Part shown: positions 1 through 64,000 of the stretch, one piece after another
Numbering within the stretch: the stretch's first letter is position 1
Layout: every line of letters begins with the position of its first letter
DNA from: Spironucleus salmonicida
Lineage: Eukaryota
Assembly (NCBI RefSeq): GCF_000497125.1
Contig: NC_090596.1
Coordinates: 930,001 to 994,000, forward strand
Direction: 5' to 3'
Length of the DNA: 64,000 nucleotides
The notes under the pieces: generated by a model
Seen by the model: the letters and a program-made list of their open reading frames with translations, nothing else
What the model was told of the DNA's origin: nothing
The model's database searches: none
Made by a program: the position numbers and the translations under genes

Positions 1-3000
1 ACGAGCAAGAAGAGGCTAAAGCTTCTTAGCATTTCTTGTATCAATATAGTATTGAACTAAAGAGTTATTAGTTTCATTAATGTTATCTTCAACACATAGT
101 TCAAGATATTCGGTAATAAGGAATATAATTTCGTTTTCACGGGCTAGACGGAGAACATGGAGAGGATCTACAGACAAATTATCACGCTGCTTAGCATCAA
201 TAAGATCTTCGTTATGGTAATAGCCTTACTTAGAGATTTTAAGGAATTCAGCTAAATGTTGAGGATAATATCTCATATAGAATCCGGTAGATTACGTTAA
301 TAGATCGATTTAAGTGCATTGACCACATATTTATAAGAACTATTTATGTTCAAAGTATGAAGGGTGGTTAAGAGATTCCTCAATAGCCTTGTCAACTTCT
401 TTAGATAATATATAAAGATAAACCACCTCTTTCCAAAGGTGCTCTTACTTGGCTGTTGATATAACTAATGGGATAGAAATACGTTCGAAGTGAGCACGTA
501 AGAAACGCATAAGTCTTTAAGAACCAGCAGAATCTACATACCAAAGATATTTGGCTATAAGCACACCGCATGCAGTGAATAAATTCTACTCTTTATTAGT
601 AAACGCTTTAGCTTGAGGATGCTCAATACCAGCCTCTAAGAGATCAATAAGTTCTTTGATGAAGCCGTTATTCTCATAGAATCTAATGCAACGAGGCAAT
701 TCATCTGGGATTGTAATGAGATACATACCTGCAGTTTTCGCATACTGAACCTAGTTTGCTAAAATACAAGCAGCATTTACAGTTCTCCAACAATCGATAT
801 TGTCAGCACGACGAGCAGAATCAACAGCATTGCTCCAATCTTCTAATTTAAGGAAAGTACACGCTAATCTGTTCCAAACTTACATTTTAGAGAACAGTAA
901 TTTTGCAGCATAATAGCGCTTTTCTGAGAATGCACGCTCACCAATTCTAATGATGTCACCCTTATTGGGAACAACACCTTGGCCAACTGAATCTGTCATC
1001 GAAAGGAATTATTCTAATTCGTCAAATTTATCATGTCTTACGTAGCAGTACATTAAAGCCGTATCAACTTCTACTTAATCTGCAAAGGCACCATTTAAGA
1101 ACATCACAGTACGTGTTGTTCTAAGATATTCAATACTGTTATTAAAGTTAGAAACATTTTCAGTTTCGTAATTTTTAGCAAAATCTTTGTTGAACTTGAA
1201 TACAGTCTATATAACTTATTTATAACAAAGCATATCTTTAGAACGAGTTAAAGATTTGCAACCACGGGTGATTAAGCTACACGCTTCAATAGGAGAGTTT
1301 TAACCCATACATTCAACAGCTATCTTGAGCTGAGCCGCACCAAGTACAGCAAAAACAGCAGATTAGTTAACTTATTCAGAAAATTCTTCGGCACGTTTTA
1401 ATCCCATGTAGTGAATCAGAATATCAACAGCTTCAGGTAAACGATCGTATCTACGGAAAACCTCAAACGCATATTCATAAAATTCAGGCATGTTATTCTC
1501 AGTGGCAACTTAAACACATACTTTAGCGATGACATCAGGATCATAGACAAGTTCGGTCATCTTAACATATTTTTAAACTGAAGAAAGCTCTCTGGCCTTA
1601 ACAGCAGCGATGATTAATAAATTATGCAGAGCAGTATTTTTACCGTGGACGGACCCAGGAGTAAGAATAACACGTTCTAACAACACCATTATGCATTTAG
1701 AAACCTTAGGATCCTTGTCTTAAATTCTAACTAAAGGACCAATAGCAGCAGCAATGACATTATCATCAAGCTTTTCTACAGCAACAGAAGTATTTTACTA
1801 AACAGCCTAAATTAAGTATTCTCTATGCTGCTCTAAAGACCTCTGGTTATTGAGATAGAAAAATTCGGAGTAAATAGGAGTGAATTTATCCATAACTGAA
1901 AGCTCCCAAAGTTTGAGAGAACCTCTTTTAAGAAGTAAAACAGCCATTTCTCTGTATAAAGAACATCCGAGACCGGTTTCCACAATTAATGAAAGTGCCT
2001 TAGTGTTTCTGATTTCAATAGGATTAATAGGGCTGAAAGCTCCTACAACTGCACACTTAAGAGTCATATTTTGTATAAATGAATCTCTACGTCTTCTGTC
2101 ATTTGAAAGGCAGTACTCAACTACATTGCAGTGATCATAATATGGATCTTCAACAAGGAATTTCTCAATAGCTTAGTCTCTAGTCTCCATAAGGATTTTA
2201 GCGAAAGCAGTATGCGTTTACTGATCAATAGCACCGGCAATAAGTCTTTATTCAAGCATTTCACGAACTATGCGAATAGTTTTTTAGTTCTTCATACAAA
2301 CAGTAACAACTTTATCAATATTGCATCTTTCTCTTACTTACTGAGAAGCGATCACGCGTGACAAAAAGTCCACGGTGAAGATGCCATCAAGTACGTTAAC
2401 CTCCTAGCTGGACATGACACCATTTTCGAAGAGAGCTTCCAATATCTGATCGCATTGCTCCGGGGCAAAGGCAGTCAAGAACTGCTCCAAAATTGCAGTA
2501 GAGTTGGATATGAAGTAGTGCATGTTCTTGGGGTTCTTTACGCAGATTTCGCACAGGAAGCTGGCCAGAACCTTGCTCAAGTTGAATCTCATACAAATTG
2601 TGAGTAAAGCAGTGATAACAGTGGGTTCTGACTTTGTAGAGGTTTAAGTAAGAACATCGAAAGCCTCCTAGCCTTCAATTACAGTACTTTCTCTAGCAAC
2701 AAGCAAGATATCCTGCTCTTTGTTGCCTTAAACAGCACATTTGAGATACAAAGTGTGAATTGCAGGTTCCACAGAAGATGGGAAGATATTCTTCAGGAAA
2801 CTGAAAAGTGCCTCCGAACCGCTAAGATCGAACGACTCGAACACCTGAATAGCAGCAACCGACAGTTCTGGTGAGGCAGCGATGATCGGCAAAACCGAGA
2901 AAGCCTGTGCTACGTGTGGCGCGTAAATACGTAAATCGCCGATTTAGACCATCAGAAGGTTCTAAATGAACTCAAAGAGTGCATCTATCGTCTCCTGAGT

Positions 3001-5088
3001 CTCCTCCACGAACTTACCGCAACTGAGACAGTATTGAGCGAAAAACTCGGGGGCGAAAATCGCACGACCGGCTTCCTGGGCGTAAAATGAAGCGATTCTG
3101 ACGCATTCCGAGTCGTCAGGAGCGTACTCGAAGGCGCGCTGATAGAGCTGCGCGGTCTCGCACTGCGCATAAATTACGCTCCGGTCGAACCAATTCAGCT
3201 TGTTTTTGGCCAAAAGAGCTTCTGCGAAGACTGGGTCCGCCTCGAGGTTGAACGCGATAACGCTTGTCTGGAAAGGTCCCGATTGGTCACTGAATTGCAG
3301 CTTTTTGATGACCTCAAGAAGTAGGTAACTGGCCTCCTTGATGTAACCGAAGGTCTTAAAAGATTCCGCAATTTCAATGATTTGGGCGCTGTTTTCAGCC
3401 TCAATTTTGCCTATTACCGTGTTCGCGAAGTTCCTGAGTCTTTCGACTCCATCTGCGGTCAGGCCTGCACCCAGCTGGAGCCCCTTGTTGATAATCACGC
3501 TGTAGTCGGGCTGGTACTCCGGGAAGCGTTCCACGTAGCGCACGATCGAATCGAGCTAGTTTTACGTGATGAGGTACAGAATGCACTTTTCGTGGCATTT
3601 GGCTCCGTTGTACACCTTGAACGCGAGCTTGTCCATGCCGTTTTACATGAGCGTATCGCCGAGCGCTTCGCATGCGAAGAGCTTTCCAGCCGCGAAAAGT
3701 TGCTCCACAGCCGCGATTTTGCCGTTCGCGGCGAGGCTCTTCACGAGCTCCATAGTCTCCGAAACGTTGACCAAAACGCCCTCACCGGCGATCAGCTCGC
3801 CCAGATAGACGAGCACAGGCGGCTTTTCGCCCATATTGACCGCTGCGTCGGCGAATCGCTTCAGGATTTCTTGCGTTCTAAGGCAGTTGCCCGGGGCATT
3901 CTTGACGACGTCAGCTGCCTTTTTCCACTCTTTCTGGCTGAAAAAGCTCTCGAATTGGCTCATAAAGAGCTTGTCGGCGCCTGCCAAATTGGCCCTCATG
4001 CTGAGCTTGACGGCCTGGCTCTACTTGTTGAGACGCGTCATCACGAAATCGACGATCGATGCCTCGTCGATAAGGAGCGTCTGGATTTTTCCGTCGGCGG
4101 ACGCAAGCACGATATCGCAGTGCTGGGCGTCGCTGACGCTGAACGTGGGCTTGTGCGAGATCTGCTGCTGCGAGATCAAAATGGCCGAAATCGCGTCGTG
4201 GATGTACAGAATTCCGGTTTTCGTAATCGTGAAGATGAAGCCCAGCTTGGAATTGCTGCGCATATGCATCGGGAACTCATTGGGGGCGATCGCGGGGTTG
4301 ATCGCGATTTGGAACGTCTGGCGCTAAAAGCCTGAAAGAGGGTTTCCAGCGGCGTCCTTTTGGGGGCCGCATTCCATCACGTTGATGTCAATGGCGGGGG
4401 CGGATGCAGATTTGAGGGCGAACGCCAGCAACGTGCACGACGGGTGTTACTTGTCTTCCTGGTACGTCAAAAGCGTAGATGAGTGCGCGGGAATCACTTT
4501 CGACACTTGTTTTGAGAAGCTGTGGAGCTGGAGATTTCCAGCGATTTGCTACGTGGTGGGGTTGACGCCAACGCACTGAAGGATGGCCCAATCGCCTTCC
4601 ATTTAAAAATTGGTAATTTTAGAGTATTCAAGGCCTTATATCAGTTGGGCGTCTCTATAAAGTACTGATTGATATGTATCTGGGGTTTCGTAGCTCCAAA
4701 TATAAACTCCGTCAGATTGGACGATGGCCAAGCGTTTTTCGTCAATCCACTGCCAGAAATCGATTTAAACGGGAGCAGGGAATACATAACGTCCAAGAGG
4801 AGTCTTTGTAGATAAAGACATGGCTTGAATGAGCTAATTGGTGCGAAGAACACAGATAGAGGGATCTGCAGGATTTAATATAGCTTAGTCAGCTTTCATA
4901 GGAATTTAAAGATCCTGAGACTGATCTTAAGTGAAAACTACACGTAAGGTGGGAGAACCTGAAGTATCATCTTTAACACAGAAACCAAGTTCTGAGGCGA
5001 TTGAAAAGAAAGATGATTTTAATGTCTAATCAGGAACAAGACGTTCCTGGGTGTTCAAGATAGTGTTAAGCTAAATCGGATTGGACAT
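1..5088 (-). CDS. CHC: Clathrin heavy chain (3' end runs off the left edge)
   Basis: ATG at 5088 (MSNPIQLNTILNTQERL...). Five supplied fragments (4021-4269, 3643-3999, 2962-3543, 2404-2592, 1807-2067) share one frame and are separated only by TAA/TAG. Clathrin-like segments: GFIFTITKTGILYIHD, AADVVKNAPGNCLRTQEILKRF, PPVLVYLGELI. Confidence 0.9.
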
Positions 5089-5517
5089 TTTATTTAAAGG
5101 GAAAGATATTTCAAATCTGCTGTGCTTATTATATGAAGGTTAATAATTTCAGTATATTTTACTAAATGATATTGATATAATATCATATAATATTGTATAC
5201 TAACTTTTCGTGATAGTAAATTTTAATTATATCCTATTTTAGTATTCCAAGAAACTATAGATCCGCCAAAAATTAAGTATTTTATAAAAGAACAAAACTC
5301 GTTTTACCCAGCAAATAACTTAGAGAACTTAATTTTTACAACTATAATAACTATATAGAAACTGAAATCAACATTAGCCAACATAATTTCAGCTATTAAA
5401 CTACTCCATATCAAGTTAATATTTACTCTAATAAATAAATTAAGAAACTTATTTATAAGACTTACTTATTCTACTTATATATCATATATCATAACCCATT
5501 TCATTTTCCTTTCCCTA

Positions 5518-6156
5518 ATGTCTCACAGAAATTGCTTTGTCTCAAATCAGCCCATTTCCGAACTAGAACTGTACTACCAACAGACCTACAGAGCCGAAAC
5601 CAACCTCCATATGCTCATTACAGAGAGCGAAATTGGGGTCCTTAACAGGAAACTCGCAGATCAGCTTAACGCGTTTTACGAGCCAATTACATCTAGAGAA
5701 CACCCGCTGCACATTGTGGGCCTCCTGTCAGGCTGCATTTAGTTTATTTCCGACATTTCGAAGCACCTGACGTTCGACTACTCGCTGCACTTCCTGAAGG
5801 TCACGTCCTACCACGGGGAGGACCAGAAGGGCATAGAGTTCACCCCTGACTACTTAGAGCGTTTTCTTGGCAAAAAACATGTGCTCTTCATGGACGAGCT
5901 CCTGGACACCGGAAACTCGCTCAAAGCGGTCCAGAAGTACGTCCCAGAATCGAAAATTTGCGTTCTTTTCGCAAAGAAATCCGGCATTGCAGATTTCACT
6001 GGAATCGAAGGCATTCCCACCCTTTGGCTCATCGGCTACGGGCTGGACGACAACGGCCTCAGGCGCGGCTGGCCAATTGTGACGTACAAAAGCGAGACCG
6101 AGCTTGAAACGGCAGTGCAGTTCAGGATGGAAATTCTTAGGCAAATGTGCTAGTGA
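5518..6156 (+). CDS. Hypoxanthine/guanine phosphoribosyltransferase (212 aa)
   Basis: Two supplied ORFs join through TAG. PRPP-binding motif VLFMDELLDTGNSL, plus VTSYHG and WLIGYGLD. Ends TAG-TGA; C-rich box before ATG. Confidence 0.92.
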
Positions 6157-6188
6157 GGATATAAAATTAATGTTCAATTTTTGAAATT

Positions 6189-6473
6189 TCAGTCATTATT
6201 TGTCTCTTCTTGGTAGCTTACGCTAACTCTCACCTCGCTATAAAGGCTTCCTTCTTGCTATATATCAGTCTGCCCACCCGGTGCTTGCCTATACACTAAA
6301 TAGACCGATAACAGCAGCAATCCGGTCATGATAATGCTGAAAACCAGCGAGACCAAAATCATCATCCTATGAGTAGCAATAAAGCAGGATAAGCACGCAA
6401 GCACTCCCACCAGCGAAACAACGCTAGAAACCGACAGCGAAACAATCGAGAACCGCTTATCCGCCGTGAACAT
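6189..6473 (-). CDS. Small two-TM membrane protein (94 aa)
   Basis: Two hydrophobic stretches; reads through TAG to TGA at 6189-6191. Confidence 0.6.
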
Positions 6474-6547
6474 TTTTGAAAAACTTACTTTACATTATTA
6501 TACACTATAACCCCCAAAATCTATTGTATTAAATTAACCTATACCTC

Positions 6548-7138
6548 TCACTCCCACTCACTCCAGTGCCTGCGCCAAAATTCCACCTCCCCAATAACGC
6601 TACTGAGCACCCGCGCCATCAGGGCGTTCCCGCAGTCGTTCAGGTGAATCCCGTCGGCCAGCATCGCGTTTTCGGTCCAATTTTCGCGCAAATCGACCCA
6701 TTTCACGCCCGTGAGCTGCCGGCTCGCCAGCGCGTAGCTGGCAGTCCGCGCAGCGTCGCGCCCTTCGCGCCCTTCGACGGGCGGCGGCGCTACGAACGTT
6801 ATATCAGTACAAATTTTACTCATTATATCAGCAATTTCCTGGCAGTTGCGCAGAAACTGCGCGAGCGGAAGGGCTTGGATTCCGCCGGTTGCGGCGTCGT
6901 TCGCGCCGGCGCAAATGACGCAGAAATTGACGTTTTTGGGCAGCGCGGCAGCGAATTCGGCGGATTGCGCGAATTCGAGAATTTGGGCCGAATTGAGGCC
7001 AGAAATTCCCAAATTCACGAACTGCAGGCGGCCCTGGAAGCGCTCGCGCAGCAGCTGCACGAAGCCGTTTCTGTTGTCCCCGTACTGGGTCAGGGAGTCG
7101 CCGATTAGGACGCATTGCGGGATTGGCGTGTAGTTCAT
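6548..7138 (-). CDS. GDSL/SGNH hydrolase (IAH1-like esterase)
   Basis: CVLIGDSLT (block I), GANDA (block III), DGIHLN (block V). Ends GAG-TGA. Confidence 0.9.
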   Translation of the reverse strand: MNYTPIPQCVLIGDSLTQYGDNRNGFVQLLRERFQGRLQFVNLGISGLNSAQILEFAQSAEFAAALPKNVNFCVICAGANDAATGGIQALPLAQFLRNCQEIADIMSKICTDITFVAPPPVEGREGRDAARTASYALASRQLTGVKWVDLRENWTENAMLADGIHLNDCGNALMARVLSSVIGEVEFWRRHWSEWE

Positions 7139-7263
7139 TTTATCGGAAATTGATAATAATATATAATAATATATGATAATTATAAAAGTGGAAGGGAGTT
7201 GAAATATTAATATAAGTATATAATAATAGTAAAAAATTTATAACGGTCAAGTATGAAAAATCA

Positions 7264-10200
7264 TCACTTTTTAATAATCTAGATCATCTGGTAAATAACG
7301 AAAATGTAGTTTTCTATCTGCCTGTTGAAGCCGTAGAAGTAGGATAGGCACAGAAATACTAACGTTAAGCTTATTGTGCTAAAAATAGTTAATTAATACG
7401 ATAGTTCCCTGTACTTAGCTGCTGGTGGTTGTTAGTTGTCTTGAAATTGGCCATAAGTTCGTAATGTTTCTATTATGGATTTTGCGTTTTCTATATTAGT
7501 TGCTAATTACAATTTCTGTAATTAAAGATTAATTTTATTAGTAAAAACTGTAGTATATTTGACGGTAGCGCCATTTTAAATAAATGTAAGAAGCTCGTTT
7601 TTATATACTGTATTGCATTTCTAAATCTGTGGGTGTTCAATCTATCTTTGACCGGAAGGTACATATTATAATACATCGGCACAAGGATCTGAAATTCCAT
7701 ATTTTTAAAACTACAAATGATTAAGTAGAGTAAGTGCCACTGATTATACACTATTTAAGTCATCGTTTTCAATATAAATCTCCAACTCATTTACTAATAA
7801 ATCAGCTAGCTAGGATAAAGAAATCTTAGTTGAATAATCTTAAAACCCATACATCTTTTTTTAAAAAGTTGCTGCAGTTACTCCTAACAAAATAATAAGA
7901 ATAGGGCTTACTTATAATAAAATTTACAAAATGACCTTATAATTTTAAAAAACATACACCGAATGATCAAAAATATGTAATTATTCTTATAATTTTTTAG
8001 CATAGTTCTTTTTGCTGACAACTGAAAAATTAAAATCAGATAAAATCACAGGATATATAGCTGCAATGAAATATACGATAGTAGCCCAAAGAATGAATAA
8101 TGATGGTATGAAAAACTTAAACATTTATGAAATTCTATATTCTAAAAAAAACATCGAGTATTGATTAAATATTCTTTAAAATAATTAAAATTACGCTGCA
8201 ATACTATCATATAATTTTGAGAAGGTGAGAATTTTATGTTCATACTAAAAAAGTATTAAACTAGGATCGCATTCATTAATAAAATATATTTAATAAAGTT
8301 ATAGATCTTTAAGATACTAATAAGATTCAAATAATAATTTATTATTTACATTTTAAAACAGTAAACTCTACGTTAATTCTTAAAATATGTGCGATACTTA
8401 TGATTATTCTTACATATATTCAAAATAACCAGTAATATTAAGCAAATTAGTAATATTATGATTGAAATCATTCGGAAATTAATGATTGTATTTACATGAA
8501 GTAAGATCTAATCTTTTCTAATAATACCAATTCAAATTTAAATTAGTCTCTTTAGTTGGATTACTAGATAATTAAATATCATGATTTGTAAGTTGCATCA
8601 TAGATTGCAATACTTTTATTTATCCTAACAGTAATATTTATTTATTATAAGCAAATGTACTGTAATAAATTTAAAAACCAAAATTAAATAATATTAAGGA
8701 TATCATAGCGACATACACTATTTGTTTTGTAACTCTTAATATTTTAATTTAAAAAAATTAATTCTCTTAGTATTTTAATGAATACCGTTTATTATGTTTA
8801 TTATTTTAATATATAAAATAAACAATAAAAAACAGAAATACACAACTACATACTATTCCATGTATGATAATGGCAGATGTGTAGCTTGAAATCGAAGCAA
8901 AAATATTATTTAGTTTAGAATACGTAAGATAAGACTTAATTTTCTGCAAAACTGAAAGCTTTGGTTTAAATAAAGTTTGCAAGTACTCATTTTGGTTTAT
9001 AAAAATATCTTAAACTTTTTGAACTAGATTTTAAACTTACACACTAGTTAAAATACAAATAGATTTATCTTGAAGCTAGCCTATATCGATTTAGTCATCT
9101 TTAAAATTCGTGAAATATTAACCATTGAATTTTTAACATTCAGGTAAATAATTTGTTAATTAATTTGTTAAGGTAGGAAAAGCCAATTAATCCGCAGTAA
9201 TATTATAGTTAAAAAACTATAACCCTATTTTTTAAGAATAATATATTTACTAGTAGGATACTTTTAAGTAATAAAATATATCCTATAAATTCTCATTAAG
9301 ATCTTTGAGCTAAAAAATTTATTTATTAATATTATTTTATTTTTATGCTTGCACATTAGGATTAGGCACTAATATAGTAAGATGTAACATATTATAAATA
9401 GAAATTATGAAGTCTAATAAAAATGTAGATTGTATACTCGCTTACGAATGTTAGTCATAGAAATCAATAGATGGAAGTGTGTAAAAAAAATATTGTTTGC
9501 TTAACATAAATTATAAAATTTTATTGTTATCGCGGTTTCCAATTTAATTCACAGTGTTGCTAGTAAACTTTACTATTTATATCGTATTTTAAATATCATG
9601 AATTTTATTCTAAAATACTGCCAAATCTGAAATTTTTTAATTTAATTACATATTCATGCTATTTAATTATGAATTGATTTAAAATGTTTTACCATTAACA
9701 AACTATGATACTAGAATTAATACTAAAATTATAAATATATTAATAAAAATAATATTTTAGTATTTAGTTGTCTTTACTTATTATTTACTAGGAGCTTCTG
9801 TTTGTATTTCGGATTAGATTCTACTAACCATTTTAGTAGGAGCATTGGTTCGAATAACAGCTTACGAAATAAGTTTGTCAATTGAAGTATTAATTTTTTT
9901 CTAATATGAATCTACAATAATTCTAACATCATCTTATTTTAATGTTCTAAGTAAATTTAATACTCCTTCATATTATTTCATTACTAAATGTGTCTTATAT
10001 AATGTTAATACTAATATTACTAAAGATGTCATAATTAATAACTATCTTGTATAGTTCACATCCTCATAAAAATAATTCTCAAAAAAATTAAAATAAGAAG
10101 CTATCATCTAAGGAAATTAGTAAACTCGACTGGCTTGTTCTTTTTTCAATAATTATCTACTTGTCGTTAAAGCTAGTGCAGAATCAATTGTAAATTAGTC

Positions 10201-13158
10201 ATATAAAGACTACATATCTTAACTTTTTTCTGCAAAAATTCTTGACCCTGTAGTTATATACTTATTGAAAACATTTATTTAATTCGTTTTCTTTGTGCTA
10301 ACTACTGTAGAATTACATGGCTAATATTAGCTGAATTAGCATAATGAGATAAATTTCTGGGATTAATATTCCTAAAATGAATCTTTTATTTTATTTATAA
10401 ATAGCAAATTTTACTTTGGTAACTTTAACCACTCTAATTCATAGATAGTTTTGTAAAAATTTTACTAAAATACATTCTAAACTCTTTAGCTGTTAAAATC
10501 TTCAGATATTAACTTAGAAAAGGCTGAATATGCTGCCATTATAAGCATTAAAAAAACAATTATGTAGACAAAGATACTAAATAATTTATAGAATTTCTTA
10601 AATATTGTTTTTCTTGCTCCAGAATATTATTAAAAAAATTATGACTTTGTTTTAAAATCTTATTTTGGGTGGATTAATAATCCAGGTTCTTCTTAAATAG
10701 CATCCTGAAGCCTCATCGTAAGGGATAATCTAGAGTCTTAATCAGAACGAGATTTAAAAGATGTAGCTTGAGTATTATTTCCAGTTATTTTAGGCGATAA
10801 TGTTTTAGACGTAAGTATTATAGAAGTTTGAACTCTATCTTTATTAATAACCTTATTTTACCTTTAAACACTTTTAAGTATTTATTTATCGAATCTGAAT
10901 TTCCTTACTAACATATAAAGCTAAAATATAATATCTTTATTATTTGTTTTTCGCTTCAATCTTTGCATTTTACTAACAATTCTATAAAAATCGCTATAAA
11001 TTATATCAACACTTGATAATACACTAGTTGATAGTGCTGGATGTCCTATATATGCTCCGGTTTAAACCCAAAATCCCATAATTTCTTAACCAAAATTATA
11101 AAAATCTTCTACATAAAATTTTTCTATTTATTTTTTTGAATTACCAAAACGAGAATGTAAAAATATATCTGAAATAATAGATATCTAAAAAACATTTAGA
11201 ACTGACAATGGGCTTCCTATAATTTAGATATTCGCTTATTCTGTTTATCGTTATGGTTAAATTTTACGCTCTTAGAATAGATGAGTAACTTAGCCCGAGT
11301 CCTATATATTTTCAATATTTTCAAATAATCTTTACAACTTTTAAATATTAGATAATGAATATTCTACTTGAACTTTCTCTTATTCTTTCTTGGATCTAAA
11401 TGATTATTTCATATCATTAATAACTTTCTCCTTAAATATGTTATAAGTCAAATAGTTAACATCAATATCTGGATTCTTTTTTATTAAACTCTCTAAATAA
11501 ATAATTTTTTCAAACTAATGAAATCTACGTGGTCTATATACAGATTTATTAGAAATTTCTTATCCCTACTCTGGTTGCCGTTCTTCATGAATATTAGTAA
11601 TATGCAAAAACGGAATAAAAATATCCATAACCCTATTAAGCAAAGGCTAACTCCTATAAATATCAAAAAGATTAATCTATCTTTAGTCTAAGAATGGGAA
11701 TATGTTCTTTGCAAAAATATCTAAATCAATAGTTTAGCTTCTATATAACTAATCCCAAATATGCCAATAAATACTATTAAATTTAAATTTTCCTAAATCA
11801 ATAAATTCTTTGAACTAAGGTAGATTAATAAAAGTGGAAGAAGAAGAATTTAAAAAAATTGCGGATTCTTATAACACATTTTATGAAAATGGAGATCTAT
11901 GCATTTTAAACATCTTTAAACAAATGGAAACGTATGAATTTGTAACTTATTATTATAGAAATTATTTTCTTAGCTCAGTTTAATTTCCGGAGCTTTAATT
12001 AATTAATGCAAAACCAGCACCAAATATCGCTTTATTGACATGTGAAAATCGTGTTATTAATTTTTTAAGCCTTTTAACTGCATAGAAGTATTAAAAAATA
12101 CCATCTGCTCCAATTAAACGCATTTTTAAAAAATTTTATAAAAAAGGATTTCCATCAACTAGAATTTATAGTTATTCCGTTGGTTATTCATAAGTAGCAG
12201 GAATATATAATTAATTTGTTATCATAACTCGTTTTTTATAAACTTTATTCTAAATATCAAATGGAAAATTGTTCTAGTATATTCCAAGGTTCATTAGTAG
12301 AATAGAAGACTCCTTTTAGACAGCTGATAACTTAGGTAAAACGTATTTAATATCTCTTGAAATATTTTATTGAAGTAAAATTACTTGTCTAATTAATGCT
12401 TGACAATTAATACTACCTATTAGACCTTTCTAAAAAGCCTCATGGAAAAGTAAAGAAATAACGCATCTTTCAAATATTTAATTTTAATAATTATTAACTC
12501 GCAATACTTATACACTACAAAATAATACTAAAAATATAGGATTCAAATTACATATTAATCCTAGTGAGTAAGAAATTGTAAAGGAAGCTAAGCAATTTGC
12601 ATACCACCCATGATAAAACAGGAAAGTATGAATAAGACCCATAGATATTAAAAAAATAACTGTGATGAAAATTTACGGTAAATGTATAGTTATCAATAGG
12701 AAAATACGGACACTCCAAACATGTTGAATAGAAATAATTGAAAATTTTGACACTCCTATACATGTCGGAGTTAAGCGCAGCAAGTGTATAAATTCAAATA
12801 CTTATCTAATATAGAAAAGAACGACTAGGACTAAATTTTTTTAATACATGATGAAAATAATGTATGATGAATAAAATGTTGATACATATAGTAAATCTGT
12901 GATACCAAATATATGCCAAAAAACAGTTGGATGCCGAAAATATTATCTCGATACTGCGCATAATATTATGTCGATAATATGAAAAGCTAGAGGTAATACT
13001 ATCAAAATTATCATTTACCATAAAGAATATATTTTTGTTATATATTTAGCATAAAATAACATTGGTATTGATAAAATTAATGATAACATTGAATAAAGGT
13101 TAATATATGGAAATGGTTTTTCATGCCACCGTTATGACATCTAATATAACCACTCCAT
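7264..13158 (-). CDS. Very large multi-pass membrane protein (~1964 aa), function unknown
   Basis: ATG 13158 and AAG-TGA 7264 are in frame (5895 nt). Sampled stretches at the start, middle and end are open with TAA/TAG=Gln. N-terminal cluster of hydrophobic helices, further TM segments and a C-terminal TM. Not every codon was checked. Confidence 0.7.
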
Positions 13159-13202
13159 TATTTAATAATTAAATACTAAATTTATATATAATTATTAATA
13201 AA

Positions 13203-14474
13203 TCATCCATTCATTTTTTTATTTAAAATGTATTAACTCCATTGCTCTTTAGTTAAATATTTTTTCAATTCGTCATCCTCTAATATTGACCCCTATCCTG
13301 TATATCCTGGTGCATGGTGCAATGCGGTATCACATTTCTTCTCAAAAATACTTATAAGTTATTATTTATCGTCTTTTCTGTATTAACCTTAATCATAGGA
13401 TCTCTTTAATTCTTTACTTCCTAAAACTTAATAAGCTTCTCCAATTTAGGAAAATATCTCTGTACTTGAATTTTTATTATAATCAGGATGAAATTATTTT
13501 GATAACTTAAAATATTATTTCTTTAATTCTGCCTATGTAAAATTTTTAGAAACATTTAAAATACCATAAAAATCTGGAATTAAAGTATTTAATTGTTTTT
13601 ACAATATAATGCCAAGATTTTCATTAGCTTATTCTATAGAAGCAGAAATATTTATGCTTAAATGTTAAGTAAATTTTATTATATTTAATTATTTTCTTAT
13701 TTCTTCGATTTCTTAACCATTTTAGACTATTTAAGGGCAATAAAGCTGAATTCTAAGTTAAATAAATTTTATAACCGAATTAGTATTAAAATCAGCGATG
13801 CAGAGGTTTGGTTTTTTAATGTTCTAAATATATTATCTCAATACTTCAATGAAAGCATTTATTCTATTCATATTTTCTTATAAGTTGATTTCTGGGAATT
13901 CGAGATTTTATAGATCTATTGTTTGCAATATCTCGCTTATTTCTCTAATTTTTGATAATTTAGGTTTTTTCTATCCCAAAAAGTCAACAATAGGTCCAAA
14001 TACTTGGTCTTTACTCGAAAAATTTAAACTATAGTATGTTTATAGTAGATCAAGTTCATGTGAATCTCGACCTAATTTTGCTGCAGTGAAATTATTTTAC
14101 TATATGGCCAGTAAATATATCTTATCTTTCAGTTGCATGCTACTACAGTTCTCTAGCAACTATACCAATGCAGTTAAATTATTACTTTAAAATATAGCAT
14201 GATTTTTTCTTATACGTTCAGTATTGGTTTTTGAGAATGCATTTTCATAATTAGTGGTACAATCAATTTAACAGTTCTACAAACATAAATTTTAGAGGAG
14301 AATGATTGACTTAAACTTAAAAGGCGTAGAAAATAAACTATATGCTATATCCGCAGCTTCTCGTGATTGCGAGCTGTTAGCAAGCTCTATAGCCTTCTAG
14401 TATCGCTATTCTGCAGAGTCTGTTAACGTCTATGTATCAACAATCACAGATGCCTAAAACAAGTAAACTAACAT
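13203..14474 (-). CDS. DnaJ-domain protein with C-terminal J domain (DNAJC3/P58IPK-like layout, 423 aa)
   Basis: [34 protein letters not shown]...IGEAYQVLG...KRSYD with HPD motif; short hydrophobic N-terminus. Confidence 0.85.
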
Positions 14475-14526
14475 TATCTTATTAGTTTTTTTATTATATA
14501 ATAATAGTATATATAATAATTTGAAA

Positions 14527-14673
14527 ATGCAATATGACGCTATCAGAGAAACCTGCTATTTAACACCAATTTGGCACAGTATTCCTACCTATTCGTCCTC
14601 CCCGAATATGAACACTGAGCGCCGCCCACCGATTGAAATTTATACAAAACCGCAAGGCGCTAAGGCTTCCTGA
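14527..14673 (+). CDS. Possible 48-aa hypothetical protein
   Basis: ATG divergent from the DnaJ start across a 52-bp AT spacer; no recognisable motif. Confidence 0.25.
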   Translation: MQYDAIRETCYLTPIWHSIPTYSSSPNMNTERRPPIEIYTKPQGAKAS

Positions 14674-14794
14674 TGCCTCCGATCAGTTGCCCAATTTTTT
14701 TGCAGTTTTCTACAAAATTCCATTTTTAATTCAATTTTCCATTCCTTTTCGAAGGTCTACAACTTTTAAAATTCTTTCTCTACAAGCTCCAAAA

Positions 14795-15130
14795 ATGAAC
14801 ATAAAGCTCATAAACGAGATTCAGAAGCAGCTTAACGGGTACTACAGGGCTTCAGGGTTTGTGAATTGCCAAAACGAGTAACTCAGCCAATACAAGAAAC
14901 TTCTTTATATATTATAGAAATAATATAATAATATAAGATAAATATTGATAAATTCTACGGTGAAAAGCTTGAAATTGGAAGGAAAAAAACTGAGTTTTAA
15001 GCAGCGTATTGAACTAGAAATGAGCCATAAAATGCTCGAATTTTGCGCTAAATTGCAGGACCAAAATTTGGAGGAACTCGAGCAGCTCAAAAAGGAGATG
15101 GGAGCAATTTACGTCTAGGAGGTAATGTGA
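14795..15130 (+). CDS. Hypothetical protein (111 aa)
   Basis: MNIKLINEIQKQL... open to TGA at 15128-15130; helical, charged composition. Confidence 0.5.
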
Positions 15131-15323
15131 GTATTGCTGTTTTAAGATATAAAATAAATGAGTTATATTTGGAAAATAGTAGTCTTGTGTTTTGAGTATA
15201 ATATATATATATTCATATAATAATACAAAAATAAAAGCTGTAAAAAGTTAGAAGGGAAATGTAAAGTTATATTATTAAATACTTATATTCTTTTTGCACA
15301 CTAATTTTAGAATACCATTCAAA

Positions 15324-15824
15324 ATGGACGTGTGGTGGATAATCGATACCATTGTATGTGTTCTTTATATGGTTTCCGCAATTTGGGGTGATGCTTAGCA
15401 TGATTTCAAAGGTGATGATGATATGAGCGAGGTCTTCTAGACAATATTGATAATTCTACTTTCCCTGTTCATTATTCTAACCCCACCAATATCCGCATTG
15501 TAACCTTATTTCGGCTTTCTTACTGGAAAGGGTGCTCCAATATTAATTATCATAATTGCATGCTTCTTCTTACCAAATTTCAGTTATAGTAAATTTTGCA
15601 GAGATGGTGGATTCAGCTGCTTTACTTATATTGTAGGTATTATTGGAGTTGTAGTTGGTCTTCTTTAGCTGTTTTTGGGAGGTAGTTCTGGCGGTAGTAT
15701 AGGTGGAGGAAGTGGTTAGTAATCAAAGCCATAAAAGAAAGAAGCAAACCGGTAGACTTAAAGCAAAGATTCTAAAAAACTTCCACCTATTAATTAGGGT
15801 AGTAGGGTTCTGAAGACTGTGTGA
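15324..15824 (+). CDS. Four-TM membrane protein (166 aa; COPI-associated/TVP15-like layout)
   Basis: MDVWWIIDTIVCVLYMVSAIWG..., YFGFLTGKG, four hydrophobic segments and a Gly/Ser then basic tail. Family guess is inference. Confidence 0.65.
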
Positions 15825-16173
15825 TTCATAGTTCTATTTTAATGTTTAATATTTTTTCGAATAATTTGTTAAGATAATTTCATGAAGCCTGTGATATTAA
15901 TTTTCATAGTAGGCTTAATAATTTAATTTTAAACTAATTGGTAATAAGTAATATCTAGCAGTGAAAATACAGTCAATATTACTTATCAACATTTGAAATT
16001 AACATTATTGTAGAAGTATCTAATGTTTATTAAAATATCTTGGTATACTTTACTGGTTTGAGAATCTTAATTGTATAGAATGATTAAAAAAGGCAATATT
16101 TTCAAATAACTATTACTAGTCTAGAGCAAAGAAAATATCTACTCGAAAAGTATTAGGATTATAACATGATTGA

Positions 16174-16428
16174 TCACTCCCATATCGTTTCTGAAATAAT
16201 TTAATCACAAATTTCACCTAAATCTCTGATTTTACTAGTCACTGAATCAATTTATTTAACTAACAGATCGCTTTTTTCTACAACAAATCTTTCATCAAAT
16301 TTTGGCATTTCACCTGTATCCTGATGTTCATTTACTGATAAATCAGGTATTAAAGGAATTATATTTTATACAGAATCTTGCATAAGCTGTAGCTAGGAAT
16401 TTCGTAGTATTTATAGCGATTCTTACAT
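16174..16428 (-). CDS. Hypothetical protein (84 aa)
   Basis: MQESLQILRNSQLQLMQDSV...IISETIWE, ends GAG-TGA. Confidence 0.55.
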
Positions 16429-16778
16429 TATTGCAATAATTTATTTTATACTATATATTAATCAGTTTAACAGTTTATACTAAATCTTAATATTATATGA
16501 AAATTATATTATTCTATATACGATAATCAAAAATCGAATAATTTTATAGTATTATATAAAATAATGGTCCTAAGTAGCATTATAAATTTCTTCAAAAAAA
16601 TTAAGCAACGTATTACTTTTAAAACATTAGAAGCATATGAAGTAGTTATAAAATATATAGACACTTTGCCATCATTTTATCATAAGTAGAGACAAATAAA
16701 AACTATCAAAATCAACTCAATTATATTTTCTATCAAGAAGTTAAACTAGAATAACATAAAAAGGAGTAATCTAAACTA

Positions 16779-17021
16779 TCACTCGTCAAACAAGACTGAA
16801 TCCACAATGGTATCAATATGTTAAAGTCTTTGTACCACAATCTCTGAAAAGCGATCAGACATACAATCTCCATCTAATGCTACACCAGATTTTTATTTTA
16901 TTAATATAGTACCAGAATAGTTAACTTGATGTATATTTATTGGATCAGTAGGATAGCTGAGGCTAGTGTTAATGCTAACGTCTCCATGGTTGTATTAAGT
17001 ATTTGTTTGGCAAGCGCCCAT
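16779..17021 (-). CDS. Small protein with Met-Gly-x-Cys N-terminus (80 aa), putatively acylated
   Basis: MGACQTNTQY...DTIVDSVLFDE, ends GAG-TGA; AT-rich upstream region. Confidence 0.6.
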
Positions 17022-17572
17022 TTATAAATTGGACCAATGTAAATTATGAAGGAATACAAAATTATGTAGAGATAAATATTCTAAAAAATAAAATTTAATA
17101 TGAGTATAAGTGTATGTATTGTATATATTTAAAAATTAAAAAGATATAAAAAGATATATTTATGAATATACACCAAAAGTTATCTTTAACACCAATATAT
17201 TATTAATATTATAATTATATTTACAATACATAATATTTCTATCTCCTAAAAATTAAGATAAAGTTAGATAAATTTTAATTCGTGTACTTGCATCTACAAC
17301 TATTTATAAGCAGTAAATAAACATAATGGTGTGAAACTCTAATTGGATTATACTAATTTATTTTTAATATAAAATTATAATTGCATAAAAATTTGATCTA
17401 GTTATAGTGATTATATAAATTTTAAGTTATATTTAATAATAAACAACGTATAATGATAAATTGTCTTAATTGGGGTGAATTAAAATTGAAAACTAGGAAT
17501 TCTCATTTTATATTATTACTAGATTATTATACTATAAATATAATGTTACATTCATTCCACAAATTTCTATAA

Positions 17573-18220
17573 ATGCAATTTGAACTTTCAAACTTTAATT
17601 AAATGTTAGAGTAGTTTAATATCTAAACAGATGCATATTGCGCTACTCTTTAACAAAATTTATAAAGTTTACTCCGTTCTAATAGTGTATTTAATGAAGC
17701 ATTTACTGATAAAATGGTAGAACTTGAACTTCTTAACTCTTAGAAATAGGAAGCTCATGACTAGTTATAAACTCTGGTATTATCACGAAAAGAAAAAGAG
17801 TCGGCATTATCCCAAGAAATTATTGATTTCGGATAAAAAATTAATATTTTAAAAACATAAATAGTATAAATTAAAAGCGAAATTGATACTAAAAGAGTTG
17901 CGTTACGATAAAATCAAGCAAAAGTATCTGCACCATAAAACTTGTCGAAAGAGTTACTGCAGCGATATAAAATGTATAAGACTATGTTGAAAATGGATAT
18001 TGAAATGATTGATGACTGTTTCAAAATTACTTTTTATGGAATTGGAAAGGCCTAAAAGTTTGCTGAATTTCATGTTGGTGATACATTAGAGCTTAAAGCA
18101 ATAAGTGACTCTCTAGTTGGATTAGATGATTTTTTGGATGAATTTGATTTGACTGGAAACTTAGGATTACTTATTAGACGAATCCGAAGAGGATTCGTAT
18201 AATAAGAAAAAGGGAAGTGA
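17573..18220 (+). CDS. SPC25: Kinetochore protein Spc25-like (215 aa)
   Basis: N-terminal coiled coil, then YKTMLKMDIEMIDDCFKITFYGI...LDDFLDEFDLTGNLGLLIRRIRRGF resembling the Spc25 globular domain. Ends AAG-TGA. Alternative in-frame starts at 17543 and 17603. Confidence 0.65.
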
Positions 18221-19253
18221 AATATTGATATATCCACAAAGTCATCCTTATATTTTAATCATGAGTTTGTCTGTCTATTTTTAGTACTTCCTTTGATAAT
18301 TTTTGTTTTAAATCATAGGCGTTAATTATTTAAAATTATTTTACTCGCCATCATAACCCAATACTAATCTTATATAATAAACAATAAACGAATGTCTACT
18401 AAAATCATTAAAGTCATTATATACCAAAGTATAAATAAATTTATGCAATATTGACATTATTATTATATATTTTTTGCTCAAAATCATGCAGTTACTTAAT
18501 TCATATAAGGAATGATTGAAAATAATATAACTTCTTGGCGACGTAAAAACATTATATCTAACTTTTACTATCTATTATTATTTAATCAATATTATTACTT
18601 TATCAGTAATTAATCATAGTTATTCTTTATCTAGAAAGAATCTGATATTGATTATAAGTTTAGCATAATTAATCGATATAAGTAATTTACTCAAAGAACT
18701 TAGTACATATTTGTATAGAAGTTACGACTGATATATTAAATTTATTCAAAACTATAAATAAGACTTAAGTGTAGTTTAATTCAACGTATTGAATTCATGT
18801 CAATTTAATCATAATATCATTTAATTAAGTTTACTTATTTATATTTGAGAATATTATATAATCTTATACTAGGTGAATAAACTAGCCTGATTGCATCAAA
18901 AAATATCCGAAATTAACAATAGTAAGGCAACCAGAAAATGCACCTTTCAAGAATTACAAATGCATTTCTATCTTTTTAATTTATATATGCTAAAATTTGA
19001 TAATATTTACATAGTATACTATTTTTTAATTAAGATTTCAAAGATTATTTTGATCTATTAAAGCATAATAATTTTATAATTATTAGTGATTATATTTTTA
19101 TAATTAGTAGTATTATATCATAATCATGAATAAAATTATAATATAATAAACATAAAATAATTATTCTTTTATAATCATATTTATATGTTTTTCATAAAGA
19201 TATAAATAAGCCATACTAATATATAATAATAATATAACATTACCATCCCGAAA

Positions 19254-21830
19254 ATGCCACTCTATTTAACGCTGTCTCCAGGGGCACAGTTCATACCCAA
19301 ATATCTATTAGAGCGCCTGCAGCTGGTACTACTGGAATAGTCCACAGTTTCAGACTGTCAGAATGCTGTTGTTTTAGGCGCGTCCCAAACGGAACAAGCA
19401 GCTCGTGGCCTCAACGGACCCATTTTGTTCGTGAAGCTACCAAAATCTGAGGCCCTCCTACGTCTCCGAGTATAGTTTGGTGCGGATGCGGATACGAAGC
19501 TGTAGGCATTCGAGGCAGAAAACCTAGAATAAATTGCGGACTTCATAGCTTTCGAGAACCAAGAAGCATGCCTAGAGGAGATACTAACAGAGTACGCGGC
19601 CAGTTTACCGCGTGATCATTTTGTAGCTGATACAACGGATGACCTTAATCAAATTGTTTCAGGCTCTGTGGGCGAAGAAAATACCAATAAAGCTGATATT
19701 GTAACTGCTGATCTAAAAAATGATACAACTGACTAAAAACTCACTAACTCTGATATAGCATTAAGCTAAGTTTCCAATACCTCGGAACACCAAATTCTAC
19801 CAACGCTCCTTGCACAGCTCGAGATCCAAAATGGGCTGCTCAACTCACGCCTCTCAGATTCAGACGTCTCGCGCGAGAATACGCGGCTGCGAGATCTCAC
19901 GCACTCGCTTTTGGCGCAGCTTTCAGAGCGAAAATCGCAGTCACGCGTCGAAAACTCTACTTTTAACTTTGAAAACGAAACGAAAAGCTCAAACCAACTG
20001 ATATAACAACTGATATAACCTCAAAATCAGCCAAATCCACAACTGACACATCACCTAACCCGCCCCTAACTCTCTAATTTCTCCCTCCTCCAACACTCCG
20101 AAACTGTGCAATACGCGAACATCCAAAACCCGATTTCCAGATAGTTCCTCTGCGCGATCTGCCTGGACCCGCTGCTGCAGCCGCTGACGCTGAACTGCGG
20201 CCATTCCTTCTGCGCAAAATGCGCGCTTTTGAGCGAGCGCTTCTGCGGCAAATCGTGCCCGCAGTGCACGTCCCCGTACGCAGAATTACCGTTTCTGGAC
20301 ATTTACCTGCAGCAAAACGTGAATTCCCAAATGAATTTCGACTTTTCGCTCCACAAAAACGATTTCGCGCGCCAGCTTTCTGGCGAGTTCTGCAGGGTCC
20401 TGGACGTGCAAAGGAAGCCCTACGACGTCGTAACGCGTTCTTTGAGCCTGCGCGCGACAGAAAAAACCGAAATCGCGCGCGTTCAGTGCGCTACCGGCGA
20501 GGCGCGCACGGAGCTCTTCAATTTGGTCAAATTCTCACCGATTTACAGCCGAATTTCGACCAGAATCGACGTCGGCGACTACGTCGTGAAGGCTGTTAAA
20601 ACGGTCAAAAACGCGTACGCAGCCGACGCGTACACGCCGTTTATCGATAAATTTCAGGCCGTGCCGCTGCTCGCGTTCGCGCAGACGCAGGCGGAGATCT
20701 TCCAGTTTCTGGGCTTCTCGGATTCCGTTTTCAGGCTCGCGGATTATCGCGAAAGGGCGTTCGAAATCGATAATTTGGACGAATACTTCAAATTAGGAGT
20801 GGAAAATCAAAATTCAACTGATATAACGCATTAAAACTGCGCAGGGTGCCAGAAACCCTCAAATCTCGCCGTTACGGGCTCCTGCGGCTGCACTTTCTGC
20901 TATTTCTGCGCTGCGAAGCTCGTCCGAAACGGCGTTCCGTGCCAGTTCTGCGGCGTCGCGGTGCGGCTCGAATCGCAGTTTTTCACGTCCCTGAAAGGCA
21001 GCTTTTTGGAGTGCGATTTTCCGGTTTTCTGCGACGGAAAAATGCAGTTTTTGATCGCGAAATTCGGCGAAATTTGCGTCCTCCAGACCGCTTCCGGCGC
21101 GCGCGCCCTCAAGAATCTGCAGGAAATCACGGAAATCGACTTTTCGCAACTCGTCCCGGCGCTGCGGCCGCAAAACGGCGATTTGGCCGTCCAGATCGGA
21201 AAAACGTACAACTCGCTGGCAATTTGCGATAAAAACACAATTTCAGGCCTTTTTAGGAGCGGAATTTTATATTCTAAATAATATATAATAACTAATATAA
21301 AATTAACAAATTCTACAGCAATTTCTGCGAATTTTTGCGTGCAGTGCCGCGACGTGGCGAAGCGCGCCATTTTGCACGCCTGCGGCGCGCGCCTCTGCCG
21401 CACCTGCGCGATCGCCTCCTGCGCCGGCGGATTTCCGTGCTTTTCGTGCGGCGCCGGCGTCGTTTTCCGCGACGTCCAGCGGCTCGAAATCGGCGGCCTC
21501 GACTGCGGGACGGTCTGCATGAAGCGCCACAGCCGCGTGGCGAGCTTCGGGAGCGTCTGCGGCTTCGTGCGCAGCGCCCAGAAAACGACTTTTTGCGTCG
21601 TTTTCGCCTGCGGGAGCCAGAAAGTCGCGGAGCGGGAACTCGCGTTCGTGGCGGAGGGGAATCTGGAGCGGGGCGGGCGCGCGATCGTGGGCCAGCTCTG
21701 CGTGGTCGCCAGCGGCGCCCTGGAGGGCGTTTACGGCATTTTGCTCGACGGCGCGAAGCGGGACGTCCTGTTAGAAATCGGCGTCCGGCTGCGCTGCGAG
21801 GAGCTGGAGGGGGTGAGGGTTGTGAGGTGA
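19254..21830 (+). CDS. Protein with two RING-type zinc fingers (858 aa), probable E3 ligase
   Basis: CAICLDPLLQPLTLNCGHSFCAKC...CPQC (C3HC4) near 20150 and CVQC...CGARLCRTC...CFSC near 21340. Supplied ORFs 20229, 20961 and 21339 are all in this frame. Confidence 0.85.
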
Positions 21831-22089
21831 GTAAAATTTCGGGGCAGGGGTGAATTGCACTCGATTGGGGTGGTTTCGTCGGTTAAAAATTTTTAGTTCT
21901 ACTGTTAATATTGGTGTATTATCGTATAATAATGAGGTTATATTTACTTTTTAAAAACTAGATGTTTTGGTAAAACTTAATATTATATAGTAATAAAGCA
22001 ATATTTATTTTTTAAATTTACGGGTCCTGTAAATTAATGAAAAGGTATTATTATTATTATTATTTTATACCTATATTATCTTGCTGCTC

Positions 22090-22863
22090 ATGAATGCTTA
22101 ATTGAACAAATTGAAGCATGGTCACAGCTACATTCAGTCGTAGAAGTGTCCACTAAAATACTCAATTCTATCTAACAAATGTTCGCTTCTGAATACGATT
22201 AAGCAAGAGGAAATTAGTGTTTTTGCTTATTTAAAGCATGTCACAAATCGAAATAACCTTATTTTGTAGAAAAGCTTACTTGATAGCATGGATATCGATA
22301 ATTTAAAAAATTGTTTAAACTTCAACATTGACTAGATAACTCAATTAAATTATCATTTTTAAGTTAATTTTAAAGTTATTTTACTGGATTAACTCCGAAT
22401 GGCGGAGATAAACAATGAAATAGTTGAAGAACTTTATTAGGAAGCTATTTATTTAAACTAATATCTTTAGGATGTAGACTGTTATTCAAAGCAATTATCC
22501 ATTTAACAAGTAATAAAAGAATTTCGAAAACTTAAATCAATCTAAGACGCTATAAAGCTACCGTAAGAAATATCCGATAAGTTTAAAGAATAAGGCTGGC
22601 TTATATTCGATGTTAATAATAAAAAGGCACTGTACGAAGATGTTAAAGAATAAAATAGAATGTTAATGATACATTTGGAAAAACTTAAGAATAGCTATAT
22701 ACACTTATTTTAGGACAATGGATTTTATTTTAGGTACATTATGTTCATGAAATATTAAATTTATTATCCAAAATAATTTGTTTACTATACTAAAGAAGAG
22801 TAAACCCCCGATAAAATAATCAAAATAATTAATAAGTAGCTCTTGTTTTTAAAGTTCCAATGA
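22090..22863 (+). CDS. Hypothetical protein (257 aa)
   Basis: Open from ATG 22090 to TGA 22861-22863 with TAA/TAG=Gln. Confidence 0.55.
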
Positions 22864-22993
22864 TAGAATTAACATGCATGTATTATGAATTTTATTTATA
22901 CATTATATTTAGAAGAAACCATTTTAACCACAAATATTAGAGTAAATCCAACAAAGTAATACTTTGAGTTATCTTAGTTTAGTTTCTGTCGCT

Positions 22994-23077
22994 TGGGCGT
23001 TCGACATGCCGGGCGTGGTGAGCCGCAAGAAGCAGCTGATGCCGCACCTCATTAACGTGGTGGCGCAGCTCGGGTGA
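22994..23077 (+). pseudogene. Orphan 3' fragment (last 27 codons plus stop) of the pyrophosphatase gene
   Basis: WAFDMPGVVSRKKQLMPHLINVVAQLG-TGA, identical to the end of 33847-35778; the rest of the gene is absent upstream. Confidence 0.9.
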
Positions 23078-23091
23078 AGTGACGTACTTTC

Positions 23092-23844
23092 TCACACTAC
23101 CTGGTCGTAGCACTCCACGAAGCCTGACACGGCGCAGAAGATGTCCGCGACCATGTCATCCAGGTCGCACCAGCGCTGCTGCCCGTCCTGGGCGTCCTCG
23201 GAGCTGGCCCGGCCCTGCGCAGTGTTGAGGCTGTACTCGCACTCGGCCGTCTCCGTCTTGCGCTTGTTGATGTGGACTGCCAGCGTGAAGCGCAGGTGCG
23301 TGTGCGCGATGATGCGCTGGGCCGCAGAGAGCACCAGGGAGGCCCGGTCGCACAATTAGCTCTGCAGGAAGGCGAGCTGGTCGGTCGCGCTGGGGGCGCT
23401 GCGGGAGGTGATGAGCTCGCCACCGAAGACGAGGTAGGCGTTCTGGACGTAGCGCATCTCGCCCACCTCCAGCAGGATGCCGCGCACCGTGGAGCCCAGA
23501 ATGTCCATGCGGTGCCGCTGAATCAGCTCCGGTTGCGGCGTGCCCTGGTACTTCGTGAGCGCCTGGAGGATGGCCCCCGCGAGCTGTACCCCGAAAAAGC
23601 GGCTCTAGCAGGAGTGGAGCACCACCACCTGGCTGGCCTCGTTCTGGGCGAAGGACGCGGAGAAGTCCGCAAACTGGACGTGCGCCAGCGGCCCGAGCGG
23701 GCTCTGGGCGGCGTGGAACTGCGAGAAGAAGGACGTCACCAGCTTCGGCGTGAGCTACTTGTAGGAGCCCGTGATCGGGTGCAGCGTCTTCTGGAACAGC
23801 AGCTGCCGGGAGCCGACCGCGAGCTGGTAGATCTCGTAGATCAT
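23092..23844 (-). CDS. Hypothetical protein (250 aa), left-arm copy
   Basis: Mirror of 33080-33832 with a few substitutions; strong GC3 bias in this frame. Confidence 0.75.
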
Positions 23845-23902
23845 TTTTGGAGCGAGGGAATATAGTATAATACGCGGAGGGTGCGTGCAGTGAGGGCATA
23901 AA

Positions 23903-24028
23903 TCAGGTCTGTTCCTCGGCGCCATGCTCGCCGGTCTGGTACTTCGCGTCCTTGTAGGAGTGCGGGTTCGCCTCGAAGGCGGCGCAGTAGATCTCGTAGG
24001 GCCAGGCGTCGAACGACTGGGCTTCCAT
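23903..24028 (-). CDS. 41-aa micro-ORF, left-arm copy
   Basis: MEAQSFDAWPYEIYCAAFEANPHSYKDAKYQTGEHGAEEQT; nearly all third positions G/C. Confidence 0.45.
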   Translation of the reverse strand: MEAQSFDAWPYEIYCAAFEANPHSYKDAKYQTGEHGAEEQT

Positions 24029-24123
24029 TTATGGCGGTCCCACCCTCGCAGCAATTCACAAACGCACACCCGCCTTAAACATCATAATAGCGAGGTGGCC
24101 GCCCCTTCCACTCCTCAATCAAC

Positions 24124-24993
24124 ATGGACAAGATGCACGACAGCATGCCCGAGCACGTCAGAGTGGAGCGCCAGATGCTCACCGCCGAGGTCATCGTCTA
24201 CGCCAAGATATCGGCTGCCAAGGCCGGTATGGCCACCATGTCCCTGCCTCCCCAGTGCCACTACCAGCTCACCCTCGCCGAGGCCACCCCCATCAGAGGC
24301 TCAGTCCCCGCCGGCCCCGTGAAGCTCATCATCGTCGGTGAGGCCCAGCCCGCCCTCAATACCGGAATGGCCCTCTTCGGGTCCAGCCAGGATGGCCACC
24401 TCGCCTTCACCGGGATGCTCGTAAAGTCCCTGGCGGATATCCAGGGCATGGTCAGGTCGAACCCCGCCGGATGGGTCAACCAGGGCGCCCCATGGGAGGG
24501 CGACTTCTGCCACCCCGAGATCGACACCGCGGGCGCGACCGTCTGCCTCTCCACCGGGAGGCCCGCCTTCGCGTGCCCCGGCTTCACGCTTAAGGTGGAG
24601 CAGGTCATCCCCGCGGACGTGAAGGAGTTCCAGAACCCGTTCGGCGACGGCAAGTTCACGGTCTCGGTCACCAACAACGGCCCCAAGCAGATATGCAAGG
24701 CCCTCTTCGCGGACGCCAGCGGTGCCCCCCTCTTCGAGCAGTCTTTGATCGCGATTTCGGAGCAGGAGCCCCACGTCTGGAGCCAGGCGCTCCCCGCTTC
24801 GATCAAGTAGGTCGAGTTCGAGGCCGGCCAGACCATCACGGGGGAGGTGGACACCCTCAAGATCCAGAACATCAGCTGGCCCCAGGGCGGCATGAGGGTG
24901 TACTTCACCTTCGTGCTCGGCGATCTCATGAGCGCCAACTTCTTCTACTACTACTCCAGCTGCCACGACTCCATGGTGGAGGCGCGCAAGTGA
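24124..24993 (+). CDS. Unknown-function GC-rich protein (289 aa), left-arm copy
   Basis: Supplied 228-aa ORF extends through TAG to ...WPQGGMRVYFTFVLGDLMSANFFYYYSSCHDSMVEARK, ending AAG-TGA; strong GC3 bias. Confidence 0.85.
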
Positions 24994-26524
24994 GGTTTGC
25001 TGTTATTCACTGCCGGATGTCCAGGGCGGCTGGCAGGCCCGTGATGCGGAACCTGCTCAAGCGCCACACGCTGCATGCGCAGGGAGCAGTGCGGTTTCTG
25101 ATGGTAGTCTCCATTATAGAATATGCACGGGTTTCCACTAAATGGGAAGTCGAGGGTAATCTGCGCCGCTGTTTAGTTGCGAGTCAAATTGCGGGTCCCC
25201 TGGTATCGTCCATGCACAGCCTGGATCCGTAGAGCGAGCACTTACGAGGTTGGCAAAAGGAAGTATACGCGCAATACATATCGGGTTGCGAGATAAACTG
25301 GAACTAAAAAGTAATTTTTAAAACGTTTTCAATATTGCCCACTTTCTAAAATGAAGTGGGGCCTGGTTGACAAGGTAGCTCTTGTTTAGGCGGGATAAAT
25401 TCACAATAAAAACTTCTACCTAATATAATAGTAGTATTTTTTTGAATTCACAGTAATTCAGCTGCGCTATAAGCACCGAAATATTCTTCGGTGCCGAAGT
25501 AGAGAGGACCGATAAGTGATGGCTACCGTCACAATTATGCAGTCTGCGTAGAATAACCTTGCCAGCTTATGTTTCGGGGATATTTCCAGGGCAGACTATC
25601 ATGAATGATTTAGTACTGAGATTGGTTAGCGCCGAATATTCTTTTTACTCGATACAACCTCGTTATCAGAGTTTTGTGGTTTGCTTCATTTGTGGTATAT
25701 ATCTTTATATATTTATTACCATTTGCTGATAGCATAAACTAGGTTATATGCGATGAGTAGAAAACTTACCATATGAGGAAAATGGTACGTTGGTCCCAGA
25801 CAACTATTATTCTATATTTGCATAGCATTGCATCCCTACTGCATGAGAATTGACTCTTAACATTTTTATTTTGGACCAAATAAAGTTTAGACTGTTTACA
25901 ACCAAACTTAGCACTGACACTAATATCATATCAGATGATCGGAGTGCCATACTTACTTGGCAGTATATATTTTTATCTGCATTAAGCTACTACTTACGCA
26001 TAGTATCTGTTAGACAGTGTTCTAGCTATTCCACTAGAATTATTTTCTTAGGGTTAGTGCGATGACTATTCTCCGCGTAAAAGTAGTGATCCAAATATTT
26101 TAAATATCAGGGCTCTGATCATTTTGCTGAGCTCAACCATAATTATAAACGATCTGTGCAATTAAAAAAATCATCGATACATCCAGTCAGGACTTTATGA
26201 TGCAATTATAATTTAGTCTGATTTAACTATGCCCTTGCATTATCTTGCGTCTGTGCAATCAGAAAAATCCTTAGTAGTAATGTAAATATAATCGTAACCA
26301 GTCTCAATAAAGAGGCATAGATAATCCCATTAATCAATTATTTCATACTCTGTAATACTCACTCTGCCAAATGTTAACGATCTCCCTATAAACTTTTTTG
26401 GGGCATGATTTTATGCTCTTGAATATATTATTGTATATTTATTGTTATATAAATAAGTGTCACTTTACTAGTCTAATAAAGATAAACACTAAATAGATTA
26501 TTATAATATAAGTTTTAAATGAAC

Positions 26525-27229
26525 TCAGTCAAAATCAACGTAAAAGTGGCAGTCTGTCTCTTTCAGGTAAGAAGCAGGGCAATCGCTTGAAATGGCGCCA
26601 AATGCCTAATGGACGGCGTCAGATTTTGCGGCTCCAGTTGCAAGAAGTACGTGTTTTTTAGCTTTTAGAATAGTCGAAATTCCTACCGTTAAAGAACTGT
26701 TAGGAATATGTTCTCCTTCCTGGAAAAATCTAGCATTTGCCTTAATAGTGCTTTCTGATAATTAAACTAAACGGGTTTTAGATGTACCATCGCTGCCTGG
26801 TTCATTAAATGCAATATGCCCATTGTGTCCGATTCCTAAAAGCCAGATATCAGGAGGACTTTATTAAACAAGAGACTCATAACGGTCACATTCTTATTGA
26901 ATGTCTTCTTGTTTAACTTCGCCATTTAGGAAATTGGTATTCTCGGGTTTAATATTGATATGTTTGAATAAATTTTCATACATGAAATACTTATAAGATT
27001 GGTGATGAGATCCACTTATCCCATAATATTCATCTAAATTAATTGTCTTCACTTGAGAGAAGTCTAATTTTTCTTCTTTATGAAGGCGAATTAGTTCGTT
27101 ATAAACTGGAATAGGAGTTGAACCTGTAGCTAATCCTAAGATACATACTGGATTTTAACGTACTATTGACGCGATTTCATTGGCTACATCAATAGCTGGA
27201 GTCGATGATTTAATGAGTTTCGAAGGCAT
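26525..27229 (-). CDS. nagB: Glucosamine-6-phosphate deaminase, left-arm copy
   Basis: Mirror of 29680-30384. Confidence 0.93.
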
Positions 27230-28335
27230 TTGAAAAAGTAAATCGGGAGTGGGATAAACTATTATATCGTTATAATTTTATTTATTTAGATGGTAAAATT
27301 AAAAGTAAAAAATATATATGATTTATTTTACTGATAATGATAGTTGAGTTGAGTTTATTCTAAATATGAGCTAATCTTTCAAACCGTTAAATCAGTAAGT
27401 TTGAATTAATATAACTGGAAATATAATATGATAGTTCAATTCAGTTAGTATATAATTGATTAATACCCACCGAAAAGTCTAACTATCATCAGTATATGCA
27501 GTATATTTATTTTCATCGAAATGATTGCATATCTTAAAAATCAATATACTTGCATTACCTTTAAATTTATTAATACAAATAGATGCTTTATAAAAGGATT
27601 TAGACGTGTTTTCTGTTATAGTAATACTATTATGGCCGTGTTGTCTTGACCGTTGTTTTCCCATTCGCCAGACAAGCCTCAGGAAGCTTGTTTTGAAATA
27701 ATAGTATGCTGATTTAAAAACGTGGAAGCCCTACCAATACTTCGCTCACTACACTGGGCCAGCTAGCAATCGCGATGAAACTCGCCATGTATTATGTTCC
27801 AAATAGATACCAAGGTGTCCATCTCCGGAGTTCGGGAATGGGAGATAGCATTAGTATGCGCGTAGGGTTTGTGAAATTTTGCTTTGAGCATCTGATCTCG
27901 CGGCGGTCCCGCTCAGTAACGCCGAGCAGGGATACGCTTGCTGGGCAGGTAGGGCATTGGGAGGGCGGAAGTTTTGCACGTATTGATCATATCAGTAAGC
28001 ATCATTATGTATAGTTGCATGTAATTAATAACCTTTTAAATGGCTAGCTATACGCACTGTGCTAATATTGGTTCATTTTCATATGTCGAAAATAAGTTAT
28101 TATTTGAAAATTATTAAGTATAATTAAAATTAATATCCTTTTTAATTATTGGGATCGATAATAAATAGTAATAATACTATACTAGAATAAGAACTAGTGA
28201 AAAACAGTTTAAAAGTAAGAACATTTATTAAACTCTTAATATGTATAATATAACTTATTTAATATACATACTTGTAATAAATATAATATATAACTATAAT
28301 GTAATAATATTTTAAACTCTCAACACAAGTTATAA

Positions 28336-28635
28336 ATGGGAGCAGTCGGAAGTTTGATATCTAGTGCGGACACGTACCTGCTGAGCCAAGTGGACGAGGT
28401 GGAGTAACTTGATAACATCCTTCCTAAGCCAACCACCGCCAATTTGAAGATAGCGAAGAACCAAACCTTCCCACCATTCGCTTAATCGCAGCAGCCATTG
28501 TAAAACATGTCCTCCAACAAGCTCATATGCAGCAACAGCCTGTCCTTCATGACAGAGCACTTCCTGCTCAGCTCCCAGGCGTCGCAGATGTTCAGCATGG
28601 TAGACGAGCCGCTGAAGGAGCTGTACGTCGACTGA
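28336..28635 (+). CDS. Small MG-family protein (99 aa), putatively N-myristoylated
   Basis: MGAVGSLISSADTYLLSQVD...SQMFSMVDEPLKELYVD; frame preserved in the second copy with a CAG/TAA swap. Confidence 0.75.
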
Positions 28636-28764
28636 AGTGGGGTAATGAGTTTATTTTGGTTTCTTTTTTATACTTACTATAAAGATAGGTAACCAACAAA
28701 TTTAATCGGATCCGCAGACCTTCCGAAATACGACTGGCGCACCTCCCATAGGCCAACGGCCATC

Positions 28765-29163
28765 ATGCGGCCCAGGCGATTGGAAAGTTCTGCATATGGC
28801 TTAACCACTCTGGCGGCTGACCACGCACAGGGCAGCATGGGAATTTCATGCAGCGGCGTGAAGAGCTTCTTTACCGTCGCCTGCGCCTTCCGCTACCATT
28901 CCACCGCTCTCGGAAACGTGGAGTAGCGCGTGCAAAACTTCCGCCCTCCCAATGCCCTACCTGCCCAGCAAGCGTATCCCTGCTCGGCGTTACTGAGCGG
29001 GACCGCCGCGAGATCAGATGCTCAAAGCAAAATTTCACAAACCCTACGCGCATACTAATGCTATCTCCCATTCCCGAACTCCGGAGATGGACACCTTGGT
29101 ATCTATTTGGAACATAATACATGGCGAGTTTCATCGCGATTGCTAGCTGGCCCAGTGTAGTGA
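28765..29163 (+). CDS. Possible hypothetical protein (132 aa) inside the 965-bp repeat
   Basis: MRPRRLESSAYG... ends TAG-TGA; no motif recognised; copy at 46226-46624. Confidence 0.3.
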
Positions 29164-29679
29164 GCGAAGTATTGGTAGGGCTTCCACGTTTTTAAATCAG
29201 CATACTATTATTTCAAAACAAGCTTCCTGAGGCTTGTCTGGCGAATGGGAAAACAACGGTCAAGACAACACGGCCATAATAGTATTACTATAACAGAAAA
29301 CACGTCTAAATCCTTTTATAAAGCATCTATTTGTATTAATAAATTTAAAGGTAATGCAAGTATATTGATTTTTAAGATATGCAATCATTTCGATGAAAAT
29401 AAATATACTGCATATACTGATGATAGTTAGACTTTTCGGTGGGTATTAATCAATTATATACTAACTGAATTGAACTATCATATTATATTTCCAGTTATAT
29501 TAATTCAAACTTACTGATTTAACGGTTTGAAAGATTAGCTCATATTTAGAATAAACTCAACTCAACTATCATTATCAGTAAAATAAATCATATATATTTT
29601 TTACTTTTAATTTTACCATCTAAATAAATAAAATTATAACGATATAATAGTTTATCCCACTCCCGATTTACTTTTTCAA

Positions 29680-30384
29680 ATGCCTTCGAAACTCATTAAA
29701 TCATCGACTCCAGCTATTGATGTAGCCAATGAAATCGCGTCAATAGTACGTTAAAATCCAGTATGTATCTTAGGATTAGCTACAGGTTCAACTCCTATTC
29801 CAGTTTATAACGAACTAATTCGCCTTCATAAAGAAGAAAAATTAGACTTCTCTCAAGTGAAGACAATTAATTTAGATGAATATTATGGGATAAGTGGATC
29901 TCATCACCAATCTTATAAGTATTTCATGTATGAAAATTTATTCAAACATATCAATATTAAACCCGAGAATACCAATTTCCTAAATGGCGAAGTTAAACAA
30001 GAAGACATTCAATAAGAATGTGACCGTTATGAGTCTCTTGTTTAATAAAGTCCTCCTGATATCTGGCTTTTAGGAATCGGACACAATGGGCATATTGCAT
30101 TTAATGAACCAGGCAGCGATGGTACATCTAAAACCCGTTTAGTTTAATTATCAGAAAGCACTATTAAGGCAAATGCTAGATTTTTCCAGGAAGGAGAACA
30201 TATTCCTAACAGTTCTTTAACGGTAGGAATTTCGACTATTCTAAAAGCTAAAAAACACGTACTTCTTGCAACTGGAGCCGCAAAATCTGACGCCGTCCAT
30301 TAGGCATTTGGCGCCATTTCAAGCGATTGCCCTGCTTCTTACCTGAAAGAGACAGACTGCCACTTTTACGTTGATTTTGACTGA
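29680..30384 (+). CDS. nagB: Glucosamine-6-phosphate deaminase (234 aa)
   Basis: [55 protein letters not shown]. Confidence 0.95.
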
Positions 30385-31930
30385 GTTCATTTAAAACTTA
30401 TATTATAATAATCTATTTAGTGTTTATCTTTATTAGACTAGTAAAGTGACACTTATTTATATAACAATAAATATACAATAATATATTCAAGAGCATAAAA
30501 TCATGCCCCAAAAAAGTTTATAGGGAGATCGTTAACATTTGGCAGAGTGAGTATTACAGAGTATGAAATAATTGATTAATGGGATTATCTATGCCTCTTT
30601 ATTGAGACTGGTTACGATTATATTTACATTACTACTAACTCAATTACGACTAAGGATTTTTCTGATTGCACAGACGCAAGATAATGCAAGGGCATAGTTA
30701 AATCAGACTAAATTATAATTGCATCATAAAGTCCTGACTGGATGTATCGATGATTTTTTTAATTGCACAGATCGTTTATAATTATGGTTGAGCTCAGCAA
30801 AATGATCAGAGCCCTGATATTTAAAATATTTGGATCACTACTTTTACGCGGAGAATAGTCATCGCACTAACCCTAAGAAAATAATTCTAGTGGAATAGCT
30901 AGAACACTGTCTAACAGATACTATGCGTAAGTAGTAGCTTAATGCAGATAAAAATATATACTGCCAAGTAAGTATGGCACTCCGATCATCTGATATGATA
31001 TTAGTGTCAGTGCTAAGTTTGGTTGTAAACAGTCTAAACTTTATTTGGTCCAAAATAAAAATGTTAAGAGTCAATTCTCATGCAGTAGGGATGCAATGCT
31101 ATGCAAATATAGAATAATAGTTGTCTGGGACCAACGTACCATTTTCCTCATATGGTAAGTTTTCTACTCATCGCATATAACCTAGTTTATGCTATCAGCA
31201 AATGGTAATAAATATATAAAGATATATACCACAAATGAAGCAAACCACAAAACTCTGATAACGAGGTTGTATCGAGTAAAAAGAATATTCGGCGCTAACC
31301 AATCTCAGTACTAAATCATTCATGATAGTCTGCCCTGGAAATATCCCCGAAACATAAGCTGGCAAGGTTATTCTACGCAGACTGCATAATTGTGACGGTA
31401 GCCATCACTTATCGGTCCTCTCTACTTCGGCACCGAAGAATATTTCGGTGCTTATAGCGCAGCTGAATTACTGTGAATTCAACAAAATACTACTATTATA
31501 TTAGGTAGAAGTTTTTATTGTGAATTTATCCCGCCTAAACAAGAGCTACCTTGTCAACCAGGCCCCACTTCATTTTAGAAAGTGGGCAATATTGAAAACG
31601 TTTTAAAAATTACTTTTTAGTTCCAGTTTATCTCGCAACCCGATATGTATTGCGCGTATACTTCCTTTTGCCAACCTCGTAAGTGCTCGCTCTACGGATC
31701 CAGGCTGTGCATGGACGATACCAGGGGACCCGCAATTTGACTCGCAACTAAACAGCGGCGCAGATTACCCTCGACTTCCCATTTAGTGGAAACCCGTGCA
31801 TATTCTATAATGGAGACTACCATCAGAAACCGCACTGCTCCCTGCGCATGCAGCGTGTGGCGCTTGAGCAGGTTCCGCATCACGGGCCTGCCAGCCGCCC
31901 TGGACATCCGGCAGTGAATAACAGCAAACC

Positions 31931-32800
31931 TCACTTGCGCGCCTCCACCATGGAGTCGTGGCAGCTGGAGTAGTAGTAGAAGAAGTTGGCGCTCATGAGA
32001 TCGCCGAGCACGAAGGTGAAGTACACCCTCATGCCGCCCTGGGGCCAGCTGATGTTCTGGATCTTGAGGGTGTCCACCTCCCCCGTGATGGTCTGGCCGG
32101 CCTCGAACTCGACCTACTTGATCGAAGCGGGGAGCGCCTGGCTCCAGACGTGGGGCTCCTGCTCCGAAATCGCGATCAAAGACTGCTCGAAGAGGGGGGC
32201 ACCGCTGGCGTCCGCGAAGAGGGCCTTGCATATCTGCTTGGGGCCGTTGTTGGTGACCGAGACCGTGAACTTGCCGTCGCCGAACGGGTTCTGGAACTCC
32301 TTCACGTCCGCGGGGATGACCTGCTCCACCTTAAGCGTGAAGCCGGGGCACGCGAAGGCGGGCCTCCCGGTGGAGAGGCAGACGGTCGCGCCCGCGGTGT
32401 CGATCTCGGGGTGGCAGAAGTCGCCCTCCCATGGGGCGCCCTGGTTGACCCATCCGGCGGGGTTCGACCTGACCATGTCCTGGATATCCGCCAGGGACTT
32501 TACGAGCATCCCGGTGAAGGCGAGGTGGCCATCCTGGCTGGACCCGAAGAGGGCCATTCCGGTATTGAGGGCGGGCTGGGCCTCACCGACGATGATGAGC
32601 TTCACGGGGCCGGCGGGGACTGAGCCTCTGATGGGGGTGGCCTCGGCGAGGGTGAGCTGGTAGTGGCACTGGGGAGGCAGGGACATGGTGGCCATACCGG
32701 CCTTGGCAGCTGATATCTTGGCGTAGACGATGACCTCGGCGGTGAGCATCTGGCGCTCCACTCTGACGTGCTCGGGCATGCTGTCGTGCATCTTGTCCAT
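31931..32800 (-). CDS. Unknown-function GC-rich protein (289 aa), right-arm copy
   Basis: Mirror of 24124-24993; one G/D difference (IQGMV vs IQDMV). Confidence 0.85.
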
Positions 32801-32895
32801 GTTGATTGAGGAGTGGAAGGGGCGGCCACCTCGCTATTATGATGTTTAAGGCGGGTGTGCGTTTGTGAATTGCTGCGAGGGTGGGACCGCCATAA

Positions 32896-33021
32896 ATGGA
32901 AGCCCAGTCGTTCGACGCCTGGCCCTACGAGATCTACTGCGCCGCCTTCGAGGCGAACCCGCACTCCTACAAGGACGCGAAGTACCAGACCGGCGAGCAT
33001 GGCGCCGAGGAACAGACCTGA
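32896..33021 (+). CDS. 41-aa micro-ORF, right-arm copy
   Basis: Mirror of 23903-24028. Confidence 0.45.
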   Translation: MEAQSFDAWPYEIYCAAFEANPHSYKDAKYQTGEHGAEEQT

Positions 33022-33079
33022 TTTATGCCCTCACTGCACGCACCCTCCGCGTATTATACTATATTCCCTCGCTCCAAAA

Positions 33080-33832
33080 ATGATCTACGAGATCTACCAG
33101 CTCGCGGTCGGCTCCCGGCAGCTGCTGTTCCAGAAGACGCTGCACCCGATCACGGGCTCCTACAAGCAGCTCACGCCGAAGCTGGTGACGTCCTTCTTCT
33201 CGCAGTTCCACGCCGCCCAGAGCCCGCTCGGGCCGCTGGCGCACGTCCAGTTTGCGGACTTCTCCGCGTCCTTCGCCCAGAACGAGGCCAGCCAGGTGGT
33301 GGTGCTCCACTCCTGCTAGAGCCGCTTTTTCGGGGTACAGCTCGCGGGGGCCATCCTCCAGGCGCTCACGAAGTACCAGGGCACGCCGCAACCGGAGCTG
33401 ATTCAGCGGCACCGCATGGACATTCTGGGCTCCACGGTGCGCGGCATCCTGCTGGAGGTGGGCGAGATGCGCTACGTCCAGAACGCCTACCTCGTCTTCG
33501 GTGGCGAGCTCATCACCTCCCGCAGCGCCCCCAGCGCGACCGACCAGCTCGCCTTCCTGCAGAGCTAATTGTGCGACCGGGCCTCCCTGGTGTTTTCTGC
33601 GGCCCAGCGCATCATCGCGCACACGCACCCGCGCTTCACGCTGGCAGTCCACATCAACAAGCGCAAGACGGAGACGGCCGAGTGCGAGTACAGCCTCAAC
33701 ACTGCGCAGGGCCGGGCCAGCTTCGAGGACGCCCAGGATGGGCAGCAGCGCTGGTGCGACCTGGATGACATGGTCGCGGACATCTTCTGCGCCGTGTCAG
33801 GCTTCGTGGAGTGCTACGACCAGGTAGTGTGA
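33080..33832 (+). CDS. Hypothetical protein (250 aa), N-terminus possibly longin-like
   Basis: MIYEIYQLAVGSRQLLFQKTLHP...ECYDQVV; C-rich box and AAAA before ATG; GC3 bias. Fold guess is weak. Confidence 0.75.
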
Positions 33833-33846
33833 GAAAGTACGTCACT

Positions 33847-35778
33847 TCACCCGAGCTGCGCCACCACGTTAATGAGGTGCGGCATCAGCTGCTTCTTGCG
33901 GCTCACCACGCCCGGCATGTCGAACGCCCAGGTGTGGCCTTCCCAAGTGATGTAACCCATTACTTCAACTAGACTTTCTACTCCATCAGTAAGAAGGACA
34001 CTAATACCTTAAGTTACATCAGTAACTAGACAACATACCAAAAAAATGTTATCTTTATCACGGATTGATTAAAGCTCTCGTTTGATTTCTGCAAGGTCAT
34101 TTGGTAAGTTTACCAGAGAGCCAACCTCTACTTAACTAACTCCATACTTACCTAGCTTTGTATCAAATAGTTTATAGTCCTATCTGATCGTTTTATTTTT
34201 ATCCACTCCACTGAACCCTTCAACTGCAGAGAATATTTCATTTCCCCAAGATTAATGATCAATACCAGTAATTTATTCTAAATAACGCACTATATCACGA
34301 TCAACTTAAGTTGTTGTGGGTGATTTCAAAACCAAAGTATCTGTCATTATAGCACTGAGAAGAAGGCTTCCAATTAGTTTATTTATTGGAATGCCTTTTT
34401 GGCGATAAAGCTAGGTTATTATTGTACAAGTACATCCTAATGGTCTAACAGTCATTTTAACTGTATACTCTTAACTTTCTATAGCAATCTTGTGATGGTC
34501 GACAATTTCAATGATTTTTACACCAAGGGATTATGAGCCAGTTACCTACTACTAAATTTCGTTATGATCAACTAAAACTAGTTTGATAATGTTCAAATTA
34601 TTTAGATCATACTATGTGGCAATATTTACTAGATTATTACTGTCATCTACTATAGCAACAACATGGAGCTTGGGATTCTTTGAAAAACGATTGCGTAGCT
34701 CGATAATTGGAGACGCTTCATTGATGAAGTTGATCTTATCACGATTATAATAAAATCTAACGGGTGTTGATTGCTTTATTAGTAAAACAGCGGAGGCTAC
34801 TGTTAAATTAGTTGTAACAAGTGCCGTATTCTTGTTCATAAATAGATGAATTATGTCATTAAGTGGATCATCTTCGTCGAAAGAATCATCTTAATTAAAC
34901 GAATTAGATCCTAAAAGGGATATATCTTCGATAACATAATCAGCAGTGTCATTTCGCAATAACTACGGAATATTCTCTAAAGAACTGTCTTTTACAGAGG
35001 GAATTACACTTTCAAGCTACATGAGATCCACATTAGAACCTGCCGCCGATAAATTAATATAGACAGAATCGTTTGCCAATAAACCAGCCTTTTTACTCTT
35101 GATTTTCTTAACAATATCAAATGACTTAGATAAAATGATTGCTCCAGCATTCTTACTTATAAGATACTCAATGACTTCTTTGTTGAAAGAAATCGGAAAT
35201 ACTGATGTTTTCCACATACTATCGCTCCAATTCTCTGAAATAAGTTTAAAATCCTCTACAGAAACGGTAGAAACAGCGATATTAAAATCTTAAACCTCAT
35301 CCATGCTGCATTGGCAGTTCGTCTCGATGAGGGTGGCTTTGAGGGCTCTCCGAATTGACTGGATCGAGGCAGTCACGGTCTTAAGCTCTGACTCTTTGCT
35401 AGGACGAGTGAACACAGTAATCAGTGATGGTAGGTTCAATACGCCTTTATAGATGCCTTTATCAACAACTGGGAAGTTCGAGTGTTGAGATTCATGAAAA
35501 ATTTCAAAGGCTTTGGAAAGGGGGTCATTGATATCTAAAACCTTCAACTCCCGCTTTGGAAAATCTTTCAGAGCCGGTGTAATGTCTGGCTTGATTTCTG
35601 GCGCTTAAACGGAGAACTTGTTGAGGATAAACTGTGTCTGTTGCGCGATTGGTCCGGCAGCAATGGGGATGGCGTTGCTGCCGGGATTAAGCTAATTAAT
35701 ATAGTTGGCATACGTCAGCGCTGACATAACGGAGTCGGTATCAGGCGATTTGTGGCCACAGACGTAGATTTGAGACAT
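33847..35778 (-). CDS. ppaC: Mn-dependent (family II) inorganic pyrophosphatase with CBS-domain insert (643 aa)
   Basis: YVCGHKSPDTDSV, VLVDHNE, EIVDHHK, PLGCTCTII, SAIMTDTLVLKSPTTT, MPGVVSRKKQL. Long insert with CBS-like segments (SNFPVVDKGIYKGVL; HVVAIVDDSNNLV). Confidence 0.93.
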
Positions 35779-36251
35779 TCTTAGAGAGCGAAGCGAAAGT
35801 ATACAATAATATATGATATATCAATTAATAATATAAATGTATACTTTAATTTTCGCTATTAATATAATTATTATATTGTAATAGTAAATAAAGTAATTGT
35901 AAATGAAAAAGGTGAAAAAAATTATCTAACCCAACATTGTATAATCAGTGTTAACCTTTCGGTAAAAGAGATATTGTGATTTTGTTTTTTCAGGAAATTG
36001 CGGACTGCAAATTGTAAGTATTTGTGGTAAAATTCAGCTGCAATCGATATTGATTACAGAGTTTGCTTGGATTTGATAATTGAATGTCCGGCTCGATTTC
36101 GAGCATAAATTTATAGTAGAACCATTTCGCAGATTAACAAATATATTATAGCTTAATATATAATAATATATATTGTATTTTCACTGTAGATATTCCTAAA
36201 AACGGTATATTATATTGTTATTAATATATTATCCGAAAAAATTTAAACAAA

Positions 36252-36461
36252 ATGTAGGCCAGGCGATTACAACTTGCTGCGCTTATTATCTAAAACAGCA
36301 GTCCCGACCTTACGCCTTCACCAAAATCAATAAGATCTGCTAGAGTAGCATCGAAGAATCAATAACCTCGTTCGTCTAGAAAACATAGGGAGATTCCATT
36401 AAAATTATTTGAGGATTTGTAGATTGAAGACATCAATTTTGGAAACTATGATCAAATTTGA
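36252..36461 (+). CDS. Hypothetical protein (69 aa)
   Basis: MQARRLQLAAL...FEDLQIEDINFGNYDQI; GC-richer island in AT-rich flanks. Confidence 0.45.
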
Positions 36462-36738
36462 GGTATATACAAGGTTTAATGGTGAATATTAGTTAGATTT
36501 TACATATTGATAGTTATATTTTTATTTTGCTAGCATAAGATTTAAACAGTAATTTTGCAAGAAGCTATTTAAGTTGAATTATTTTACGAAGACAAAAGTA
36601 ACATACACATATCACTTTTTATCAGGAGATCTGTACTACTCGTTGACAACAATATTTAATTGTCAAAAACTTAATATCAATCTGAGTTATTTAAAAGATT
36701 GTGCTATAAAACATTCTACAATCTGCTTAAACTTTTTT

Positions 36739-37011
36739 ATGACGACGCATGTAGCTCATAAATGTTTTAGTTTTATCTTAGCTAGAGTCTAATACTTGTT
36801 GGCGCCCGATCACTATTAGCTTATTACTTTTTTTCATATTTTTATGCTACGCTAGTAGCCGAATTTGCATTATTATAATATTATCTCCTTATTGCATTTG
36901 TATCTTAAGCTAAAAGATGATTATCAGCTTAAGAAATAGCAGAAAGCTGAATCCCCATTTATTAATTAAGATTAAGATACGAGTAAAATATTGAGTATAA
37001 TGTGGTAATGA
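36739..37011 (+). CDS. Possible hypothetical protein (90 aa)
   Basis: Open ATG to TGA; SLLHLYLKLKDDY is faintly cyclin-box-like, unverified. Confidence 0.3.
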
Positions 37012-38045
37012 TATTTATGAAGTATAATATATTATTAAAAAAATATAAATATAAATATTTCTACTGCTGTTTCAATAAGTGAAATTAAGAAGCTTAGAAT
37101 GATAATGTTACTTTTTGAAAATAATTGTTTCTTAAATTTGTTAATATAGTATAATATTAATAAATAATAAATTTGGTTTGTATAGTTTTTTATTGTTTAA
37201 ACAATTAGCGAATATTAGTAATATATTTATTATCCGTAATAACAATACTATTACAAAAAATAAAATTATCTTAAGTTTGATAATTAAAGAATATATATAC
37301 ATTTGTATTAATTCATAATTTATTATACTAATTTATATAAAATTAGTTTCAAATTATATCCTAAATAAAGTAAATATAAAATTAAAAAAAATATGTATTC
37401 TAAAGTCAAATAAAACATAATCATTAAACAATAACAACTATTTACTATACAATATACTATAATAATTTTACCTCTTAAAGCATATTAGAGATCACTCATC
37501 TCTTCCGGTGTAAATACACTTACTGGAACTATTTAGTTCCAATATACTCTCGCCCAGCGTAACGTTGGCCGGATGCCGCGCGCCGGCCTTCCACAGCGTG
37601 CATGCGCAGCCCTCGCTTCGGGTGGTGCGCCGGAGCAAAACTCCGCCGAGCGCCATCCGGAAGCGAGCTTCCAGGACCGGAAAGGCGCGTGCGGCAAGTG
37701 GCCAATCACGGCGGCTTCGTGCCTGGGTGTGTTGCACTGCGGAACTGCACCTGCGCAATACGGCATTTGGAAGTCGGCTGCAGGTCCTACGTCACTAGTA
37801 GGCCCTGTGTGCAGGCCACAGCAGACGCAGCTACGCGACTACCTGGTGAATATATGCTGCCCTGCAGGATTGGGCGGCCTACAGGTCCACAGACCAGTGC
37901 AAGTGACTGGAGGCGGGTGAGTATGAGTCCTAGCCGAAACCTGCATTGCAATCACAGCGGCACAGAGGCCACGGTCAACGGTAGTTTCGACACGGTAATG
38001 AAGCCCGCCACACTCCAGCTGTGCAGGCTACCCAACAAATTGGTG

Positions 38046-38669
38046 TCATATCCACCTGCCGCCGCTTGCGCCAATCACGAACTTCCGGGCCATAAGGTTC
38101 TGCCCCCTGCTTACTTGGATCGGGATGGTGGTTGAGGCTTGACTGCGCGAATGTGATCTAGTAGGTTCCTTACTGCGCGCTCGTACCTGGCTCATTGCCC
38201 GTCCTGTGAATTGTGACCTGCCAGCCATGTTAAATATCTAGTCATTGAGTCTCTACATCACTTAAGTATTTTTTACTGTCTAGGACAGTGCATGGGAAAA
38301 TTTACTTTATGGCTAGTATTATGATACCGAATTAAACCTTACCACCGGTAGTCTGGAAAACTGAAGCTTTGCATTCCTGACTCCGAGTTCCTAATCCGTT
38401 GCCTACATTTCGATCATGATCGTGTCCATTTCTGTATCATTATGCACCAAGTTTGCCAAATTCTTGGTATCAATGCGAAGATTTGCAGAAGAATCGAACT
38501 ATACTAGATCACGCTCCAAATGTTTAGATATATAAGGGCGAAGCTTCTCTGTCTCTGGCGTATAAATAGAAGATGGTGGATTTACAGGGAGCGGTGTTGT
38601 TGGTGGTGCGGAGTTGTCAGAAAGACTACCATGGGTTTATAAATCAGAGAGTCGCATACGAGATGTCAT
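38046..38669 (-). CDS. Hypothetical protein (207 aa), left-arm copy
   Basis: Mirror of 44169-44792. Confidence 0.55.
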
Positions 38670-39046
38670 TTTTATTAACTATTAATTTTAAATATCTATA
38701 TGTTTATGAAAGATTTGTTTTTCTTACTATTAATGGGCTTATAATTATCAGACTGGCAGTTCTATATTAGACGTAGTAACTATAACTTATACAATAACTT
38801 ATGATTGGAAGCTTTCTAAATAGTTTGTTAGGCAATTTTTGATAAATTTAAGATTGTAGTAGTTGCTTACAATAAATCAGAGCTTGAAGGTTTTTAAACT
38901 TAGTTCAAAAAACTAATGATATTATATTGGTATGACCTTGGTATTTATATCATTTTGAAGCTATAGATATTCAGGATATTTTTATTTTATTTGTAACATC
39001 AAAATATCTATTAGTAAATAAAATTACTTGTATAACAAGATAAATA

Positions 39047-39409
39047 TCACTATTTCATAAATTTCTGACGAAATTTTTAGACTTGTTTTTACCTATATGC
39101 TTCATCCTCTATCATTTTTTCTACATAAATGAATGCCGGTTTCATCACTTTATTATATATAACAACAGAACCTCTCTTATTAATTAGCCAAACAAGTATT
39201 CCTAGTTTAATTGTAGAGTAAAATGTAAACTTTTTAGCAATAGGAATAAGATTTTCAAGAAGCATAAATAAACCATAAATACACCAATACGATAGCCACT
39301 GAATGTCATCTGTGGGTTCAGGTGATTTGTATGATTACACTGATAAATAAACAGGAAACATAATAGAGTAAAGTCTTTACACAAAAGTAGTCAAATTGCT
39401 GAACGACAT
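39047..39409 (-). CDS. TB2/DP1/HVA22 (REEP/Yop1) family protein, left-arm copy
   Basis: Mirror of 43429-43791. Confidence 0.88.
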
Positions 39410-39448
39410 ATTTTAGGGAAAGTAGGGACTTATATTATATAATAATAC

Positions 39449-39880
39449 TCACTAATTGTGATAGTCATGTATGTATTTCGAGAATACTTCATATGACATC
39501 AGTTAGTTGGAGTCACCCAGTTGTTCTATGATTGTCTCAGCTTTTCGATCCGTGATTTAGTATCCTAAAGTCGTCATTATAGTAATAAATTCATATTTGT
39601 CAATATTTTTAGAGTAGTCAGAGTCTCCTGCAAAAAATGCTAAGCTAGCAAGGTCATTTTTACGAACATTCTCAATTATATACATAAAATGAAGAAATTC
39701 TTTAAACGTAAGCATTTTATCCTCATCACGATCAACAAGCTCAATTATTGAACTTGCTTCTAATGGATTCACATCTATGCCTATATGCCGTAAAGTATCC
39801 GACATATCCTTTGCAGAAATTTTTCCTTTATTGGATCCATCCATCTAGACGAATACTCTACGGAGCTAATCCTAATTCAT
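39449..39880 (-). CDS. EF-hand calmodulin-like protein, left-arm copy
   Basis: Mirror of 42958-43389. Confidence 0.88.
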
Positions 39881-39957
39881 TATTATTAAAAATCTGTATG
39901 ACAATATAAAATAAACTGGAATCAATTAAATTAATTTCATTGATTCCCCCTTCTTTA

Positions 39958-40575
39958 ATGAATCCTTAGTTTATGAAAACTCTATATGAATGGTCCACTA
40001 AACAATAGTCGGGGATTAGCTCGATGGAACCAATGGATTTATAACGCTAGAAATGGCTTCAAGAAGCTATGGAAAGTATGTTTGTAGACGGAGCTACTAT
40101 CATTAGAACATGTTTTACAGCACTACCAGATTTGAATTGCGAAGAATAAATCGATGTTTGGGAAAATTTATAGGAGTTATTAGAAAATATAGACAATGCA
40201 ATGGTTCTTAAACCATTGGGAAAATGGCCTGATATTATTAAGGCGATGAAATAAGACGACACCATCCATGTTTACGCATAAAAAGCTGCTGCATCGGCGT
40301 TATAAAATTGTCCTGATGCTATTAAAGCAGCTTTAGATAATAATATAGTAGATGCTATCAAAATTGAAAAATCCTGCTTAGGTGTAGTTTCTGCTCTAAT
40401 TAAAGATGCATAAGGAGTATAATTACTTGAACAGAATATTTTGTAGAAATTTCTTGGACTTGGATGCGACGAACGAGTTATGTACCTAAATGAATAGCTG
40501 GCTGCGTTAGCAGCAGACGAAGAATCACCATTAGAAGCTAAGAAAGCTTATACTAATTAAATCATTTAATAGTGA
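39958..40575 (+). CDS. FES1: Hsp70 nucleotide-exchange factor Fes1/HspBP1-like (205 aa)
   Basis: MKTLYEWS...PMDLQRQKWLQEAM...LQELLENIDNAMVLKPLGKW...ASALQNCP; ends TAG-TGA. Confidence 0.8.
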
Positions 40576-40585
40576 TAAACTTTCC

Positions 40586-41083
40586 TCACTTTATCCAGGA
40601 TTTAAACTTCTAGGTGATATTGTTTGAGGTTTATATTTCTGGAATTAGAAATGTATTATACTGGTTAATGGTATCATTCTTATAATTTTAAGCGACGATA
40701 TCTAACAAATTTCCTTATTAAATGCTAGGATTTAAGAATTATATAGATTTCCACGTACTCTATATATCACCGTTCTCTGAAACACATATCTTGCCTTTAA
40801 AACTTATCTTAAACTTATGGTCAATAGACAATTACCTAAAAATAGATCTAGGTAAATTATCATTATGAATAGTAATGTCCTAATTATTTTTAAACACATC
40901 TTTTAATTATGGGTTAACCACTACCATACCATTTTCTATTTTGAATAAAAGTGAACTCGCTATTGATTTATCTGACAAATTATCATGATACAATTTTTAG
41001 GATACAGTACGTATAATATCTGCATTTTTTACTAAAATAAAAGTACTAACACAACAAATTACCTTCGGAATTTACTTTAACAT
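40586..41083 (-). CDS. Hypothetical protein (165 aa), left-arm copy
   Basis: Mirror of 41755-42252. Confidence 0.55.
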
Positions 41084-41103
41084 TATACAAAATTAAATTT
41101 TAT

Positions 41104-41703
41104 TCACATAGTTACCATCATTACTAGAATAAAGAAATAAATAATTTAATAAAAATCAAAATATCTACTTAACTAATGTATTTAGTAGGAAACTTCATAC
41201 CAAACCCCTCTATAACTCGATTAGATATTATAATTGTAAAGGTTTTGAATTAAGTTTTATCTAAATTAATTATTTTTAATACTAATTGCTAGCAATTTAT
41301 AGATATCACGCTAATTTTCTTCAATATTATTAATCTAAAACGATTATAATAATTTAGTGATTTACTAAGATTATTTAAAATATTCTATGTACTTTTGTTA
41401 ATAATCTTTCTACTAGTGTTAAATTTAATCTTATAAATCTTTCATGTATTACTACTTTTCATAAATTTGGATTTATTTTAACTATAACTCTTAATCCAGA
41501 CTGAAAATATCAGATAACTCTAATTGTGAACTTTCCAAATCGTCAATCTACAACTATAATCCCCAATTTAATGTAGTCAACTATTTAATTTCTGCTTCTA
41601 AGTTATGGATTTCTTATTACTTTTACTAAATCCTTTCTTAAATCTCTATTATATTTATCATTGTTTGTGGTTCGATTTAACCTTATTTAATAATTTTGTT
41701 CAT
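41104..41703 (-). CDS. Coiled-coil protein with hydrophobic C-terminus (199 aa), single copy in the IR2 spacer
   Basis: MNKIIKQGQIEPQ..., Q/E/K-rich heptads, ends IIYFFILVMMVTM-TGA. Confidence 0.6.
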
Positions 41704-41754
41704 TTATATAAAAATGAATCATATACAATATATGCTATGATTTAATTTTGTATA

Positions 41755-42252
41755 ATGTTAAAGTAAATTCCGAAGGTAATTTGTTGTGTTAGTACTTTTA
41801 TTTTAGTAAAAAATGCAGATATTATACGTACTGTATCCTAAAAATTGTATCATGATAATTTGTCAGATAAATCAATAGCGAGTTCACTTTTATTCAAAAT
41901 AGAAAATGGTATGGTAGTGGTTAACCCATAATTAAAAGATGTGTTTAAAAATAATTAGGACATTACTATTCATAATGATAATTTACCTAGATCTATTTTT
42001 AGGTAATTGTCTATTGACCATAAGTTTAAGATAAGTTTTAAAGGCAAGATATGTGTTTCAGAGAACGGTGATATATAGAGTACGTGGAAATCTATATAAT
42101 TCTTAAATCCTAGCATTTAATAAGGAAATTTGTTAGATATCGTCGCTTAAAATTATAAGAATGATACCATTAACCAGTATAATACATTTCTAATTCCAGA
42201 AATATAAACCTCAAACAATATCACCTAGAAGTTTAAATCCTGGATAAAGTGA
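41755..42252 (+). CDS. Hypothetical protein (165 aa), right-arm copy
   Basis: MLKQIPKVICCV...KFKSWIK, ends AAG-TGA. Confidence 0.55.
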
Positions 42253-42262
42253 GGAAAGTTTA

Positions 42263-42880
42263 TCACTATTAAATGATTTAATTAGTATAAGCTTTCTTAG
42301 CTTCTAATGGTGATTCTTCGTCTGCTGCTAACGCAGCCAGCTATTCATTTAGGTACATAACTCGTTCGTCGCATCCAAGTCCAAGAAATTTCTACAAAAT
42401 ATTCTGTTCAAGTAATTATACTCCTTATGCATCTTTAATTAGAGCAGAAACTACACCTAAGCAGGATTTTTCAATTTTGATAGCATCTACTATATTATTA
42501 TCTAAAGCTGCTTTAATAGCATCAGGACAATTTTATAACGCCGATGCAGCAGCTTTTTATGCGTAAACATGGATGGTGTCGTCTTATTTCATCGCCTTAA
42601 TAATATCAGGCCATTTTCCCAATGGTTTAAGAACCATTGCATTGTCTATATTTTCTAATAACTCCTATAAATTTTCCCAAACATCGATTTATTCTTCGCA
42701 ATTCAAATCTGGTAGTGCTGTAAAACATGTTCTAATGATAGTAGCTCCGTCTACAAACATACTTTCCATAGCTTCTTGAAGCCATTTCTAGCGTTATAAA
42801 TCCATTGGTTCCATCGAGCTAATCCCCGACTATTGTTTAGTGGACCATTCATATAGAGTTTTCATAAACTAAGGATTCAT
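42263..42880 (-). CDS. FES1: Fes1/HspBP1-like, right-arm copy
   Basis: Mirror of 39958-40575. Confidence 0.8.
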
Positions 42881-42957
42881 TAAAGAAGGGGGAATCAATG
42901 AAATTAATTTAATTGATTCCAGTTTATTTTATATTGTCATACAGATTTTTAATAATA

Positions 42958-43389
42958 ATGAATTAGGATTAGCTCCGTAGAGTATTCGTCTAGATGGATG
43001 GATCCAATAAAGGAAAAATTTCTGCAAAGGATATGTCGGATACTTTACGGCATATAGGCATAGATGTGAATCCATTAGAAGCAAGTTCAATAATTGAGCT
43101 TGTTGATCGTGATGAGGATAAAATGCTTACGTTTAAAGAATTTCTTCATTTTATGTATATAATTGAGAATGTTCGTAAAAATGACCTTGCTAGCTTAGCA
43201 TTTTTTGCAGGAGACTCTGACTACTCTAAAAATATTGACAAATATGAATTTATTACTATAATGACGACTTTAGGATACTAAATCACGGATCGAAAAGCTG
43301 AGACAATCATAGAACAACTGGGTGACTCCAACTAACTGATGTCATATGAAGTATTCTCGAAATACATACATGACTATCACAATTAGTGA
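42958..43389 (+). CDS. EF-hand calmodulin-like protein (143 aa)
   Basis: Loops DGSNKGKISAKD, DRDEDKMLTFKE, DSDYSKNIDKYE; ends TAG-TGA. Confidence 0.88.
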
Positions 43390-43428
43390 GTATTATTATA
43401 TAATATAAGTCCCTACTTTCCCTAAAAT

Positions 43429-43791
43429 ATGTCGTTCAGCAATTTGACTACTTTTGTGTAAAGACTTTACTCTATTATGTTTCCTGTTTATTTATCAGTG
43501 TAATCATACAAATCACCTGAACCCACAGATGACATTCAGTGGCTATCGTATTGGTGTATTTATGGTTTATTTATGCTTCTTGAAAATCTTATTCCTATTG
43601 CTAAAAAGTTTACATTTTACTCTACAATTAAACTAGGAATACTTGTTTGGCTAATTAATAAGAGAGGTTCTGTTGTTATATATAATAAAGTGATGAAACC
43701 GGCATTCATTTATGTAGAAAAAATGATAGAGGATGAAGCATATAGGTAAAAACAAGTCTAAAAATTTCGTCAGAAATTTATGAAATAGTGA
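43429..43791 (+). CDS. TB2/DP1/HVA22 (REEP/Yop1) family protein (120 aa)
   Basis: FPVYLSVQSYKSPEPTDDIQWLSYWCIYG...FYSTIKLGILVWL...GSVVIYNKVMKP; ends TAG-TGA. Confidence 0.88.
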
Positions 43792-44168
43792 TATTTATCT
43801 TGTTATACAAGTAATTTTATTTACTAATAGATATTTTGATGTTACAAATAAAATAAAAATATCCTGAATATCTATAGCTTCAAAATGATATAAATACCAA
43901 GGTCATACCAATATAATATCATTAGTTTTTTGAACTAAGTTTAAAAACCTTCAAGCTCTGATTTATTGTAAGCAACTACTACAATCTTAAATTTATCAAA
44001 AATTGCCTAACAAACTATTTAGAAAGCTTCCAATCATAAGTTATTGTATAAGTTATAGTTACTACGTCTAATATAGAACTGCCAGTCTGATAATTATAAG
44101 CCCATTAATAGTAAGAAAAACAAATCTTTCATAAACATATAGATATTTAAAATTAATAGTTAATAAAA

Positions 44169-44792
44169 ATGACATCTCGTATGCGACTCTCTGATTTATA
44201 AACCCATGGTAGTCTTTCTGACAACTCCGCACCACCAACAACACCGCTCCCTGTAAATCCACCATCTTCTATTTATACGCCAGAGACAGAGAAGCTTCGC
44301 CCTTATATATCTAAACATTTGGAGCGTGATCTAGTATAGTTCGATTCTTCTGCAAATCTTCGCATTGATACCAAGAATTTGGCAAACTTGGTGCATAATG
44401 ATACAGAAATGGACACGATCATGATCGAAATGTAGGCAACGGATTAGGAACTCGGAGTCAGGAATGCAAAGCTTCAGTTTTCCAGACTACCGGTGGTAAG
44501 GTTTAATTCGGTATCATAATACTAGCCATAAAGTAAATTTTCCCATGCACTGTCCTAGACAGTAAAAAATACTTAAGTGATGTAGAGACTCAATGACTAG
44601 ATATTTAACATGGCTGGCAGGTCACAATTCACAGGACGGGCAATGAGCCAGGTACGAGCGCGCAGTAAGGAACCTACTAGATCACATTCGCGCAGTCAAG
44701 CCTCAACCACCATCCCGATCCAAGTAAGCAGGGGGCAGAACCTTATGGCCCGGAAGTTCGTGATTGGCGCAAGCGGCGGCAGGTGGATATGA
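44169..44792 (+). CDS. Hypothetical protein (207 aa), right-arm copy
   Basis: MTSRMRLSDLQTHGS... in frame with supplied ORF 44610-44792. Confidence 0.55.
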
Positions 44793-45794
44793 CACCAATT
44801 TGTTGGGTAGCCTGCACAGCTGGAGTGTGGCGGGCTTCATTACCGTGTCGAAACTACCGTTGACCGTGGCCTCTGTGCCGCTGTGATTGCAATGCAGGTT
44901 TCGGCTAGGACTCATACTCACCCGCCTCCAGTCACTTGCACTGGTCTGTGGACCTGTAGGCCGCCCAATCCTGCAGGGCAGCATATATTCACCAGGTAGT
45001 CGCGTAGCTGCGTCTGCTGTGGCCTGCACACAGGGCCTACTAGTGACGTAGGACCTGCAGCCGACTTCCAAATGCCGTATTGCGCAGGTGCAGTTCCGCA
45101 GTGCAACACACCCAGGCACGAAGCCGCCGTGATTGGCCACTTGCCGCACGCGCCTTTCCGGTCCTGGAAGCTCGCTTCCGGATGGCGCTCGGCGGAGTTT
45201 TGCTCCGGCGCACCACCCGAAGCGAGGGCTGCGCATGCACGCTGTGGAAGGCCGGCGCGCGGCATCCGGCCAACGTTACGCTGGGCGAGAGTATATTTAG
45301 ATCTGATAGGAATATATAAATTTTACGCTAAAAGTGGAACAAATATTATTAACAGAATTTACTTTTAATAATTTTAATTTTTGGTGAGGATACAGTTTAA
45401 AAAAATGGTTAATGATATTTTTTCTGAGTTTACTATAAATAATGATGTTTATTGTGAATTTTCTAATAGCAAAATAATGGTTCTAGGAAATTTTATTGAT
45501 CATTTATAACCATAAATATGCAGAAACTTAATCAGCATGTTTTCTTATAAAGCAGAAAAGCAAAAAGACTTACTATATATTTACATATATTAACTAAATA
45601 GAATAAAATTGTTAAGTTGTATTCGACTTAGATTATTAAGTACTAAAATTATCATTATTTCAAGTAGTAAAATAATATCACAATTATATATAAATTCAAA
45701 ATTTATTGAATATCGAGTATAATTATGAACAAATCATAAAAATATTATAAGTTATTTATTTAATATTAATTAAAAGTCAAACTATGGTACATTA

Positions 45795-46759
45795 AAATGG
45801 GAGCAGTCGGAAGTTTGATATCTAGTGCGGACACGTACCTGCTGAGCCAAGTGGACGAGGTGGAGTAACTTGATAACATCCTTCCTAAGCCAACCACCGC
45901 CAATTTGAAGATAGCGAAGAACCAAACCTTCCCACCATTCGCTTAATCGTAACAGCCATTGTAAAACATGTCCTCCAACAAGCTCATATGCAGCAACAGC
46001 CTGTCCTTCATGACAGAGCACTTCCTGCTCAGCTCCCAGGCGTCGCAGATGTTCAGCATGGTAGACGAGCCGCTGAAGGAGCTGTACGTCGACTGAAGTG
46101 GGGTAATGAGTTTATTTTGGTTTCTTTTTTATACTTACTATAAAGATAGGTAACCAACAAATTTAATCGGATCCGCAGACCTTCCGAAATGCGACTGACG
46201 CACCTCCCATAGGCCAACGGCCATCATGCGGCCCAGGCGATTGGAAAGTTCTGCATATGGCTTAACCACTCTGGCGGCTGACCACGCACAGGGCAGCATG
46301 GGAATTTCATGCAGCGGCGTGAAGAGCTTCTTTACCGTCGCCTGCGCCTTCCGCTACCATTCCACCGCTCTCGGAAACGTGGAGTAGCGCGTGCAAAACT
46401 TCCGCCCTCCCAATGCCCTACCTGCCCAGCAAGCGTATCCCTGCTCGGCGTTACTGAGCGGGACCGCCGCGAGATCAGATGCTCAAAGCAAAATTTCACA
46501 AACCCTACGCGCATACTAATGCTATCTCCCATTCCCGAACTCCGGAGATGGACACCTTGGTATCTATTTGGAACATAATACATGGCGAGTTTCATCGCGA
46601 TTGCTAGCTGGCCCAGTGTAGTGAGCGAAGTATTGGTAGGGCTTCCACGTTTTTAAATCAGCATACTATTATTTCAAAACAAGCTTCCTGAGGCTTGTCT
46701 GGCGAATGGGAAAACAACGGTCAAGACAACACGGCCATAATAGTATTACTATGACAGAA
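45795..46759. repeat. 965-bp direct repeat, copy 2
   Basis: Near-identical to 28334-29298. Confidence 0.95.
45797..46096 (+). CDS. Small MG-family protein (99 aa), second copy
   Basis: Same protein as 28336-28635. Confidence 0.75.
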
Positions 46760-47495
46760 GTACAGTATACAATTCTTGTAGTTGGATGTATTCATCTGAA
46801 AATATAAACTGCTATACCATAAATGACTAGCTTTATTAAATTTTAACATCAAGCTAATAAAATGAAAATACTTCTAAAAACAAAGACTTTGAATTAAAAT
46901 ATCAATTTTCAGTATATACGTTATGATATCATAATAATTTAATAAAATAGTCTAATTCTTTATATTTTTATTGTTAATAATATTTATAGCTAAGCTTTAC
47001 TTCCATAAAAATTTACATAAAAAGTTAATCAAACTTTATAGTGATAAAATTATTATGAAAAATTTGTGAATATCAATGGAGTTGTATAATTAATATATGA
47101 AATTGAAAAGTATCTCAATAAATTTAATCTCATGTCAAATATATTCATAATTGGCTTCTAATTTACTGTTATCTGTATTAATTTTAAATTTAAAGATAAA
47201 TTAAAAGCTAAACATCTAATAACAGTTGTAAAAATATTGATATCATCTTTTAGCAAACATAAATTTATGGTTAAAATTATAATAGGTTTATTAATATATA
47301 ATAATATATTATATATTACTAATTTATATTTTAAAGTCATGAATCAATGTAACGCATTAAAGTGTCATGACTCCTTAATAAGACGAAATTCTATAATGAT
47401 ACGAAAAATTTGAAGATATGAATAATTCCGATTATGAGTTCTTACAGTATTATATAGAAATTTATAATAATATTTTTTCACTTCGAACTATACAA

Positions 47496-48005
47496 ATGGA
47501 CACGTATGTACCTTCTTACCCTTAGGTTGATATAAAGACAACATGTGTTTAGTTTGAAAGCAAGGTACCTGATACGATTTTTGATTTCGACAAATACTTT
47601 ATATCGTTTACCTCTAATGATTAGATTGGCCCACATTTTTAGATCTGCTCAATTCACTTTGAGGTACTTAACAGGATTCCTTGTGACGACACTGCTGGTT
47701 TTACTATGCCAGGAGTGTATTTTACCGGAAGTGGTAACCATATGTTGGATCTTACCACTGCTACTCTCTATAAGAGAAATCCTAAGGCTGACTTTTAAAG
47801 CATTTGGGAGTTCGTCCGCACTAACACTAAGGATGGAACCTACATCAACGAAGTCTAGAAAGTGGTATTCGATGAATACGAATGCGACTACGAACAATGG
47901 ACCAAAAGAATGAACGAGTACTACCATAAGGAAGATAAAGACCTGGTCCACTACAACGTGGACTCCCTCTGTAAGGTTTAAATCGACAACGGTGACTTGG
48001 AGTGA
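47496..48005 (+). CDS. Hypothetical protein (169 aa)
   Basis: MDTYVPSYPQVDIKTTC...QIDNGDLE, ends GAG-TGA; natural codon and residue pattern. Confidence 0.7.
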
Positions 48006-48358
48006 TGAATCTTTGCCTGGAGCTGCCCGCAAACCGTCAATTTCCTTTCCTTTCAAATGGCCACAATCCTACACCCTAAATATCATATATCTCTGTTCTA
48101 CTCACGCTTGTCCTCCTAACACTCTATTTCACCATTTCTTCACTTCTCTATTTCCAACTGATATATCATAAATTTTCACTCCACATTCCTCTTTTCCCCA
48201 TCTATTTGTGCACAGCACCCCTTATATTCCATATTCCCCATTTCTCTTCAGAATTATTCAATTCACTCCCATTAAATCTCCCATTTTCATCCCCCAAATT
48301 CATCACAACTGATATAACAACTGATATAACGTTTTTTTCACTCCCACTAATTCCGCCC

Positions 48359-49084
48359 TCACCGCCGCTTGTAAACGCACGGCCGCAAGCGCACCAGCAC
48401 GCGCCCACTGCCCTCCCCCGCTGCGCCCTTCTCGTAGCAGCTTACGTGGAAGTAGTTGTAGTCGCAGCGGTAGAAACAGCGAAATCCGACGCTTTCCACT
48501 CCTTTTACGAACTGATCCAACGGCGAGCGGGAGCCGACCTCCGCGACCCACAACTCGCCCGAATCGCTCAGGACGCGGAAGGCCTCGCTGAGCATTTTCG
48601 CCGGTTCGCCCATCAGCGAAAGCGAGAAAATGCAGACGTCGGCGGCCCCGGCGGCCGCCGGGAGATTCGTGGCGTCAGCCACTTCCACGAAAGGGGCAGT
48701 TTCCGGCACCTGCAAATCGAAGGAGCGAAAAGTCAAATTTGAATTCAATTTTTGCAATTTTGCGTCGCCGCAGCCGATGTCGAAAATCGTCAAATTCGCA
48801 AAATTCGTCTTTTTTGTCAGAATTTTATTTGTCGAAATTTGCGCGTTTTGGGGGTTTTGCAGGCAGTCGGCAAAGAGGTCCACGGGGTTCAGCTGCCACG
48901 ACGTCGTTTGGAGCCTGAAGCCCTCGTGGTACTGCGCGAACAATTACGGGTTTTCCTGAAACGCCGTTAGGGAGGCGGCGGTAGGCTGCGTGTAGAGCTG
49001 CTCGTTCAGCAGTCGAAATTTGGCAGATTTGACCTTTTCGGAGGCCGAAAGCTTCGTGGAAAAGCTCTTTTTATGGTTCTTCAT
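48359..49084 (-). CDS. RRP8: rRNA m1A methyltransferase RRP8 (241 aa)
   Basis: AKFRLLNEQLYT, YHEGFR, WQLNPVD, DIGCGDAKL, SFDL, FSLSLMG, EAFRVL, VAEVGSR, LRPCVYKRR. Confidence 0.95.
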
Positions 49085-49329
49085 TTAAAAGGAGTGGAAG
49101 AAATTAGTATTATTAAGTATATAATAATGAATAATTATATGAAAAAATTTCCACTCCTTTTATACGAACATCTTAAGGTCTGCGATTTTGCGGGGCGGAC
49201 TTAGTCATTGTTCTAGCACGGCTCATTATGAATAGATTATCCAGGTTATCGTTCTGATAGCATGGTTTTTTAGTGTAATGAAAAAGTTCTCAAATATTTT
49301 TATTTCATTTCGCGGCCGTAAAAGCTCAG

Positions 49330-49512
49330 TCACCAGGCGATCTCCAGCTCCTTTTCCAAGCAATTTCTCTTCTGGTAAATTCTTCTGCGGATGCCATAAT
49401 TCAGTTCGTTTACGATTTCAAGCTTTCGGTCGCTAAATCGCTCAAATCTCACTGTATGTTTCAGCTGCGGATTGCCGTCCCAAGACGTATGCGCCAAATG
49501 GTAATCCGTCAT
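49330..49512 (-). CDS. Hypothetical protein (60 aa)
   Basis: AAAATG start and a true TGA stop. Confidence 0.45.
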   Translation of the reverse strand: MTDYHLAHTSWDGNPQLKHTVRFERFSDRKLEIVNELNYGIRRRIYQKRNCLEKELEIAW

Positions 49513-49843
49513 TTTAAATTACGATTTCTGGAGGTTATTGATTTGAATGGCCAGGAAATTGCATATTAAAGTGATTTAATTTTATGACTTAAAAATTAGA
49601 CAATCAGTTTTTAGCGTATTATGAGATATTTGTGCAGTTTTAAAAAACATTTAAGCTAAGTTGTTATTAGCGATATATAACATAATGAGGGTAAAAATCG
49701 GTAGACACGAAAATTGGTACTAAATTTTATATCAGTATTATACGATAATTTAACATAAATTCGAGAAAATGATGAGTACAGCCTGCGTGCAAAAAGTATT
49801 TCTGGGGTTAAAATAATTTTACAGCTATCAAAAACTAGGGTAG

Positions 49844-50860
49844 TCATTATAATAATCCCATAATATCATCTTCAGCCTCAATTATGTCATCTACTTGTAA
49901 GTCACTGAAGCTAAGGACGAATTCTTCAATCGAGAATTTCTCATTTCTCACAATTTCGTGCAAATTACCTTTCTTAACCCCAGTTCTAAGTTCTCTCGCA
50001 CTTTTATGTGAGCTTCGAATAAATGCACGCCCTTTGTCTTATATCTCCTCTTCAAATTCCTAAACTTTTTGGATGAAAACTTGGCAGCTCAAATGAAATT
50101 TGGTTTACCATTTTTATTCATCGAAAATTTTACATCTTACTATTAAAACTGCTGTGCAGTCATCTTAAGCGTCGACAAGTCTCAGTTAGGCTCTTGCCGC
50201 TTGCCGGACTAATTCTCTACATGCAATGTAAGGGTTATTTAGGTTTCTATTAGCAATTTACTACATCTCTTTATCTTCTAAAACGCTCCATATCCCATCA
50301 GAAACTATTAACGCAAACTCAAAAGTTGGTGGGGATTCGTAGAATTCTGCAGAGTTATCAAGATATTTTTTAGCTACTTTGTCTCCAAATGATCTAGAGT
50401 TTGCAAACACCCATGGAGATACGTAAAGAAGATTATTCTTCACGATTCCACCTTTCTATATCAATTTTTACTTATCATTTTCTACAGAATGATCGTTTGT
50501 AATTAAATTAAAGTTTCCATTCCTTTGATAGTAAATACGTGAATCACCTAAATTAAAAGCTATAGCGGAATTCTAATCAATATAAATACTAGCAATCGTA
50601 GACCCTGACATATCAGTTGTAGTACTATTAAATTCATCATCAAGCTACTTTATTTTTGCGGCTATAGTAGCTGTGTTCTTAACTGCTAGATCTTATTTTA
50701 TTTTATTGTATAGTTTTTACTTTAGAAATAGAGCCGCATTATCCGATTAACCATGACCATCAAAAACTGATGCAAATACTGGATAGTTTTGATTTACATA
50801 AAAGTGATCTTGGTTGGCTGAGAATTACTGCGAGAATTGACCAACCTTAAACGGATTCAT
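49844..50860 (-). CDS. Protein phosphatase 2C (338 aa)
   Basis: NQD, SVFDGHG, SGST, NLGDSR, TNDHS, SRSFGD, VSDGIW, QDDCTAVLI. Confidence 0.93.
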
Positions 50861-51160
50861 TATACTTTGATAAACTAATCCAGTGTTATTTTAATATAGT
50901 ATTTATATCTATATTTTAAAAAATAATATTTTGTAGAAACCAAACTAACAAAATCTTCCATCGTAACCCAGAATTTATATATATATAAGTCATCGAAACG
51001 AAAAATTAACCGCGAAGTTTAAGCTATTAGTATACTATTCTACCGAAAATTAAGTCAGTTTTACTATATTAGGTTTATATCTTTTTAACACAGATTTTAC
51101 GAAACGATAACCGCTCTTCCAGTTTCTATACAATAATATCGCGCCAGTACTCAATCAGAA

Positions 51161-51670
51161 ATGTAAATCCCACACCTGTCGATCATATCAGTGCCAATGG
51201 ACACAGATAGCTCATTTTTTGAATCATTCTGCGACAGCACGCGCCAGAATTCTGTGTTAGTCGACTCGCAGCCGGGTCTCGCGAGCACGAAGACCGATTC
51301 CAACTGGCAGAACCACCGCGACCAGTGCGGGCTGGAAATACACCAATGTGCTGGGCGTATTATCGACATAATTGTCCAGCTAGTCCAGAAGTACGAGGGT
51401 CAGCTGAAGCTGCATGACTGCAAATTCCGGAAGCTTAACGCGGTGCAGCAACTGTTCTACAGAATCACCAACCAGCTCCAAATTGTGCCCTGCGTTGACT
51501 TTCTGATATCTTTGATTCAGAAAACACTCAGTCCCATTTAGTTTGCAATGAAGATGGCCCGATCTCAGATTTACCCCTTTTAAGAGATACTGCTTAAGAA
51601 TGTATTCGAGGAAGCATAAACACTATTATAGAAAGCTGAAAAATATATTACGCACACTTTCTACGAGTGA
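51161..51670 (+). CDS. Hypothetical protein (169 aa)
   Basis: Extends supplied ORF 51191-51541 at both ends; ends GAG-TGA. Confidence 0.7.
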
Positions 51671-51720
51671 GCTAAACTTATATAAAACTATATATTATCA
51701 TGATTATACAAAATTAAAAG

Positions 51721-52134
51721 ATGCCTGTCGAGTCAGTGAACGCCAGGTATGCATTTCGTAGTAGGTAGATTATCCAAACTAGGTAGTTTTCATAAAATAA
51801 TTCATAAGTGACGTTGAAGCCTGTTGTCCATGTATATCCTAAGCTACATATATAAATGACCTAGAAACCGATATCTATTGATTATTTAGGTTACTTAAAT
51901 AAATTTAGGACAGATTTCACCAAATTTAATGAATTAATTAAGATAACTCCCTCAAAACCAGCTAAGAGAGTCACTATTCCAATGCCAATCGCTTAATGTA
52001 GGTAACCGATAATAGAAAATTAAAAACCAACTAAAAGAAATATTCCGCAAAAGTAAGTGAATAAATAAGCCGATAGGCCTACAGTAACTCAAAAATTACA
52101 GACTATGGATCTAGACGATATCTTATTCCTATGA
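51721..52134 (+). CDS. Hypothetical basic protein (137 aa)
   Basis: MPVESVNARYAFRSRQ...MDLDDILFL-TGA. Confidence 0.5.
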
Positions 52135-52236
52135 TTTTTGATCAAGTTTGCTGAACTTCAAAATAAGAATTTTAATAAAAAGTCACTAAGGTTTACAACC
52201 AACATCCTGTAATGCATTATTTATTATTAGCATTAT

Positions 52237-52482
52237 TCATTGACTTATTTTTTGTTGCTATTTAAATCGCATTATCCTATTGATTACAAATCGATCTCTT
52301 GGTTTGTCTTAATATATCATTTACTCAAAATCAGTTAATTGATTAGGTATAGGATGTATCTTACTTATATTATTCTATTTACGACCATTGTCTATTCTCT
52401 GTACTATTCGAAGCTTTGAGGATTTTAACCTTGGAATGCTTTCTAGTGGTTTGGGAACCTTTAAGTCATATTTATCCGGCAT
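52237..52482 (-). CDS. Possible hypothetical protein (81 aa)
   Basis: AAAAATG CCG GAT... open to TGA. Confidence 0.35.
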
Positions 52483-53015
52483 TTTTTGTATTAATATGAA
52501 AAAAGTCTGATACTTATAAATTTAACTGAATAATTAGGGTTTATTTTTACTGCTAATATGCTTCAACTTTATTAGTTATTACGTTACTAATGTTAAAAGA
52601 ATCTTAAAAATTTACAATACAAAATAAATGATATTTAAGATTGAAAATTTTAAAAAATTAACTTAAACAGGTTCGATATCAATACTATATAAGGTATATA
52701 TGGAATAGTTATTTTATAGTAAATTAAAATATAAGAATAAGGAATCATTTGTTTCTGGTTTGTAAAACCAATTTACACGTATCAGTAATTTGTAACTTTA
52801 AAGATCATTGCTTCAATAAAATAATTTTATATAACTTATGCTTGATTGCCTTCACTATACACGCTAATTTTTCAATGAATTACATAAATCATAAGCCAAA
52901 ATCGAATTGTAACCGACGTTAACTGGCAAATTGACAGTTAAAATATTGTAAATTTCTAAAAATCTGAAGGCCAAACGTCGCAAGGTAAATATTTAAAAGT
53001 GACTCAAACTTACGA

Positions 53016-53168
53016 TCACATACATTTATAAACTTGGGGATTAATAACCCTCTTTTTGTACAAAACTTAATGGCTCGAATCATGTTAGCACTGAACAGCA
53101 GTGTCCACTTAAAGGTATGTGTCTCTGCCGCAAATGGAGCAAATATATGCAACAGTATCTCTGTTCAT
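53016..53168 (-). CDS. RPB12: RNA polymerase I/II/III shared subunit RPB12 (RPABC4), 50 aa
   Basis: MNRDTVAYICSICGRDTYLQVDTAVQCQHDSSHQVLYKKRVINPQVYKCM: YxCxxCG ... C ... LYKKR signature. Confidence 0.85.
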
Positions 53169-53681
53169 TTTAGCTGAAGTGAAAAATCAATAAATGTAAT
53201 ATTATATTATAATAATTATATTTACCTATTTATATGTCTACTTTGAATAAAGTAGAATGAAACAATAAAATGAAATTTTGAAAACACTAACGCGGTCTAA
53301 CTCTTCCAACTAGCCTCGAAAACTAATTAAACTACCAAAAAATTTAATCAGGAAACAAAATACATTTCTATATTACAGCAGATACCAGCCATAATCAAAA
53401 CTCAATTTAAATTCGATCAATCAGCCTTAAAATAGTATTCTGTAAGATATTAATCTTCTTCCCCCCAGCTTATTCACTCCCTACTATCAAGAAAACTAAG
53501 TCTTCCTATGATCTTTATATCTCAGCTGAGCTCACATTGCACGATATTTAATTCAATACCGCTATAGCTAAAATTGCTAATAATTGACTTAAAAACGCTT
53601 AAAAACACTAACTTACAAAAATACTAAATATTATTTTTATCACATAATATTCACTTATACGCAACATGTAAAAACCGATAT

Positions 53682-53720
53682 ATTGCCCCAAATTACCCCA
53701 AATTGCCCCAAATTAACCCC
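53682..53720. repeat. Short tandem repeat, ~4 x (A)ATTRCCCCA(A)
   Basis: attgcccca aattacccca aattgcccca aattaacccc. Confidence 0.8.
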
Positions 53721-53795
53721 TGTAAGTTATTGGCGATTTTGACGAAAACGCCCACCTGAATCGCACCCTTTACCGCTACCAAAAAACGCATTCAC

Positions 53796-53958
53796 ATTTA
53801 AAATTTAAAAAATTTAAAATAAAAAATAAAATAAAAATTTAAAAAATAAAATAAAAATAAAAATTTAAAATAAAAAATAAAAATTTAAAATTTAAAATTT
53901 AAAATAAAAAATTTAAAAAATTTAAAATAAAAAATAAAAATAAATTTAAAATAAAAAA
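53796..53958. repeat. Pure A/T low-complexity tract built from AAAAT / AAAATTT units
   Basis: About 160 bp with no C or G, just upstream of the + strand Myb gene. Confidence 0.85.
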
Positions 53959-54034
53959 ACCCAAAAACTTAAAATCCATTAAACGCAAATCGCCCTAGAA
54001 TACCGCGAAACCCAAATCACAAATCACGCCCAAA

Positions 54035-54394
54035 ATGCGCCGGGCGAGGTGGAGCCAATTTGAGGTGCAGCGGCTGCAGGAACTCGTGCAGCAGCAGGCG
54101 CAGCTCAGCCCGTTCAACATCGACTGGCTGACGGTCGCCAGGGCGATAGCGTCGAAGTCGCCCGCGCAGTGCCGCGTCCGGTACCACAACAAGACGAAAT
54201 TCGAGAAAGACGCGCCGGGCGGTGCGCGGTGCGAGTGGAAGCAGGGGGACGGCCTAATCGTCATTTAGATGGCGTAAGAAACCGCCAAAAACTGGCAGCT
54301 GATCGCGCGAACACTCAACCGCACCGCCAGCCAGGTCAAAAACCACTACTACTTCATGATGCGGGGGGTGAACAAAATGGTGCGTTCGGAGTGA
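54035..54394 (+). CDS. Two-repeat Myb DNA-binding protein (119 aa)
   Basis: WSQFE...DWLTVA...KSPAQCRVRY and W...KNWQLIARTLNRTASQVKNHYY; ends GAG-TGA. Confidence 0.92.
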
Positions 54395-54438
54395 GCTGTT
54401 GGGGCGCTAAAAAATTAGTAGAACCGTTCACTCACCAG

Positions 54439-54807
54439 TCAGATGTAGTCGAAAATTAGCAGCTTGGGGGCCTCGTTTTTGGATATGAAAAAGCCCTTTC
54501 GCTGCAGCACGTAGAACCTGTTTTTGACGACCGAAACTGTTATGCGCAGCTGCTGGCTGACCGCGCGCCAGTTTCTCTCAGTTTCTTCGGCCATGCACAT
54601 GAGCTTTTCGTCCAGCTTCTGCGTCCAAATGTTCCGCTGGTGCATTGGCGATGGGCCGAACTTTTCGATGTTGTGGAAGCGGTTCGCGCACTGCTAGGCC
54701 GTTTTGGTCTTTATTTGCTCTGCTATCCATTTCCAGTCCATTGGCTGCTAGGATGTCAGAGAGCGTAGTTCTTCGATCTCTACAGCCGACCATGTTCTAA
54801 TGTTCAT
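54439..54807 (-). CDS. Two-repeat Myb DNA-binding protein (122 aa)
   Basis: WSAVE...DWKWIA...KTAQQCANRF and WTQKLDEKL...RNWRAVS...VKNRFY. Confidence 0.92.
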
Positions 54808-55078
54808 TGTTTTTTTGGTGTCAAAATTATTATTTAATTATATATAATAAGTAATATACAAGTAATTTTTGTTAGAAAATCAGTTTATATGTTTTTTGTC
54901 GATAATAATCAAATTACATTTAGATGAAGAAAATATTATAAATAGATATTGGATTCTAAGAAAAACCAATAATTAGGTTTTTATACGAATTATTATCAGT
55001 AATATTTTAGTATTATATTTATCAAAAAATTCCAACCAATTTATTATATTTAAAATTATATTCATGAACAATACAAAA

Positions 55079-55348
55079 ATGGGAATTGCCGTCTCCAAAA
55101 CTATCTAAAATGCAGATAATTACCTAGTGACTGCTGATAACATCTAAAGATAATTGGGAAATCCTATTAGAGTAAATTAAGGAAATCCACTGCCGCCAAT
55201 ACAAAAAAGACCTTTATCAGATATTCCATTTAAGCCGAAAGACCCAACTCTTGGATTGGATTTATATTATTCATATAGTAAATCACAACGGTTATACCGT
55301 ACCAGTGCCTCCAATTTATCATCAATAATTGAGGGGTTTAAGGAATGA
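55079..55348 (+). CDS. Small MG-family protein (89 aa)
   Basis: MGIAVSKTIQNADNYLV...SASNLSSIIEGFKE; an in-frame upstream ATG exists at 55064. Confidence 0.6.
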
Positions 55349-55475
55349 TAGAATGAGGTCGAGGTTAATGAGCAGAGTTTTACTTAAATATTAAAATAAT
55401 ATAAAATATAAGATGTGTAGAAACTTGCAACTGATAGTAAAGTAAGAATAATGCTTAATATAACTAAATAATACA

Positions 55476-55718
55476 TCATTCAATATGCTCGTGTCGTTTT
55501 TACTGCTTAATTTCTTAACTTTCACGAAGTTATGATAGCATTCTAATCATATTATCTTACTCATAGATTGTTAGTTATCTAATAATGTCTTTTTCATGAC
55601 CCTGTCCATCAATAGTATATGTAAATACAAGATTTTCATCCAATGATATTGACTAAAGTAGATGAGAATTTCTTGTTCTATTTTTCGTAGATTTAAAAGA
55701 CTTAGAATTATTTTTCAT
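55476..55718 (-). CDS. Hypothetical protein (80 aa)
   Basis: MKNNSKSFKST...KRHEHIE-TGA. Confidence 0.4.
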
Positions 55719-56205
55719 TTTTAATTAAGAAGTAAATATGCAATGAATATAAAAGGATAAAGCAGATGTTTGAAATATCAAGTTTCATTAGTTTCTATAG
55801 AAAAAATGATTTAAAATAAAATTAAGAGATATTAATTTATTTTAATATATTATTTATAACTACTTCTTTCAGAATTTGTCTTTACGTAGTTCCTTTAGAT
55901 CATAACGACATTAAATACGAATGCAGCATTAAATTATAGTTAATCATACAATTTTATAGTTTATATAAGATAATAGCTCGTAAATTTATACAAGTATTAT
56001 CTTAATTAATGAGAATAGTCAAAATATAGCAACCCTATTACTAAAATTTAGATGTTTTAATCTATTTATAATTTAAAAGTAAACTTTTAAACTAATATAG
56101 TGTTAATACTTAATTTTCAATCATTTAACAACGTTTTTCGAGCTATTTTCAGGATTTTTGTTGACACCAAACATTAGTATATGCTATATTTATATAATAA
56201 ATCCA

Positions 56206-56505
56206 TCATTGTGTGAGTTCTTTATCTGAATCATAACTTTAACACATAAAACTGTTTATCATATAATTACACATTAATTTTTCTTGTTTGTGCAAATTAG
56301 TGTAAGATATGGATACTATTTTACTAATACTGTTTCTTTAAAGCAATTTCATGGATGTAAATTATTTTCTTGAATTAGGTAAGTACTTTGGCTGTTTTAT
56401 TTGCTAAATTTACTTATGTGATAGATTATTTATACATGATTGCATTTTATCCTGCTATAATAAAAAACTATCAGCTTAATCTAAAAATTAGTTTCCGGTT
56501 CCCAT
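56206..56505 (-). CDS. Small MG-family protein (99 aa)
   Basis: MGTGNQFLDQADSFLLQQD...FTSMKLLQRNSISKI...YDSDKELTQ. Confidence 0.65.
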
Positions 56506-57277
56506 CCTTTAAAAAAATGAATTTAAATGTTATACTGATACTAATCTCATCATATTCTCTATTTTAAAATTTTCCTTTTTACTAGGTTGTTTTAATAATA
56601 AAAGCAAGTTATTATAATTTTTGTATACATTCAGCATAAAGTAAATAAATTATTGAAATTCCAAAAGCAAACTATTTTTTTAATAACTGTGCTACTTTTA
56701 TCTATTAATATAAGTTAAAATATAAGAGTTATATTGAAAACCTGTAAAAATAAAATGCTTAATATTCGTTACCATTTAATTAAATTCATATATAATAAAA
56801 TTTCTAAGCTATATTAAAAAGCTTGTTCCTCTATATTTTAGGTTTTATAATAGTCTATTATATAAAAATATAATTGTTGAATAAGAAGCAGAGAGATGAG
56901 TATTTACATATATTTAGCTATGTTGCAGAAAATTAACTTTATTCATAACAAACTAATTAATACTTCCGAAAAATATTATTTGATAAGTGCTGTACTTTAT
57001 CGCTATTAATTCATAACACTCCATATCATCATCTATAATATTATTCTACTTTACTTAAAATTAATGTTTGTCACTTATATCAATGTATTAAATACTAACA
57101 GTATCCTTATGATTTAAAGTCGTTTTGTATATCTCGAATATCATCTCAGTATTACCACGCCAATACTTGTTTTCATAATCCTTCCATAGCAATCATTAAT
57201 ATGGATCGTTAACATAATTTGTATATTTTTTTAGAATTCACCATAAACTCAAGTATTATATTCTAAAATTACATTTT

Positions 57278-57574
57278 TCATTCTTAAACTAGTTCTGGAT
57301 CTGATTCGACCTAAGAGTGAAGAAAATGTATAGAATAGGTGTTACACTTTTCCAGCATTGTTTGATTAGTCTCTTCATCAAAATTATAGGTGAAAATGTT
57401 ATTTAAACTATGTTTTCCTAGGAGTTAACTGGCTGTCATATACTTCTTTTGAATGCCCAACTATTGCTAAACCGGTTTGTTTTCTCGGGCAGGCTGCTAA
57501 TAAGGCGCCTACTGATAATTATCTTCTAACAGCAACATATCAGCCAGCGCAAGTTATTGAGCGCACGATCCCAT
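57278..57574 (-). CDS. Small MG-family protein (98 aa)
   Basis: MGSCAQQLALADMLLLED...YMTASQLLGKHSLNNI...VESDPELVQE. Confidence 0.65.
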
Positions 57575-57723
57575 TTCAATTTTTCGAGTACTGAAATATC
57601 AGAATTACTCAAAATTGGAAGTGCAATTTCTTACTTTTTTGAATGTATATAATTGGAATATATAAATCTTTCTCCAAGCATTCCTTTCCAATAAATATAT
57701 CTTATTAGTAAATTATCACAATT

Positions 57724-58005
57724 TCAATCTTTCTCGATCTAATGTTTTAGCACTTTAAACAGGTTACTCTAGCTATAATCCATGATATGCTACTTGACGA
57801 ATACGTTCTACTACTAATTCAGTTCCATTCTGATCTTTCCCTCGAAATACTAAGCTTGAGGCGACGCTGACTTGCCACTAAGAGTAACCGGCGTGCTCGC
57901 CGCCTTAGCTGCGACTGGCTTTTTGGGCGCAGACCTAGCCTTGTCAGTGTCAAAATGTACTAGGTACACGTCTGCATCTGCCACAATCGAGTGCATTTTG
58001 CCCAT
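57724..58005 (-). CDS. Small MG-family protein (93 aa)
   Basis: MGKMHSIVADADVYLVHFD...YSQSNLFKVLKHQIEKD. Confidence 0.65.
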
Positions 58006-58351
58006 TTAATAAAATTTTTACCCCCTAGAATATGGTTTTAATACATAATAGATGCTTTACTGCGAACTGCTCCACTTTCCTTCCGCGAGACCAAATTTGG
58101 CCCAATTTCATGGAATTTCCCCGCTATCATCAGCGTAATGTTCGCAGTATTCCATCATCTTTCAAGCCCCATCACCCCATTTTCTACCAATTTGCAAGCC
58201 TTACAACCCTTGCACGCCACATATAAATGCCCCTTTGAATTTAAATTATCCTTTCCTTACCACTTATTCTAATTATTATATCTTAATATTATTTTTTCTT
58301 CCAAAAAAATTTTATTTTTATTATACACTTATATATACAAATTTCACCACT

Positions 58352-61165
58352 TCACTGCCCCCAAACGCTCTGAATCAGCTCCCCAACTACCCTCGCGACC
58401 TCGCCGCCGAGCCTGTCGCCCAGCCTCTCCAAATCGCTCCGCTGCGCCCCGCCCAAAATCCGCAAAACCCCCAATACCCGCAACGCCGTTTTAGGCGCAA
58501 TTTCGAGCTTCAAAAGGCCAATCGTTATATCAGTTGCCTCATTTTCCACTCCCTAAAACGCTCCATTTTGCGCCAAATCGCGCAGAATCGCAAGCCCGAA
58601 GTTCACGAGCGGCTGCGTCTTAGCGGAAAGGGCGTCAAAACGGAGCAATTTGACAGAAAAATCGCAGAAAAAACTCTAATTTTCATTGAGGGAGTGGAAA
58701 GTCAAATTCTCAAGATTTTCAAAGGAGCGGAAATACGAATTCTGAAGCGATTTGACGATTTGGGGCGATGTTTCTGGCGTGAAATCACGCAATTCCCCTT
58801 CCAATTATTTAGGGAGTCTCTCAGCCAGGTACTCAATGAGCTGAAAAACGGAATTTGCGATTTCTGGGCCCTAGAAGCAAAGCTCCCCAAAACGCGCCAA
58901 ATGGCCGCAGGCGAAAGCCGTCATTTCGATGTCGTAGTGCTTGCAGTCGCAGGCCGAAACGTCCAAATCTGACGTTATTTTTTCGAGCGTTTTTTTGGTA
59001 AATTCGAAATGGAGCGTTTTTGCTTATATCAGTTGAGAATTTGCTTATATCAGTTCATTCCCTCCTTATAGCAGTTAGCAACTGCTATAACGCTCCACTT
59101 AACTGCTACAAACGCCCAACAATTCGACCATTAAACCGAGCCGATCAACTGATATAACGCAATTTGCGGAGTGGATTTCCTCGCAAATCGCAGCCAGCTG
59201 GTCGAAGTGAACCACAAACTCCAGCGGAGCGGTGCGCACCATTTCGGTCACCATCGCGATAACGATCAGCTGCATGTCCACGAGCGCGCTGTCGACGCAC
59301 AAATCGCCCTCGCCGGACACGTCTTTGCGGAACCGAATCGCGGATTTTAAAGCAATTTCAGCGAAAATTCGCACATTTTCGGAAATCAAAATTTCAAGCT
59401 ACTCGGACTTGAACCCTTTCATGATCGACTTTGAACTTTATTACAACAGTTCTACCAATTCGAATTAATAAGCATATGTGAAGATACGCTGGAAAGCGCT
59501 CAAAATCTGATTTTCGATATGCGTGAATTGCGCCGGGAAGTACTGAATCGCGAACCCCAGGCACTCCGTGACGCGCTGCACGAGGTCCAGCTGCGATTTC
59601 GACATCTGCTGATTCTGCGAAATTTGACCGAAAATTTCGTCGAAAAGCGCCAGAATTTGGGGCACAATTTCGGCCAAAAGAGCCCCAATTTCGGCCTCGG
59701 ACTGCACCTCAATCAGCGCGCACAGCAGCGACAGCGCGTTCGATTTCGCGTAGAAATCGTTTTCTGGCCAATTCGCGCGCACGACGCGCGCCAGCGCCGG
59801 CGCGTACGCCAGCAGCTCCTACGGCGCCATTTCGATCGTCACGTTCAGAATCGCAGCCACGAAATGCGAGCGCACGTGCAGAATTCGATTTTCAGAGTTT
59901 GCGAAAAGTGATATAAGGAGCTGATCGGAAAAAGTCGAAATTTGACCCCCAAAATCGTTCGCCAGCTGCCCGCAGACGTTCGCGACGGCGTACAGCACGC
60001 GAGGATGCTCAGAAGCGCCGGAAATGCAACATACTTGATCGACGTAAAATTTCAAATCTGACGCTGAAATGACGTCCACGAAGCCCTCAGCGGCGTAGTT
60101 CAGGCTCATCAGGCAGCCCAGGTCGTCAGATGGCGTTTTTCGCGCCAAAAATGACGTTTTCAGGGCCGAATTTACGACCTAATTCGCGTACTTGAAACTG
60201 CAAAATTCTACAGTTTTTTGGGCCGCGCCGATCAAATCGTCAGCCTGAAACTCCAAATTTCCGACTTCCAGCCACTCCGCAATTTGGTGCTCCTCGTACG
60301 CGCCGGCCGCTGGAATCACAATTCCGAGGAGGAAGGCGGTCAAGATTTCGTAAAATTGTGGCGGCAAATGAATTTGGACGATTTTTGAGCCTAAACGGAG
60401 CATTCTGAGCTTAATTTCGCGATTTGAGGCGCTAAAAACGCTGTTTATGAGGTCGAAAAGTTGCGGGTAAACGGCGTCCAAAACGTCTTTTCGGCACTCG
60501 AAAATTCTACATAAATTTTTTATCATTTGATCTATATATAAATAAGAATTGTGAATTTTTGAAATTTCTACGGCAAATCGTTATATCAGTTCGAAAATGA
60601 CATTTTAAGCGATTTCGAAGTCCATAAAGCACGCATTTGCGACGCAGAGCATTCCGTTTGAGGCGGTTTCGGCGTCTTCGCTGAGCGCGAAAGCGAACGA
60701 AATTTCGAGGAAATTGATGTTCAATTTGCTCGTTAGAGAGGTCGGAATCTGCAGGATTTGCGCTGTCAATTTCGCTGCAATTGCAGGATTTTGGGCGATT
60801 AGCGCTTCGAAAAATGGGGCGAATTCTGGAAAAGGAAGGGACTTTTATAATATGAATTATATATGATTAGTAATAATTTCTAGCAAATGTTAATTTACGA
60901 GGAGGAGTGGCAGAAGTTCCACGATGAGGAGGTGGGGGTTCTAGGTCTTGTAGAGCGAGGCGCTCGTGCCGTTTTTCTCGACGTCGCGTCTGAGCAGGAT
61001 CGCCGCGAACTGTGAAAGCTCGGTGTTGGCTTTGATGACCTCAATGAGGAATGTCGCAAAGTCCACCGGATTCGCATTCCTGAAGTTGAAATACTGCTGC
61101 TCCAGGTCCTGCTGGGGCCGTGTTTGCAGCTCCTAGATCAAATTACAGAAGTTCTAGAAATCCAT
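58352..61165 (-). CDS. Importin beta-3 / importin-5 (Kap121/Pse1)-like karyopherin (937 aa)
   Basis: QFAAILLRR at the N-terminus and EHPRVLYAVANVCGQLANDFG. Five supplied fragments share this frame; ends CAG-TGA. Confidence 0.85.
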
Positions 61166-62255
61166 TTTGGGGAAAGGTAAGAAAAACGTAAGTATTAATA
61201 TTATATAAGAATTTATGCATTTGTGAAAGAAGGGTTTAAATGGTTTCGCAATGGTGATTGTGGTTTATGGAAGTAGGAGTAGGCAAAATTGTAAGGAGAA
61301 TATATGTTTGTTTTGTAAGTATTTTTGACTGGGGTTGGGTAGGTTGTGGTAAATAGATGAGAGTGGTATTAAGTAAATTTTCTTTGGAGTTTGTAGCAAT
61401 AAGTTTGTGCAAAATCGGATTAAATGAATATAGAATTTTAATATTTAATTTAGTTGTTTAAGAAAAGGCAGTCAGGTGCCTTTGTAATACTATAAATTTA
61501 AGTATTTTAAAAGATAAGTGAGGAACCGAGGAGTAAATGTTATAGTGTTTTAAAAAATATCCTAGTACATAATTCAAGTTTCTTTGATTTATTAAAATTA
61601 ATAATTGACCAAGTAAGGGTAAATAGCTTCTATTGAAATTAGTTTGTTGAAAAACTATAGGTTGCTAAATTTTACAAGATATATAGATAAGGAGAAAAAG
61701 TTTTTGTTTATAGTGTCTTGCATAAGGTATAAAACACCTTTAGTTAATCTATAAAGTGAGTTGATGAATCACATATAATACTAGGATTTGTTTAGTAATT
61801 TAGAAGAGCTATTGCTTAAAAGATTAATATTTTGTTGGTTGATAAAAATATTGAATTGTAAACACTACTTAAACATCATTTTTCGATTTTATACTGTGAT
61901 AAAATGCACGATAATACCATAAATAAACTGAATTGCGAGAATTAGATTTATTTACATGTTAATATTAAACAATATACATAATTAGTTTTATTTTTAATAA
62001 ACTTATTTGATCACTAAAAGTATTAGCCATAATTAAGCTTAATATTAATTCATATCCATTTTAGATCAGTTTTACTTTTGATTACTTTTAATTTCAATCA
62101 TTATTAAATAGTTTCATTTATACATAATAATAACTTCTAGCCGTTTTTACAAGATTGTAGATGAAGATACTTTCTAATGTATCATAACTATTATATTTTG
62201 ATTATTAAGTTATTGTATAAATATAATGTATATAATCAGTTTAAGCAAGTATAGG

Positions 62256-62498
62256 TCAATCTGCATTAAGTTCAGGTAAGCGCTAGTTTACTAGGCTAAA
62301 AAGGCATGATGAATCATACAATAACTTTGAATCTGATTTTGGACTAGTTACGTCGAAACATTTACCACATAACTTCTCGATTGGGAATGTATTGTTTAAC
62401 TAATAAGGTATCTTTGCTTATTTAAAGTTTTCCTTGAAGTCATGAGACAAAAGATACTAGTTTGCGACACGTATTTGGCTAGATCCATAAATTCCCAT
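62256..62498 (-). CDS. Small MG-family protein (80 aa)
   Basis: MGIYGSSQIRVANQYLLSHD...SSCLFSLVNQRLPELNAD; aligns at both ends with 28336-28635. Confidence 0.7.
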
Positions 62499-62696
62499 TA
62501 ATAAAAATATCATAGTATAACAAAATTAATGTTGTTATTATGATTAGTCGATTTTTCTTTAAATTTAAGAAAAAGAATGTATATATTTAAGATAAAGTAT
62601 CGCATAGAATGTATTTAAAACTTATTAACCCTAAATTTGTTATATACTAGTTATTATATATTTATATTATATTTTAATAATACTATTTGTCTGAAA

Positions 62697-63698
62697 ATGA
62701 ATCTTTCATATGCAACAATGTCACTAATTTCTAAGTCTAAACTCAAATAATCAGCGTGCTCTACACTATCATTACAGTCATCCAGTTATTAGCAAAATAT
62801 GACAAAATCACATAATTTAGAAAATTCATAGCGTGGTGTAAAAGAAAATTTTAAGAAACCAAAAAAACGGCCTTTATCATAAGTATATTTTCCAGTTAAT
62901 AATGATAATTTTTAATTACCTATTAATACTGCTTTTCAGCCACTTAATATGACAACAAATTTCAAGATTCCAAATTATTTAGAGTACCTTAGTTTGATGC
63001 ATAAGCGTGCAGATTAAGTTCAACCAAATCAAATTAATATGTATTTCTTTAGCTAGTAATAGCGCACTGAATATCCAGAAGTCTTTGTTGCAGATCTAGA
63101 TATTAATCAATAGGATCTTCTTTATGATCCCAAAATTGATAATCCTAGTAAATTATTGATTTAGTCAACAATCTAAAATGATTCAGATGAAAATATTAAC
63201 TATATCATTTAAACAAATGATTTTAGACTTTTAAACAAATGTCCAACAACGATTTAATAAAAATCTTTTATAGATGCATAAACTACACTTATATTTGAAG
63301 ATTTAAAAAATATTTAATAGAAAGATGATCTATCAGTAATATATGAAAAAGAATTCAATAATAATTATAAAGTATTTCATTAGTTTTCTGATACATATTC
63401 TTAATTTTAAATATATTTAAGTGCGATAAAATCTTAAGTATTTATAACAGAGCATGATGAATTTTTTGATTCAGTAAATATAATAAGTTCCATAAATTTG
63501 TCTCGTAACAGTAGTTTAGCTAATCTTTCATTCTCTAGAAATGGAAGCTATATGAAACTTGAACGACACATTGAACAAATTGAAAATGAAGCAGTAAAAT
63601 AAAACTCTAATAAAACTGGAATAATGAAGTTTATTCTAAGGGAAGATGATGAAGATTGGAGAAGCTTTGTAGGGTGTGAGGTCGAAAAGAAGTAATGA
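62697..63698 (+). CDS. Hypothetical protein (333 aa)
   Basis: Open from ATG 62697 to TGA 63696-63698; S/N/Q-rich. Confidence 0.6.
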
Positions 63699-64000
63699 TA
63701 TTATATCAATTCCATATTTACCGCTTTTATGGTCGTTATATTAAATATAATTGATAGTTCTATTATTAAACACTGTTTGAGTATATTATTTAGTTTTAGC
63801 CTCCAAATATTAGATATTTAGAAAATTAACAAATATAAGATAACTTCTAGATAACAAACATAAGTTACCTATAAGTTAAAATAAATTTTCAACTTTTATC
63901 TGCAATTTTTTCATATTATTATGAAATGCTAATATAAATAGCATAAATATAATTTATGCATTTGCAATTAGCAATGTTAATAAGTAAATGTGTAATAGAT

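Follow-up and report, generated by a model that had tools for sequence, protein, structure and literature searches.

A recurrent 13-mer kept at the nucleotide level in genes and spacers of a 64-kb window, putatively a protein-binding site

The window, its islands, and the copies of the 13-mer

The window analyzed here is a single 64-kb stretch of DNA, which forms the whole evidence base of this study. Its long genes appear only when TAA and TAG are read as glutamine and TGA as the sole stop codon (code 6), and the contexts of its gene starts and stops match those given for Spironucleus salmonicida in excerpts of a published account (PMC3916229). Copies of a 13-mer, CAACTGATATAAC, are found in or next to genes for a clathrin heavy chain, a GDSL esterase, a RING-finger protein, RRP8, and an importin-beta-like protein (Table 1). 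The majority of copies fall within publicly annotated coding sequences (CDS), and 3 sit between two convergent stop codons. The initial annotation had reported 7 exact copies, at 19995, 20007, 20815, 48306, 48318, 58524(-), and 59146, and 6 near-copies, at 6798(-), 48155, 59023(-), 59044(-), 59079, and 60580(-); all were recovered. The clathrin gene holds an additional one-mismatch copy, at 4635(-). The GC content of the word is only 31%, and the base that follows it is usually G.

Table 1. Copies of the 13-mer and compositional islands in the 64-kb window
Feature	Position	Strand	Context
GC3/CpG-rich island	2401..4800		middle of clathrin gene only
Other islands	5501-7200, 19201-22000, 48001-49600, 54001-54800, 58001-61200		GC3/CpG profile
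One-mismatch copy CAACTGATATAAG	4635..4647	-	clathrin heavy-chain sense strand, reads QLIQ
Two-mismatch copy GTACTGATATAAC	6798..6810	-	GDSL esterase sense strand, reads TDIT
Tandem pair, 25-mer, 12-nt period	19995..20019	+	within annotated 858-aa RING-finger CDS
GGAGTGGAAAAT, 7 nt, exact 13-mer	20796..20827	+	RING gene sense strand, GVENQNSTDIT
One-mismatch copy CAACTGATATATC	48155..48167	+	spacer, two convergent stop codons
Tandem pair, 25-mer identical to 19995	48306..48330	+	antisense to RRP8
GGAGTGGAAAAT, 4 nt, exact 13-mer	58524..58552	-	937-aa importin-beta-like gene, sense, GVENEATDIT
Nested inverted-repeat cluster	59023..59158	both	importin-like CDS
One-mismatch copy GAACTGATATAAC, then GAT	60580..60592	-	importin-like gene, sense, ELIQ

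The islands are an effect of GC3 only, which reaches 0.7-0.9 inside them and 0.25-0.3 elsewhere, while GC1 and GC2 are flat. They cut across genes, as in the clathrin gene, of which only codons about 180-900 are included. Their limits were drawn from the composition profile, after the fact. With these limits, the earlier claim that copies are confined to CpG/GC-rich domains was borne out: all 12 copies with at most one mismatch lie within the 12.5 kb of islands, which make up 19.5% of the window. The three copies flanking RRP8 are not inside an island but next to one, their spacer being G-poor with a GC of 0.42, and the sites in general occupy local AT-rich dips, inside or at the edges of the GC3-rich islands.

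The sites come as singles, as identical dimers with 12-bp spacing (at two loci that are unrelated to each other), and in one divergent array. Both dimers, at 19995 and 48306, are one and the same 25-mer, made of two 12-nt units that share one C, and their flanks are unrelated. The first encodes QLIQQLIQ, with which a G-poor linker preceding the RING domain begins, and the second lies 29-53 nt past the RRP8 stop codon. Among the singles, the clathrin copy encodes part of a variable loop and marks the edge of the GC3-rich block, and the copy at 6798(-), in the GDSL gene, contains a perfect 12-mer, ACTGATATAACG, and brings no difference in length from yeast IAH1. Both of these copies replace sequence and leave the length unchanged relative to homologues, which means that they arose in place and not by insertion. 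The array consists of 59023(-), 59044(-), and 59065(-, three mismatches) on the minus strand, and 59079(+), 59100(+, four mismatches), and 59146(+) on the plus strand. Within it, the copies at 59023 and 59044 are parts of a local 21-nt tandem duplication; those at 59065(-) and 59079 share an A7C variant and make up a local palindrome, to which the relic at 59100 belongs. Among the five loci compared, no homology was found beyond the 13-mer. A satellite or tandem repeat was rejected, as the window contains no long arrays and at most two tandem units, and look-alikes of the word in metagenomes were unrelated repeats.

Recurrence of the word and its independence of the peptide

A chance expectation far below one copy per window had been proposed earlier, and our calculation gave 0.01 exact copies against the 7 observed. 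With up to two mismatches allowed, 18 matches were observed and 2.3 expected. None of 100 dinucleotide-preserving shuffles of the window reached 7 exact copies, and shuffles restricted to the islands gave 0.00 exact copies and 0.01 with at most one mismatch. CAACTGATATAAC was also the top repeated k-mer of the window at each k from 9 to 13. Once local duplications are discounted, some 11 independent sites remain. Mismatches in the near-copies fall at positions 1, 2, 12, and 13, and the core ACTGATATA is constant, with the local A7C variant as the sole exception. Matches with three mismatches are not enriched in islands (0.72 versus 0.58 per kb), which marks a sharp motif class, and the 4 two-mismatch matches outside islands (13138, 33944, 34802(-), and 50607(-)) fit the number expected by chance (2.3).

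The readings QLIQ, TDIT, and antisense VISV given in the initial annotation are correct, though only under code 6; that copies lie in CDS likewise stands, but their coding status depends on TAA and TAG encoding glutamine, a point missing there. The third sense frame, in which the word's own TGA (its only stop codon) would be in frame, is never used, and rare codons are employed where these are needed to write the word into coding sequence. When synonymous codons were shuffled within 7 island genes, keeping proteins and codon usage (500 shuffles), exact copies averaged 0.02 with a maximum of 1, against 5 observed; at most one mismatch gave a mean of 0.21 and a maximum of 2, against 9. As shuffles that keep the proteins lose the copies, the signal resides in the nucleic acid and not in the peptide, and selection or copying targets the nucleotide word, in agreement with the earlier claim.

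Almost no credence is due to chance, to codon usage, or to repetition of a peptide as the source of the copies: the motif was chosen post hoc, two copy pairs are local duplications, and two-mismatch matches outside islands are at chance level, but every type of shuffle stays far below the observed counts, and two frames, both strands, and noncoding DNA are all used, so that these explanations are refuted within the window. We conclude that CAACTGATATAAC is a genuine cis-element with sharp limits of sequence, and that it is maintained as nucleotides.

Independence of strand, also claimed earlier, holds insofar as both strands are used, but within genes there are 7 independent sense sites and 2 antisense sites. 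This bias has P of about 0.025 if 40% of sites are expected in sense, given the TGA in one of the sense frames; with an expectation of 50%, P is about 0.09.

Candidate introns were rejected as well. None of 7 matches to the diplomonad-type signal ACTAACAAACTAG (at most two mismatches) was near any copy; removal of a 46-nt GT..AG candidate around 20815 would delete the first CxxC of a zinc finger, and public proteins read through every copy. An AGTGA stop or poly(A) signal was discarded too, since no copy overlaps any of 11 stops inspected and the TGA of the word is never in frame.

A putative recognition site and its candidate factor

We tentatively read CAACTGATATAAC as the putative recognition site of a sequence-specific DNA-binding protein, with a probability of about 0.4. 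Such a protein would dock on the word and may act in chromatin, replication, recombination, or the control of transcripts, and not as an ordinary promoter factor. Neither the exact string nor its complement was mentioned in the literature searched.

Foremost among the candidate binders, and plausible, is a factor of the Myb/SANT type, because the word holds CAACTG and, 9 bp on, a second AAC core (TAACG). The c-Myb consensus is YAAC(G/T)G, which CAACTG fits, as had been noted before. Of the 12 copies with at most one mismatch, 10 carry CAACTG and the other two, at 59044 and 60580, have GAACTG; TAACG occurs in 5 of the 7 exact copies. According to excerpts of work on Trichomonas vaginalis, the element MRE-1, ATAACGATATTT, is bound by tvMyb1-3; it resembles the 3′ half of the word, ATAACG, and its core ATAACGATA is matched by ATAACGAT at 58524 and 60580 (PMC3203581). 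Of the two local Myb proteins mentioned in the initial annotation, one Myb-domain gene was found (54035..54391), but a second was not among the 41/151 ORFs scanned; the proximity of the gene does not in itself speak for binding. For S. salmonicida as such, 107 Myb-domain proteins are reported in the portion of PMC3916229 consulted.

Several features count against this assignment. Myb elements measure about 6 bp and are found in promoters, whereas the word has 13-14 invariant bases, is not promoter-proximal, and has its copies mostly inside CDS. For a Myb site of about 6 bp, the uniformity of seven exact 13-mers is unusual. Point mutation of a transcription factor site should moreover produce a range of partial matches, which the islands lack. 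Longer sites are known from Reb1, TTF-I, and Rtf1, polar roadblock or terminator factors of the Myb type, whose well-defined sites occur in arrays, are placed between convergent transcription units, and depend on orientation. The word resembles these in being long and defined, in its arrays, and in its spacer copies between convergent units. Its sequence is unlike theirs, however, and its sites are mainly within genes and in sense orientation.

If the word is a binding site kept within CDS by means of synonymous rare codons, it would constitute a second layer of information over the genes of a protist whose genome is very compact, and would offer a handle on one of the lineage's many uncharacterized Myb-type factors.

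Mobile, RNA-level, recombination, and promoter readings

Copies could instead derive from a miniature inverted-repeat element, as its ends or its relics, or be filler copied in during break repair, tolerated in CDS because TGA alone stops translation. We regard this as unlikely. In the importin-like cluster, which lies within a GC3 trough, the outer arms (59024-59036 and 59145-59157) are complementary at 13 of 13 positions and bound a 124-nt segment (TCAGTTGA...TCAACTGA) with TA on both flanks. The segment plus one TA comes to 126 nt, or 42 codons, but a multiple of three has one-in-three odds anyway. A second inverted pair is found at 58543-58557 and 58686-58700, and a similarity of 32-33 nt (GGAGTGGAAAAT, a short gap, and the 13-mer) is common to 20796 and 58552(-) and recurs in degenerate form at 58691. 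The uniformity of the copies and the 25-mer shared by two loci would also fit. Against this, the five loci compared lack homology outside the 13-mer, an inverted partner is missing for most copies, those in the clathrin and GDSL genes are not insertions, and no transposase is encoded nearby.

Just as unlikely is a role of the word at the transcript level, where a small RNA or an RNA-binding protein would target it; the antisense strand would then be provided, or paired with, by the inverted cluster at 59023-59158. The sense bias hints at an RNA-level or transcription-coupled role and speaks against a DNA site, and both antisense sites fall in that single palindromic cluster. Near-perfect uniformity without a degenerate tail is expected for recognition by base pairing, and the cluster folds better than its shuffles (z = -3.0; 1 of 200 equal), but its stems of 13 and 11 bp are too short for a typical Dicer substrate, and no Rfam family matched anywhere in the window. 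As 3′ UTRs are very short in genomes of this kind, target sites would need to be in ORFs, for which the Giardia miRNAs form a precedent. In Spironucleus, poly(A) is placed about 14 nt past the stop in excerpts of PMC3916229; if so, the three spacer copies, located 150-325 nt past the stop of the co-oriented gene, would lie outside its mRNA.

Less likely again is that a factor docked at the word starts breaks and repair, so that GC-biased conversion raises synonymous GC and builds islands of 1-3 kb. Short hotspot words that act irrespective of coding context and with local GC enrichment are known, namely the human PRDM9 13-mer and M26/CRE of Schizosaccharomyces pombe. The present word is similarly short, independent of context, and linked to GC, its link to GC3 islands being a correlation from one window with island limits set post hoc. 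In favor of this reading, the islands affect GC3 only and cross gene limits; each island of at least 1.6 kb carries at least one copy, and copies sit at island edges (4635, 19995, and 48306) or in internal troughs. Yet the 0.8-kb island at 54001-54800 has none, and near-perfect palindromes, which would be bound to convert often, also lack a copy. GC just 3′ of the word is higher at 8 of 11 sites (mean difference about +0.08), but a sign test gives this polarity little weight (P about 0.1). In the available part of a report on a diplomonad assembly, duplicated regions have a GC content of 44.7%, versus 30.7% (PMC9509377), as expected if conversion is GC-biased there. Were this reading true, the word would be a sequence-defined hotspot determinant in a diplomonad-like protist with cryptic sex and recombination, and if it is tied to GC3 islands, the origin of the compositional mosaic and cryptic recombination would become directly testable.

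Finally, the word might drive noncoding or antisense transcripts, with its TATAA serving as a TATA-like box and a factor bound upstream at its CAACTG half, which we consider improbable. The hexamitine diplomonad core promoter has a TATA-like box at -60 to -20. The layout described for Spironucleus in excerpts of PMC3916229 combines such a box with a C-rich motif at about -10 and with As ahead of the ATG. These promoter signals, and the published 3′-end signal AGTGA (stop/poly(A)), are present at genes of the window, and the word contains TATAA and ACTGA, but it is absent from all 11 stop codons examined and from the upstream regions of all 12 annotated genes (120 nt each), so that it is not a usual promoter element. 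No ATG follows any of the sites. GGAGTG/CACTCC occurs 5 times near copies against about 0.85 expected, a difference lost after correction for roughly 2000 hexamers, and the C-rich box accompanies only 2 of some 11 sites: CACTCC lies 10 nt downstream of the copy at 48155, and CACTCCC 9 nt downstream of the pair ending with 48318. A similar C-rich box is located downstream of an AT-rich element in two promoters of the window; that of RRP8 has an AT-rich stretch and then CCACTCC 6 nt before the ATG, and that of the GlcN6P-isomerase gene has GATATAA, 8 nt, and then CCCACTCCC.

Abundance and form of the 13-mer

A direct search of the window recovered 7 exact copies of the recurrent 13-base motif CAACTGATATAAC, all at the positions reported in the initial annotation, where 0.01 were expected. 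This number was reached in none of 100 shuffles of the window, and 18 matches were found when up to 2 mismatches were allowed, against 2.3 expected, with all of these statistics being based on a single window and approximately 11 independent sites. In an unbiased count across the window, the word was the top-ranked k-mer for every k from 9 to 13. The consensus extended 1 base further (ACTGATATAACG, n = 6). Variation among the copies was found at positions 1, 2, 12, and 13, while the core was constant apart from an A7C variant, which is common to adjoining copies of one palindrome. Matches with 3 mismatches were not enriched in the motif-bearing domains (0.72 per kb versus 0.58 per kb elsewhere), which shows that the motif class is sharp and has no degenerate tail. 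The word is not part of a longer repeat, as 5 loci could be aligned over the 13-mer alone.

To separate the DNA word from the peptides it encodes, synonymous codons were shuffled in 7 genes of the GC-rich islands, preserving each protein and its codon usage. The shuffles yielded a mean of 0.02 exact copies and 0.21 copies with at most 1 mismatch, whereas 5 and 9 were observed, in agreement with the earlier proposal that selection does not act on a peptide. Among the codons employed by the copies are ATA and TAA, both rare in these GC3-rich genes.

No match to the exact 13-mer or its complement was found in the literature searched; the promoter and encystation motif logos in the figures of PMC3916229, which lay outside this search, might show a related word. 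A metagenome scan for two 12-mers at most 30 nt apart returned 56 loci, none of which, judged by match context, had the arrangement seen in the window. Rather, these were longer tandem repeats or lone pairs on unrelated contigs. In a lake metagenome contig (L054, 1-2136), degenerate units of approximately 40 nt make up a satellite-like array, in which CGACTGATACAACG and GATGGAACGACTGATACAACG recur. The ACTGATA..AACG skeleton that it has in common with the word of the window is probably due to chance.

Genes and compositional domains of the window

Under the standard code, the window was split into short frames, while reading TAA and TAG as glutamine gave long frames, with TGA as the stop codon. 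G directly preceded the stop codon in 8 of 11 genes, and AG in 5 of 11. Stretches rich in A and in C were found upstream of gene starts. These stop and start contexts agree with those given for the hexamitine diplomonad Spironucleus salmonicida in a published account (PMC3916229). In addition, the AT-rich sequence TATCATATAT is common to the upstream regions of 3 genes, at a distance of 30-40 nt from the ATG, and probably corresponds to the TATA-like box reported for Spironucleus promoters.

Genes and sequence features of the window
Feature	Position	Length	Description	In public annotation (exact look-up)
Clathrin heavy chain		>1695 aa	Pfam clathrin; long frame with TAA/TAG = Gln	
Unnamed frame		2002 aa	Long frame with TAA/TAG = Gln	
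RING protein	19254..21827	858 aa	Pfam RING	Yes
Importin-like protein		937 aa		Yes
GDSL			Pfam GDSL	Yes
169-aa protein	47496..48002	169 aa		Yes
RRP8	48362..49084		Pfam Methyltransf_8	Yes
Myb protein	54035..54391	119 aa	Sole Myb in Pfam result	Yes
PP2C			Pfam	Yes
Phosphoribosyltransferase			Pfam	Yes
DnaJ, GlcN6P isomerase, DHH/CBS, EF-hand, Fes1			Pfam	
Upstream regions with TATCATATAT	5478-5517, 7139-7178, 35779-35818			
G-poor, C/A/T-rich tracts	19990-20140, 48006-48358, 58139-58351	150-350 nt		
Blocks of 60-67% GC	23.2-25.2, 31.6-33.8, 37.6, 44.8 kb		CpG observed/expected ~1	
Extended element	20796-20828, 58524-58552(-)	~32 nt		
Extended element, degenerate third copy	58691-58720			
Palindrome 1	22994-27980 / 28929-33930	~5 kb arms	948-nt spacer, small indel	
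Palindrome 2	37541-41098 / 41740-45297	3558-nt arms	641-nt spacer	
Third partial copy of palindrome sequence	45795-46759			

The 937-aa protein was placed with importin-beta by the protein atlas (features score 0.96, fold TM 0.68). It had no Pfam match, a homologue search returned only the protein itself, and an AlphaFold model of residues 537-937, built without an alignment, was unusable (mean pLDDT 42).

The GC-rich domains, or islands, reflect a third-position effect, in which GC3 climbs from approximately 0.28 to 0.7-0.9, with GC1 and GC2 remaining level. This effect disregards gene borders, the clathrin gene being affected only at codons ~180-900, and CpG observed/expected was 1.3-2.0 in most 400-nt bins of these domains. 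The copies had been described as confined to such domains, and this was upheld: all 12 copies with at most 1 mismatch fell within the 12.5 kb of islands, for which shuffles restricted to the islands gave 0.01, with island limits that we drew from the composition profile after the data had been seen. Within the islands, the copies are located at local AT-rich dips or edges, and those flanking RRP8 lie in a G-poor spacer adjoining an island.

Across the window (1-64000), 3 compositional classes lie side by side: genes of 20-30% GC with many TAA/TAG glutamine codons, the GC3-driven islands of 50-55% GC with CpG excess, and the blocks of 60-67% GC. Two of the G-poor tracts directly follow the stops of minus-strand genes, and one is located in the RING CDS, where it directly follows the tandem 13-mers; the composition of the tracts, read on the plus strand, resembles the sense strand of gene upstream regions.

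Copies at 4635, 6798, 19995/20007, 20815, 58524, 59023-59158, and 60580 lie within annotated or Pfam-supported CDS. As no in-frame ATG is present between 19254 and the RING domain, the tandem pair is necessarily translated. The copies at 48155 and 48306/48318 are found in the 353-nt spacer that separates two convergent stop codons. A role as an ordinary promoter element or as a poly(A) signal was rejected, since none of 12 gene starts had a copy in the upstream 120 nt and none of the 11 stop codons examined was overlapped by one. An intron was likewise dismissed, as the published 3' motif was near no copy and splicing out the sole GT..AG candidate would eliminate the CxxC of a zinc finger. A 4-residue gap relative to human clathrin disappeared against closer homologues (32-48% identity, equal loop length), and GDSL aligned to yeast IAH1 without gaps, which speaks against insertions in either gene. 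No tRNA gene or Rfam family was matched in the window, arguing against a known RNA.

Arrangement of the copies and candidate readings

What can most safely be said is that the 13-mer is a word of DNA that is either under selection or being actively copied. We tentatively consider it a putative protein-binding site, for which a Myb-type factor is the leading candidate (probability approximately 0.4). Its uniform copies, the lack of a tail of partial sites, and a preference for the sense strand (7 sense versus 2 antisense among independent intragenic sites, both antisense sites lying in a single inverted cluster, by statistics chosen post hoc) leave room for other readings.

An RNA-level target is an unlikely one. 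The cluster in the importin-like gene has 3 copies pointing leftward and 3 rightward, with outer arms complementary over the full 13 nt and inner arms sharing a variant; taken as a single strand, its folding was equalled by just 1 of 200 shuffles (z = -3.0). Part of the cluster is plainly a local duplication, with a 21-nt tandem unit. Equally doubtful is a short mobile or templated sequence. A 25-mer of two units at 12-nt spacing is identical at 19995 and 48306, with unrelated flanks. A mark of recombination or GC-conversion hotspots, which would account for the islands as well, seems slightly less probable still; GC was higher 3' of the word at 8 of 11 sites, which was not significant. An internal promoter module is the least likely of these. 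A CACTCC box follows two spacer copies and is like boxes of the window's true promoters, and the 5.9-fold enrichment of GGAGTG/CACTCC near copies was not significant with multiple-testing correction.

GGAGTGGAAAAT was found upstream of two copies, forming with a gap of 4-7 nt and the 13-mer the extended element, which reads GVEN..TDIT in two unrelated proteins. A third, degenerate copy of the element lies 128 nt from the second, with which it makes up an inverted pair. The two large near-perfect palindromes (22994-33930 and 37541-45297) contain no copies of the 13-mer. They duplicate the GlcN6P isomerase, EF-hand, and Fes1-like genes, along with stretches of 60-67% GC without a Pfam match.
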